64,000 nt of DNA, from NCBI GenBank assembly GCA_965655095.1, contig OZ296648.1, forward strand, positions 54,374,001 to 54,438,000. Reading direction: 5' to 3'. Under the pieces are notes generated by a model. The model was not told the DNA's origin, did no database searches, and worked only from the letters and a program-made list of their open reading frames with translations. This document shows, piece after piece, positions 1-64,000 of this stretch. The translations under genes were made by a program, and so were the position numbers. Position 1 is the first letter of the stretch, and each line of letters begins with the position of its first letter. The stretch comes from Haplodiscus bocki. Its lineage: Eukaryota.

Positions 1-137
1 TCCTGGTTGGTCTGCGTTCTCTGAAGTCACAAAAATGAAGGTATGTTAGGATTACGAACTAGCGCAAAAATTTTCCTGAACATACTCCAAGAAACCTGCA
101 CTACAAGCGTTCGCAAATTATAATCATCGTTGTGAAA
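1..137 (-). pseudogene. Adenain-type protease pseudogene, copy 1 (5' part only, cut by window edge)
   Basis: Same sequence as the 5' part of copy 2 (..FVTSENADQPG). Confidence 0.7.
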
Positions 138-169
138 CGATTCTCGTCGGTCAGCTTCGAAAATTAATT

Positions 170-1385
170 TTAAAACAGAAAAAGACTCTTTGAGACTCTT
201 TGGTTGGAATAAAAAAAATCATTGAAGCATTTTTTTTAACAAGAAAAACCACTCAGGTATTGAATGCCAAAACCTTCTGAAAGAGCAATCTGAAATTGAT
301 GCGTCGGTAAACTCGTGATTGGGTAATCTTGTGATGCTTGCTGAGTACTGATAAGAAACAACACCAGCAGAAAAAGATTTGAATAATCGCAAAAAGCAAT
401 GCAATGACCATGATTCCCGGACGAAAGAGCTTCTAGAGTATTCAAGTAGATCTTTTCGTCCGTAAGCATTGTCAGCGGTTTACCAACGAAAGGGTACTCA
501 TTACTAAAAACGGTGGCACTGTTCAACCCAAACTTTTGGCAGTGAAATTGCGTCGTTCGTTTAGCGCGGAGGAATCCAATGATTTTTGTCATTGAGAGAA
601 CTAATTTTCTTATAGGCTGTTCCGTGAAAATGTGTTTTTGGTAACAATTATGTGCATTAGAAGAAAGTAAAAAAGCTTTTGGTATTGTTTCAGTTTAACT
701 ACACAATGCTGGCATCTTGGTAAGCGTAGTCTCAACGGAAATGTGCACAATGTCTGCAACTATCGCTTTGCCCAAATACTAATTTGCTAAGGTATTGCCA
801 AGTTTGTTATTTTCTGCTTCATTGTCAAAAAGCAAGGCGATTCCCGGCCTGAGGCTCTGAAAGGAAATTCGCAAAGCAACTCCACTCTAGATGTTTGTTC
901 CAGCAAAAACATCTACAAATTTTTGAACGAAAATCAGCACTGATAAACTGTTGCTTTCCGTATGAAAGGTGATTCTGTGAAAAAATTGGTTCCGATTCCT
1001 AAGAATTTCCCTTTGGTTCCCTAAAAGTTTCTTTGTGTTCCTGGTTGTGAAAACTGCTGTTTCAGTAAAAACCTTGTTTGTTTAGTTTCCGTAAGCAGAG
1101 GAAGATTTCATCCCACTTGCCCTTATAATGCAACGACAAAAAAAACAACAAATGGAGCGCGCTCGTCGAATATTCTGGCGAAATGCTGTTGGCAGGAGTT
1201 GTGGCGTTGTAAGCGGGGTCTATTCCATCTGGTTTGACGCTTTATATTCTAGTTCCAGGTCAAGGTTTTTTAGATCAATAGAATTGGTTCAATCGGCTGC
1301 AACTCTGAACTCCAGTGTTAGACAATTGGAATATGAAGGGGGCCAAACTTTTGCTCGAAGGATGTATCCAAAGCGATCAGTAGAA
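170..1385 (-). pseudogene. Polinton-type major capsid protein pseudogene, copy 1 (5'-truncated)
   Basis: Frameshift-stitched translation LIALDTSFEQKFGP..TLEFRVAAD.TNSIDLKNL..ETIPKAFLLSS..PIRKLVLSMTK..TTQFHCQKFGLNSATVFSNEYPFVGKPL..IYLNTLEALSSGNHGH..LLVLFLISTQQASQDY..EFTDASIS. This follows the Polinton double-jelly-roll MCP pattern (EF.V..D..FIDL..Y; NPF.FQ.F.L; FDLT). Many stops and indels. Confidence 0.85.
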
Positions 1386-1650
1386 AAACTGCTTCCCGTG
1401 CTCCATTTCGACGATGAACAAGGCTGATTTGCTGTAAATAATTGACAGATGTGCGTCGATATGCGTTAACACAACCAAACAATGGATGAGCGAGAGACTC
1501 CAACTGAAAGTAGATCACTATGGGAAAAAACCAAGGTGATGCTATTCTTTAAATTCGACTTCAAGCAAAGTGAAAAGTTGCGACACAAGAATGTACCGGA
1601 GGATATTGCGATACCCTTTTCTATGAGACAAGAATGAGTAGAACCGCAGA

Positions 1651-2385
1651 TTAAATAAAATGAAACTCTTGGCTATCGTCCACTGGCAATAAGTCCACGT
1701 CGATATCGCTCTCGGCCTGCTTCAATACTCATGGGTACAAAACATTTATCAAGGCAGCGGAAAACGTTTTGTTTGGTAAATTGGTGTTTCCAAGCGTGGC
1801 CGAAATTCAACGGCAGTGAAACTTTCCGTTCATATAATGCGCTAGGACATTGCGATTCGGACATGTGTGGGAGTTTGATAGATTTCGCTGACTGTCGCAG
1901 CAGGCGACAAAGAGCAGGGGTCCTGAAGAATACGTATGTTTTATAGTAAATATGAGGAGTCCATATTGGTGACTTTGGTAGAAATGACGATCCACATATC
2001 GGTTCAAATGTAACAAATCTAACATCAATCTATTAAGTGGTCCAATAACCAACAAATTCGGGACGCTCCGAAAACGTGTAGGCTAATGGAAAAATTGGCA
2101 ACGATTGCGATAAATTTGAATGTGAGACCCTAGCTCCATAAACGGTTTGCATGTGCTATCGTCGAAAAAAAGGTGCTTTTTTTGTTTATATGGCGTGATA
2201 ACATCAACTTTTGCCACACATTTTAATTTCCGAGCAGTTTAATTTACTTTCTCCGTAACCAAGCTAAGGAGACGAGAGCTTAAACCCAAATTAAAAGGAA
2301 GCAAAACTCGTTGTTGCTTAAATCTTGTCATTTGTTTAATTTTCTCGAACAATATTTCTAATTGGACCGACTCTAGTTGCTTCAT
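1651..2385 (-). pseudogene. Uncharacterised Polinton gene C pseudogene (representative; one copy per unit)
   Basis: Stitched across copies: MKQLESVQLEILFEKIKQMTRFNQQRVLLPLNLDLRSPFVSLVTEKVNY..KLKCVAKVDVITPY..PKFPLAYTFSERPEFVGYWTTY..SSFLPKSPIWTPHIYYKTYVFFRTPALCRLLRQSAK..ALYERKVSLPLDFG..ALINVLYP, then an acidic tail. The ATG lies 4 nt after the gene B stop. Confidence 0.55.
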
Positions 2386-2389
2386 TGTC

Positions 2390-3146
2390 CTATTGCTTGA
2401 CCGAACCCTCGCCGTACCAAAGTTTCAATAGAAATAGGTTTCCACTGGCATAGACAGCTCCGAAAACTGTATCAAAGTCAGATTAAAAGGATTAGTTCTG
2501 TTCGAATGCGTAATTGACTTTAGAAAATGATATTCTTTCCCCCGCTTTGTTTACGTTTGAGATTTGATACCGTGCTGTATCAACAACCACCTGTACCTGC
2601 CTCAGTTCAGTCATCTCCACTATCTCTATGTTTCCAGTCTTAACTTTTAGCCATCTAAAAACTAAATCAAATATGTGAAGTTTACGTCAAATATGGCCTT
2701 GAGCCATACTCAAACTGGAACATCCACATGTGTCCGACTGATCAAATTTTCTTCTGAGGCCCGCTTTCACTCAGACTTGTTCGGAACACCTTCTGTAGAA
2801 TCAAAGTCAAACACGCGAATACCGTTCATTTGTGCTAGGAAGCTGCATCGGAAGCAAAGAGGACGGAATTAGGAAATTGGCCGACTTTACATCATTTACA
2901 AGACTTTATGGTGAGAAGGGGCAAAGTCAAAACATTAAAAATCAAGCGGATTTCTCACAACTTTAGAACATTTCTACGTGGACGCATATGCAAATTGCGT
3001 TTGTAATCTGAATCAAGTTTACTAATATTCCTATTCTTCTTTCTAAATGTATACTTTAAAGTGCAACAGAGGCTTTTGCTTCCACAAAGTGTTTTGAACA
3101 AAAGATTTTTCAGAAAGGTTATTCAAAAGATTGAAAATTAGAGAAT
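2390..3146 (-). pseudogene. Uncharacterised Polinton gene B pseudogene (representative; one copy per unit)
   Basis: Stitched: ..IFACLTLILQK..SLSESGPQ.KI.SVGH.WMFQFEYGS.PY.TQT..LDFRRLT..TGNIEIVEMTELRQVEVVV..VGAVYASGNLFLMKLWYGKSSVKQ*. Packed between the protease and gene C; could be two genes. Confidence 0.5.
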
Positions 3147-3159
3147 AAACAGAAATCAA

Positions 3160-3558
3160 CTTAAATATTTGCGAAAAAGGAACTCTTCTTCAATAAAAAA
3201 TGGGACACAAATACAGTCTAAACACATATTGCGCAATCAAAATGAAAAAAAAAGTTCACATAAATGGGAAGATAAATATTGCAATGAATCTTTCATGGGT
3301 TAGGACACTTCAAGTCGACAAAAGAAAGACGATTGCAAACTTCTTCCCATAGTGTAATTGGTAATTCAAGTAGGTCCCAGATAGGTATTTGTATTGTCGG
3401 TTGCACAGAAGTAGCCGATGACGTCCTGGTTGGTCTGCGTTCTCTGAAGTCACAAAAATGAAGGTGTTAGGAATACGAACTACCGCAAAAATTTTCCTGA
3501 ACGTACTCCAAGAAACCTGCACTACAAGCGTTCGCAAATGATAATCATCGTTGTCAAA
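3160..3558 (-). pseudogene. Adenain-type (C5-like) cysteine protease pseudogene, copy 2
   Basis: Stitched across copies: DNDD..KFLGV...NFPL..PNTFIIVTSDKADQPGSH[R]LLLCN.NNKYLFG/DLLVLPITLCKHVCDRL..MKEPLQKVSSHLCGLFCFY/IAHYVF. His, Asp, oxyanion Gln and Cys occur in adenain order over ~130 aa, directly downstream of MCP. Confidence 0.82.
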
Positions 3559-3590
3559 CGATTCTCGTCGGGCAGCTTCGAAAATTAATT

Positions 3591-4818
3591 TTAAAACAGA
3601 ACAAGACTTTCTTTGAGACTCTTTGGTTGGAATCAAAAAAATCATTGAAGCATTTTTTTAACAAAGAAAACCACTCAGGTATTGAATGCGAAAACCTTCT
3701 GAAAAAGCGATCTGAAACTGATGCGTCGGTAAACTCGTGATTGGGTAATCTTGTGATGCTTGCTGAGTACTGATAAGAAACAACACCAGCACAAAAAGAT
3801 TTGAATAAACGCAAAAAGCAATGCGATGGCCATGATTCCCAGACGAAAGAGCTTCTAGAGTATTCAAGTAGATCTTTTCGTCCGTATGCCTTGTCAGCGG
3901 TTTACCAGCGATAGGGTACTCATTACTAAAAACGGTGGCACTGCTCAACCCAAACTTTTGGCACTGAAATTGGGTCGTTCGTTTAGCGCGGAGGAATCCA
4001 AAGATTTTTGTCATTGAGAGAACTAATTTTCTTATAGGCTGTTCCTTGAAAATGTCTTCGTGGTCCCAATTATGTGCATTAGAAAGTAAAAAAGCTTTTA
4101 GTTTTGTTTCAGTTTAACTACACAATGCTGGCATCTTGGTAAGCGTAGTCTCAACGGAAATGTGAACAATCTCTGCAACTATCGCTTTGCCCAAATACTA
4201 ATTTGCTAAGGTATTGCCAAGTTTGTTATTTTCTGCTTCATTGTCATAAAGCAAGGTGATTCCCGGCCTGAGGCTCTGGAAGGAAATTCGCAAAGCAACT
4301 CCACTCTAGATGTTTGTTCCCGAAAAAAACAACTCCTACAAATTTTTGAACGACAATCAGCACTGATGAACTGTTGCTTTCCGTCTCTTTCTGTATGAAA
4401 GGTGATTCTGTGAAAAAAATGGTTCCGATTCCTCAGAATTTCCCTTTGATTCCCTAAAAGTTTCTTTGTATTCCTGGTTGTGAAAACTGCTGTTTCAGTA
4501 AAAACCTTGTTTGTTTAATTTCCGTATGCAGAGGAAGATTTTATCCCACTTGCCCTTATAATGCAATGACAAAAAAACAACGAATGGAGCGCGTTTGTCG
4601 AATAATCTGGCGAAATGCTGTTGGCATGAGTTGTAGCGTTGTAAGCCGAGTCTGTTCCATCTGGTTTGGCACTTTTATATTTTAGTTCCAGGTAAAGGTT
4701 TTTTAGATCAATAAAATTGGTTCAATCGGCTGCAACTCTGAACTCCAGTGTTCGACAGTTGGAATATGAAGGGGGCCAAACTTTTGCTCGAAGGATGTAT
4801 CCAAAGCGATCAGTAGAA
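3591..4818 (-). pseudogene. Major capsid protein pseudogene, copy 2
   Basis: Paralog of copy 1; ORF fragments 3658-4014 and 4703-4951. Confidence 0.85.
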
Positions 4819-6445
4819 AAACTGCTTCCCCTGCTCCACTCCGACGATGAACAAGGCTGATTTGCTGTAAATAATTGACAGATGCGCGTCGATATGCGTT
4901 AACACAACCAAACAATGGATGAGCGAGAGACTCCAACTGAAAGTAGATCACTATGGGAGAAAACCAAGGTGATGCTATTGTTCAAATTCGACTTCAAGCA
5001 AAGTGAAAAGTTGCGACACAAGAATCTACCGGAGGATATTGCGGTACCCTTTTCCATGAGACAAGAATGAGGAGAACCGCAGATTAAATAAAATGAAACT
5101 CTTGGCTATCGTCCACTGGCAATAAATCCACGTCGATATCGCTCTCGGCCTGCTTCGATACTCATGGGTACAAAACATTTATCATTATCAATGCAGCGGA
5201 AAACGTTTTTTTTTGGTAAAATAGTGTTTGCAAGCGAGGCATTTGGCCGAAATCCAAAGGCAGTGAAACTTTCCGTTCATATAATGCGCTAGGACATTGC
5301 GAATCGGACATGTGTGGGAGTCTCATAGATTTCGATGACTGTCGCAGCAGGCGAAAAAGAGCAGGGGTCCTGAAAAATACGTATGTTTGATAGTAAATAT
5401 GAGGAGTCCATATTGGTGACTTTGGTAGAACTGATGATCCACATATCGGTTGAAATGTAACAAATCTAACATCAATCTAATAAGTGGTCCAATAACCAAC
5501 AAACTCGGGACGCTCCGAAAACGTGTAATTTACTTTCTCCGTAACCAAGCTAAGGAGAGGAGAGCTTAAACCCAAATTAAAAGGAAGCAAAACCCTTTGT
5601 TGCTTACATCATGTCATTTGTTTAATTTTCTCGAAAAATATTTTTAATTGGACCGACTCTAGTTGCTTCATTGTCCTATTGCTTGACCGAACTCTCGCCG
5701 TACCAAAGTTTCATTAGAAAAAGGCTTCCGCTGGCATAGACAGCTCCGATAATTGTATCAAAGTCAGAATGAAAGGATTAGTTCTCTTCGAATGCGTAAT
5801 TGACTTTAGAAAATGATATTCTTTCCCCCGCTTTGTTTACGTTTGAGATTTGATACCGTGCTGTATCAACAACCACCTCTACCTGCCTCAGTTTAGTCAT
5901 CTCCACTATCTCTATGTTTCCAGTCATAACTGTTAGCCTTCTAAAGTCTAAATCAAATATTTGAAGTTTGCGTCAAATATGGCAATGAGCCATACTCAAA
6001 CTGGAACATCCACATGTGTCCGACTGATCAAATTTTCCTCTGAGGCCCGCTTTCACTTAGACTTGTTCGGAACACCTTCTGTAGAATCAAAGTCAAACAC
6101 GCGAATACCGTTCATTTGTGCTTGGAGGCTGCATTGGAAGCTAGGAGGACGGAATTAGGAAATTGCCCGACTTCGCATCATTTGCAAGACTTTATGGTGA
6201 CAAGGGGCAAAGTCAAAACATTAAAAATCAAGCGGATTTCTCACAACTTTAGGACATTTCTATGTGGACGAATATGCAAATTGCGTTTGCAGTCTGAATC
6301 AAGTTTACTAATATTCCTATTCTTCTTTCTAAATGTATACTTTAAAGTTCAACCGAGGCTTTTGCTTCCACAAAGTGTTTTGAACAAAAGATTTTTCAGA
6401 AAGGTTAGTAAAAAGATTGAAAATTAGAGAATAAACAGAAATCAA

Positions 6446-6844
6446 CTTAAATATTTGCGAAAAAGGAACTCTTCTTCAATAAAAAATGGGACAGAAATAC
6501 AGTCTAAACACATATTGCGCAATGAAAATGAAAAAAAAAGTTCACATAAATGGGAAGATAAATATTGCAATGAATCTTTCATGGGTTAGGACACTTCAAG
6601 TCGACAAAAGAAAGACGATTGCAAACTTCTTCCCATAGTGTAATTGGTAATTCAAGTAGGTCCCAGATAGGTATTTGTATTGTCGGTTGCACAGAAGTAG
6701 CCGATGACGTCCTGGTTAGTCTGCGTTCTCTGAAGTCACAAAAATGAAGGTGTTAGGAATACGAACTACCGCAAAAATTTTCCTGAACGTACTCCAAGAA
6801 ACCTGCACTACAAGCGTTCGCAAATGATAATCAACGTTGTCAAA
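6446..6844 (-). pseudogene. Adenain-type protease pseudogene, copy 3
   Basis: Paralog of copy 2. Confidence 0.8.
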
Positions 6845-6876
6845 CGATTCTCGTCGGGCAGCTTCGAAAATTAATT

Positions 6877-8103
6877 TTAAAACAGAAAAAGACTTTCTTT
6901 GAGACTCTTTGGTTGGAAACAAAAAAATCATTGAAGCATTTTTCTAACAAGAAAAACCACTCAGGTATTGAATGCCAAAACCTTCTGAAAGCGCAAACTG
7001 AAATTGATGAGTCGGTAAACTCGTGATTGGGTAATCGTGTGATGCCTGCTGAGTACTGATAAGATCCAACACCAGCAGAAAAAGATTTGAATAATCGCAA
7101 TGAGCAATGCAATGACCATGATTCCGAGACGAAAAAGCTTCTAGAGTATTCAAGTAGATCTTTTCGTCCGTATGCAATGTCAGCGGTTTACCAGCGATAG
7201 GGTAGTCATTACTAAAACAGGTGGCACTGCTCAACCCAAATTTTTGGCAGCGAAATTGGTTCGTTCGTTTAGCGCGGAGGAATCCAATGATTTTTGTCAT
7301 TGAGAGAACTAATTTTCTTATAGGCTGTTCCTTGAAAATGTCTTCTTGGTGCCAATTATGTGCATTAGAAAGTAAAAAAGCTTTTAGTGTTGTTTCAGTT
7401 TAACTACACAATGCTGGCATCTTGGTAAGCGTAGTCTCAACGGAAATGTGAACAATCTCTGCAACTATCGCTTTGCCCAAATACTAATTTGCTAAGGTAT
7501 TGCCAAGTTTGTTATTTTCTGCTTCATTGTCATAAAGCAAGGTGATTCCCGGCCTGAGGCTTGTGAAGGAAATTCGCAAAGCAACTCCACTCTAGATGTT
7601 TGTTCCCGAAAAAAATATCTCCTACAAATTTTTAAACGACAATCAGCACTGATGAACTGTTGCTTTCCGTCTCCTTCTGTATGAAAGGTGATTCTGTGAA
7701 AAAATTGGTTCCGATTCGTGAGAAATTCCCTTTGGTTCCCCAAAAGTTTCTTTGTGTTCCTGAATGTGAAAACTGCTGTTTCAGTAAAAACCTTGTTTGT
7801 TTAATTTCCGTATGCAGAGGAAGATTTTATCCCACTAGCCCTTATAATGCAACGACAAAAAACAACAAATGGAGCGCCTTTGTCGAATATTCTGGCGAAA
7901 TGCTGTTGGCATGAGTTGTAGCGTTGTAAGCCGAGTCTATTCCATCTGGTTTGGCGCTTTTATATCTTAGTTCCAGGTCAAGGTTTTTTAGATCAAAAAA
8001 ATTGGTTCAATCGGCTGCAACTCTGAACTCCAGTGTTAGACAAGTGGAAAATGAAGGGGGCCAAACTTTTGCTCGAAGGATGTATCCAAAGCGATCAGTA
8101 GAA
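6877..8103 (-). pseudogene. Major capsid protein pseudogene, copy 3
   Basis: Fragment 6944-7300 (..LLVLDLISTQQASHDY). Confidence 0.85.
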
Positions 8104-9731
8104 AAACTGCTTCCCGTGCTCCATTCCGACGATGAACAAGGCTGATTTGCAGTAAATAATTGACAGATGTGCGTCGATATGCGTTAACACAACCAAACAA
8201 TGGATGAGCGAGAGACTCCAACTGAAAGTAGATCACTATGGGAGAAAACCAAGGTGATGCTATTGTTTAAATTCAACTTCAAGCAAAGTGAAAAGTTGCG
8301 ACACAAGAACCTACCGAAGAACTTTTCGGTACCTATTTCTATGAGACAAAAATGCGAACCGTGGATTAAATATAAAGAAACTCTTGGCTATCGTCCACTG
8401 GCAATAAATCCACGTCGATATCGCTCTCGGCCTGCTTCGATACTCATGGGTACAAAACATTTATCATTATCAATGCAGCGGAAAACGTTTTTTTTTTTTG
8501 GTAAAATAGTGTTTGCAAGCGAGGCAATTGGCCGAAATCCAAAGGCAGTGAAAATTTCCGTTCATATGATGCACTAGGACATTGCGAATCGGACATGTGT
8601 GGGAGTCTGATAGATTTCGATGACTGTCGCAGCAGGTGACAAAGAGCAGGGGTCCTGAAAAAAACCGTATGTTTTATAGTAAATATGAGGAGTCCATATT
8701 GGTGACTTTGGTAGAACTGATGATCCACATATCGGTTGAAATGTAACAAATCTAACATCAATCTAATAAGTGGTCCAATAACCAACAAACTCGGGACGCT
8801 CCGAAAACGTGTAATTTACTTTCTCCGTAACCAAGCTAAGGAGAGGAGAGCTTAAACCCAAATTAAAAGGAAGCAAAACCCTTTGTTGCTTAAATCTTGT
8901 CATTTGTTTAATTTTCCCGAAAAATATTTTTAATTGGACCGACTCTAGTTGCTTCATTGTTCTATTGCTTGACCGAACTCTCGCCGTACCAAAGTTTCAT
9001 TAGAAAAAGGCTTCCGCTGGCATAGACAGCTCCGATAATTGTATCAAAGTCAGAATGAAAGGATTAGTTCTCTTCGAATGCGTAATTGACTTTAGAAAAT
9101 GATATTCTTTCCCCCGCTTTGTTTACGTTTGAGATTTGATACCGTGCTGTATCAACAACCACCTCTACCTGCCTCAGTTTAGTCATCTCCACTATCTCTA
9201 TGTTTCCAGTCATAACTGTTAGCCTTCTAAAGTCTAAATCAAATATTTGAAGTTTGCGTCAAATATGGCAATGAGCCATACTCAAACTGGAACATCCACA
9301 TGTGTCCGACTGATCAAATTTTCCTCTGAGGCCCGCTTTCACTTAGACTTGTTCGGAACACCTTCTGTAGAATCAAAGTCAAACACGCGAATACCGTTCA
9401 TTTGTGCTTGGAGGCTGCATTGGAAGCAAGGAGGACGGAATTAGGAAATTGCCCGACTTCGCATCATTTGCAAGACTTTATGGTGACAAGGGGCAAAGTC
9501 AAAACATTAAAAATCAAGCGGATTTCTCACAACTTTAGGACATTTCTATGTGGACGAATATGCAAATTGCGTTTGCAATCTGAATCAAGTTTACTAATAT
9601 TCCTATTCTTCTTTCTAAATGTATACTTTAAAGTTCAACCGAGGCTTTTGCTTCCACAAAGTGTTTTGAACAAAAGATTTTTCAGAAAGGTTAGTAAAAA
9701 GATTGAAAATTAGAGAATAAACAGAAATCAA

Positions 9732-10130
9732 CTTAAATATTTGCGAAAAAGGAACTCTTCTTCAATAAAAAATGGGACAGAAATACAGTCTAAACACATA
9801 TTGCGCAATGATAATGAAAAAAAAAGTTCACATAAATGGGAAGATAAATATTGCAATGAATCTTTCATGGGTTAGGACACTTCAAGTCGACAAAAGAAAG
9901 ACGATTGCAAACTTCTTCCCATAGTGTAATTGGTAATTCAAGTAGGTCCCAGATAGGTATTTGTATTGTCGGTTGCACAGAAGTAGCCGATGACGTCCTG
10001 GTTAGTCTGCGTTCTCTGAAGTCACAAAAATGAAGGTGTTAGGATTACGAACTACCGCAAAAATTTTCCTGAACGTACTCCAAGAAACCTGCACTACAAG
10101 CGTTCGCAAATGATAATCAACGATGTTAAA
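9732..10130 (-). pseudogene. Adenain-type protease pseudogene, copy 4
   Basis: Near-identical to copy 3 at +3286. Confidence 0.8.
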
Positions 10131-10162
10131 CGATTCTCGTCGGGCAGCTTCGAAAATTAATT

Positions 10163-11389
10163 TTAAAACAGAAAAAGACTTTCTTTGAGACTCTTTGGTT
10201 GGAAACAATAAAATCATCGAAGCATTTTTCTAACAAGAAAAACCACTCAGGTATTGAATGCCAAAACCTTCTGAAAGCGCAAACTGAAATTGATGAGTCG
10301 GTAAACTCGTGATTGGGTAATCGTGTGATGCCTGCTGAGTACTGATAAGATCCAACACCAGCAGAAAAAGATTTGAATAATCGCAATGAGCAATGCAATG
10401 ACCATGATTCCCAGACAAAAAAGCTTCTAGAGTATTCAAGTAGATCTTTTCGTCCGTATGCAATGTCAGCGGTTTACCAGCGATAGGGTAGTCATTACTA
10501 AAACCGGTGGCACTGCTCAACCCAAATTTTTGGCAGCGAAATTGGGTCGTTCGTTTAGCGCGGAGGAATCCAATGATTTTTGTCATTGAGAGAACTAATT
10601 TTCTTATAGGCTGTTCCTTGAAAATGTCTTCCTAGTGCCAATTATGTGCATTAGAAAGTAAAAAAGCTTTTAGTTTTCTTTCAGTTTAACTACACAATGC
10701 TGGCATCTTGGTAAGCGTAGTCTCAACGGAAATGTGAACAATGTCTGCAACTATCGCTTTGCCCAAATACTAATTTGCTAAGGTATTGCAAAGTTTTTAT
10801 TTTCTGCTTCACTGTCACAAATCAAGGTGATTCCCGGCCTGAGGCTCTGAAAGGATATTCGCGAAGCAACTCCACTCTAGATGTTTGTTCCTGAAAAAAC
10901 ATCTTCCACAAATTTTTGAACGAAAATCAGCACTGATGAACTGTTGCTTTCCGTCTCTTTCTGTATGAAAGGTGATTCTATGAAAAAAAATGGTTCCGAT
11001 TCCTCAGAATTTCCCTTTGATTCCCTAAAAGTTTCTTTGTATTCCTGGTTGTGAAAACTGCTGTTTCAGTGAAAACCTTGTTTGTTTAATTTCCGTATGC
11101 AGAGGAAGATTTTATCCCACTTGCCCTTATAATGCAATGACAAAAAAACAACGAATGGAGCGCGTTTGTCGAATAATCTGGCGAAATGCTGTTGGCATGA
11201 GTTGTAGCGTTGTAAGCCGAGTCTGTTCCATCTGGTTTGGCACTTTTATATTTTAGTTCCAGGTAAAAGTTTTTTAGATCAAAAAAATTGGTTCAATCGG
11301 CTGCAACTCTGAACTCCAGTGTTCGACAGTTGGAATATGAAGGGGGCCAAACTTTTGCTCGAAGGATGTATCCAAAGCGATCAGTAGAA
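10163..11389 (-). pseudogene. Major capsid protein pseudogene, copy 4
   Basis: Fragments 10230-10586 and 11274-11507. Confidence 0.85.
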
Positions 11390-13167
11390 AAATTGCTTCC
11401 CCTGCTCCACTCCGACGATGAACAAGGCTGATTTGCTGTAAATAATTGACAGATGCGCGTCGATATGCGTTAACACAACCAAACAATGGATGAGCGAGAG
11501 ACTCCAACTGAAATTAGATCACTATGGGAGAAAACCAAGGTGATGCTATTGTTCAAATTCGACTTCAAGCAAAGTGAAAAGTTGCGACACAAGAATCTAC
11601 CGGAGGATATTGCGGTACCCTTTTCCATGAGACAAGAATGAGGAGAACCGCAGATTAAATAAAATGAAACTCTTGGCTATCGTCCACTGGCAATAAATCC
11701 ACGTCGATATCGCTCTCGGCCTGCTTCGATACTCATGGGTATAAAACATTTATCATTATCAATGCAGCGGAAAACGTTTTTTTGGTAAAATAGTGTTTGC
11801 AAGCGAGGCATTTGGCCGAAATCCAAAGGCAGTGAAACTTTCCCTTCATATGATGCGCTAGGACATTGCGAATCGGACATGTGTGGGAGTCTGATAGACT
11901 TCGCTGACTGTCGCAGCAGGCGACAAAGAGCAGGGGTCCTGAAAAATACGTATGTTTTATAGTAAATATGAAGAGTCCATATTGGTGACTTTGGTAGAAA
12001 TGAGGATCCAAATATGGGTTCAAATGTAAATATAACATCAATATAATAGGTGGTCCAATGACCAGCAAATTTGGGACGCTCCGAAAACGTGTAGGCTAAT
12101 GAAAACTTTGGCAACGATTGCGATAAATTCTGAATGCGAGACCCTTGCTCCATAAACGGTCTGCATGTGCTATCATAGAAAAGGTGCTTTTTTGTTTATA
12201 TGGCGTGGTAACATCAACTTTTGCCACACATTTCAATTTCCGAGCAGTGTAACTTACTTTCGCCGTAACCAAGCTAAGGAAAGGAGAGCTTAGACCCAAA
12301 TTAAAAGGAAGCAAAACCCTTTGTTGGTTTAATCTTGTCATTTGTTTAATTTTCTCAAACAATATTTCTAATTGGACCGAATCTAGTTGCTTCATTGTCC
12401 TGTTGCTTGACCGAACTCTTGCCGTACCAAAGTTTCATTAGAAATAGAATTCCGCTGGCATAGACAGCGTCGACCCTTGCATCAAAGTCAGATATAAAGG
12501 ATTAGTTCTCTTCGAATGCGTAATTGAGTTTCGAAAATGATATTCTTCCCCCGCTTTGTTTACGTTTGAGAATTGATAACATGCTGTATGAACCACCACC
12601 TCTACCTGTCTCAGTTCAAACAACTCCACCATCTCTATCTTTCCAGTCTAAATTGTTAGCCTTGTAAAGTCTAAACTAAATTTTTAAAGTCTGCGTCCAA
12701 TATGGCTTTCAGTCATACTCAAACTGGAACATCAGGATGTGTTCGACTGAACATAATTTGCTCTGAGGCCCGCTTTCACCCAGACTTGTTCAGAACATCT
12801 TCTATCGAATCAAAGTCAAACACGCGAAAATCGTTCAATTGTTCTTGGAAGCTTCATTAAAGGCAGGAATGATTGAATTAGGAAATTGGCTGACTTTGCG
12901 TCATTTACAAGACTTTACGAGGATGAGGGGCGAAGAGAATATGTAAAAATCCAGCCGATTTCTCACCACTCTAGGACCCCAGCTACGTGGACGAAAGTGC
13001 AAATTTCTTTTGCAGTCTGAATCAAGTCTACTAACGTTTAAAATTTTCTTTCTAACTGTATACTGTAAACTTCAACATAGGCTTTTGTTACCACAAAGTG
13101 TTTTCAACAAAAGATTTTTCAGAAAGATTAGTCAACAGGTTCAAAAGTAGCGAATAAACAGGAATCA

Positions 13168-13571
13168 ACCTAAATGTGTGCTAAAAAGTAGCAACTCTTC
13201 TTCAATAAAAAATGGGACAGAAAGACAGTCAGCCTTGAAAACATAATGCTCAATAGAAGCAGAAGAGTCCACAAAAATGGATTATTAGCTTTTGCAATGG
13301 TTCTTTCATGGGTTCAGACACTTTAGGTCGACAAATGAAAGACGGTCGCAAACGTGTTTGCATAGTGTGATAGGTAATACAAGTAGGTCCCAAACAGGTA
13401 TTTGTTGTTTCAGTTGCACAGAAGTAGCCGATGACTCCCTGGCTGGTCTGCTTTGTCTGAAGTGACAATAATGAAGGTGTTAGGTTTACGAGCTAGCGGA
13501 AAATTTTTCCTGAGCGTACTCCAAGAAACCTGCACTACAAGCGTTCGCAAATGATAATCATCGTTGTGAAA
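13168..13571 (-). pseudogene. Adenain-type protease pseudogene, copy 5
   Basis: ORF fragments ..NFPLARKPNTFIIVTSDKADQPGSHRLLLCN and ..EPLQKLIIHFCGLFCFY. Confidence 0.82.
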
Positions 13572-13603
13572 CGATTCTCGTCGGTCAGCTTCGCAAATTA
13601 ATT

Positions 13604-14828
13604 TTAAAACAGAACAAGACTTTCTCTGAGACTCTTTGGTTGGAATAAAAAAAATCATTGAAGCTTTTTTATAACAAAAAACCACTCAGGTATTGAATGC
13701 CAAAACCCTCTGAAAGAGCAATCTGAAATTGATGCGTCGGTAAACTCGTGATTGGGTAATCTTGTGATGCTTGCTGAGTACTGATAAGAAACAACACCAG
13801 CAGAAAAAGATTTGAATAATCGCAAAAAGCAATGCAATGACCATGATTCCCGGACGAAAGAGCTTCTAGAGTATTCAAGTAGATCTTTTCGTCCGTAAGC
13901 ATTGTCAGCGGTTTACCAACGAAAGGGTACTCATTACTAAAAACGGTGGCACTGTTCAACCCAAACTTTTGGCAGTGAAATTGGGTCGTTCGTTTAGCGC
14001 GGAGGAATCCAATGATTTTTGTCATTGACAAAACTAATTTTCTTATAGGCTGTTCCTTGAAAATGTCTTCTTGGTGCCAATTATGTGCATTAGAAAGTAA
14101 AAAAACTTTTAGTTTTGTTTCAGTTTAACTACACAATGCTGGCATCTTGGTAAGCATAGTCTCAACGGAAATGTGAACAATGTCTGCAACTATCGCTTTG
14201 CCCAAATACTAATTTGCTAAGGTATTGCCAAGTTTGTTATTTTCTGCTTCATTGTCATAAAGCAAGGTGATTCCCGGCCTGAGGCTCTGGAAGGAAATTC
14301 GCAAAGCAACTCCACTCTAGATGTTTGTTCCCGAAAAAAACATCTCCTACAAATTTTTGAACGACAATCAGCACTGATGAACTGTTGCTTTCCGTCTCTT
14401 TCTGTATGAAAGGTGATTCTGTGAAAAAATTGGTTCCGATTCCTAAGAATTTCCCTTTGATTCTCTAAAAGTTTCTGTGTGTTCCTGGTTGAGAAAACTG
14501 CTGTTTCAGTAAAAACCTCGTTTGTTTAATTTCCGTAAGCAGAGGAAGATTTTATCCCACTTGCCCTTATAATGCAACGACAAAAAACAACAAATGGAGC
14601 GCCTTTGTCGAATATTCTGGCGAAATGCTGTTGGCATGAGTTGTAGCGTTGTAAGCCGAGTCTATTCCATCTGGTTTGGCGCTTTTATATCTTAGTTCCA
14701 GGTCAAGGTTTTTTAGATCAATAAAAATGGTTCAATCGGCTGCAACTCTGAACTCCAGTGTTAGACAAGTGGAAAATGAAGGGGGCCAAACTTTTGCTCG
14801 AAGGATGTATCCAAAGCAATCAGTAGAA
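13604..14828 (-). pseudogene. Major capsid protein pseudogene, copy 5
   Basis: Fragment 13669-14031, nearly identical to copy 1. Confidence 0.85.
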
Positions 14829-16454
14829 AAACTGCTTCCCGTGCTCCTTTCCGACGATGAACAAGGCTGATTTGCAGTAAATAATTGACAGATGTGCGTC
14901 GATATGCGTTAACACAACCAAACAATGGATGAGCGAGAGACTCCAACTGAAAGTAGATCACTATGGGAAAAAACCAAGGTGATGCTATTCTTTGAATTCG
15001 ACTTCAAGCAAAGTGAAAAGTTGCGACACAAGAATATACCGGAGGATATTGCGGTACCCTTTTCCATGATACAAGAATGAGGAGAACCGCAGATTAAATA
15101 AAATGAAACTCTTGGCTATCGTCCACTGGCATTAAATCCACGCCGATATCGCCCTCGGCCTGCTTCGATACTCATGGGTATAAAACATTTATCATTATCA
15201 ATGCAGCGGAAAACGTTTTTTTTTTGGTAAAATAGTGTTTGCAAGCGAGGCATTTGGCCGAAATCCAAAGGCAGTGAAACTTTCCGTTCATATGATGCGC
15301 TAGGACATTGCGAATCGGACATGTGTGGGAGTTTGATAGATTTCTCTGACTGTCGCAGCAGGCGACAAAGAGCAGGGGTCCTGAAGAATACGTATGTTTT
15401 ATAGTAAATTTGAGGAGTCCATATTGGTGACTTTGGTAGAAATGGCGATCGACATATCGGTTCGAATGTAACAAATCTAACATCAATTTATTAAGAGGTC
15501 CAATAACCAACAAATTCGGGACGCTCCGAAAACGTGTAATTTACTTTCTCCGTAACCAAGCTAAGGAAAGGAAAGCTTAGACCCAAATTAAAAGGAAGCA
15601 AAACCCTTTGTTGGTTAAATCTTGTCATTTGTTTAATTTTCTCAAACAATATTTCTAATTGGACCGACTCTAGTTGCTTCATTGTCCTATTGCTTGACCG
15701 AACTCTTGCCGTACTAAAGTTTCATTAGAAACAGAATTCCGCTGGCATAGACAGCGTCGACCGTTGCATCAAAGTCAGATATAAAGGATTAGTTCTCTTC
15801 GAATGCGTAATTGAGTTTCGAAAATGATATTCTTCCCCCGCTTTGTTTACGTTTGAGAATTGATAACATGCTGTATGAACCGCCACCTCTACCTGTCTCA
15901 GTTCAAACAACTCCACCATCTCTATCTTTCCAGTCTAAATTGTTAGCCTTGTAAAGTCTAAACTAAATTTTTAAAGTCTGCGTCCAATATGGCTTTCAGT
16001 CATACTCAAACTGGAACATCAGGATGTGTTCGACTGAACATATTTTGCTCTGAGGCCCGCTTTCACCCAGACTTGTTCAGAACATCTTCTATCGAATCAA
16101 AGTCAAACACGCGAAAATCGTTCAATTGTTCTTGGAAGCTTCATTAAAGGCAGGAATGATTGAATTAGGAAATTGGCTGACTTTGCGTCATTTACAAGAG
16201 TTTACGAGGATGAGGGGCGAAGAGAATATGTAAAAATCCAGCCGATTTCTCACCACCCTAGGACCCCAGCTACGTGGACGAAAGTGCAAATTTCTTTTGC
16301 AGTCTGAATCAAGTCTACTAACGTTTAAAATTTTCTTTCTAACTGTATACTGTAAACTTCAACATAGGCTTTTGTTACCACAAAGTGTTTTCAACAAAAG
16401 ATTTTTCAGAAAGATTAGTCAACAGGTTCAAAAGTAGCGAATAAACAGGAATCA

Positions 16455-16858
16455 ACCTAAATGTGTGCTAAAAAGTAGCAACTCTTCTTCAATAAAAAAT
16501 GGGACAGAAAGACAGTCAGCCTTGAAAACATAATGCTCAATAGAAGCAGAAGAGTCCACAAAAATGGATTATTAGCTTTTGCAATGGTTCTTTCATGGGT
16601 TCAGACACTTTAGGTCGACAAATGAAAGACGGTCGCAAACGTGTTTGCATAGTGTGATAGGTAATACAAGTAGGTCCCAAACAGGTATTTGTTGTTTCAG
16701 TTGCACAGAAGTAGCCGATGACTCCCTGGCTGGTCTGCTTTGTCTGAAGTGACAATAATGAAGGTGTTAGGTTTACGAGCTAGCGGAAAATTTTTCCTCA
16801 GCGTACTCCAAGAAACCTGCACTACAAGCGTTCGCAAATGATAATCATCGTTGTGAAA
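16455..16858 (-). pseudogene. Adenain-type protease pseudogene, copy 6
   Basis: Near-identical to copy 5. Confidence 0.82.
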
Positions 16859-16890
16859 CGATTCTCGTCGGTCAGCTTCGCAAATTAATT

Positions 16891-18117
16891 TTAAAACAGA
16901 ACAAGACTTTCTTTGAGACTCTTTGGTTGGAATCAAAAAAATCATTGAAGCATTTTTTTAACAAAGAAAACCACTCAGGTATTGAATGCGAAAACCTTCT
17001 GAAAAAGCGATCTGAAACTGATGCGTCGGTAAACTCGTGATTGGGTAATCTTGTGATGCTTGCTGAGTACTGATAAGAAACAACACCAGCACAAAAAGAT
17101 TTGAATAAACGCAAAAAGCAATGCGATGGCCATGATTCCCAGACGAAAGAGCTTCTAGAGTATTCAAGTAGATCTTTTCGTCCGTATGCCTTGTCAGCGG
17201 TTTACCAGCGATAGGGTACTCATTACTAAAAACGGTGGCACTGCTCAACCCAAACTTTTGGCAGTGAAATTGGGTCGTTCGTTTAGCGCGGAGGAATCCA
17301 ATGATTTTTGTCATTGACAAAACTAATTTTCTTATAGGCTGTTCCTTGAAAATGTCTTCTTGGTGCCAATTATGTGCATTAGAAAGTAAAAAAACTTTTA
17401 GTTTTGTTTCAGTTTAACTACACAATGCTGGCATCTTGGTAAGCATAGTCTCAACGGAAATGTGAACAATGTCTGCAACTATCGCTTTGCCCAAATACTA
17501 ATTTGCTAAGGTATTGCCAAGTTTGTTATTTTCTGCTTCATTGTCATAAAGCAAGGTGATTCCCGGCCTGAGGCTCTGGAAGGAAATTCGCAAAGCAACT
17601 CCACTCTAGATGTTTGTTCCCGAAAAAAACATCTCCTACAAATTTTTGAACGACAATCAGCACTGATGAACTGTTGCTTTCCGTCTCTTTCTGTATGAAA
17701 GGTGATTCTGTGAAAAAATTGGTTCCGATTCGTGAGAAATTCCCTTTGGTTCCCCAAAAGTTTCTTTGTGTTCCTGGTTGTGAAAACTGCTGTTTCAGTA
17801 AAAACCTTGTTTGTTTAATTTCCGTATGCAGAGGAAGATTTTATCCCACTTGCCCTTATAATGCAACGACAAAAAACAACAAATGGAGCGCGTTTGTCGA
17901 AGAATCTGGCGAAATGCTGTTGGCATGAGTTGTAGCGTTGTAAGCCGAGTCTATTCCATCTGGTTTGGCGCTTTTATATCTTAGTTCCAGGTCAAGGTTT
18001 TTTAGATCAAAAAAATTGGTTCAATCGGCTGCAACTCTGAACTCCAGTGTTAGACAAGTGGAAAATGAAGGGGGCCAAACTTTTGCTCGAAGGATGTATC
18101 CAAAGCGATCAGTAGAA
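16891..18117 (-). pseudogene. Major capsid protein pseudogene, copy 6
   Basis: Fragment 16958-17320, nearly identical to copy 2. Confidence 0.85.
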
Positions 18118-19901
18118 AAACTGCTTCCCGTGCTCCATTCCGACGATGAACAAGGCTGATTTGCAGTAAATAATTGACAGATGTGCGTCGATATGCGTTA
18201 ACAAAACCAAACAATGGATGAGCGAGAGACTCCAACTGAAAGTAGATCACTATGGGAGAAAACCAAGGTGATACTATTGTTTAAATTCAACTTCAAGCAA
18301 AGTGAAAAGTTGCGACACATGATTGTACCGGAGGATATTGCAGCACCCTTTTCTATGAGACAAGAATGAGGAGAACCGCAGATTAAATAAAATGAAACTC
18401 TTGGCTATCGTCCACTGGCAATAAGTCCACGTAGATATCGTTCTCGGCCTGCTTCGATACTCATGGGTACAAAACATTTATCAATGCAGCTGAAAACGTT
18501 TTTTTTTGGTAAAATAGTGTTTGCAAGCGAGGCATTTGGCCGAAATCCAACGGCGGTGAAACTTTCCGATCATATAATGCGCTAGGACATTGCGATTCGG
18601 ACATGTGTGCGAGTTTGATAGATTTTGCTGACTGTCGCAGCAGGCGACAAAGAGCAGGGGGCCTCAAGAAGACGTATCTTTTATGGTAAATATGAGGAGT
18701 CTACATTGGTGACTTTGGTAGAAATGACGATCCACATATCGGTTCAAATGTAACAAATCTAACATCAATCTATTAAGTGGTCCAATAACCAACAAATTCG
18801 GGACGCTACGAAAACGTGTAGGCTAATGGAAAGTTTGGCAACGATTGCGATAAATTTGATTGTGAGACCCTAGCTCCATAAACGGTTTGCATGTGCTATC
18901 GTCGAAAAAAAAGGTGCTTTTTTTGTTTATATGGCGTGATAAAATCAACTTTTGCCACACATTTTAATTTCCGAGCAGTTTAATTTACTTTCTCCGTAAC
19001 CAAGCTAAAGAAAGGAGAGCTTAGACCCAAATTAAAAGGAAGCAAAACCCTTTGTTGGTTAAATCTTGTCATTTGTTTAATATTCTCAAACAATATTTCT
19101 AATTGGACCGACTCTAGTTGCTTCATTGTCCTATTGCTTGACCGAACTCTTGCCGTACCAAAGTTTCATTAGAAATAGGTTTCCGCTGGCATAGACAGCT
19201 CCGACCTTTGTATTAAAGTCAGATAAAAAGGATTAGTTCTCTTCGAATGCGTAATTGACTTTAGAAAATGATAATCTTTCCCCGGCTTTGTTTACGCTTG
19301 AGATTTGATAACATGCTGTATCAACAACTACCTCTACCTGCCTCAGTTCAGTCATCTCCACTATCTCTATGTTTCCAGTCTTAGCTGTTAGCCTTCTAAA
19401 GTCTAAATCAAATATTTGAAGTTTGCGTCAAATATGGCATTGAGCCATACTCAAACTGGAACATCTACATGTGTCCGACTGATCAAATTTTCCTCTGAGG
19501 CCCGCTTTCACTCAGACTTGTTCGGAACACCTTCTGTAGAATCAAAGTCAAACACGCGAATACCGTTCATTTGTGCTTGGAGGCTGCATTGGAAGCAAGG
19601 AGGACCGAATTAAGAAATTGGCCGACTTTGCATCATTTACAAGACTTTATTGTGACAAGGGGCAAAGTCAAAACATTAAAAAACAAGCGGATTTCTCACA
19701 ACTTTAGGACCCCTGCTACGTGGACGAATATGCAAATTGCGTTTGCAATCTGAATCAAGTTTACTAATATTCCTATTCTTCTTTCTAAATGTATACTTTA
19801 AAGTTCACCCGAGGCTTTTGCTTCCACAAAGTGTTTTGAACGAAAGATTTTTCAGAAAGGTTAGTAAAAAGATTGAAAATTAAAGAATAAACAGAAATCA
19901 A

Positions 19902-20310
19902 CTTAAATGTTTGCGAAAAACTAGCAACTCTTATTCAATAAAAAATGGGACAGAAAGACAGTCAGCTCCAAACACATATTGCGCAATGAAAATGAAAAAA
20001 AAAGTTCACATAAATGGGAAAATAAATATTGCAATGAGTCTTTCATGGGTTAGGACACTTCAAGTCGACAAAAGACAGAGGATTGCAAACTTGTTCGCAG
20101 AGTGTAATTGGTAACTCTAGCAGGCCCCAGAAAGGTATTTGTAATGTCGGTTGCAGAGAAGTAGCCGATGACGTCCTGGTTGGTCTGCGTTCTCTGAAGT
20201 CACAAAAATGAAGGTGTGTTAGGATTACGAACTAGCGCAAAAATTTTCCTGAACATACTCCAAGAAACCAGCACTACAAGCGTTCGCAAATGATAATCAT
20301 CGTTGTCAAA
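19902..20310 (-). pseudogene. Adenain-type protease pseudogene, copy 7
   Basis: Paralog of copy 2. Confidence 0.8.
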
Positions 20311-20342
20311 CGATTCTCGTCGGTCAGCTTCGAAAATTAATT

Positions 20343-21571
20343 TTAAAACAGAAAAAGACTCTTCGAGACTCTTTGGTTGGAATCAAAAAAATCATTGAAG
20401 CATTTTTTAAACAAGAAAAACCACTCAGGTATTGAATGCCAAAACCTTCTGAAAGAGCAATCTGAAATTGATGCGTCGGTAAACTCGTGATTGGGTAATC
20501 TTGTGATGCTTGCTGAGTACTGATAAGAAACAACACCAGCAGAAAAAGATTTGAATAATCGCAAATAGCAATGCAATGACCATGAATCCGGGACGAAAGA
20601 GCTTCTAGATTATTCGAAAAGATCTTTTCGTTCGTATGCATTGTCAGCGGTTTACCAGCGATAGGGTTCTCATTACTAAAAACGGTGGCACTGCTCAACC
20701 CAAACTTTTGGCAGTGAAATTGGGTCGTTCGTTTAGCGCGGAGGAATCCAATGATTTTTGTCATTGAGGGAACTAATTTTATTATAGGCTGTTCCTTCAA
20801 AATCTCTTATTGGTGCCAATTATGTGCATTAGAAGAAAGTAAAAAAGCTTTTGGTATTGTTTCAGTTTAACTACACAATGCTGGCATCTTGGTAAGCGTA
20901 GTCTCAACGGAAATGTGAACAATCTCTGCAACTATCGCTTTGCCCAAATACTAATTTGCTAAGGTATTGCCAAGTTTGTTATTTTCTGCTTCATTGTCAT
21001 AAAGCAAGGTGATTCCCGGCCTGAGGCTTGTGAAGGAAATTCGCAAAGCAACTCCACTCTAGATGTTTGTTCCCGAAAAAAACATCTCCTACAAATTTTT
21101 GAACGACAATCAGCACTGATGAACTGTTGCTTTCCGTCTCTTTCTGTATGAAAGGTGATTCTGTGAAAAAAATGGTTCCGATTCCTCAGAATTTCCCTTT
21201 GATTCCCTAAAAGTTTCTTTGTATTCCTGGTTGTGAAAACTGCTGTTTCAGTATAAACCTTGTTTGTTTAATTTCCGTATGCAGAGGAAGATTTTATCCC
21301 ACTTGCCCTTATAATGCAATGACAAAAAAACAACGAATGGAGCGCGTTTGTCGAAGAATCTGGCGAAATGCTGTTGGCATGAGTTGTAGCGTTGTAAGCC
21401 GAGTCTGTTCCATCTGGTTTGGCACTTTTAAATTTTAGTTCCAGGTAAAGGTTTTTTAAATCAATAAAATTGGTTCAATCGGCTGCAACTCTGAACTCCA
21501 GTGTTCGACAGTTGGAATATGAAGGGGGCCAAACTTTTGCTCGAAGGATTTATCCAAAGCGACCAGTAGAA
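20343..21571 (-). pseudogene. Major capsid protein pseudogene, copy 7
   Basis: Fragment 20324-20800. Confidence 0.85.
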
Positions 21572-23356
21572 AAACTGCTTACCGTGCTCCATTCCGACGA
21601 TGAACAAGGCTGATTTGCTGTAAATAATTGACATGTGCGTCGATATGCGTTAACACAACCAAACAATGGATGAGCGAGAGACTCCAACTGAAAGTAGATC
21701 ACTATGGGAGAAAACCAAGGTGATGCTATTGTTTAAATTCGACTTCAAGCAAAGTGAAAAGTTGCGACACAAGAATCTACCAGAGGATATTGCGGTACCC
21801 TTTTCTATGAGACAAGAACGAAGAGAACCGCAGATTAAATAAAATGAAACTCTTGGCTATCGTCCACTGGCAATAAGTCCACGTCGATATCGTTCTCGGT
21901 CTGCTTCGATACTCATGGGTACAAAACATTTATCAATATCAATGCAGCGGAAAACGTTTTTTTTTGGTAAAATACTGTTTGCAAGCTAGGCATTTGGCCG
22001 AAATCCAAAGGCATTGAAACTTTCCGTCCATATGATGCGCTAGGACATTGCGAATCGGACATGTGTGGGAGTTTGATAGATTTCGCTGACTGTCGCAGCA
22101 GGCGACAAAGAGCAGGGGTCCTGAAGAATACGTATGTTTTATAGTAAATTTGAGGAGTCCACATTGGTGACTTTGGTAGAAATGACGATCCACATATCGG
22201 TTCAAATGTAACAAATCTAACATCAATCTATTAAGTGGTCCAATAACCAACAAATTCGGGACGGTCGAAAACGTGTAGGATAATGGAAACTCTGGCAACG
22301 ATTGCGATAAATTTTGAATGTGAGACTCTAGCTCCATAAACGGTTTGCATGTGCTATCGTAGAAAAAAAGGTGCTTTTTTTGTTTATATGGCGTGATAAC
22401 ATCAACTTTTGCCACACATCTTAATTTCCGAGCAGTTTAATTTACTTTCTTCGTAACCAAGCTAAGGAAAGGAGAGCTTAGACCCAAATTAAAAGGAAGC
22501 AAAACCCTTTGTTGGTTAAATCTTGTCATTTGTTTAATTTTCTCAAACAATATTTCTAATTGGACCGACTCTAGTTGCTTCATTGTCCTATTGCTTGACC
22601 GAACTCTTGCCGTACAAAGTTTCATTAGAAATAGGTTTCCGCTGGCATAGACAGCTCCGACCTTTGTATTAAAGTCAGATAAAAAGGATTAGTTCTTTTC
22701 GAATGCGTAATTGACTTTAGAAAATGATAATCTTTCCCCGGCTTTGTTTACGCTTGAGATTTGATAACATGCTGTATCAACAACTACCTCTACCTGCCTC
22801 AGTTCAGTCATCTCCACTATCTCTATGTTTCCAGTCTTAGCTCTTAGCCTTCTAAAGTCTAAATCAAATATTTGAAGTTTGCGTCAAATATGGCAATGAG
22901 CCATACTCAAACTGGAACATCCACATGTGTCCGACTGATCAAATTTTCCTCTGAGGCCCGCTTTCACTCAGACTTGTTCGGAACACCTTCTATAGAATAA
23001 AAGTCAAAGACGCGAATACCGTTCATTTGTGCTTGGAGGCTGCAGTGGAAGCAAGGAGGACCGAATTAGAAACTGGCCGACTTTGCATCATTTACAAGAC
23101 TTTATTGTGACAAGGGGCAAAATCAAAACATTAAAAATCAAGCGGATTTCTCACAACTTTAGGACCCCTGCTACGTGGACGAATATGCAAATTGAGTTTG
23201 CAATCTGAATCAAGTTTACTAATATTCCTATTCTTCTTTCTAAATGTATACTTTAAAGTTCAACCGAGGCTTTTGCTTCCACAAAGTGTTTTGAACAAAA
23301 GATTTTTCAGAAAGGTTAGTCAAAAGATTGAAAATTAAAGAATAAACAGAAATCAA

Positions 23357-23763
23357 CTTAAATGTTTGCGAAAAAGTAGCAACTCTTCTTCAATAAAAAA
23401 CGGGACAGAAAGACAGTCAGCTCCAAACACATATTGCGCAATGAAAATGAAAAAAAGTTCACATAAATGGGAAGATAAATATTGCCATGAGTCTTTCATG
23501 GGTTAGGACACTTCAAGTTGACAAAAGAAAGAGGATTGCAAACTTGTTCGCATAGTGTAATTGGTAACTCTGGTAGGCCCCAGAAAGGTATTTGTAATGT
23601 CGGTTGCACAGAAGTAGCCGATGACGTCCTGGTTGGTCTGCGTTCTCTGAAGTCACAAAAATGAAGGTGTGTTAGGATTACGAACTAGCGCAAAAATTTT
23701 CCTGAACATACTCCAAGAAACCAGCACTACAAGCGTTCGCAAATGATAATCATCGTTGTCAAA
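23357..23763 (-). pseudogene. Adenain-type protease pseudogene, copy 8
   Basis: Paralog of copy 7. Confidence 0.8.
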
Positions 23764-23795
23764 CGATTCTCGTCGGTCAGCTTCGAAAATTAATT

Positions 23796-25024
23796 TTAAA
23801 ACAGAAAAAGACTCTTCGAGACTCTTTGGTTGGAATCAAAAAAATCATTGAAGCATTTTTTAAACAAGAAAAACCACTCAGGTATTGAATGCCAAAACCT
23901 TCTGAAAGAGCAATCTGAAATTGATGCGTCGGTAAACTCGTGATTGGGTAATCTTGTGATGCTTGCTGAGTACTGATAAGAAACAACACCAGCAGAGAAA
24001 GACTTGAATAATCGCAAATAGCAATGCAATTACCATGATTCCCGGACGAAAGAGCTTCTAGATTATTCGAAAAGATCTTTTCGTTCGTATGCATTGTCAG
24101 CGGTTTACCAGCGATAGGGTTCTCATTACTAAAAACGGTGGCACTGCTCAACCCAAACTTTTGGCAGTGAAATTGGGTCGTTCGTTTAGCGCGGAGGAAT
24201 CCAATGATTTTTGTCATTGAGAGAACTAATTTTATTATAGGCTGTTCCTTCAAAATCTCCTATTGGTGCCAATTATGTGCATTAGAAGAAAGTAAAAAAG
24301 CTTTTGGTATTGTTTCAGTTTAACTACACAATGCTGGCATCTTGGTAAGCGTAGTCTCAACGGAAATGTGCACAATGTCTGCAACTATCGCTTTGCCCAA
24401 ATACTAATTTGCTAAGGTATTGCCAAGTTTGTTATTTTCTGCTTCATTGTCATAAAGCAAGGTGATTCCCGGCCTGAGGCTCTGGAAGGAAATTCGCAAA
24501 GCAACTCCACTCTAGATGTTTGTTCCCGAAGAAAACATCTCCTAGAAATTTTTGAACGAAAATCAGCACTGATGAACTGTTGCTTTCCGTCTCTTTCTGT
24601 ATGAAAGGTGATTCTGTGAAAAAATTGGTTCCGATTCCTAAGAATTTCCCTTTGATTCTCTAAAAGTTTCTGTGTGTTCCTGGTTGAGAGAACTGCTGTT
24701 TCAGTAAAAACCTTGTTTGTTTAATTTCCGTATGCAGAGGAAGATTTTATCCCACTTGCCCTTATAATGCAATGACAAAAAAACAACGAATGGAGCGCGT
24801 TTGTCGAAGAATCTGGCGAAATGCTGTTGGCATGAGTTGGACCGTTGTAAGCCGAGTCTGTTCCATCTGGTTTGGCACTTTTAAAATTTAGTTCCAGGTA
24901 GAGGTTTTTTAGATCAATGAAATTGGTTCAATCGGCTGCAACTCTGAACTCCAGTGTTAGACAGTTGGAATATGAAGGGGGCCAAACTTTTGCTCGAAGG
25001 ATTTATCCAAGGCGACCAGTAGAA
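23796..25024 (-). pseudogene. Major capsid protein pseudogene, copy 8
   Basis: Fragment 23777-24253. Confidence 0.85.
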
Positions 25025-26653
25025 AAACTGCTTACCGTGCTCCATTCCGACGATGAACAAGGCTGATTTGCTGTAAATAATTGACAGATGTGCGTCGATA
25101 TGCGTTAACACAACCAAACAATGGATGAGCGAGAGACTCCAACTGAAAGTAGATCACTATGGGAGAAAACCAAGGTGATGCTATTGTTTAAATTCGACTT
25201 CAAGCAAAGTGAAAAGTTGCGACACAAGAATCTACCGGAGGATATTGTGGTACCCTTTTCTATGAGACAAGAATGAGGAGAACCGCAAAATAAATAATAT
25301 GAAACTCTTGGCTATCCTCCACTGGCAATAAATCCACGTCGATATCGCTCTCGGCCTGCTTCGATACTCATGGGTACAAAACATTTATCATTATCAATGC
25401 AGCGGAAAACGTCTTTTTTTTGGTAAAATAGTGTTTGCAAGCGAGGCATTTGGCCGAAATCCAAAGGCAGTGAAACTTTCCGTTCATATAATGCGCTAGG
25501 ACATTGCAAATCGGACATGTGTGCGAGTTTGATAGATTTTGCTGACTGTCGCAGCAGGCGACAAAGAGCAGGGGGCCTCAAGAAGACGTATCTTTTATAG
25601 TAAATATGAGGAGTCCATATTGGTGATTTTGGTAGAAATGATGATCCACATATCGGTTGAAATGTAACAAATCTAACATCAATCTAATAAGTGGTCCAAT
25701 AACCAACAAGTTCGGGACGCTCCGAAAACGTGTAATTTATTTTCTCCGTAACCAAGCTAAGGAGAGGAGAGCTTAAACCCAAATTAAAAGGAAGCAAAAC
25801 CCTTTGTTGCTTAAATCTTGTCATTTGTTTAATTTTCTCGAACAATATTTTTAATTCGACCGACTCTAGTTGCTTCATTGTCCTATTGCTTGACCGAACT
25901 CTCGCCGAACCAAAGTTTCATTAAAAATAGGCTTCCGCTGGCATAGACAGCTCCGAAAATTGTATCAAAGTCAGAATGAAAGGATTAGTTCTCTTCGAAT
26001 GCGTAATTGACTTTAGAAAATGATATTCTTTCCCCCGCTTTGTTTACGTTTGAGATTTGATACCGTGCTGTATCAACAACCACCTCTACCTGCCTCAGTT
26101 TAGTCATCTCCACTATCTCTATGTTTCCAGTCATAACTGTTAGCCTTCTAAAGTCTAAATCAAATATTTGAAGTTTGCGTCAAATATGGCAATGAGCCAT
26201 ACTCAAACTTGAACATCCACATGTGTCCGACTGATCAAATTTTCATCTGAGGCCCGCTTTCACTTAGACTTGTTCGGAACACCTTCTGTAGAATCAAAGA
26301 CAAACACGCGAATACCGTTCATTTGTGCTTGGAGGCTGCATTGGAAGCAAGGAGGACGGAATTAAGAAATTGGCCGACTTCGCATCATTTGCAAGACTTT
26401 ATGGTGACAAGGGGCAAAGTCAAAACATTAAAAATCAAGTGGATTTCTCTCAACTTTAGGACCCCTGCTACGTGGACGAATATGTAAATTGAGTTTGCAA
26501 TCTGTATCAAGTTTACTAATATTCCTATTCTTCTTTCTAAATGCATACTTTAAATTTCAACCGAGGCTTTTGCTTCCACAAAGTGTTTTGAACAAAAGAT
26601 TTTTCAGAAAGGTTATTCAAAAGATTGAAAATTAAAGAATAAACAGAAATCAA

Positions 26654-27060
26654 CTTAAATGTTTGCGAAAAAGTAGCAACTCTTCTTCAATAAAAAATGG
26701 GACAGAAAGACAGTCAGCTCCAAACACATATTGCGCAATGAAAATGAAAAAAAGTTCACATAAATGGGAAGATAAATATTGCCATGAGTCTTTCATGGGT
26801 TAGGACACTTCAAGCTGACAAAAGAAAGAGGATTGCAAACTTGTTCGCATAGTGTAATTGGTAACTCTGGTAGGCCCCAGAAAGGTATTTGTAATGTCGG
26901 TTGCACAGAAGTAGCCGATGACGTCCTGGTTGGTCTGCGTTCTCTGAAGTCACAAAAATGAAGGTGTGTTAGTATTACGAACTAGCGCAAAAATTTTCCT
27001 GAACATACTCCAAGAAACCAGCACTACAAGCGTTCGCAAATGATAATCATCGTTGTCAAA
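26654..27060 (-). pseudogene. Adenain-type protease pseudogene, copy 9
   Basis: Paralog of copy 8. Confidence 0.8.
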
Positions 27061-27092
27061 CGATTCTCGTCGGTCAGCTTCGAAAATTAATT

Positions 27093-28321
27093 TTAAAACA
27101 GAAAAAGACTCTTCGAGACTCTTTGGTTGGAATCAAAAAAATCATTGAAGCATTTTTTAAACAAGAAAAACCACTCAGGTATTGAATGCCAAAACCTTCT
27201 GAAAGAGCAATCTGAAATTGATGCGTCGGTAAACTCGTGATTGGGTAATCTTGTGATGCTTGCTGAGTACTGATAAGAAACAACACCAGCAGAAAAAGAT
27301 TTGAATAATCGCAAATAGCAATGCAATGACCATGAATCCGGGACGAAAGAGCTTCTAGATTATTCGAAAAGATCTTTTCGTTCGTATGCATTGTCAGCGG
27401 TTTACCAGCGATAGGGTTCTCATTACTAAAAACGGTGGCACTGCTCAACCCAAACTTTTGGCAGTGAAATTGGGTCGTTCGTTTAGCGCGGAGGAATCCA
27501 ATGATTTTTGTCATTGAGAGAACTAATTTTATTATAGGCTGTTCCTTCAAAATCTCTTATTGGTGCCAATTATGTGCATTAGAAGAAAGTAAAAAAGCTT
27601 TTGGTATTGTTTCAGTTTAACTACACAATGCTGGCATCTTGGTAAGTGTAGTCTCAACGGAAATGTGCACAATGTCTGCAACTATCGCTTTGCCCAAATA
27701 CTAATTTGCTAGGGTATTGCCAAGTTTGTTATTTTCTGCTTCATTGTCATAAAGCAAGGCGATTTCCGGCCTGAGGCTCTGGAAGGAAATTCGCAAAGCA
27801 ACTCCACTCTAGATGTTTGTTCCCGAAGAAAACATCTCCTAGAAATTTTTGAACGAAAATCAGCACTGATGAACTGTTGCTTTCCGTCTCTTTCTGTATG
27901 AAAGGTGATTGTGTGAAAAAATTGGTTCCGATTCCTAAGAATTTCCCTTTGATTCTCTAAAAGTTTCTGTGTGTTCCTGGTTGAGAGAACTGCTGTTTCA
28001 GTAAAAACCTTGTTTGTTTAATTTCCGTATGCAGAGGAAGATTTTATCCCACTTGCCCTTATAATGCAATGACAAAAAAACAACGAATGGAGCGCGTTTG
28101 TCGAAGAATCTGGCGAAATGCTGTTGGCATGAGTTGTAGCGTTGTAAGCCGAGTCTGTTCCATCTGGTTTGGCACTTTTAAAATTTAGTTCCAGGTAAAG
28201 GTTTTTTAGATCAATGAAATTGGTTCAATCGGCTGCAACTCTGAACTCCAGTGTTGGACAATTGGAATATGAAGGGGGCCAAACATTTGCTCGAAGGATT
28301 TATCCAAAGCGACCAGTAGAA
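27093..28321 (-). pseudogene. Major capsid protein pseudogene, copy 9
   Basis: Fragment 27074-27550. Confidence 0.85.
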
Positions 28322-29948
28322 AAACTGCTTACCGTACTCCATTCCGACGATGAACAAGGCTGATTTGCTGTAAATAATTGACAGATGTGCGTCGATATGC
28401 GTTAACACAACCAAACAATGGATGAGCGAGAGACTCCAACTGAAAGTAGATCACTATGGGAGAAAACCAAGGTGATGCTATTGTTTAAATTCGACTTCAA
28501 GCAAAGTGAAAAGTTGCGACACAAGAATCTACCGGAGGATATTGCGGTACCCTTTTCTATGAGACAAGAATGAGGAGAACTGCAGATTAAAAAAAATGAA
28601 ACTCTTGGCTATCGTCCACTGGCAATAAATCCACGTCGATATCGCTCTCGGCCTGCTTCGAAACTCATGGGTACAAAACATTTATCAATATCAATGCAGC
28701 GGAAAACGTTTTTTTTGGTAAAATAGTGTTTGCAAGCTAGGCATTTGGCCGAAATCCAAAGGCAGTGAAACTTTCCGTTCATATGATGCGCTAGGACATT
28801 GCGAATCGGACATGTGTGCGAGTTTGATAGATTTTGCTGACTGTCGCAGCAGGCGACAAAGAGCAGGGGTCCTCAAGAATACGTATCTTTTATAGTAAAT
28901 ATGAGGAGTCCATATTGGTGATTTTGGTAGAAATGATGATCCACATATCGGTTGAAATGTAACAAATCTAACATCAATCTAATAAGTGGTACAATAACCA
29001 ACAAATTCGGGACGCTCCGAAAACGTGTAATTTACTTTCTCCGTAACCAAGCTAAGGAGAGGAGAGCTTAAACCCAAATTAAAAGGAAGCAAAACCCTTT
29101 GTTGCTTAAATCTTGTCATTTGTTTAATTTTCTCGAAAAATATTTTTAATTCGACCGACTCTAGTTGCTTCATTGTCCTATTGCTTGACCGAACTCTCGC
29201 CGTACCAAAGTTTCATTAAAAATAGGCTTCCGCTGGCATAGACAGCTCCGAAAATTGTATCAAAGTCAGAATGAAAGAATTAGTTCTCTTCGAATGCGTA
29301 ATTGACTTTAGAAAATGATATTCTTTCCCCCGCTTTGTTTACGTTTGAGATTTGATACCGTGCTGTATCAACAACCACCTCTACCTGCCTCAGTTTAGTC
29401 ATCTCCACTATCTCTATGTTTCCAGTCATAACTGTTAGCCTTCTAAAGTCTAAATCAAATATTTGAAGTTTGCGTCAAATATGGCAATGAGCCATACTCA
29501 AACTGGAACATCCACATGTGTCCGACTGATCAAATTTTCCTCTGAGGCCCGCTTTCACTAAGACTTGTTCGGAACACCTTCTGTAGAATCAAAGTCAAAC
29601 ACGCGAATACCGTTCATTTGTGCTTGGAGGCTGCATTGGAAGCAAGGAGGACGGAATTAAGAAATTGGCCGACTTCGCATCATTTGCAAGACTTTATGGT
29701 GACAAGGGGCAAAGTCAAAACATTAAAAATCAAGTGGATTTCTCTCAACTTTAGGACCCCTGCTACGTGGACGAATATGTAAATTGAGTTTGCAATCTGT
29801 ATCAAGTTTACTAATATTCCTATTCTTCTTTCTAAATGTATACTTTAAAGTTCAACCGAGGCTTTTGCTTCCACAAAGTGTTTTGAACAAAAGATTTTTC
29901 AGGAAGGTTATTCAAAAGATTGAAACTTAGAGAATAAACAGAAAACAA

Positions 29949-30350
29949 CTTAAATATTTGCGAAAAAGGAACTCTTCTTCAATAAAAAATGTGACAGAAA
30001 TACAGTCAGCTCTAAACACATATTGCGCAATGAAAATGAAAAAAAGTTCACATAAATGGGAAGATAAAAATTGCAATGAGTCTTTCATGGGTTAGGACAC
30101 ATCAAGTCGACAAAAGAAAGAAGATTGCATACTTCTTCCCATAGTGTAATTGGTAATTCAAGTAGGTCCCAGATAGGTAATTGTATTGTCGGTTGCACAG
30201 AAGTAGCCGATGGCGTCCTGGTTGGTCTGCGTTCTCTGAAGTCACAAAAATGAAGGTGTTAGGAATACGAACTACCGCAAAAATTTTCCTGAACGTACTC
30301 GAAGAAACCTGCACTACAAGCGTTCGCAAATGATAATCATCGTTGTCAAA
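29949..30350 (-). pseudogene. Adenain-type protease pseudogene, copy 10
   Basis: Fragment 30102-30437 (..ENADQPGRHRLLLCNRQYNYL). Confidence 0.8.
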
Positions 30351-30382
30351 CGATTGTCGTCGGTCAGCTTTGAAAATTGATT

Positions 30383-31613
30383 TTAAAACAGAAAAAGACT
30401 TTCTTTGAGACTCTTTGGTTGGAAACAAAAAAATCATTGAAGCATTTTTTTAACAAGAAAAACCACTCAGGTATTGAATGCCAAAACCTTCTGAAAGAGC
30501 AATCTGAAGTTGATGAGTCGGTAAACTCGTGATTGGGCAATCGTGTGATGCCTGCTGAGTACTGATAACATCCAACACCAGCAGAACAAGATTTGAATAA
30601 TCGCAATAAGCAATGCAATGACCATGATTCCCAGACGAAAGAGCTTCTAGAGTATTCAAGCAGATCTTTTCGTCCGTATGCATTGTCAGCGGTTTACCAG
30701 CGATAGGGTAGTCATTACTAAAACCGCTGGCACTGCTCAACCCAAATTTTTGGCAGTGAAATTGGGTCGTTCGTTTAGCGCGGAGGAATCCAATGATTTT
30801 TGTCATTGAGAGAACTAATTTTCTTATAGGCTGTTCCTTGAAAATGTCTTCTTGGTTCCAATTATGTGCATTAGAAGAAAGTAAAAAAGCTTTTGGTATT
30901 GTTTCAGTTTAACTACACAATGCTGGCATCTTGGTAAGCGTAGTCTCAACGGAAATGTGAACGATGTCTGCAACTATCGCTTTGCCCAAATACTAATTTG
31001 CTAAGGTATTACCAAGTTTGTTATTTTCTGCTTCATTGTCATAAAGCAAGGTGATTCCCGGCCTGAGGCTCTGGAAGGAAATGCGCAAAGCAACTCCACT
31101 CTAGATGTTTGTTCCCGAAAAAAACATCTCCTACAAATTTTTGAACGACAATCAGCACTGATGAACTGTTGCTTTCCGTCTCTTTCTGTATGAAAGGTGA
31201 TTCTGTGAAAAAATTGGTTCCGATTCCTAAGAATTTCCCTTTGATTCACTAAAAGTTTCTTTGTGTTCCTGGTTGAGAAAACTGCTGTTTCAGTAAAAAC
31301 CTTGTTTGTTTAATTTCCGTATGCAGAGGAAGATTTTATCCCACTTGCCCTTATAATGCAATGACAAAAAAACAACGAATGGAGCGCGTTTGTCGAAGAA
31401 TCTGGCGAAATGCTGTTGGCATGAGTTGTAGCGTTGTAAGCCGAGTCTGTTCCAACTGGTTTGACACTTTTATATTTTAGTTCCAGGTAAAGGTTTTTTA
31501 GATCAATAAAATTGGTTCAATCGGCTGCAACTCTGAACTCCAGTGTTGGACAATAGGAATATGAAGGGGGCCAAACTTTTGCCCGAAGGATGTATCCAAA
31601 GCGATCAGTAGAA
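30383..31613 (-). pseudogene. Major capsid protein pseudogene, copy 10
   Basis: Fragments 30450-30806 and 31498-31746. Confidence 0.85.
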
Positions 31614-33394
31614 AAACTGCTTCCCCTGCTCCACTCCGACGATGGACAAGGCTGATTTGCTGTAAAGAATTGGCAGATGTGCGTCGATATGCGTTAACAC
31701 AACCAAACAATGGATGAGCGAGAGACTCCAACTGAAAGTAGATCACTATGGGAGAAAACCAAGGTGATGCTATTGTTTATATTTGACTTCAAGCAAAGTG
31801 AAAAGTTGCGACACAAGAATCTACCGGAGGATATTGCGGTACCCTTTTTCATGAGACAAGAATGAGAAGAACCGCAGATTAAATAAATTGAAACTCTTGG
31901 CTATCGTCCACTTGCAATAAATCCACGTCGATATCGCTCTCGGCTTGCTTTGATACTCATGGGTACAAAACATTTATCAATATCAATGCAGCGGAAAACG
32001 TTTTTTTTTGGTAAAATACTGTTTGCAAGCTAGGCATTTGGCCGAAATCCAAAGGCAGTGAAACTTTCCGTTCATATGATGCGCTAGGACATTCCGAATC
32101 GGACATGTTTTGGAGTTTGATAGATTTCGCTGACTGTCGCAGCAGGCGACAAAGAGCAGGGGTCCTGAAAAATACGTATGTTTTTTAGTAAATATGAGGA
32201 GTCCATATTGGTAACTTTGGTAGAAATGAGGATCCACATATCGGTTCAAATGTAAATCTAGCATCAATCTAATAAGTGGTCCAATAACCAACAAATTCGG
32301 GACGCTCCGAAAACGGGTAGGCTAATGAAAACTTTGGCAACGATTGCGATAAATTTTGAATGCGAGACCCTAGCTCCATAAACGGTCTGCATGTGCTATC
32401 ATAGAAAAGGTGCTTTTTTGTTTATATGGCGTGGTAACATCAACTTTTGCCACACATTTTATTTCCGAGCAGTGTAACTTACTTTCTCCGTAACCAAGCT
32501 GAGGAAAGGAGAGCTTAGACCCAAAATAAAAGGAAGCAAAAGCCTTTGTTGGTTAAATCTTGTCATTTGTTTAATTTTCTCAAACAATATTTCTAATTGG
32601 ACGGACTCTAGTTGCTTCATTGTCCTATTGCTTGACCGAACTCTTGCCGTACCAAAGTTTCATTAGAATTAGGTTTCCGCTGGCATAGACAGCTCCGACC
32701 TTTGTATCAAAGTCAGATAAAAAGGATTAGTTCTCTTCGAATGCGTAATTGACTTTAGAAAACGATATTCTTTCCCCCGCTATGTTTACGCTTGAGATTT
32801 GATAACATGCTGCATCAACAACCACCTCTACCTGTCTCAGTTCAAACAACTCCACCATTTCTATCTTTGCAGTCTAAATTGTTAGCCTTCTAAAGTCTAA
32901 ACTAAATTTTTAAAGTCTGCGTCCAATATGGCTTTCAGCCATACTCAAACTGGAACATCAGGTTGTGTTCGACTGAACATATTTTGTTCTGAGGCCCGCT
33001 TTCACCCAGACTTGTTCAGAACATCTTCTATAGAATCAAAGTCAAACACGCGAAAGTCGTTCAATTGTTCTTGGAAGCTTCATTAAAGGCAGGAATGATT
33101 GAATTAGGAAATTGGCTGACTTTGCATCATTTACAAGACTTTACGAGGATGAGGGGCAACGAGAATATGTAAAAATCCAGCCGATTTCTCACAACTCTAG
33201 GACCCCAGCTACGTGGACGAAAGTGCAAATTTCTTTTGCAGTCTGAATCAAGTCTACTAACGTTTCTATTTTTCTTTCTAACTGTATACTGTAAACTTCA
33301 ACATAGGCTTTTGTTACCACAAAGTGTTTTCAACAAAAGATTTTTCAGAAAGATTAGTCAACAGGTTCAAAAGTAGCGAATAAACAGGAATCAA

Positions 33395-33797
33395 CCTAAA
33401 TGTGTGCTAAAAAGTAGCAACTCTTCTTCAATATAAAATGGGACAGAAAGACAGTCAGCCTTGAAAACATAATGCTCAATAGAAGCAGAAGAGTCCACAA
33501 AAATGGTTTATTAGCTTTTGCAATGGTTCTTTCATGGGTTCAGACACTTTAGGTCGACAAATGAAAGACGGTCGCAAACGTGTTTGCATAGTGTGATACG
33601 TAATACAAGTAGGTCCCAAACAGGTATTTGTTGTTTCAGTTGCACAGAAGTAGCCGATGACTCCCTGGCTGGTCTGCTTTGTCTGAAGTGACAATAATGA
33701 AGGTGTTAGGTTTACGAGCTAGCGGAAAATTTTTCCTGAGCGTACTCCAAGAAACCTGCACTACAAGCGTTCGCAAATGATAATCATCGTTGTGAAA
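33395..33797 (-). pseudogene. Adenain-type protease pseudogene, copy 11
   Basis: ..DQPGSHRLLLCN and ..PLQKLINHFCGLFCFY. Confidence 0.82.
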
Positions 33798-33829
33798 CGA
33801 TTCTCGTCGGTCAGCTTCGAAAATTAATT

Positions 33830-35055
33830 TTGAAACAGAAAAAGACTTTCTTTGAGACTCTTTGGTTGGAATCAAAAAAGTCATTGAAGCATTACTTAAC
33901 AAGAAAAACCACTCAGGTATTGAATGCCAAAACCTTCTGAAAGAGCTATCTGAAATTGATGCGTCGGTAAACTCGTGATTGGGTAATCTTGTGACGCTTG
34001 CTGAGTACTGATAAGAAACAACACCAGCAGAAAAAGATTTGAAAAATCGCAAAAAGCAATGCAATGACCATGATTGCCAGACGAAAGAGCTTCTAGAGTA
34101 TTCAAGTAGATCTTTTCGTCCGTATGCATTGTCAGCGGTTTACCAGCGATAGGGTAGTCATTACTAAAAACGGTGGCACTGCGCAACCCAAACTTTTGGC
34201 AGTGAAATTGGGTCGTTCGTTTACCGCGGAGGAATCCAAAGATTTTTGTCATTGACAGAACTCATTTTCTTATAGGCCGTTCCTTGAAAATATCTTCCTG
34301 GTGCCAATTCTGTGCATTAGAAGAAAGTAAAAAAGCTTTTGGTATTGTTTCAGTTTACACAATGCTGGCGTCTTGGTAAGCGTAGTCTCAACGGAAATGT
34401 GAACAATGTCTGCAACTATGACTTTGCCCAAATACTAATTTGCTGAGGTATTGAAAAAATTGTTAATTTCTGCTTCATTGTCATAAATCAAGGTGATTCC
34501 CGGCCTTAGGCTTTGGAAAGATAATCGCAAAGCAACTCCACTCTAGATGTTTGTTCCTGAAAAAAGATCTGCTACAAATTTTTGAATGAAAATTAGCACC
34601 GATGAACTGTTGCTTTCCCTCTCTTTCTGTATGAAAAAAGATTTTGTGAAAAAATTGGTTCTGATTCCTCAGAACTTCCCTTTGATTTCCTAAAAGTTTC
34701 TTTGGGTTCCTGGTTGTGAGAAATTTCTGTTTCATTAAAAAGCTTGTTTGTTTAGGTTCCGTTTGCAGAGGAAGATTTTATCCCAATTGCTCTTATAATG
34801 CAATGACAAAAAAACAACGAATGGAGCGCGTTTGTCGAATATTCTGGCAAAATGCTGTTGGCATGAGTTCTAGCGTTGTAAACCGAGTCTGTTCCACCTG
34901 GTTTGGCGCTTTTAAAGTCTAGATCCAGGTAAAGGTTTCTTAGATCAGTAAAATTGGTTCGATGGGCTGCAACTCTGAAATCTAGTGTTGGACAATTGGA
35001 ATATGAATGGGGCCAAACTTTTGCTCGAAGGATGTATCCAAAGCGATCAGTAGAA
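33830..35055 (-). pseudogene. Major capsid protein pseudogene, copy 11
   Basis: ORF 34752-35147 keeps the N-terminal block CPTLDFRVAAHRTNFTDLRNLYLDLDFKSAKPGGTD..TNALHSLF..GIKSSSANG. Confidence 0.88.
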
Positions 35056-36810
35056 AAACTGCTTCCCGTGCTGCTGTTTCCCGTGCTCCACTCCGACGAT
35101 GAACAACGCTGATTTGCTGTAATTAATTGAAAGATGTGCGTTGACATTCGTTAACACAACCAAACAATGGCTGAACGAGACACTTCAAGTAAAAGTAGAT
35201 CACTATGGGAGAAAACCAAATTGATGCTATTTTATAAATTCGACTTCAAGCGAAGTGAAAAGTTGCGACACAAGAAGCTACCGAAGAATATTTCGGTACC
35301 TTTTTCTACGAGACAAGAATGAGAACCGTGGATTAAAAATAATGAAACTTAGGTTAACGTCCACTTCCAAAAAGTCCACGTCGATATCGCCCTCGGCCTG
35401 CTTCGATACTCATGGGTACAAAACATTTATCAATGCAGCGGAAATCGTTTTTTTTTTGGTAAAATAGTGTTTGCAAGCGAGGCGTTTGGCCGAAATCCAA
35501 CGGCAGTGAAACTTTCCGTTCATATAATGCGCTAGGACATTGCGAATCGGATATGTGTGGGAGTTTGATAGATTTCGCCGACTATCGCAGCAGGCGACAA
35601 AGAGCAGGGATCCTGAAGAATACGTATGTTTTATAGTAAATATGGGGAGTCCATATTGGTGACTTTGGTAGAAATGATGATCCACATATCGGTTCAAATG
35701 TAACAAATCTAACATCAACATATTAAGTGGTCCAAAAACCAACAAATTCGGGACATCCGAAAACGAGTAGGGTAAGGAAAACTTTGGCTACGATTGCGAG
35801 AAATTTTGAAAGTGAGACCCTAGCTTCATAAACGGTCTGCATGTGCTATCGTGGAAAAGGTGCTTTTATTGTTTATAGGGCGCGATAACATCAACTTTTG
35901 CCACACATTTTAATTTCCGAGCAAGGTAATTTACTTTCTCCGTAACCAAACTAACGAAAGGAGACCTTAGATCCAGATTCAAAGGAAGCAAAACCCTTTG
36001 TTGGTTAAATCTTGTCATTTGTTTAGTTTCCTCAAACATTAATTCTAATTGGACCGACTCCTGCCGTACCAAAATTTGGTTAGAATTATGTTTCCGCTGG
36101 CATAGACAGCTCCGACCGTTGCATCAAAGTCATATATAAAGGATTAGTTCCTTTCGAATGCGTAGTTGAGTTTCGAAAATGATATTTTTCCCCCGCTATG
36201 TTTACGTTCGAGAAATGATAAGATGTTGTATGAACAATCACCTCTACCTGTCTCAGTTCAACCATCCCCACCATCTCTATGTTTCCAGTCTAAATTGTTA
36301 GCCTTTCAAAGTCTAAACTAAATTTTTAAAGTCTGCGTCCAATATGGCGTTCAGCTATACTCAAACTGGAACATCAGGATGTGTCCGACTGAACATATTT
36401 TGCTCTGAGGCCCGCTTTCACCCAGACTTGTTCAGAACATGTTCTATAGAATCAAAGTCAAACACGCGAAAATCGTTCAACTGTTCTTGGAAGCTTCATT
36501 AAAGGCAGGAATGATTGAATTAGGAAATTGTCTGACTTTGCATCATTTACAAGACTTTACGAGGATGAGGGGCAACGAGAATATGTAAAAATCCAGCCGA
36601 TTTCTCACAACTCTAGGACCCCAGCTACGTGGACGAAAGTGCAAATTTCTTTTGCAGTCTGAATCAAGTTTACTAACGTTTCTAATTTTCTCCCCAACTG
36701 TATACTCTAAACTTCAACCTAGGCTTTTCTTTACAAAATGTGTTTTCAACAAAAGAATTTTTAGAAAAATTACTCAAAAACTCGAAAATTAGCATACAAA
36801 CGGGGATCAA

Positions 36811-37215
36811 ACTAAATGTTTGAGAAAAAAGCAGCAACTGTTTTTCAAAAAAGTATGGGACACAAAGACAGTCAGCCCTAAACACAAAATGCGCAATAGA
36901 AACACAAGAGTCCACATAAATGGGAAGATACCTTTTGCAATGTTTCTTTCATGGGTTCAGACACTCCAAGTCGATAAATGCAAGACGGTCGCAAACGTGT
37001 TTGCATGATGTGATAGGTATTACAAGTAGGTCCCGAACAGGTATTTGTTGTTTCAGTTGCACAGAAGTAGCCGATGACTTCCTTGGTGGTCTGCTTTCTC
37101 TGAAATGACAATACTGAAAGTGTTAGGCTTACCAGCTAGCGGAAAACTTTTCCTGCATGTACTTCAAAAAAACTTGCACTCCAAGTATTCGCATATCATT
37201 ATCATCGTTGTCAAA
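36811..37215 (-). pseudogene. Adenain-type protease pseudogene, copy 12
   Basis: ..LQKVSSHLCGLLCFY / IAHFVFRAD. Confidence 0.82.
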
Positions 37216-37245
37216 TCAATTTCGTCGGTCATCTTCGAGAATTCA

Positions 37246-38374
37246 TTTCAGAATAGAAAAAGACTTTCTTTGAAACTCTTTGGGGCGAAAAGAAAAAATG
37301 GTTGAAGAATTTTTTACCGAAAAAACATTCACGTATTGAATGCCAAAACGTTCTAGAAGAGCAACCTGAAAAAGATGCATTGTTAAACTCGTGATATAGG
37401 TAACCCTGCGATGATTGCTGAGTACTGGTAGGATCCAACACCAACAGTAAATGATTTGAAGGATGGCAATCCGCAAAACCATGACCACGATTCCCAAAAG
37501 AAAGAGCTTCTAAAGAAGTAAAGTAGATCGTTTCGTCCGTATCTGTGATCACCGGTTCACCAGCGATGGGGCAGTCGTTACTAAAAACAGTGGTACCGCT
37601 CAACCCAAAGTTTTGGCAGTGAAATAGGGTCTTTCGTGTAGCGCGAAGGAATCCAATAAATTTTGTCATTGCGAGAACTAATTTTCTCATAGGCTGTTCG
37701 TTGAAAATGCCTTCTTGGTGCCAATTATGTACACTAGAAGAAAGCAGAAAAGCTTTTGGTATTGTTTCAGTATAACTACACAATGCTTGCATCTTGGTAA
37801 GCGTAGTCTCAACGGAAATCTAAACAATATCTGCAACTATCAATTTGCCCACATACTATTTTGGTAAGGTATTGCTAAGTTTGTTATCTTCTGCTTCAAA
37901 GTCAAAAATCAAGGTGATTCCGGGCCTGCGGCTCTGAAAAGGTATTCGCAAAGCCACTCCACTCTAGATGTTTGTTCCTGAAAAAAAACATGTGCTACCA
38001 ATTTTTGAATGAAAAATAGAACCGATGAATTCTTGCTTCCCGTCTCCTTCTGTATGAAAGGTGATTCTGTGAATTAATTGGTTCCCATTCCTAAAAATTT
38101 CCTCTGGATTCCCTAAAAGTGTAATTAGGTTCCTGGTTGTGAGAAATTTCTGCTCCAGCAAAAGCTTTGTGTGCTTAATTTCCGTTTGCAGAGCAAGATT
38201 TTTTCCAACTTGCCCTTAGAATGCCATCGCAAAAAAACAACGAATGGAGCGCGCTTCTCGAAAATACTGGCGAAATGCTGTCTGCATCAGTTTTAGCGTT
38301 GTGAGCCAATTATATACCATCTGATTTGTCAATTTTGCACTTTAGCTACAGGTAAAGGTTTTGTAGATCAACAA
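37246..38374 (-). pseudogene. Major capsid protein pseudogene, copy 12 (second junction type, ~120 bp shorter at 5' end)
   Basis: ORF 37229-37792 YTETIPKAFLLSS..WHQEGIFNEQPMRKLVLAMT..LVLDPTSTQQSSQGYLYHEFNNASFS. Confidence 0.88.
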
Positions 38375-40129
38375 GACTACTCCGACGATGAACAACGCTG
38401 ATTTGCTGTAATTAATTTGAAATATGTGCGTTGACATTCGTTAACACAACCAAACAATGGCTGAAAGAGACACTCCAAGTAAAAGTAGATCACTACGGGA
38501 GAAAAGCAAAGTGATGCTATTCTTTAAATTCGACTTCAAGCAAAGTGAAAAGTTGCGACACAAGAACCTACCGAAGAACTTTTCGGTACCTTTTTCCATG
38601 AGACAAGAACGAGAACCGTGGATTCAATATAATGAAACTCTTGGCTATCGCCCACTTGCAATAAGTCCACGTCCATATCGCCCTCGGCCTGCTTCAAAAC
38701 TCATGGGTACAAAACATTTATCAATGCAGCGGAAAACAATCTTTCGGTAAAGTAGTGTTTCCAAGCGAGGCATTCGACCGAAATCCAACGGCAGTGAAAC
38801 TTTCCGTTCAAATATTGCGCCAGGATATTCCGTATCGGACATGTGTCGGGGTTTGATAGATTCCGATGACTGTCGCAGCAGGCGACAAAAAGGAAAGTTC
38901 CTGACGAAAACTTGTTTTATTGTAAATATGAGGAGTCCATATTGGTGATTTTGGTAGAAATGATGATCCACTTATCGGTTCCAAAGTAACAAATCTAACA
39001 TCAACATATTAAGTGGTCCAAAAACCAACAAATTCGGGACATCCGAAAACGAGTAGGGTAAGGAAAACTTTGGTTACGATTGCGAAAAATTTTGAATGTG
39101 ACACCCCAGCTTCATAAACGGTCTGCATGTGCTATCATAGAAAAGGTGCTTTTGTGTTTATATGGCGTGATAACATCAACTTTTGCCACATATTTTAAGT
39201 GCCGAGCAGTGTAATTTACTTTCTCCGCAACCAAACTAACGAAAGGGGACCTTAGATCCAAAATCATAGTAAGTATAACCCTTTGTTGGTTAAATCTTGT
39301 CAGTTGTTCAATTTTCTCAAACAGTATTTCTAATTGGAACGAATCTAGTTGCTTCACTGTCCTATTGCTTGACCGAAATCTTGCCGTACCAAAGTTTCAT
39401 CAGAGATAAGTTTCCGCTGGCATAGACAGCTCCGACCGTTGAATCAAAGTCAGACGAAAAGGATTAGTTCTCTTCGAATGCGTAATTGACTTTAGAAAAC
39501 GATATTCTTTCCCCCGCTTTGTTTACGCTTGAGATTTGATAACATGCTGCATCAACAACCACCTCTACCTGTCTCAGTTCAAACAACTCCACCATCTCTA
39601 TCTTTCCAGTCTAAATTGTTAGCCTTCTAAACTCTAAACTAAATTTTTAAAGTCTGCGTCAAATATGGCCTTGAGCCATACTCAAACTGGAACATCCACA
39701 TGTGTCCGACTGATCAAAATTTCCTCTAAGGCCCGCTTTAACTTACTTGTTCGGAACACCTTCTGTAGAATCAAAGTCAAACACGCGAAAATCGTTAAAT
39801 TGTTCTTGGAAGCTTCATTAAAGGCAGGAATGATTGAATTAGGAAATTGGCTGACTTTGGATCATTTACAAGACTTTACGAGGATGAGGGGCAACGAGAA
39901 TATGTAAAAATCCAGCCGATTTCTCACAACTCTAGGACCCCAGCTACGTGGACGAAAGTGCAAATTTCTTTTGCAGTCTGAATCAAGTTTACTAACGTTT
40001 CTAATTTTCTCCCCAACTGTATACCCTAAACTTCAACCTAGGCTTTTCTTTACCAAATGTGTTTTCAACGAAAGTATTTTTAGAAAAATTACCCAAAAAC
40101 TCGAAAATTAGCATACTAACGGGAATCAA

Positions 40130-40533
40130 ACAAAATGTTTGAGAAAAAAGCGGCAACTCTTTTTCAATGAAAAATGGGACACAGAGACAGTCAGCCCTAA
40201 ACACATAATGCGCAATAGAAACACAAGAGTCCACATAAATGGGAAGATACCTTTTGCAATGGTTCTTTCATGGGTTCAGACACTCCAAGTCGATAAATGG
40301 AAGACGGTCGCAAACGTGTTTGCATAGTGTGATAGGTAATACAAGTAGGTCTCAAAAAGGTATTTGTTGTTTCAGTTGCACAGAAGTAGTCGATGACTTC
40401 CTTGTTGGTCTGCTTTCTCTGAAATGACAATATTGAAAGTGTTAGGCTTACGAGCTAGCGGAAAACTTTTCCTGCATGTACTCCAAAAAACTTGCACTCC
40501 AAGTATTCGCACTTCATTATCATCGTTGTCAAA
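40130..40533 (-). pseudogene. Adenain-type protease pseudogene, copy 13
   Basis: Paralog of copy 12. Confidence 0.8.
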
Positions 40534-40563
40534 ACAATTTCGTCGTTCATCTTCGACAATTCA

Positions 40564-41687
40564 TTTCAGAATAGAAAAAGACTTTCTTTGAAAGTCTTTG
40601 GGGCGAAAAAAAAGGTTGAAGTACTTTTTACCAAGAAAAACATTGACGTACTGAATGCCAAAACGTTCTAGAAGAGCAATCTGAAAAGGATGCATTGGTA
40701 AACTCGTGATATAAGTAATCCTGCGATGTTTGCTGAGTACTGGTAGGATCCAACACCACCAGTAAATGATTTGAATGATGGCAATCCGCAAAACCATGAC
40801 CACGATTCCCAAAAGAAAGAGCTTCTAAAGAAGTAAAGTAGATCGTTTCGTCCGTATCTGTTATCACCTGTTCACCGGCGATGGGGCAGTCGTTACTAAA
40901 AACAGTGGTACTGCTCAACCCAAACTTTTGGCAGTGAAATAGGGTCTTTCGTGTAGCGCGAAGGAATCCAATAAATTTTGTCATTGCGAGAACTAATTTT
41001 CTTATAGGCTGTTCGTTGAAAATGCCTTCTTGGTGCCAATTATGTACATTAGAAGAAAGCAAAAAAGCTTTTGGTATTGTTTCAGTATAACTACACAATG
41101 CGTGCATCTTGGTGAGCGTAGTCTCAACGGAAATCTAAACAATATCTGCAACTATCAATTTGCCCACATACTATTTTGGTAAGGTATTGCTAAGTTTGTT
41201 ATCTTCTGCTTCAAAGTCAAAAATCAAGGTGATTCCCGGCCTGCCGCTCCGAAAAGATATTCGCAAAGCAATTCCACTCTAGATGTTTGTATCTGAAAAA
41301 ACATGTGCTACAAATTTTTGAAAAAAAAATAGAACCGATGAATTCTTGCCTTCCGTCTCTTTCTGTATGAAAGGTGATTCTGTGAATTAATAGGTTCCCA
41401 TTCCTAAATATTTCCCCTGGATTCCCCAAAAGTGTCATTAGGTTCCTGGTTGTGAGAAATTTCTGTTTCAGTAAAAGCTTTGTGTGCTTAATTTCCGTTT
41501 GCAGAGCAAGATTTTATCCAACTTGCCCTTAAAATGAAATGACAAAAAAACAACGAATGGAGCGCGTTTGTCGGAAATTCTGGCGTAATGCTGTTTGCAT
41601 CAGTTTTAGCGTTGTGAGGCAAATATGTACCATCTGATTTGCTATTTTTGCACTTTAGCTCCAGGTAAATGTTTTGTAGATCAACAA
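40564..41687 (-). pseudogene. Major capsid protein pseudogene, copy 13
   Basis: Fragment 40628-41107. Confidence 0.86.
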
Positions 41688-43227
41688 GACTACTTCGACG
41701 AGGAACAACGCTGATTTGCTGTAATTAATTGAAAAATGTGCGTTGACATTCGTTAACATAACCAAACAATGGCTGAACGAGAGACTCCAAGTAAAAGTAG
41801 ATCACTATGGGAGAAAACCAAACTGATGCTATTTTGTAAATTCGACTTCAAGCAAAGTGAAAAGTTGCCACACAAGAACCTACCGAAAAAGTTTTTGGTA
41901 CCTTTTTCCATGAGACAAGAACGAGAACCGTGGATTCAATATAATGAAACTCTTGGCTATCGCCCACTTGCAATAAGTCCACGTCCATATCGCCCTCGGC
42001 CTGCTTCAAAACTCATGGGTACAAAACATTTATCAATGCAGCGGAAAACAATCTTTCGGTAAAGTAGTGTTTCCAAGCGAGGCATTCGACCGAAATCCAA
42101 CGGCAGTGAAACTTTCCGTTCAAATATTGCGCCAGGACATTCCGAATCGGACATGCGTCGGAGTTTGATAGATTCCGATGACTGTCGCAGCAGGCGACAA
42201 AGAGGAAAGGTCCTGACGAAAACTTATGTTTTATTGTAAATATGAGGAGTCCATATTGGTGATTTTGGTAGAAATGATGATCCAAAAATTGGTTCAAAGG
42301 TAACAAATCTAACATCAACTCGGGACATCCGAAAACGAGTAGGGTAGGGAAAACTTTGGTTATGATTGCGAAAAATTTTGAATGTGAGACCCTAGCTTCA
42401 TAAACGGTCTGCAAGTGCTATCATAGAAAAGGTGCTTTTGTGTTTATATGGCGTGATAACATCAACTTTTGCCACATATTTTAAGTGCCGAGCAGTGTAA
42501 TTTACTTTCTCCGCAACCAAACTAACGAAAGGGGACCTTAGATCCAAAATCATAGGAAGTATAACCCTTTGTTGGTTAAATCTTGTCAGTTGTTTAAATT
42601 TCTCAAACAGTATTTCTAATTGGACCGAATCTAGTTGCTTCACTGTCCTATTGCTTGACCGAACTCTTGCCGTACCAAAGTTTCATCAGAAATAAGTTTT
42701 CGCTGGCATAGACAGCTCCGACCGTTGAATCAAAGTCAGATGAAAAGGATTAGTTCTCTTTGAATGCCTTGAGCCATACTCAAACTGGAACATCCACATG
42801 TGTCCGACTGATCAAAATTTCCTCTAAGGCCCGCTTTAACTCACTTGTTCGGAACACCTTCTGTAAAATCAAAGTCAAACACGCGAAAATCGTTAAATTG
42901 TTCTTGGAAGCTTCATTAAAGGCAGGAATGATTGAATTAGGAAATTGGCTGACTTTGGATCATTTACAAGACTTTACGAGGATGAGGGGCAACGAGAATA
43001 TGTAAAAATCCAGCCGATTTCTCACAACTCTAGGACCCCAGCTACGTGGACGAAAATGCAAATTTCTTTTGCAGTCTGAATCAAGTTTACTAACGTTTCT
43101 AATTTTCTCCCCAACTGTATACTCTAAACTTCAACCTAGGCTTTTCTTTACAAAATGTGTTTTCAACAAAAGAATTTTTAGAAAAATTACTCAAAAACTC
43201 GAAAATTAGCATACTAACGGGAATCAA

Positions 43228-43631
43228 ACAAAATGTTTGAGAAAAAAGCGGCAACTCTTTTTCAATGAAAAATGGGACACAGAGACAGTCAGCCCTAAAC
43301 ACATAATGCGCAATAGAAACACAAGAGTCCACATAAATGGGAAGATACCTTTTGCAATGGTTCTTTCATGGGTTCAGACACTCCAAGTCGATAAATGGAA
43401 GACGGTCGCAAACGTGTTTGCATAGTGTGATAGGTAATACAAGTAGGTCTCAAAAAGGTATTTGTTGTTTCAGTTGCACAGAAGTAGCCGATGACTTCCT
43501 TGTTGGTCTGCTTTCTCTGAAATGACAATATTGAAAGTGTTAGGCTTACGAGCTAGCGGAAAACTTTTCCTGCATGTACTCCAAAAAACTTGCACTCCAA
43601 GTATTCGCACTTCATTATCATCGTTGTCAAA
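43228..43631 (-). pseudogene. Adenain-type protease pseudogene, copy 14
   Basis: Paralog of copy 13. Confidence 0.8.
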
Positions 43632-43661
43632 ACAATTTCGTCGTTCATCTTCGACAATTCA

Positions 43662-44785
43662 TTTCAGAATAGAAAAAGACTTTCTTTGAAACTCTTTGGG
43701 GCGAAAAAAAAGGTTGAAGTACTTTTTACCAAGAAAAACATTGACGTACTGAATGCCAAAACGTTCTAGAAGAGCAATCTGAAAAGGATGCATTGGTAAA
43801 CTCGTGATATAAGTAATCCTGCGATGTTTGCTGAGTACTGGTAGGATCCAACACCACCAGTAAATGATTTGAATGATGGCAATCCGCAAAACCATGACCA
43901 CGATTCCCAAAAGAAAGAGCTTCTAAAGAAGTAAAGTAGATCGTTTCGTCCGTATCTGTTATCACCTGTTCACCGGCGATGGGGCAGTCGTTACTAAAAA
44001 CAGTGGTACTGCTCAACCCAAACTTTTGGCAGTGAAATAGGGTCTTTCGTGTAGCGCGAAGGAATCCAATAAATTTTGTCATTGCGAGAACTAATTTTCT
44101 TATAGGCTGTTCGTTGAAAATGCCTTCTTGGTGCCAATTATGTACATTAGAAGAAAGCAAAAAAGCTTTTGGTATTGTTTCAGTATAACTACACAATGCG
44201 TGCATCTTGGTGAGCGTAGTCTCAACGGAAATCTAAACAATATCTGCAACTATCAATTTGCCCACATACTATTTTGGTAAGGTATTGCTAAGTTTGTTAT
44301 CTTCTGCTTCAAAGTCAAAAATCAAGGTGATTCCCGGCCTGCCGCTCCGAAAAGATATTCGCAAAGCAATTCCACTCTAGATGTTTGTATCTGAAAAAAC
44401 ATGTGCTACAAATTTTTGAAAAAAAAATAGAACCGATGAATTCTTGCCTTCCGTCTCTTTCTGTATGAAAGGTGATTCTGTGAATTAATAGGTTCCCATT
44501 CCTAAATATTTCCCCTGGATTCCCCAAAAGTGTCATTAGGTTCCTGGTTGTGAGAAATTTCTGTTTCAGTAAAAGCTTTGTGTGCTTAATTTCCGTTTGC
44601 AGAGCAAGATTTTATCCAACTTGCCCTTAAATTGAAATGACAAAAAAACAACGAATGGAGCGCGTTTGTCGGAAATTCTGGCGTAATGCTGTTTGCATCA
44701 GTTTTAGCGTTGTGAGGCAAATATGTACCATCTGATTTGCTATTTTTGCACTTTAGCTCCAGGTAAATGTTTTGTAGATCAACAA
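43662..44785 (-). pseudogene. Major capsid protein pseudogene, copy 14
   Basis: Fragment 43726-44205. Confidence 0.86.
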
Positions 44786-46513
44786 GATTACTTCGACGAG
44801 GAACAACGCTGATTTGCTGTAATTAATTGAAAAATGTGCGTTGACATTCGTTAACATAACCAAACAATGGCTGAACGAGAGACTCCAAGTAAAAGTAGAT
44901 CACTATGGGAGAAAACCAAACTGATGCTATTTTGTAAATTCGACCTCAAGCAAAGTGAAAAGTTGCCACACAAGAACCTACCGAAAAAGTTTTTGGTACC
45001 TTTTTCCATGAGACAAGAACGAGAACCGTGGATTCAATATAATGAAACTCTTGGCTATCGCCCACTTGCAATAATTCCACGTCGATATCGCCCTCGGCCT
45101 GCTTCAATACTCATGGGTACAAAACATTTATCAATGCAGCGGAAAACAATCTTTCGGTAAAGTAGTGTTTCCAAGCGAGGCATTCGACCGAAATCCAACG
45201 GCAGTGAAACTTTCCGTTCAAATATTGCTCCACGACATTCCGAATCGGACATGTGTCGGAGTTTGATAGATTCCGATGACTGTCGCAGCAGGCGACAAAG
45301 AGGAAAGGTCCTGACGAAAACTTATGTTTTATTGTAAATATGAGGAGTCCATATTGGTGATTTTGGTAGAAATGATGATCCAAAAATCGGTTCAAATGTA
45401 ACAAATCTAACATCAACTCGGGACATCCGAAAACGAGTAGGGTAGGGAAAACTTTGGTTATGATTGCGAAAAATTTTGAATGTGAGACCCTAGCTTCATA
45501 AACGGTCTGCAAGTGCTATCATAGAAAAGGTGCTTTTGTGTTTATATGGCGTGATAACATCAACTTTTGCCACATATTTTAAGTGCCGAGCAGTGTAATT
45601 TACTTTCTCCGCAACCAAACTAACGAAAGGGGACCTTAGATCCAAAATCATAGGAAGTATAACCCTTTGTTGGTTAAATCTTGTCAGTTGTTTAAATTTC
45701 TCAAACAGTATTTCTAATTGGAACGAATCTAGTTGCTTCACTGTCCTATTGCTTGACCGAAATCTTGCCGTACCAAAGTTTCATCAGAGATAAGTTTCCG
45801 CTGGCATAGACAGCTCCGACCGTTGAATCAAAGTCAGACGAAAAGGATTAGTTCTCTTCGAATGCGTAATTGACTTTAGAAAACGATATTCTTTCCCCCG
45901 CTTTGTTTACGCTTGAGATTTGATAACATGCTGCATCAACAACCACCTCTACCTGTCTCAGTTCAAACAACTCCACCATCTCTATCTTTCCAGTCTAAAT
46001 TGTTAGCCTTCTAAACTCTAAACTAAATTTTTAAAGTCTGCGTCAAATATGGCCTTGAGCCATACTCAAACTGGAACATCCACATGTGTCCGACTGATCA
46101 AAATTTCCTCTAAGGCCCGCTTTAACTTACTTGTTCGGAACACCTTCTGTAGAATCAAAGTCAAACACGCGAAAATCGTTAAATTGTTCTTGGAAGCTTC
46201 ATTAAAGGCAGGAATGATTGAATTAGGAAATTGGCTGACTTTGGATCATTTACAAGACTTTACGAGGATGAGGGGCAACGAGAATATGTAAAAATCCAGC
46301 CGATTTCTCACAACTCTAGGACCCCAGCTACGTGGACGAAAGTGCAAATTTCTTTTGCAGTCTGAATCAAGTTTACTAACGTTTCTAATTTTCTCCCCAA
46401 CTGTATACCCTAAACTTCAACCTAGGCTTTTCTTTACCAAATGTGTTTTCAACGAAAGTATTTTTAGAAAAATTACCCAAAAACTCGAAAATTAGCATAC
46501 TAACGGGAATCAA

Positions 46514-46917
46514 ACAAAATGTTTGAGAAAAAAGCGGCAACTCTTTTTCAATGAAAAATGGGACACAGAGACAGTCAGCCCTAAACACATAATGCGCAAT
46601 AGAAACACAAGAGTCCACATAAATGGGAAGATACCTTTTGCAATGGTTCTTTCATGGGTTCAGACACTCCAAGTCGATAAATGGAAGACGGTCGCAAACG
46701 TGTTTGCATAGTGTGATAGGTAATACAAGTAGGTCTCAAAAAGGTATTTGTTGTTTCAGTTGCACAGAAGTAGTCGATGACTTCCTTGTTGGTCTGCTTT
46801 CTCTGAAATGACAATATTGAAAGTGTTAGGCTTACGAGCTAGCGGAAAACTTTTCCTGCATGTACTCCAAAAAACTTGCACTCCAAGTATTCGCACTTCA
46901 TTATCATCGTTGTCAAA
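46514..46917 (-). pseudogene. Adenain-type protease pseudogene, copy 15
   Basis: Equals copy 13 at +6384. Confidence 0.8.
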
Positions 46918-46947
46918 ACAATTTCGTCGTTCATCTTCGACAATTCA

Positions 46948-48071
46948 TTTCAGAATAGAAAAAGACTTTCTTTGAAAGTCTTTGGGGCGAAAAAAAAGGT
47001 TGAAGTACTTTTTACCAAGAAAAACATTGACGTACTGAATGCCAAAACGTTCTAGAAGAGCAATCTGAAAAGGATGCATTGGTAAACTCGTGATATAAGT
47101 AATCCTGCGATGTTTGCTGAGTACTGGTAGGATCCAACACCACCAGTAAATGATTTGAATGATGGCAATCCGCAAAACCATGACCACGATTCCCAAAAGA
47201 AAGAGCTTCTAAAGAAGTAAAGTAGATCGTTTCGTCCGTATCTGTTATCACCTGTTCACCGGCGATGGGGCAGTCGTTACTAAAAACAGTGGTACTGCTC
47301 AACCCAAACTTTTGGCAGTGAAATAGGGTCTTTCGTGTAGCGCGAAGGAATCCAATAAATTTTGTCATTGCGAGAACTAATTTTCTTATAGGCTGTTCGT
47401 TGAAAATGCCTTCTTGGTGCCAATTATGTACATTAGAAGAAAGCAAAAAAGCTTTTGGTATTGTTTCAGTATAACTACACAATGCGTGCATCTTGGTGAG
47501 CGTAGTCTCAACGGAAATCTAAACAATATCTGCAACTATCAATTTGCCCACATACTATTTTGGTAAGGTATTGCTAAGTTTGTTATCTTCTGCTTCAAAG
47601 TCAAAAATCAAGGTGATTCCCGGCCTGCCGCTCCGAAAAGATATTCGCAAAGCAATTCCACTCTAGATGTTTGTATCTGAAAAAACATGTGCTACAAATT
47701 TTTGAAAAAAAAATAGAACCGATGAATTCTTGCCTTCCGTCTCTTTCTGTATGAAAGGTGATTCTGTGAATTAATAGGTTCCCATTCCTAAATATTTCCC
47801 CTGGATTCCCCAAAAGTGTCATTAGGTTCCTGGTTGTGAGAAATTTCTGTTTCAGTAAAAGCTTTGTGTGCTTAATTTCCGTTTGCAGAGCAAGATTTTA
47901 TCCAACTTGCCCTTAAAATGAAATGACAAAAAAACAACGAATGGAGCGCGTTTGTCGGAAATTCTGGCGTAATGCTGTTTGCATCAGTTTTAGCGTTGTG
48001 AGGCAAATATGTACCATCTGATTTGCTATTTTTGCACTTTAGCTCCAGGTAAATGTTTTGTAGATCAACAA
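46948..48071 (-). pseudogene. Major capsid protein pseudogene, copy 15
   Basis: Equals copy 13 at +6384. Confidence 0.86.
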
Positions 48072-49611
48072 GACTACTTCGACGAGGAACAACGCTGATT
48101 TGCTGTAATTAATTGAAAAATGTGCGTTGACATTCGTTAACATAACCAAACAATGGCTGAACGAGAGACTCCAAGTAAAAGTAGATCACTATGGGAGAAA
48201 ACCAAACTGATGCTATTTTGTAAATTCGACTTCAAGCAAAGTGAAAAGTTGCCACACAAGAACCTACCGAAAAAGTTTTTGGTACCTTTTTCCATGAGAC
48301 AAGAACGAGAACCGTGGATTCAATATAATGAAACTCTTGGCTATCGCCCACTTGCAATAAGTCCACGTCCATATCGCCCTCGGCCTGCTTCAAAACTCAT
48401 GGGTACAAAACATTTATCAATGCAGCGGAAAACAATCTTTCGGTAAAGTAGTGTTTCCAAGCGAGGCATTCGACCGAAATCCAACGGCAGTGAAACTTTC
48501 CGTTCAAATATTGCGCCAGGACATTCCGAATCGGACATGCGTCGGAGTTTGATAGATTCCGATGACTGTCGCAGCAGGCGACAAAGAGGAAAGGTCCTGA
48601 CGAAAACTTATGTTTTATTGTAAATATGAGGAGTCCATATTGGTGATTTTGGTAGAAATGATGATCCAAAAATTGGTTCAAAGGTAACAAATCTAACATC
48701 AACTCGGGACATCCGAAAACGAGTAGGGTAGGGAAAACTTTGGTTATGATTGCGAAAAATTTTGAATGTGAGACCCTAGCTTCATAAACGGTCTGCAAGT
48801 GCTATCATAGAAAAGGTGCTTTTGTGTTTATATGGCGTGATAACATCAACTTTTGCCACATATTTTAAGTGCCGAGCAGTGTAATTTACTTTCTCCGCAA
48901 CCAAACTAACGAAAGGGGACCTTAGATCCAAAATCATAGGAAGTATAACCCTTTGTTGGTTAAATCTTGTCAGTTGTTTAAATTTCTCAAACAGTATTTC
49001 TAATTGGACCGAATCTAGTTGCTTCACTGTCCTATTGCTTGACCGAACTCTTGCCGTACCAAAGTTTCATCAGAAATAAGTTTTCGCTGGCATAGACAGC
49101 TCCGACCGTTGAATCAAAGTCAGATGAAAAGGATTAGTTCTCTTTGAATGCCTTGAGCCATACTCAAACTGGAACATCCACATGTGTCCGACTGATCAAA
49201 ATTTCCTCTAAGGCCCGCTTTAACTCACTTGTTCGGAACACCTTCTGTAAAATCAAAGTCAAACACGCGAAAATCGTTAAATTGTTCTTGGAAGCTTCAT
49301 TAAAGGCAGGAATGATTGAATTAGGAAATTGGCTGACTTTGGATCATTTACAAGACTTTACGAGGATGAGGGGCAACGAGAATATGTAAAAATCCAGCCG
49401 ATTTCTCACAACTCTAGGACCCCAGCTACGTGGACGAAAATGCAAATTTCTTTTGCAGTCTGAATCAAGTTTACTAACGTTTCTAATTTTCTCCCCAACT
49501 GTATACTCTAAACTTCAACCTAGGCTTTTCTTTACAAAATGTGTTTTCAACAAAAGAATTTTTAGAAAAATTACTCAAAAACTCGAAAATTAGCATACTA
49601 ACGGGAATCAA

Positions 49612-50015
49612 ACAAAATGTTTGAGAAAAAAGCGGCAACTCTTTTTCAATGAAAAATGGGACACAGAGACAGTCAGCCCTAAACACATAATGCGCAATAG
49701 AAACACAAGAGTCCACATAAATGGGAAGATACCTTTTGCAATGGTTCTTTCATGGGTTCAGACACTCCAAGTCGATAAATGGAAGACGGTCGCAAACGTG
49801 TTTGCATAGTGTGATAGGTAATACAAGTAGGTCTCAAAAAGGTATTTGTTGTTTCAGTTGCACAGAAGTAGCCGATGACTTCCTTGTTGGTCTGCTTTCT
49901 CTGAAATGACAATATTGAAAGTGTTAGGCTTACGAGCTAGCGGAAAACTTTTCCTGCATGTACTCCAAAAAACTTGCACTCCAAGTATTCGCACTTCATT
50001 ATCATCGTTGTCAAA
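49612..50015 (-). pseudogene. Adenain-type protease pseudogene, copy 16
   Basis: Equals copy 14 at +6384. Confidence 0.8.
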
Positions 50016-50045
50016 ACAATTTCGTCGTTCATCTTCGACAATTCA

Positions 50046-51169
50046 TTTCAGAATAGAAAAAGACTTTCTTTGAAACTCTTTGGGGCGAAAAAAAAGGTTG
50101 AAGTACTTTTTACCAAGAAAAACATTGACGTACTGAATGCCAAAACGTTCTAGAAGAGCAATCTGAAAAGGATGCATTGGTAAACTCGTGATATAAGTAA
50201 TCCTGCGATGTTTGCTGAGTACTGGTAGGATCCAACACCACCAGTAAATGATTTGAATGATGGCAATCCGCAAAACCATGACCACGATTCCCAAAAGAAA
50301 GAGCTTCTAAAGAAGTAAAGTAGATCGTTTCGTCCGTATCTGTTATCACCTGTTCACCGGCGATGGGGCAGTCGTTACTAAAAACAGTGGTACTGCTCAA
50401 CCCAAACTTTTGGCAGTGAAATAGGGTCTTTCGTGTAGCGCGAAGGAATCCAATAAATTTTGTCATTGCGAGAACTAATTTTCTTATAGGCTGTTCGTTG
50501 AAAATGCCTTCTTGGTGCCAATTATGTACATTAGAAGAAAGCAAAAAAGCTTTTGGTATTGTTTCAGTATAACTACACAATGCGTGCATCTTGGTGAGCG
50601 TAGTCTCAACGGAAATCTAAACAATATCTGCAACTATCAATTTGCCCACATACTATTTTGGTAAGGTATTGCTAAGTTTGTTATCTTCTGCTTCAAAGTC
50701 AAAAATCAAGGTGATTCCCGGCCTGCCGCTCCGAAAAGATATTCGCAAAGCAATTCCACTCTAGATGTTTGTATCTGAAAAAACATGTGCTACAAATTTT
50801 TGAAAAAAAAATAGAACCGATGAATTCTTGCCTTCCGTCTCTTTCTGTATGAAAGGTGATTCTGTGAATTAATAGGTTCCCATTCCTAAATATTTCCCCT
50901 GGATTCCCCAAAAGTGTCATTAGGTTCCTGGTTGTGAGAAATTTCTGTTTCAGTAAAAGCTTTGTGTGCTTAATTTCCGTTTGCAGAGCAAGATTTTATC
51001 CAACTTGCCCTTAAATTGAAATGACAAAAAAACAACGAATGGAGCGCGTTTGTCGGAAATTCTGGCGTAATGCTGTTTGCATCAGTTTTAGCGTTGTGAG
51101 GCAAATATGTACCATCTGATTTGCTATTTTTGCACTTTAGCTCCAGGTAAATGTTTTGTAGATCAACAA
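50046..51169 (-). pseudogene. Major capsid protein pseudogene, copy 16
   Basis: Equals copy 14 at +6384. Confidence 0.86.
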
Positions 51170-52899
51170 GATTACTTCGACGAGGAACAACGCTGATTTG
51201 CTGTAATTAATTGAAAAATGTGCGTTGACATTCGTTAACATAACCAAACAATGGCTGAACGAGAGACTCCAAGTAAAAGTAGATCACTATGGGAGAAAAC
51301 CAAACTGATGCTATTTTGTAAATTCGACCTCAAGCAAAGTGAAAAGTTGCCACACAAGAACCTACCGAAAAAGTTTTTGGTACCTTTTTCCATGAGACAA
51401 GAACGAGAACCGTGGATTCAATATAATGAAACTCTTGGCTATCGCCCACTTGCAATAATTCCACGTCGATATCGCCCTCGGCCTGCTTCAATACTCATGG
51501 GTACAAAACATTTATCAATGCAGCGGAAAACAATCTTTCGGTAAAGTAGTGTTTCCAAGCGAGGCATTCGACCGAAATCCAACGGCAGTGAAACTTTCCG
51601 TTCAAATATTGCTCCACGACATTCCGAATCGGACATGTGTCGGAGTTTGATAGATTCCGATGACTGTCGCAGCAGGCGACAAAGAGGAAAGGTCCTGACG
51701 AAAACTTATGTTTTATTGTAAATATGAGGAGTCCATATTGGTGATTTTGGTAGAAATGATGATCCAAAAATCGGTTCAAATGTAACAAATCTAACATCAA
51801 CTCGGGACATCCGAAAACGAGTAGGGTAAGGAAAACTTTGGTTATGATTGCGAAAAATTTTGAATGTGAGACCCTAGCTTCATAAACGGTCTGCAAGTGC
51901 TATCATAGGAAAGGTGCTTTTGTGTTTATATGGCGTGATAACATCAACTTTTGCCACATATTTTAAGTGCCGAGCAGTGTAATTTACTTTCTCCGCAACC
52001 AAACTAACGAAAGGGGACCTTAGATCCAAAATCATAGGAAGTAAAACCCTTTGTTGGTTAAATCTTGTCAGTTGTTTAAATTTCTCAAACAGTATTTCTA
52101 ATTGGACCGAATCTAGTTGCTTCACTGTCCTATTGCTTGACCGAACTCTTGCCGTACCAAAGTTTCATCAGAAATAAGTTTTCGCTGCCATAGACAGCTC
52201 CGACCGTTGAATCAAAGTCAGATGAAAAGGATTAGTTCTCTTTGAATGCGTAATTGACTTCAGAAAATGATACTCTTTCCCCCGCTTTATTTACGTTTGA
52301 GATTTGATAACATGTTGCATCGAGAACCACCTCTACTTGCCTCAGTTCAGTCATTTCCACTATCTCTATGTTTCCAGTCTTAACTATTAGCCTTCTAAAG
52401 TCTAAATTAAATATTTGAAGTTTGCGTCAAATATGGCCTTGAGCCATACTCGAACTGGAACATCCACATGTGTCCGATTGATCAAATTTTCATCTGAGGC
52501 CCGCTTTAACTCAGACTTGTTCAGAACATCTTCTATAGAATCAAAGTCAAACACGCGAAAATCGTTCAATTGTTCTTGGAAGCTTCATAAAAGGCAGGAA
52601 TGATTGAATTACGAAATTGGCTGACTTTGCATCATTTACAAGACTTTAGGAGGAGGAGGGGCAAAGAGAATATGTAAAAATCCAGCCGATTTCTTACAAC
52701 TCTAGGACCCCAGCTACTTGGAAGAAAGTGCAAATTTCGTTTGCAATCTGAATCAAGTTTACTAACGTTTCTAATTCTCTCCCCAACTGTATACCCTAAA
52801 CTTCAACCTAGGCTTTCCTTTACCAAATGTGTTTTCAACAAAAGTATTTTTAGAAAAATTACCCAAAAACTCGAAAACTAGCACACTAACGGGAATCAA

Positions 52900-53302
52900 A
52901 CTAAATGTTTGAGAAAAAAGCAGCAACTGTTTTTCAAAAAAGTATGGGACACAAAGACAGTCAGCCCTAAACACAAAATGCGCAATAGAAACACCAGAGT
53001 CCACATAAATGGGAAGATACCTTTTGCAATGTTTCTTTCATGGGTTCAGACACTCCAAGTCGATAAATGCAAGACGGTCGCAAACGTGTTTGCATGATGT
53101 GATAGGTATTACAAGTAGGTCCCAAACAGGTATTTGTTGTTCCAGTTGCACAGAAGTAGCCGATGACTTCCTTGTTGGTCTGCTTTCTCTGAAATGACAA
53201 TATTGAAAATGTTAGGCTGACGAGCTAGCGGAAAACTTTTCCTGCATGTACTCCAAAAACTTGCACTCCAAGTATTCTCACTTCATTATCATAGTTGTCA
53301 AA
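52900..53302 (-). pseudogene. Adenain-type protease pseudogene, copy 17
   Basis: Paralog of copy 12. Confidence 0.8.
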
Positions 53303-53332
53303 TCAATTTCGTCGGTTATCTTCGAGAAATCA

Positions 53333-54465
53333 TTTTAGAATAGAAAAAGACTTTTTCTGAAACTCTTTGGGGCGAAAAGAAAAAATGGTTGAAGAACTTT
53401 TTACCAAGAAAAACATTCACGTATTGAATGCCAAAACGTTCTGGAAGAGCAATCTGAAAAAGATGCATTGGTAAACTCGTGATATAGGTAATCCTGCGAT
53501 GCTTGCTGAGTACTGGTAGGATCCAACACCACCAAGAAATGATTTGAATGATGGCGATCAGCAAAACCATGAACCCGATTCCCAAACGAAAGAGCTTCTA
53601 AAGAAGTAAAGTAGATCGTTTCGTCCGTATCTGTTGTCAACGGTTGACCAGCGATGGGGCCGTCGTTACTAAAAACAGTGGTACTGCTCAACCCGAACTT
53701 TTGGCAGTGAAATGGGGTCGTTCGTTTAGCGCGAAGGAATCCAATAATTTTTGCCATTGCGAGAACTAATTTTCTTATAGGCTGTTCGTTGAAAATGCCT
53801 TCTTGGTGCCAATTATGTACATTAGAAGAAAGTAAAAAAGCTTTTGCTATTGTTTCAGTATAACTACACAATGCTTGCATCTTGGTGAGCGTAGTCTCAA
53901 CGGACATCTAAACAATGTCTGCAATGATCAATTTGCCCACATACTATTCTGGTAAGGTATTGCTAAGTTTGTTATCTTCTGCTTCAATGTCAAAAATCAA
54001 GGTGATTCCGGGCCTGCGGCTCTGAAAAGGTATTCGCAAAGCCACTCCACTCTAGATGTTTGTTCCTGAAAAAAAACATGTGCTACCAATTTTTGAATGA
54101 AAAATAGAACCGATGAATTCTTGCCTTCCGTCTCCTTCTGTATGAAAGGTGATTCTGTGAATTAATTGGTTCCTTTGATTCCGAAAAATTTCCCTGGATT
54201 CCCTTAAAGGGTCATTAGGTTCCTGGTTGTGAGAAACTTCTGTTTCAGTAAAAGCTTTGTGTGCTTAATTTCCGTTTGCAGAGCAAGATTTTATCCAACT
54301 TGCCCTTATAATGCCATCGCAAAAAAAACAACGAAGGGAGCGCGCTTCTCAAAAATACTGGCGTAATGCTGTTTGCATCAGTTTTAGCGTTGTGAGCCAA
54401 ATATGTACCACCTGATTTGTTAATTTTGAACTTTAGCTCCAGGTAAATGTTTTGTAGATCAACAA
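53333..54465 (-). pseudogene. Major capsid protein pseudogene, copy 17
   Basis: Fragment 53401-53907 (SVETTLTKMQAL.SYTETI..TTPFHCQKFGLSS). Confidence 0.88.
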
Positions 54466-54712
54466 GACTACTCCGACGATGAACAACGCTGATTTGCTGT
54501 AATTAATTGAAAGATGTGCGTTGACATTCGTTAACATAACCAAACAATGGCTGAACGAGAGACTCCAAGTAAAAGTAGATCACTACGGGAGAAAAGCAAA
54601 ATGATGCTATTTTTTAAATTCGACTTCAAGCAAAGTGAAAAGTTGCCACACAAGAACCTACCAAAAACGTTTTTGGTACCTTTTTCCATGAGACAAGAAC
54701 GAGAACCGTGGA

Positions 54713-55450
54713 TTAAATATAATGAAACTTTTGGCTAACGTCCACTTGCAATAAGTCCACGTCGATATCGCCCTCGGCCTGCTTCGATACTCATGGGTAC
54801 AAAACATTTATCAATGCAGCGGCAAACAATCTTTCGGTAAAGTAGTGTTTCCAAGCGAGGCATTCGACCGAAATCCAACGGCATTGAAACTTTCCGTTCA
54901 AATATTGCGCCAGGAGATTCCGAATCGGACATGTATCGGAGTTTGATAGATTCCGATGACTGTCGCAGCAGGCGACAAAGAGGAAAGGTCCTGAAGAATA
55001 CGTATGTTTTATAGTAAATTTGAGGAGTCCATATTGGTGATTTTGGTAGAAATGATGATCCAGACATCGGTTCAAATGTAACAAATCTAACATCAACATA
55101 TTAAGTGGTCCAAAAACCAACAAATTCGGGACATCCGAAAACGAGTAGGGTAAGGAAAACTTTGGCTACCATTGCGAAAAATTCTGAATGTGAGACCCTA
55201 GCTTCATAAACAGTCTGCATGTGCTATCGTGGAAAAGGTCCTTTTATTGTTTATATGGCATGATAACATCAACTTTTGCCACACATTTTAATTTCCGAGC
55301 AAGGTAAATTACTTTCTCCGCAACCAAACTAACGAAAGGGGACCTTAGATCCAAAATCATAGGAAGTATAACCCTTTGTTGGTTAAATCTTGTCAGTTGT
55401 TCAAATTTCTCAAACAGTATTTCTAATTGGAACGAATCTAGTTGCTTCAC
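54713..55450 (-). pseudogene. Uncharacterised gene C pseudogene (representative of right-hand subfamily)
   Basis: ORF fragments 55244-55450 and 54735-55067; paralog of 1651-2385. Confidence 0.55.
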
Positions 55451-55454
55451 TGTC

Positions 55455-56209
55455 CTATTGCTTGACCGAACTCTTGCCGTACCAAAATTTGGTTAGAATT
55501 ATGTTTCCGCTGGCATAGACAGCTCCGACCGTCGCATCAAAGTCAGATATAAACGATTAGTTCTCTTCGAATGCGTATTTGAGTTTCGAAAATGATATTC
55601 TTTCCCCCGCCTTGTTTACGTTTGAGAAATGATAACATGCTGTATGAACAACCACCTGTACCTGTCTCAGTTCAACCATCTCCACCATCTCTATCTTTCC
55701 AGTCTAAATTGTTAGCCTTCTAAACTTTAAACTAATTTTTTAAAGTCTGCGTCCAATATGGCTTTGAGCCATACTCAAACTGGAACATCAGGATGTGTTC
55801 GTCTGAACATAATTTGCTCTGAGGGCCGCTTTCACCCAGATTTGTTCAGAACATCTTCTATAGAATCAGAGTCAAACACGCGAAAATCGTTCAATTGTTC
55901 TTGGAAGCTTCAATAAAGGCAGGAATGATCGAATTAGGAAATTGGCTGACTTTGCATCATTTACAAGACTTTACGAGGAAGAGGGGCAAAGAGAATATGT
56001 AAAAATCCAGCCGATTTCTCACAACTCTAGGAACCCGGCTACGTGGACGAAAGTGCAAATTTCGTTTGCAATCTGAATCAAGTTTACTAACGTTTCTAAT
56101 TTTCTCCCCAACTGTATACTCTAAACTTCAACCTAGGCTTTTCTTTACAAAATATGTTTTCAACAAAAGAATTTTTAGAAAAATTACTCAAAAACTCGAA
56201 AATTAGCAT
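55455..56209 (-). pseudogene. Uncharacterised gene B pseudogene (representative of right-hand subfamily)
   Basis: Candidate ATG at 56209 (MLIFEFLSNFSKNSFVEN..) immediately after the protease; paralog of 2390-3146. Confidence 0.5.
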
Positions 56210-56224
56210 ACTAACGGGAATCAA

Positions 56225-56628
56225 ACTAAAGGTTTGAGAAAAAAGCAGCAACTCGTTTTCAATGAAGTATGGGACACAAAGACGGTCAGCCCTAAACACA
56301 TAATGTGCAATAGAAACCAAAGAGTCCACATAATAGGGAAGATACCTTTTGCAATGGTTCTTTCACGGGTTCAAACACTCCAAGCCGATAAATGCAAGAC
56401 GGTCGCAAACGTGTTTGCATGATTTCATAGGTAATACAAGTAGGTCCCAAACAGGTATTTGTTGTTTCAGTTGGACAGAAGTAGCCGATGGCTTCCTTGT
56501 TGGTCTGCTTTCTCTGAAATGACAATACTGAAAGTGTTAGGCTTACGAGCTAGCGGAAAACTTTTCCTGCATGTACTCCAAAAAACTTGCACTCCAAGTA
56601 TTCGCACTTCATTATCATCGTTGTCAAA
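56225..56628 (-). pseudogene. Adenain-type protease pseudogene, copy 18
   Basis: ..EPLQKVSSLLCGLF. Confidence 0.8.
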
Positions 56629-56658
56629 TCAATTTCGTCGGTCATCTTCCAGAATTCA

Positions 56659-57789
56659 TTTCAGAATAGAAAAAGACTTTCTTTGAAACTCTTTGGGGCG
56701 AAAAGAAAAAACGGTTGAAGAATTTTTTACCAAGAAAAACATTCACGTATTGAATGCCAAAACGTTCTAGAAGAGCAATCTGAAAAAGATGCATTGGTAA
56801 ACTCGTGATATAGGTAATCCTGCGATGCTTGCTGAGTACTGGTAGGATCCAACACCACCAGTAAATGATTTGAATGATGGCAATCAGCAAAACCATGACC
56901 ACGATTCCCAAACGAAAGAGCTTCTAAAGAAGTAAAGTAGATCGTTTCGTCCGTATCTGTTGTCAACGGTTCACCAGCGATGGGGCAGTCGTTACTAAAA
57001 ACAGTGGTACTGCTCAACCCCAACTTTTGGCAGTGAAATGGGGTCGTTCGTTTAGCGCGAAAGAATCCAATAATTTTTGCCATTGCGAGAACTAATTTTC
57101 TTATAGGCTGTTCGTTGAAAATGCCTTCTTGGTGCCAATTCTGTACATTTGAAGAAAGTAAAAAAGCTTTTGGTATTGTTTCAGTATAACTACACAATGC
57201 TTGCATCTTGGTAAGCGTAGTCTCAACGGAAATCAAAACAATATCTGCAACTATCAATTTGCCCACATACTATTTTGGTAAGGTATTGCTAAGTTTGTTA
57301 TCTTCTGCTTCAATGTCAAAAATCAAGGTGATTCCTGGCCTGCGGCTCTGAAAAGATATTCGCAAAGCAACTCCACTCTAGATGTTTGTTCCTGAAAAAA
57401 AAACATGTGCTACAAAGTTTTGAATGAAAATTAGAACCGATGAAATCTTGATCTCCGTCTCCTACTGTATGAAAGGTGACTCTGTGAAACAATTGGTTCC
57501 TTTGATTCCTAAAAACTTCCCCTGGATTCCCTTAAAGTGTCATTAGGTTCCTAGTTGTGAGAGACTTGTTTCAGTAAAAGCTTTGTGTGCCTAATTTCCG
57601 TTTGCAGAGCAAGATTTTATCCAACTTGCCCTTATAATGCCATCGCAAAAAACAACGAATGGAGCGCGCTTCTCAAAAATACTGGCGTAATGCTGTTTGC
57701 ATCAGTTTTAGCGTTGTGAGGCAAATACGTACCATCTGATTTGCTATTTTTGCACTTTAGCTCCAGGTAAATGTTTTGTAGATCAACAA
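56659..57789 (-). pseudogene. Major capsid protein pseudogene, copy 18
   Basis: Fragment 56727-57266, 179 aa open (GKLIVADIVLISVETTLTK..TTPFHCQKLGLSS..DYLYHEFTNAS). Confidence 0.88.
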
Positions 57790-59302
57790 GACTACTTCGA
57801 CGATGAACAACGCTGATTTGCTGTAATTATTTGAAAAATGTGCGTTGACATTCGTTAACATAACCAAACAATGGCTGAACGAGAGACTCCAAGTAAAAGT
57901 AGATCACTATGGGAGAAAAGCAAAGTGATGCTATTTTTTAAATTCGACTTCAAGCAAAGTGAAAAGGTGCGACACAAGATCCTACCGAAGAATTTTTCGG
58001 TACCTTTTTCTATGAGACAAGAATGAGAACCGTGGATTAAATATAAAGAAACTCTTGGCTATCGCCCACTTGCAATAAGTCCATGTCAATATCGCCCTCG
58101 GCCTGCTTCAATACTCATGGGTACTCATTTTGGTAGAAATGACGATCCACATATCGGTTCAAATGTAACAAATCTAACATCAACATATTAAGTGGTCCAA
58201 AAACCAAAAAGTTCGGGACATCCGAAAACGAGTAGGGTAAAGAAAACTTTGGCTACGATTGCGAAAAATTTTGAATGTGAGACCCTAGCTTCATAAACGG
58301 TCTGCATGTGCTATCGTGGAAAAGGTGCTTTTATTGTTTATATGGCGTGATAACATCAATTTTTGCCAAACATTTTAATTTCCGAGCAAGGTTTTTTGCT
58401 TTCTCCCTAACCAAACTAACGAAAAGAGACCATAGATCCAAATTCAAAGGAAGCAAAACCCTTTGTTGGCTAAATCTTATCATTTGTTTAATTTTCTCAA
58501 ACATTATTTCTAATTGGAGCGACTACAGTTGCTTCATTGTCCTATTGCTTGACCGAACTCTTGCTGTACCAAAACTTGGTTAGAATTATGTTTCCGCTGG
58601 CATAGACAACTCCGACCGTTGCTTCAAAGTCAGATATAAAAGATGAGTTCTCTTCGAATGCGTAATTGAGTTTCGAAAATGATATTCTTTCCCCCGCTTT
58701 GTTTACGTTTGAGAATTGATAACATGCTGTATGAACAACCACCTCTACCTGTCTCAGTTCAACCAACTCCATCTTTCCAGTCTAAATTGTTAGCCTTCTA
58801 AAGTCTAAACAAAATTTTTGAAGTCTGCGTCCAATATGGCTTTCAGCCATATTCAAACTGGAACATCAGGATGTGTCCGTCTGAACAAATTTTGCTCTGA
58901 GGCCCTCTTTCACCCAGACTTGTTCAGAACATCTTCTATAGAATCAAAGTCAAACACGCGAAAATCGTTCAATTGTTCTTGGAAGCTTCATAAAAGGCAG
59001 GAATGATTGAATTAGGAAAATGGCTGACTTTGCATCATTTACAAGACTTCACGAGGAAGAGGGGCGAAGAGAATATGTGGAAATCCAGCCGATTTCTCAC
59101 AACTCTAGGAACCCAGCTACGTGCACGAAAGAGCAAATTTCGTTTGCAATCTGAATCATGATTAATAACGTTTCTAATTCTCTCCCCAACTGCATACTCC
59201 AAACTTCAACCTAGGCTTTTCTTTAAAAAATGTGTTTTCAACAGAAGAACTTTTAGAAAAATTACTCAAAAATTCGAGAATTAGCATACAAACGGGAATC
59301 AA

Positions 59303-59706
59303 ACAAAATGTCTGAGAAAAAAGCGGCAACTCTTTTTCAATGAAGTATGGGACACAGAGACAGTCATCCCTAAACACATAATGCGCAATAGAAACACAAG
59401 AGTCCACATAAATGGGAAGATACCTTTTGCAATGGTTCTTTCATGGGTTCAGACACTCCAAGTCGATAAATGCAAGACGGTCGCAAACGTGTTTGCATGA
59501 TGTCATAGGTAATACAAGTAGGTCCCAAACAGGTATTTGTTGTTTCAGTTGCACAGAAGTAGCCGATGACTTCCTTGTTGATCTGCTTTCTCTGAAATGA
59601 CAATATTGAAAGTGATAGACTTACGAGCTAGCGGAAAACTTTTTCTGCATGTACTCCAAAAAACTTGCACTCCAAGTATTCGCACTTCAATATCATCGTT
59701 GTCAAA
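59303..59706 (-). pseudogene. Adenain-type protease pseudogene, copy 19
   Basis: ..EPLQKVSSHLCGLLCFY. Confidence 0.8.
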
Positions 59707-60864
59707 TCAATTTCGTCGGTCATCTTCGAGAATTCATTCTAGAGTATAAAAAGACTTTCTTTGAAACTCTTTGGGGCGAAAAGAAAAAATGGTTGTAGGA
59801 TTTTTTACCAAGAAAAACATTCACGTATTGAATGCCAAAACGTTCTAGAAGAGCAATCTGAAAAAGATGCATTGGTAAACCCGTGATATAGGTAATCCTG
59901 TGATGCTTGCTGAGTACTGGTAGGATCCAACACCACCAGGAAATGATTTGAATGATGGCAATCAGCAAAACCATGACCACGATTCCCAAACGAAAGAGCT
60001 TCTAAAGAAGTAAAGTAGATCGTTTCGTCCGTATCTGTTGTCAACGGTTCACCAGCGATGGGGCAGTCGTTACTAAAAACAGTGGTACTGCTCAACCCCA
60101 ACTTTTGGCAGTGAAATCGGGTCGTTCGTTTAAGGCGAAGGAATCCAATAATTTTTGCCATTGCGAGAACTAATTTTCTTATAGGCTGTTCGTTGAAAAT
60201 GCCTTGTTGGTGCCGATTATGTGCATTAGAAGAAAGGAAAAAAGCTTTTGGTATTGTTTCAGTTTAACTACACAATGCTGGCATCTTGGTAAGCGTAGTC
60301 TCAACGGAAATGTGAACGATGTCTGCAACTATCGCTTTGCCCAAATACTAATTTGCTAAGGTATTACCAAGTTTGTTATTTTCTGCTTCAATGTCAAAAA
60401 TCAAGGTGATTCCCGGCCTGCGGCTCTGAAAAGATATTCTTAAAGCAACTCCACTCTAGATGTTTGTTTCTGAAAAAAACATGTGCTACAATTTTTTGAA
60501 AGAAAATTAGAACCGATGAATTCTTGCTTTCCGTCTCCTTCTGTATGAAAGGTGATCCTGTGAATTAATTGGTTCCTTTGATTCCTAAAAATTTCCCCTG
60601 GATTCCCTTAAAGTGTCATTAGGTTCCTGGTTGTGAGAAACTTCTATTTCAGTAAACCCTTTGTGTGCTTAATTTCCGTTTGCAGAGCAAGATTTTATCC
60701 AAATTGCCCTTATAATGCTATCGCAAAAAACGAATGGAGCGCGCTTCTCAAAAATACTGGCGTAAGGCTGTTTGCATCAGTTTCAGCGTTATGAGCCAAA
60801 TATGTACCATCTGTTTCGTCAATTTTGCACTTTAATTCCAGGTGAATGTTTTGTAGATCAACAA

Positions 60865-61511
60865 GACGACCGGCTACCACCGGCATTTTTTGTGCATTCC
60901 CAATTTGGTACAGATGCAATTTTAGAAGATAAAATCGTTTTTTCCTCGAAAAAAAACACTTTCTCTTCATCACATTTTCAAATTTTTCCAACGTTCAAAG
61001 TTTTCTGTTTTTTTTCCAAAAAACCTCATAATGAGGTCGGAAACGAGATTTTCAAGAATCATTACCATTTGATACTCACTCTGCAGCAAATTCACGAGCT
61101 TTATCGATTGAAAAGAACTCGAGGAATTTCTCAAAACAAACCCATCTATTTCCTAAAAATACGATAAAATTTGATCGTTTTGAGGATTCTTACTATCCCA
61201 GTCGCATTTTACGGCAAATTTGCTACCTTTGGCGATTCTTAAGAAACGCTAGATTTCTTTTGAAAAACCCATTATTGTTTTCTAGAAAACCCCAAATTTT
61301 GAACGTTTTGAGAATTCTGACCAATTCAATCGCATTCTACGGAAAATTTCCTACAGCTTGATGGAAAAATAATTTCACGTTCAGATGTGAACAAAAACGG
61401 CAATGTTGGCGTGAACGCAATTGGCCAACATCGGGTTGAAAAAACGTCAGAAATGTTGCATCTGAGAGGAAGATTTCGCTTCCATATTTATTTTATGGCG
61501 CGAAATAAAAA
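60865..61511. mobile_element. ~650-bp non-coding insertion (unclassified non-autonomous element)
   Basis: Interrupts MCP exactly between GATCAACAA and AGTTGGTTCGATC (uninterrupted copies read GATCAATAAAATTGGTTCAATC). AT-rich, with two internal ~125-bp degenerate repeats and an A-rich right end. Confidence 0.8.
61131..61365 (+). repeat. Two degenerate ~125-bp direct repeats inside the insertion
   Basis: aaatttgatcgttttgaggattcttactatcccagtcgcatttacggcaaatttgctac versus aaattttgaacgttttgagaattctgaccaattcaatcgcattctacggaaaatttcctac. Confidence 0.75.
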
Positions 61512-61671
61512 AGTTGGTTCGATCAGCTGCAACTCTGAACTCCAGTGTTCGACAATTGGAGAATGAACGGGGTCAAACTTGCTCGAAGTATGTATCAAAA
61601 GCCATCAGCAGAATACGTTCTTGGAGTATAATATCGAGTGAGCTAAGACGCCTATACAAACAAAACAGCAG

Positions 61672-62021
61672 CCAACATTTTTGACTCTTGTAAAAAACCG
61701 ACCGACTTCTCTGTCACTAAAAATTGCCTTCAATGACTTTGCGTTCTCATTTTGGTGATCCACCCACTGTCTTCTCGACAAGATTTCGTACTGCTGACTT
61801 TGCAGCTTGTCCCCTTGTCTGACGCAACTTCAACCAATTCTGGTACATTTCGCGCCAACAACTGTGCCAATTGATTTGACTGCGTTGAGCAGAAAAACTT
61901 TGGCGAGCGGTACAGCTACCCGATCAACACCTACTGCTATTGACCCAAAACCACTTCTTGTCTGTCTCACGTGACGATTGAATCGACGTAAAACAGCTTG
62001 TTGCGGAAAACAATGCTCTAT
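61672..62021 (-). pseudogene. Small basic Polinton/adintovirus core-like gene (Q-x-G-x-G motif) pseudogene
   Basis: (ATA)EHCFPQQAVLRRFNRHVRQTRSGFGSIAVGVDRVAVPLAKVFLLNAVKSIGT../ELVEVASDKGQAAKSAVRNLVEKTVGG..FFTRVKN. Resembles the 'YxxQ...F.G..RQRG.G.G...R...P' gene lying between minor and major capsid genes in animal Polintons. Confidence 0.65.
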
Positions 62022-62024
62022 TTT

Positions 62025-62860
62025 AAAACTTATTTGGATTTTCTTGTTGAAGCAACCCTTCCAGTACCAACAAACGGAACTTTTTGACCAGTAAATATAA
62101 CAAACTAACGAGGTTCATCAATGCTGCTGGTAAATAGCTTTTTGATATGGAGTTCCGGAAAAATTCGATAAATTGTTGTTAATTTAATTTCAAGGCTGCC
62201 GTTCGACACCCTTCTTTGATTATCACGGATCCGCAACAACGGCGACTACACATGTGCAACATGTTGTTCTTCAATGATATGCGTGTTTGCAAAAAACATG
62301 TTTTTTCCAGCCGTAAGATGTGGAGGATATTCATTGAAAATTGATTGATTTTTGTTGCCATATTCATTATGGTTGCCCACAAGGAAACCTCCTTCTCAGT
62401 GCTTGTCCGGCTCGCTTTTGAACTCCGAGACATCTAGAATACTGCGGTCAGAGACACTAACGCCATAAGTTTCCCGAAACACAAGAAACACTTGCCCTTT
62501 GTCGTTGACTGGACCCAACTCGAAAGGTTTAAAGAACGGATTGCCACTTCAATCACTTCCAGGATGTCTTCTGCTGTTTAGTATTCACCAGCAGACAATT
62601 CCAAATTGTTTTACCAGCACTCGCGCGATACCACAAGAATCTGATGTGTAACATGTTTGCATTGCACATTCGGAGTGTTTGTGAAAAAGTCGTTTGTTGC
62701 AATGTTCTCAAAGCAGGTAGTGAATATGATTTCAGTCAAAACCACACGCCGATCATCTAGTTGAATTGCTTTTGCAGGCATATAGCGAAAGACAGCCATT
62801 GTGTTTTCGCGGTAAACATTGAACTGGTAGATTCAAAAAGAATGGTGAATTCAACTTTTT
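62025..62860 (-). pseudogene. Minor capsid protein (penton-like) pseudogene
   Basis: N-terminus EFTILFESTSSM/NVYRENTMAVFRYMPAKAIQLDDRRVVLTEIIF (cf. F...L.S..S...F..N....F...L...I.L.G.W.VAL.EI.F). C-terminus YPPHLTAGKNMFFANTHIIEEQHVAHV*SPLLRI..TGQKVPFVGTGRV (cf. Y.DII..Q.VG....PLLR..G..IPF..G). Confidence 0.82.
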
Positions 62861-63300
62861 ACTTTTGTTATTTAGGGTTCCAGAGAATATCCTTTGATTC
62901 CTCCTTCCTCGTCCTTCAAATTATAAAATGGTGGATTGGCTAAGGCAAATTTAGTGAAGCTCGTCAGTAAAATTTGGTTTGTAGCCTTGTGTGCAAAGCA
63001 AATCTTTTTTCATTATTCGAAATTTATTACCAAAGGCGAACATTGGGTCGCTGACAGACCTAACCGACTGATCTGCAGTTAGAGAAAAAAATGCGATTCA
63101 ACCTGCCTTGCAACTTTGTTTGGCAATAAGGGAGTAGCACGGTTAACTCTGCAATTGATGGTGTCCAGAAATGACCGCAATCTGTCCATTTAATGGTACG
63201 TTCATTCGTTTTCTAAATGCTTGTGTATATTATTTTTAGGCGACCGAACAAAAAGCTCAGCAAATGCAAATTTTTCTTCACTAGTTGCTGTTTGTGTCTA
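62860..63300 (-). pseudogene. Retroviral-type (rve/c-integrase) integrase pseudogene, C-terminal half
   Basis: KFAFAELFVRSPKNNIHKHLENE*TYH*MDRLRSFLDTINCRVNRATPLLPNKV..PMFAFGNKFRIMKKDLLCTQGYKPNFTDE../NPPFYNLKDEEGGIKGYSLEP. Matches the Polinton integrase AER..RTLK, PKF..GD.VRI..F.KGY..N.T.E and P.TY.L.D..G..I.G.FY..EL motifs. Confidence 0.82.
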
Positions 63301-64000
63301 CAAATCATCCTCTGTAATCGGACCACTTCAACGAATGATTCACAAAATCTTTTTAAGCCTTCCCATGGTTTTGAATTTCCTTTTTCGCTTGCAAAAGTTG
63401 CACAAAGTCTCCCTTCATGCTTCCGCGGCGCTTTGGGTGTAAGTTTATTGAATTAGAGTTTCGGTGGAGACAAAACATTTGTCTTGGCCACTTTTGGTTT
63501 GACAATCTGCATGGGTTTGCGACTAGTTATGACAAAAACCTGAGTTTCCCTAAAAGTAATTGAAAGTCTGGTTCATGCAACTATTTTCTCTTTTGATGCC
63601 AGTTGTAAAGAAAAAAGTTGCTTTAGACGACTTGGGACGGTGTTCAACCGTCAGCATTTTTTAAAAAATTTCAAAATCTGCATTTTCCTGGAAGTTCCAC
63701 AGCATCGGCTCAGACTTCTCGAGGCGATGAGGTTAAAGCATTGACAAAGCACGCAAAACTCTTGACCCTACGTTTTATGGAACCGCAGCTTCCTTAACTT
63801 CGTCTGATTTTGTTTTTGATTTTGAGTTTTTTCTATCCGTAGGTTGTCGTTGGAGAAAAATTAGAAATTGCGATTTTTCTCTTCCGCTATTGTTGGATCA
63901 TCTAAAACTTCCGGTATTTCTGGCTGTTTTTTAAAATGTATATTTTTTTAGTATCAAAACAAATTATTGTTCACTGATTGCCATAAATGACAAAAGCAGG

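Follow-up and report, generated by a model that had tools for sequence, protein, structure and literature searches.

The array and its units

The window, by which we mean the whole stretch of 64,000 nucleotides of Haplodiscus bocki DNA that was analysed, is part of a 198-Mb contig in a 1.5-Gb genome. Self-BLAST of the window returned 441 matches, none of them inverted, with periods of 3087–3457 bp, and the repeats stop at 60864–60870 (table 1). The array starts outside the window, about 15.9 kb upstream of its first position, ends at window position 60864 and comprises 24 head-to-tail units in a single orientation over about 77 kb (C1:54,358,100–54,434,864). The window holds 18 whole units and one partial unit, in agreement with the at least 19 head-to-tail copies of 3.1–3.45 kb in one orientation counted in an earlier note on this DNA, and five further units lie upstream. 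The upstream units are shortened by deletions to 1769–3269 bp, and the leftmost carries a deletion of 1.7 kb. Pairwise identity among the 24 units ranges from 82 to 100%.

The genome was searched with one unit as query, and 40 of 45 candidates were scored. Among these, all long matches of at least 80% identity fall inside the array limits given above, matches elsewhere are only 63–73% identical, and the search for other arrays of the unit that the earlier note had suggested yielded one locus only, with no second locus of the same unit. Over long matches, the dispersed copies found in the genome searches reach no more than about 73% identity.

Contigs from four public runs (two samples and one study, one sample possibly being the source of the assembly itself) hold many divergent copies of the unit, representing all identity classes, and at least two contigs among the matches listed span a unit junction. 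Summed contig depth over the A unit, a rough guide to copy number only, exceeds that of the right-flank contig 15.5-, 13.3- and 20-fold in three runs, against 16 A copies.

Table 1. Features of the array and of the surrounding element. Positions are those of the window unless stated otherwise.
Feature	Position	Strand	Remarks
Units within the window	1..60864	+	from self-comparison; 1–1406 is the end of a unit that starts upstream
Unit starts, first nine	near 1407, 4840, 8125, 11411, 14850, 18139, 21593, 25046, 28343	+	
Unit starts, last nine	near 31635, 35092, 38381, 41694, 44792, 48078, 51176, 54472, 57796	+	
Subfamily A	1..35091	+	16 units, counting those upstream; about 3.45 kb when full length
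Subfamily B	35092..60864	+	8 units; shorter than A at the junction by about 135 bp
Type A junction, example	8090..8125	+	capsid gene 5′ part fused to an internal point of the polymerase gene
Type B junction, example	41680..41700	+	last bases also found where the insertion at 60860 starts
Higher-order repeat	39668..52435	+	6384-bp dimer (3286 + 3098) present twice, 99.47% identity
Protein-primed DNA polymerase gene, 5′ part, example	31635..32500	-	tblastn E = 1e-7; upper limit approximate
Stretch between protease and polymerase	32500..33396	.	65–68% identical in dispersed relatives
Decayed adenain-like protease gene, example copy	33397..33814	-	tblastn against open-frame relatives, E = 1e-11 to 1e-13
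Decayed major capsid gene, example copy	33814..35053	-	residues 24–440 of open-frame relative; frameshifts and stops
Very high-copy dispersed repeat	60860..61506	-	inserted in capsid gene of last unit; internal 128-bp repeats
Capsid gene 5′ end	61474..61644	-	residues 14–69 of relative; single copy
Conserved small Maverick gene remnant	61756..62108	-	between penton and capsid
Penton (minor capsid) remnant	62039..62814	-	tblastn E = 7e-43; single copy, outside array
Retroviral-type integrase remnant	62857..63309	-	tblastn E = 6e-18; relative hits Pfam rve, E = 2e-8; single copy
Further conserved Maverick gene remnant	63515..63999	-	
Packaging ATPase remnant	L015:329-923, just past the window		relative match E = 8e-28

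Gene content of the unit

Read along the minus strand, each unit contains a 5′-truncated capsid gene, a protease gene, an unassigned stretch and the 5′ part of a polymerase gene. The probes used to recognise them were natural open frames from less decayed dispersed elements of the same genome. Pfam searches on 24 array frames (three units and the tail, with stops as X) returned no credible family, the remnants alone being too decayed for family assignment, and a 160-residue array fragment had no longer homologue among 680 candidates.

Capsid matches are present on the minus strand in all 24 copies, and in every copy the gene lacks its 5′ end, starting at residue 24 in the A units or at about residues 52–59 in the B units. 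The array frame of the last copy matches the capsid family profile with E = 4e-44. The open-frame relative is 439 residues long and has 315 relatives of its own; among 120 listed members of the family, two from an acoel are named ‘F54H12.2-like’. A search by sequence with the capsid profile gave no relative of solved structure, and a fold search was needed: the predicted model of the 439-residue relative (pLDDT 85.6) matches the Sputnik capsid with E = 6e-17 and that of PBCV-1 with Z = 27.5 (rmsd 3.3, 358 aligned), and also matches iridovirus and mavirus capsids. Judged by the predicted fold of its relative, the assignment of the array gene as a double-jelly-roll major capsid gene, made in the earlier note, holds.

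The adenain-like label given to the protease in that note also survives, at lower strength. Relatives of the protease match Pfam Peptidase_C5 with E = 0.0016–0.02, below the curated cut-off, and adenovirus proteases were their only three matches in the PDB (E = 0.37–0.41, with His and Cys aligned); the label is weaker than that of the capsid but consistent, and position and motif fit. For the stretch separating protease from polymerase, no match was found among the open reading frames of four less decayed relatives. The polymerase piece of the unit is collinear with dispersed relatives, and the remainder of the polymerase gene lies in single copy to the left of the array; left flank and unit together match the polymerase reading frame of a relative with E = 1e-25. 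The polymerase relative hits DNA_pol_B_2 at E = 5e-15, and the decayed remnant itself has no Pfam hit. The gene list previously drawn up for the unit is right as to the decayed capsid and, less firmly, the protease; of its two ‘unknown’ genes, one corresponds to the 5′ part of the polymerase.

The Maverick around the array

To the right of the array the minus strand carries, once each, an ATPase gene, a conserved gene, an integrase gene, a penton gene, a small, possibly core-protein-like gene, and the capsid gene 5′ end. The gene order of the locus recurs in dispersed relatives, without repetition. A 286-residue relative of the penton is predicted to fold like the mavirus penton (model pLDDT 69.6, E = 2e-8), and the ATPase relative falls slightly short of the curated cut-off in its match to Pox_A32 (E = 3e-4). 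The hallmarks of a Maverick are thus present as a protein-primed polymerase, an integrase, a double-jelly-roll capsid, a single-jelly-roll penton and an A32-like ATPase. The Polinton origin proposed earlier is borne out by the polymerase, integrase, penton and ATPase genes carried by flanks and relatives.

Because the flanks continue the element collinearly with its dispersed relatives, the array is, on the evidence of gene order, a slice from the interior of a single decayed Maverick about 13 kb long, amplified 24-fold. The earlier note had seen in the monomer the virion-morphogenesis block alone. The array is instead nested inside a single Maverick, and its unit is no self-contained morphogenesis module: the penton and ATPase genes lie outside the array, the capsid gene is truncated and part of the polymerase gene is included. 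Comparison of the array flanks gave no inverted match that could represent terminal repeats; a less decayed relative, taken as control, shows a 72-bp inverted terminal match.

Subfamilies, junctions and turnover

The units fall into two subfamilies, with mean K2P distances of 0.072 within A, 0.061 within B and 0.196 between A and B. Distances between the array and its dispersed relatives are 0.47–0.48, and those among dispersed relatives 0.42. A 163-bp deletion is common to many A units.

The type A junction is identical after all 16 A units, with microhomology of at most a few A-rich bases, and has drifted too far for a repair signature to be readable. The type B junction is identical after all seven internal B units, and the polymerase-side breakpoints of the two types lie within about 15 bp of each other. 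This near-coincidence is poorly explained by pure chance; it would be accounted for by a deletion that spanned the A junction and arose in a copy bearing the insertion. Subfamily B is likely to be later than the high-copy insertion in the last unit, because its junction shares bases with the start of that insertion. By its ends, the inserted repeat may be related to Helentron/DINE elements. A rolling-circle origin of the array through the inserted element is unsupported, the B units retaining only a few bases of one of its ends.

Exchange between units is suggested by mosaics: units 10, 11 and 16 have B-like middles, and unit 17 has an A-like start. Identity declines with distance along the array (Spearman −0.60 overall, permutation p = 0.0005), and does so inside A (−0.23, p = 0.023) and inside B (−0.50, p = 0.007). 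Two junction types, mosaics and the 99.5% dimer together indicate a long turnover that is likely to be continuing, as had been suspected.

Decay and dating

Thirteen indels are common to at least 90% of the 24 copies, scored against at least five of six dispersed relatives, and 12 of the 13 shift the reading frame, four of them in the capsid gene and three in the protease. Differences between A and B in the capsid gene are flat across codon positions (0.18/0.17/0.18), and codon positions are even within A and within B as well; the control comparison of two open-frame relatives gave 0.19/0.11/0.61. For the short pieces of protease and polymerase the values are noisier, and third positions show no consistent excess between units. 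Because the copies share frameshifts and diverge evenly over codon positions, the array is, judged by these substitution patterns, evolving as neutral DNA, and nothing points to a viral function for it.

The distances place the split between A and B at about 40% of the age of the family. The first duplication looks no older than this split, because a single-copy piece of 107 bp beyond the array (61507–61613) is still 82–87% identical to the A units. The reading that the element was dead before it was first duplicated draws on this short terminal piece and on distances, and homogenisation can spread frameshifts after amplification; homogenisation could also hide an older start of the array.

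Other arrays and the genomic background

Two further arrays lie inside other Mavericks of this genome, one of 9 × 1.77 kb that came from the protease search and one of 13 × 1.64 kb around the ATPase gene that came from a control search. The control searches also returned at least seven same-strand polymerase pairs and at least one integrase pair among the best 150 candidates of each; scoring at that depth misses arrays in distant families, and the 24-unit array itself does not appear among the candidates of two of the gene searches. Different slices of different Mavericks thus form arrays in the same genome.

As background, 56 stretches of 10 kb were taken at round positions on C1–C9, a small and systematic sample. 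Repeat periods of at least 500 were seen in eight stretches, three of which were dropped as multiples of 83–383-bp units; the remaining five (36.5 of 560 kb) contain tandem units of 1.2–2.6 kb. One of the five resembles a fragment of a protein-primed polymerase, and eight other sampled stretches carry Maverick-like genes without tandem structure. Amplification specific to the capsid module is ruled out by the ATPase-centred array and by the non-Maverick kilobase arrays, and the capsid content of the 24-unit array looks incidental. Since Mavericks and kilobase arrays are both common in this genome, overlap between the two is expected.

Origin of the array

We consider it probable (roughly 0.8) that the array arose by a single chance tandem duplication in dead DNA, followed by unequal crossing-over and gene conversion, with the encoded proteins playing no role. 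A Maverick inserted and decayed, as its flanks and the shared frameshifts show. A 3.45-kb slice would next have been duplicated, the observed junction uniting the capsid 5′ end with the polymerase and a non-homologous or microhomology join being the probable repair route. The copies would have multiplied and been homogenised locally by a process to which the pattern of identity points. A high-copy element may then have entered a right-hand copy, with an adjacent second junction founding subfamily B, an order suggested by the bases that insertion and junction share; duplication of the dimer would be recent.

A broader proposal is that Mavericks are satellite nurseries, seeding arrays above background through a Maverick-linked process or through a host small-RNA memory of virus; the series of 2, 9, 13 and 24 copies would then represent stages in the birth of macrosatellites from endogenous DNA viruses. 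We hold this to be unlikely. The 56-stretch sample is too small to separate a Maverick-specific rate from the genome-wide rate or to exclude a Maverick excess.

It is improbable that the host keeps the array, either as a source of small RNAs against active Mavericks or as a structural repeat of the chromosome. The array has lasted long enough for about 0.1 substitutions per site to accumulate in each lineage, with its capsid genes antisense to one strand throughout, as a small-RNA source might, but its nearest dispersed relatives share 63–73% DNA identity with it and open-frame families about 40% in protein. Such identity is too low for base-paired targeting. Long monomers derived from retrotransposons are described at potato centromeres in passages of PMC3648361, which would suit a structural role; here, however, a single 77-kb locus was found, and the amplified slice differs from array to array.

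Replication of the element itself, whether by integration of a defective concatemer or by an active polymerase amplifying the slice in trans, is slightly less probable again. Several Mavericks in the genome carry internal arrays or duplications and open-reading-frame families coexist with them, as such a process would lead one to expect, but the array copies share frameshifts and show no selection, differ by 0–22% in a manner graded with position and have a unit without a terminal repeat, and non-Maverick arrays are common in the genome.

Finally, it is very improbable that assembly error has raised the copy number by stringing together haplotypes or dispersed copies: the 6384-bp dimer is nearly identical, two duplications elsewhere are 100% identical and the public support consists of short contigs, but most units differ by 3–18%, the two junction types recur in register, the contigs show many identity classes, span a junction and give 13–20 times the flank depth, and close dispersed copies were not found in the genome searches, so that the array is not an assembler's concatenation of dispersed loci, the outcome that the earlier note had named as fatal to its reading.

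Together with its sister arrays, the array provides a series of births of multi-kilobase satellites, dated and independent of one another, within the genome of one animal; such a series lends itself to measuring the frequency with which chance duplications expand. Because the array is still inside its source element, its parent, both breakpoints and the order of ages can all be read, as is seldom the case for a satellite. Counts of capsid genes overstate the number of Mavericks in such genomes.

Comparison with known systems

Most Mavericks are described in passages of PMC8097293 as degraded fossils without recognisable terminal repeats. The host element resembles these Mavericks/Polintons in its remnants of polymerase, integrase, ATPase, both capsids and the putative protease, and is like most of them in being degraded, with terminal repeats not found. 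It differs from the two-module layout of vertebrate Mavericks given there in having its genes on one strand and in a different order, and from the known Mavericks of that account in the 24-fold amplification of an internal 3.45-kb slice.

Polinton coding-region satellites are already in print, and to that extent the novelty suspected in the earlier note is reduced. LmiSat34-299 of Locusta is reported as similar to Polinton coding sequence (PMC4935994), and CgiSat52 of Crassostrea is a 1656-bp satellite labelled Polinton (PMC8268682). Both are Polinton-like, as here, but have shorter monomers and were identified by library similarity, and the parts of their descriptions available to us mention neither a monomer of several genes nor nesting in a parent element. 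CficCl-61-40 of Chenopodium likewise has a coding-domain origin according to passages of PMC7320549: it comes from the transposase domain of a DNA transposon, to which it is found attached, but its monomer is of about 40 bp and it forms a genome-wide family. The literature searched, with supplements and subscription journals lying outside it, contained no report of an array of several genes nested in the Maverick it came from, and passages of PMC11131425, PMC9026859 and PMC6947457 contain no array inside a Maverick.

The locus shows kilobase units taken from part of a transposon, local homogenisation, subfamilies and higher-order repeats, the features of a transposon-derived macrosatellite. 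Multi-kilobase monomers are recorded in the passages of PMC3648361 for Sobo (4.7 kb), for potato centromeric repeats (979 bp to 5.4 kb) and for rye E3900, and unequal exchange and conversion of such repeats are reviewed in part of PMC6947457. A close parallel is offered by CRM1TR and CRM4TR of maize, arrays which those passages of PMC3648361 describe as born inside a transposon by an illegitimate junction and later enlarged and homogenised locally. By analogy, the same route may have given rise to the array in H. bocki, which likewise has multi-kilobase monomers; the parents of the maize arrays are LTR retrotransposons and their monomers LTR-UTR, whereas here the coding core was amplified. Polinton-related satellites and multi-kilobase transposon monomers are thus known, and what is new, by the literature searched, is the nested multi-gene form.

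Tandem arrays inside other Mavericks

Besides the main 24-unit array, a second and a third lie on contig C3, each housed in a Maverick of its own. The nine copies of the second, which belongs to a Maverick family other than that of the window array, contain the 3′ part of the capsid gene, the protease and the next gene; they share 90–99% identity, include a 5.29-kb trimer at 98.9% and are flanked on both left and right by the remainder of their Maverick. The third array sits within yet another Maverick, its 13 copies (86–99% identity) spanning the ATPase and the gene upstream of it.

Tandem features and related elements (G000, the Haplodiscus bocki assembly; C, its contigs; L, stretches of the genome outside the window)
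Feature	Location	Detail
Second array	G000:C3:107,541,288-107,557,175 (L079, L080)	9 x 1.77-kb slice
Third array	G000:C3:112,908,829-112,930,170 (L089-L092)	13 x 1.64-kb slice
Nested duplications within one Maverick	G000:C8:77.98-78.0 Mb (L062, L063)	
Further duplications	C8:26.04 Mb (L083); C1:155.98-156.01 Mb (L085-L088)	
Possible Polinton-type array	G000:C6:90,000,001-90,010,000 (L134)	1312-bp unit, 99% identity
Other tandem repeats	L100, L115, L123, L130	units 1230, 1727, 2649, 1317 bp
Inserted repeat	window 60860-61506	128-bp internal repeats; short hairpins near both ends
Less decayed Mavericks, another family	L053:6630-7196, L068:7152-7559	
Decayed LTR retrotransposon	L012:2852-7580	RNase H, integrase zinc finger

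Low-copy duplications

The nested duplications on C8 have periods of 2982 bp (capsid and protease, 98%) and 5666 bp (integrase to ATPase, 99%). The further duplications include a 3169-bp tandem at the end of a Maverick (98%), and two of 968 and 9309 bp that are 100% identical and are either very recent or assembly artefacts. Among the best 150 matches of a polymerase search of the genome, at least six further same-strand pairs, spaced 0.9–7.7 kb apart on C2, C6, C7, C8 and C10, suggest candidate two-copy duplications.

Neighbouring and unassigned repeats

The inserted repeat reaches a summed depth in public contigs of up to about 4000 times that of the flank, the single-copy Maverick sequence right of the main array. 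At window positions 6674–6708, public contigs carry loose ends of at least 255 bases on either side, which suggests that some copy or allele absent from the assembled array has an insertion there. The LTR retrotransposon lies upstream of the Maverick hosting the main array, and towards one end of the less decayed Mavericks there is a gene resembling that of ribosomal protein S5, together with a long repeat rich in lysine and arginine.

The units of the four other tandem repeats are mutually unrelated, and a Pfam scan of two of the four gave no family above cut-off. The 1312-bp units on C6 occupy their entire 10-kb stretch and contain a 105-residue frame whose similarity to DNA_pol_B_2 clusters, with an Atlas score of 0.91, serves as a lead only; this is possibly a young array derived from another Polinton-type element.

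Follow-up and report, generated by a model that had tools for sequence, protein, structure and literature searches.

We found that a 64,000-nt stretch of the Haplodiscus bocki genome (contig OZ296648.1, positions 54,374,001 to 54,438,000 of the forward strand; hereafter the window) lies within a decayed Polinton, a 3.3-kb inner segment of which is repeated 24 times. The array very probably formed by duplication of this segment in situ after the element had decayed, followed by unequal exchange. The gene order of the element is ATPase-INT-penton-basic gene-MCP(1-22)-[MCP(23-end)-protease-pPolB 5' remnant]x24-pPolB 3' part. Coordinates are counted from the first letter of the window; negative values lie to its left and values above 64,000 to its right.

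Remnants of the parent element on both sides of the array

At 61,614-63,978 the right arm carries minus-strand remnants of four genes of one Polinton, all in single copy: an integrase, a penton, a small basic gene and, of the MCP, the first 22 codons. Pfam was silent on the window's own reading frames (0 of 6 matched, with X at stops), and the proteins of a less-decayed sister Polinton family in the same genome were therefore used as references. Stop-free fragments of the window's Polinton family were likewise not matched by Pfam (0 of 7). Each reference was aligned to the window in a frameshift-aware manner, with eight DNA shuffles per protein as a control, and the shuffled scores ranged from 27 to 56. 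The integrase scored 307 (63,978-62,857; best tblastn row 6e-18), the minor capsid 469 (62,852-62,039; 1e-45), the small basic gene 208 (62,009-61,674; 6e-19), and the MCP start 89 (61,678-61,474; 3e-10). An earlier note, made from the sequence alone, had read integrase, minor capsid, core-like and MCP remnants in this order, and they are indeed present and abutting on the minus strand. It had bounded the fragments at 63,300, whereas the integrase begins near 63,978. The single-copy state that it had assigned to them holds from 61,614 onward; in a self-comparison of the window it fails only at 61,507-61,613, a piece that recurs in all 16 left-type units of the array described below.

We took the defining Polinton gene set from passages of 10.1101/697771 and PMC11161782. 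The integrase remnant (62,857-63,978, minus strand) keeps residues 1-181 and about 358-508 of a 508-aa reference, and the catalytic core (reference residues ~182-357) has been deleted near 63,300-63,420, with ~120 bp left between the flanking parts. The reference carries the Pfam rve domain (E 1.7e-8), and the RVE integrase of Polintons/Mavericks was identified here through homology to this rve-bearing protein, with no direct Pfam match. The minor capsid (penton) remnant (62,033-62,858, minus strand) contains several stops and frameshifts. The model of its reference (pLDDT 83.2) folds like the pentons of mavirus, Sputnik and adenovirus (mavirus penton E 1.5e-9; VIA Z 12.9, rmsd 8.1, 236 aligned), and the top five rows are viral capsids with Z of 12.2-13.7. 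A single jelly-roll minor capsid was thus identified by the reference fold together with window fragments matching the family profile (6 of 95 fragments, E 1e-15 to 7e-3).

The small basic gene lies between penton and MCP, in the PW slot (61,674-62,021, minus strand; profile E 7e-18). Its reference contains 24.6% K+R and 2.4% D+E, and 38 of 43 homologues carry an xGxG motif that we take to be like a protease site. This composition and this motif are leads that hint at a core or DNA-condensing protein. The gene has no Pfam family, its 83 homologues are unnamed save one 'hypothetical', and its Atlas clusters are also labelled 'hypothetical'. The first ~22 MCP codons (61,614-61,678, minus strand) are single copy and absent from every repeat unit, with left-type units aligning from codon 23. 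One read contig, found in three runs of one sample (possibly the assembled sample), spans 61,420-64,000 without differences. A 1,217-nt contig from run X4, of a second sample, matches the window only at 61,521-61,785, and no match on the stretch is listed for its first 952 letters; it is possibly another allele at the site of a 640-bp insertion.

The rest of the element had been predicted in the flanks, and both the ATPase (right) and pPolB (left) were found there. Past the window's right edge we found a 102-aa gene, the ATPase (64,329-64,923) and three further small genes, as well as a terminus at ~67,548 similar to those of dispersed copies. The packaging ATPase (A32/FtsK) was identified by tblastn to its reference (2e-28), which itself has a weak Pox_A32 match (E 2.9e-4, below the Pfam cut-off). 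To the left of the array lies the 3' half of pPolB (-15,563 to -16,949), followed by a second exon-like part to -17,641, in a broken state. The reference of this protein-primed DNA polymerase B carries Pfam DNA_pol_B_2 (E 1.5e-14), with tblastn values to 5e-26, and the left arm runs collinear to a copy with a single unit on contig C2 (66-76% identity). The MCP reference is a double jelly roll (pLDDT 84.7) whose best matches are the capsids of Sputnik, PBCV-1, iridovirus and mavirus (E 2e-17), and the window MCP copy is ~40% identical to it. The reference of the adenain/Ulp1-type protease falls in Atlas Peptidase_C5 clusters (score 0.98) and matches another Polinton protease (BLASTP 6e-8), with no direct Pfam match.

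Matching TIRs and a 6-bp TSD had also been predicted. Only the right terminus was found, with no partner in 150 kb leftward, and no 6-bp TSD was found for the parent element, whose left end would fall at a 200-N assembly gap (about -20,100 to -20,300). The gap lies at the expected place and adjoins an 84-bp-period subterminal repeat, which two other copies that we tested have as well. In the sister family, AGTAGT ends, 72-77-bp TIRs and 6-bp TSDs were seen in three of three copies read. Beyond the gap, the translation looks Ty3/Gypsy-like by eye, and a gag-pol-like frame set lies at window coordinates 91,900-94,000. A tRNA-like stretch was noticed near the family terminus (window 67,354-67,471) and at both ends of two copies, with motifs reminiscent of RNA polymerase III A and B boxes. 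A tRNA identity was rejected: ARAGORN called none at 21 loci, Rfam gave no match, and a double change was seen in one of 20 predicted pairs. A ~190-bp GT..AG stretch, probably a spliceosomal intron, interrupts the sister-family pPolB immediately before the YxDTDS motif, and the N-terminal part of this pPolB contains C2H2 zinc fingers and an endonuclease VII-like match.

The single-copy arm and the MCP copies had been assumed to come from one element lineage, and the distances support this. All six dispersed copies fetched match the arm and the MCP collinearly. Measured to the same eight dispersed copies, the arm (mean p distance 0.305) and the first-unit MCP (0.322) are equally distant, and the copies differ among themselves by 0.27. 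A more distant Polinton group matches the window family weakly. The genome, 1.5 Gb in size, is rich in Polintons (at least 126 capsid matches and at least 98 polymerase matches), many of them with open frames. Named homologues of the reference capsid protein come solely from the acoel Convolutriloba macropyga, at 57-58% identity, which points to an animal host.

Passages of PMC8097293 describe a conserved module of integrase - minor capsid - PW - major capsid - protease in vertebrate Mavericks, so the synteny itself is ordinary. The element resembles Polintons/Mavericks (Polintoviricetes) in this five-gene order and, by the one end found, in what looks like an AGT-type terminus, and all its genes lie on one strand, as the same passages report for Xenopus tropicalis Mavericks. 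Unlike Mavericks, the window copy is fossil: the core of its integrase is deleted, its left end was not found and it contains a 24-fold internal repeat. It measures at least 87 kb, against a reported range of 12.7-24.6 kb for intact Mavericks.

Architecture of the array

The array consists of 24 MCP-bearing units arranged head to tail over ~77 kb, with a spacing of 2,989-3,454 bp and a left end near -15,900. It was missed by Tandem Repeats Finder, which has a period limit of 500. The repeat boundary (61,613) falls within the capsid gene, at codon ~23 of the MCP, and every unit therefore lacks the beginning of this gene; the other end of the unit lies inside pPolB. Of the formula INT-mCP-core-[MCP-PRO-B-C]n proposed in the earlier note, the INT-mCP-core order was retained and the unit had to be redrawn, since its first MCP codon is number ~23 and its far end falls within pPolB, part of which thus belongs to the repeat.

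The first unit starts at the outer array edge with MCP codons ~23-57 (61,507-61,613, minus strand). The genes had been thought to run directly into this unit, but a high-copy, unclassified dispersed repeat of ~640 bp (60,860-61,506; left edge placed by loose read ends at 60,860) has inserted there and splits the MCP. The rest of the MCP follows in a broken state (59,720-60,859; alignment, with the double jelly roll given by the reference fold), then an adenain-type protease remnant (59,312-59,726, by alignment to the reference) and a pPolB remnant spanning reference residues ~348-516 (57,807-58,244), all on the minus strand. Every unit closes with such a pPolB remnant. The sides of the insertion are joined directly in two dispersed copies and in the left-type units. 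A first look at the ~640-bp repeat gave 6567 candidates, and the 40 that were scored had 73-83% identity. The repeat contains a degenerate ~128-bp internal repeat and has no clear terminal inverted repeat.

We found that the units fall into two sub-arrays, both on the minus strand. The left-type sub-array occupies 1-35,055, with 11 junctions in the window and five more plus the end unit leftward to about -15,900, and a single MCP-pPolB junction is common to all 16 of its units. The right-type sub-array (35,056-60,864) has eight units and a second junction. At its seven internal junctions the 107-bp edge piece is absent, ~11 nt corresponding to the first letters of the inserted repeat are kept, and the joined ends overlap by 2 nt. 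The right-type units were therefore likely derived from the end unit after the insertion. The first, left-type junction has no clear microhomology and is too decayed to read, so the initiating mechanism stays a proposal.

A tree of 23 aligned units, which omits unit 1,281 for its short length and in which three deletion-bearing left units are poorly aligned, placed all 23 in one clade against four dispersed copies. Units 14,724 and 34,951 are mosaic: their first 1.2 kb is left-type, and much of the 0.9 kb that follows is right-like. The control unit 7,999 is left-type throughout. A higher-order dimer at 39,313-51,828 (minus strand), with 6,132 bp identical at a 6,384-bp offset, is either a very recent duplication or an assembly error. 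In four of four runs, the read depth summed over the unit was higher than the depth of the single-copy arm by a factor of 6-8; this is not a copy number, is compatible with eight right-type units, and does not decide between the two readings of the dimer. With its clade, subfamilies, mosaics and dimer, the array is a transposon-derived macrosatellite, that is, a head-to-tail repeat of an element segment under concerted evolution.

In-situ amplification of an internal Polinton segment, which the earlier note had favoured, is borne out by the presence of the parent on both sides, by the way both arms line up with one-unit copies, among them that on C2, and by the one junction in the 16 left-type units. 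The same anatomy, one junction with parent arms on both sides, would be predicted if the segment had been excised as a circle, copied by rolling-circle replication by the host or by a Polinton polymerase in trans, and re-inserted at the parent by homologous recombination, and the many Polinton polymerase frames in the genome could have supplied the enzyme. A single burst of this kind predicts equal distances between units, however, and we found two subfamilies, a second junction, mosaics and clusters of neighbours. This suggested that a circle is a very unlikely origin for the array, and that it could account for single steps. Insertion of a whole-genome concatemer, or selection for extra capsid genes, is refuted by the anatomy and has next to no chance of being correct. 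The unit does contain MCP and protease, and MCP is present in three of the four other arrays that we describe below (found with an MCP query), but INT, penton, ATPase, termini and the beginning of the MCP are all missing from the units in the window's array, every unit is broken, and on contig C3 it is the ATPase region that occurs 13 times in an array, without any capsid gene.

Probable decay before amplification

We compared the lesions of the units with those of dispersed copies. The MCP stop at reference codon 122 was found in 24 of 24 units versus one of 11 dispersed copies, and that at codon 229 in all 24 units, both end units included, versus none of nine. MCP frameshifts near 156 and 194 were present in 23 and 19 of the 24 units versus none and two of 11 dispersed copies, and 18 of 20 units had frameshifts of the protease near 67 and 92, versus one and none of 10 dispersed copies. 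The dN/dS of the array MCP was 0.95 in the left sub-array, 0.88 in the right and 0.79 between them, with the three codon positions changing alike, compared with 0.57 among dispersed copies and 0.17 from the sister family to dispersed copies. The common stops in all 24 units and the near-neutral evolution indicate that the segment was most likely duplicated after decay. The value of 0.79 is slightly below 1 and was counted against this explanation. Shared lesions date the ancestor of the surviving units and not strictly the first duplication, and an earlier duplication could be masked by homogenisation.

The two sub-arrays are separated by dN 0.21, roughly half the distance between the array and dispersed copies (dN 0.40-0.43). 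The edge piece at 61,507-61,613 (107 bp) shares 87% identity with 11 left-type units and 70.5% with nine dispersed copies, and this greater closeness to the units places the first duplication near the left-right split and not at the insertion of the element. The array units lie farther from the dispersed copies than the latter lie from each other (0.32), which may reflect an older insertion or faster mutation within the array. Like the failure to find a left TIR and a TSD, this was counted against post-decay duplication.

These data also bear on the possibility that a defective genome with repeated inner segments arose by template switching during Polinton replication, integrated in that form and was homogenised later. 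Protein-primed polymerases are able to make defective genomes, and homogenisation is active in the array. Tandem and mosaic Polinton-like genomes are moreover reported in passages of 10.64898/2026.10.13.758929. Against this origin, the stops are common to all 24 units, both end units too; the edge piece, shielded by the inserted repeat, differs by 13% from the units but by 30% from the dispersed copies; and arrays on C6 and C8 are 98.7-100% identical within and yet have common lesions. A defective genome is thus largely refuted and highly improbable as the source of the array.

Under post-decay duplication in situ, a Polinton would have inserted and then decayed, and a non-homologous repair or template-switch event would have produced the first duplication about halfway through the neutral history of the element. 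The 640-bp repeat would then have inserted into the end unit, from which a second rearrangement would have founded the right-type units. Unequal crossing-over and gene conversion would then have expanded the array locally, most recently in the 6.4-kb dimer. We infer that these two processes caused the growth from the mosaics, the two subfamilies and the dimer. The array is likely without coding function.

Known satellites and other arrays in the genome

The growth of satellites from transposons is a process of a known kind. Tetris of Drosophila and the Cassandra arrays are reportedly satellites that arose from tandem arrays inside transposons. Likewise, passages of PMC7004042 describe LTR-derived satellites of Lathyrus that grew from such arrays. 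As in these cases, an internal part of a mobile element has expanded in place to a long array with subfamilies. Their monomer is a pre-existing short internal repeat, whereas the monomer here is a 3.0-3.5-kb coding segment with breakpoints in two genes and a capsid-encoding donor. Tandem integration of whole Polinton/PLV genomes is reported in passages of 10.64898/2026.10.13.758929, and shares with our array the head-to-tail virus-like DNA in a chromosome and the repeated morphogenetic modules. The cases in those passages are whole or different elements side by side, whereas here a sub-genomic piece of one element was repeated after decay. We found no report of a macrosatellite from an internal Polinton segment in the open-access literature, as searched by listings. 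The array is an unusually complete record of satellite birth: the two arms of the parent can be read in it, as can the junction that founded it, an insertion that is dated, the two subfamilies and the mosaic units.

We searched the genome for other arrays. Among the other 120 loci listed, three had MCP matches no more than 10 kb apart, and among 141 listed, one had ATPase matches within 10 kb of each other. Once fetched, all four proved to be internal repeats flanked by parent Polinton genes, giving five array loci in total with 2 to 24 units. The locus on C6 (about 2.10-2.13 Mb) has six copies of INT 3'-MCP-protease, that on C8 (about 77.98 Mb) has a nested internal repeat in three copies, and that on C5 (about 49.3 Mb) has two and a part copies of 6.2 kb. 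These three arrays are 98.7-100% identical within each locus and are thus recent repeats. On C3 (about 112.91-112.93 Mb), a 1.6-kb segment with the ATPase occurs 13 times in tandem, and the rest of the Polinton follows; the units are 88-100% alike and of alternating types. Because this array has no capsid gene, the choice of capsid genes elsewhere is not special. Lesions common to the copies were found in C6 (two, in five of five aligned copies out of six), C8 (seven, in two of two out of three) and C3 (one, in nine of 11 tested out of 13). In C6 and C8, such lesions combined with near identity of the units indicate that duplication took place long after decay. Tandem capsid genes in assemblies therefore need not signal viral concatemers or domestication, and such arrays inflate counts of Polinton genes.

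The recurrence of arrays at five Polinton loci raises the question of whether Polintons are special in this respect. Dead Polintons in this genome could be hotspots of multi-kb internal amplification, with Polinton replication proteins as drivers in trans, or with the repeats retained as small-RNA sources. We consider this unlikely; if true, it would be a route from an endogenous DNA virus to a macrosatellite and to antiviral memory. That the host keeps the array in the window as a small-RNA source against active Polintons, or as structural heterochromatin, would fit the five loci and the many open-frame Polintons in the genome. It is quite unlikely, given that the amplified segment differs from locus to locus, and that the units have only ~40% protein identity to the closest open-frame family, with saturated synonymous sites, which is probably too divergent for small-RNA pairing. 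The near-neutral coding evolution speaks neither for nor against such retention.

As a rough control, we examined the unrelated 640-bp repeat and found a tandem spacing of 1.83 kb at one of 36 loci, a rate similar to that of Polintons. This counts against retention by the host and favours a general chromosomal process over a Polinton-specific one. At C6:46,959,640-46,965,750, four copies of the 640-bp repeat are spaced 1.83 kb apart, suggesting a non-Polinton tandem array.
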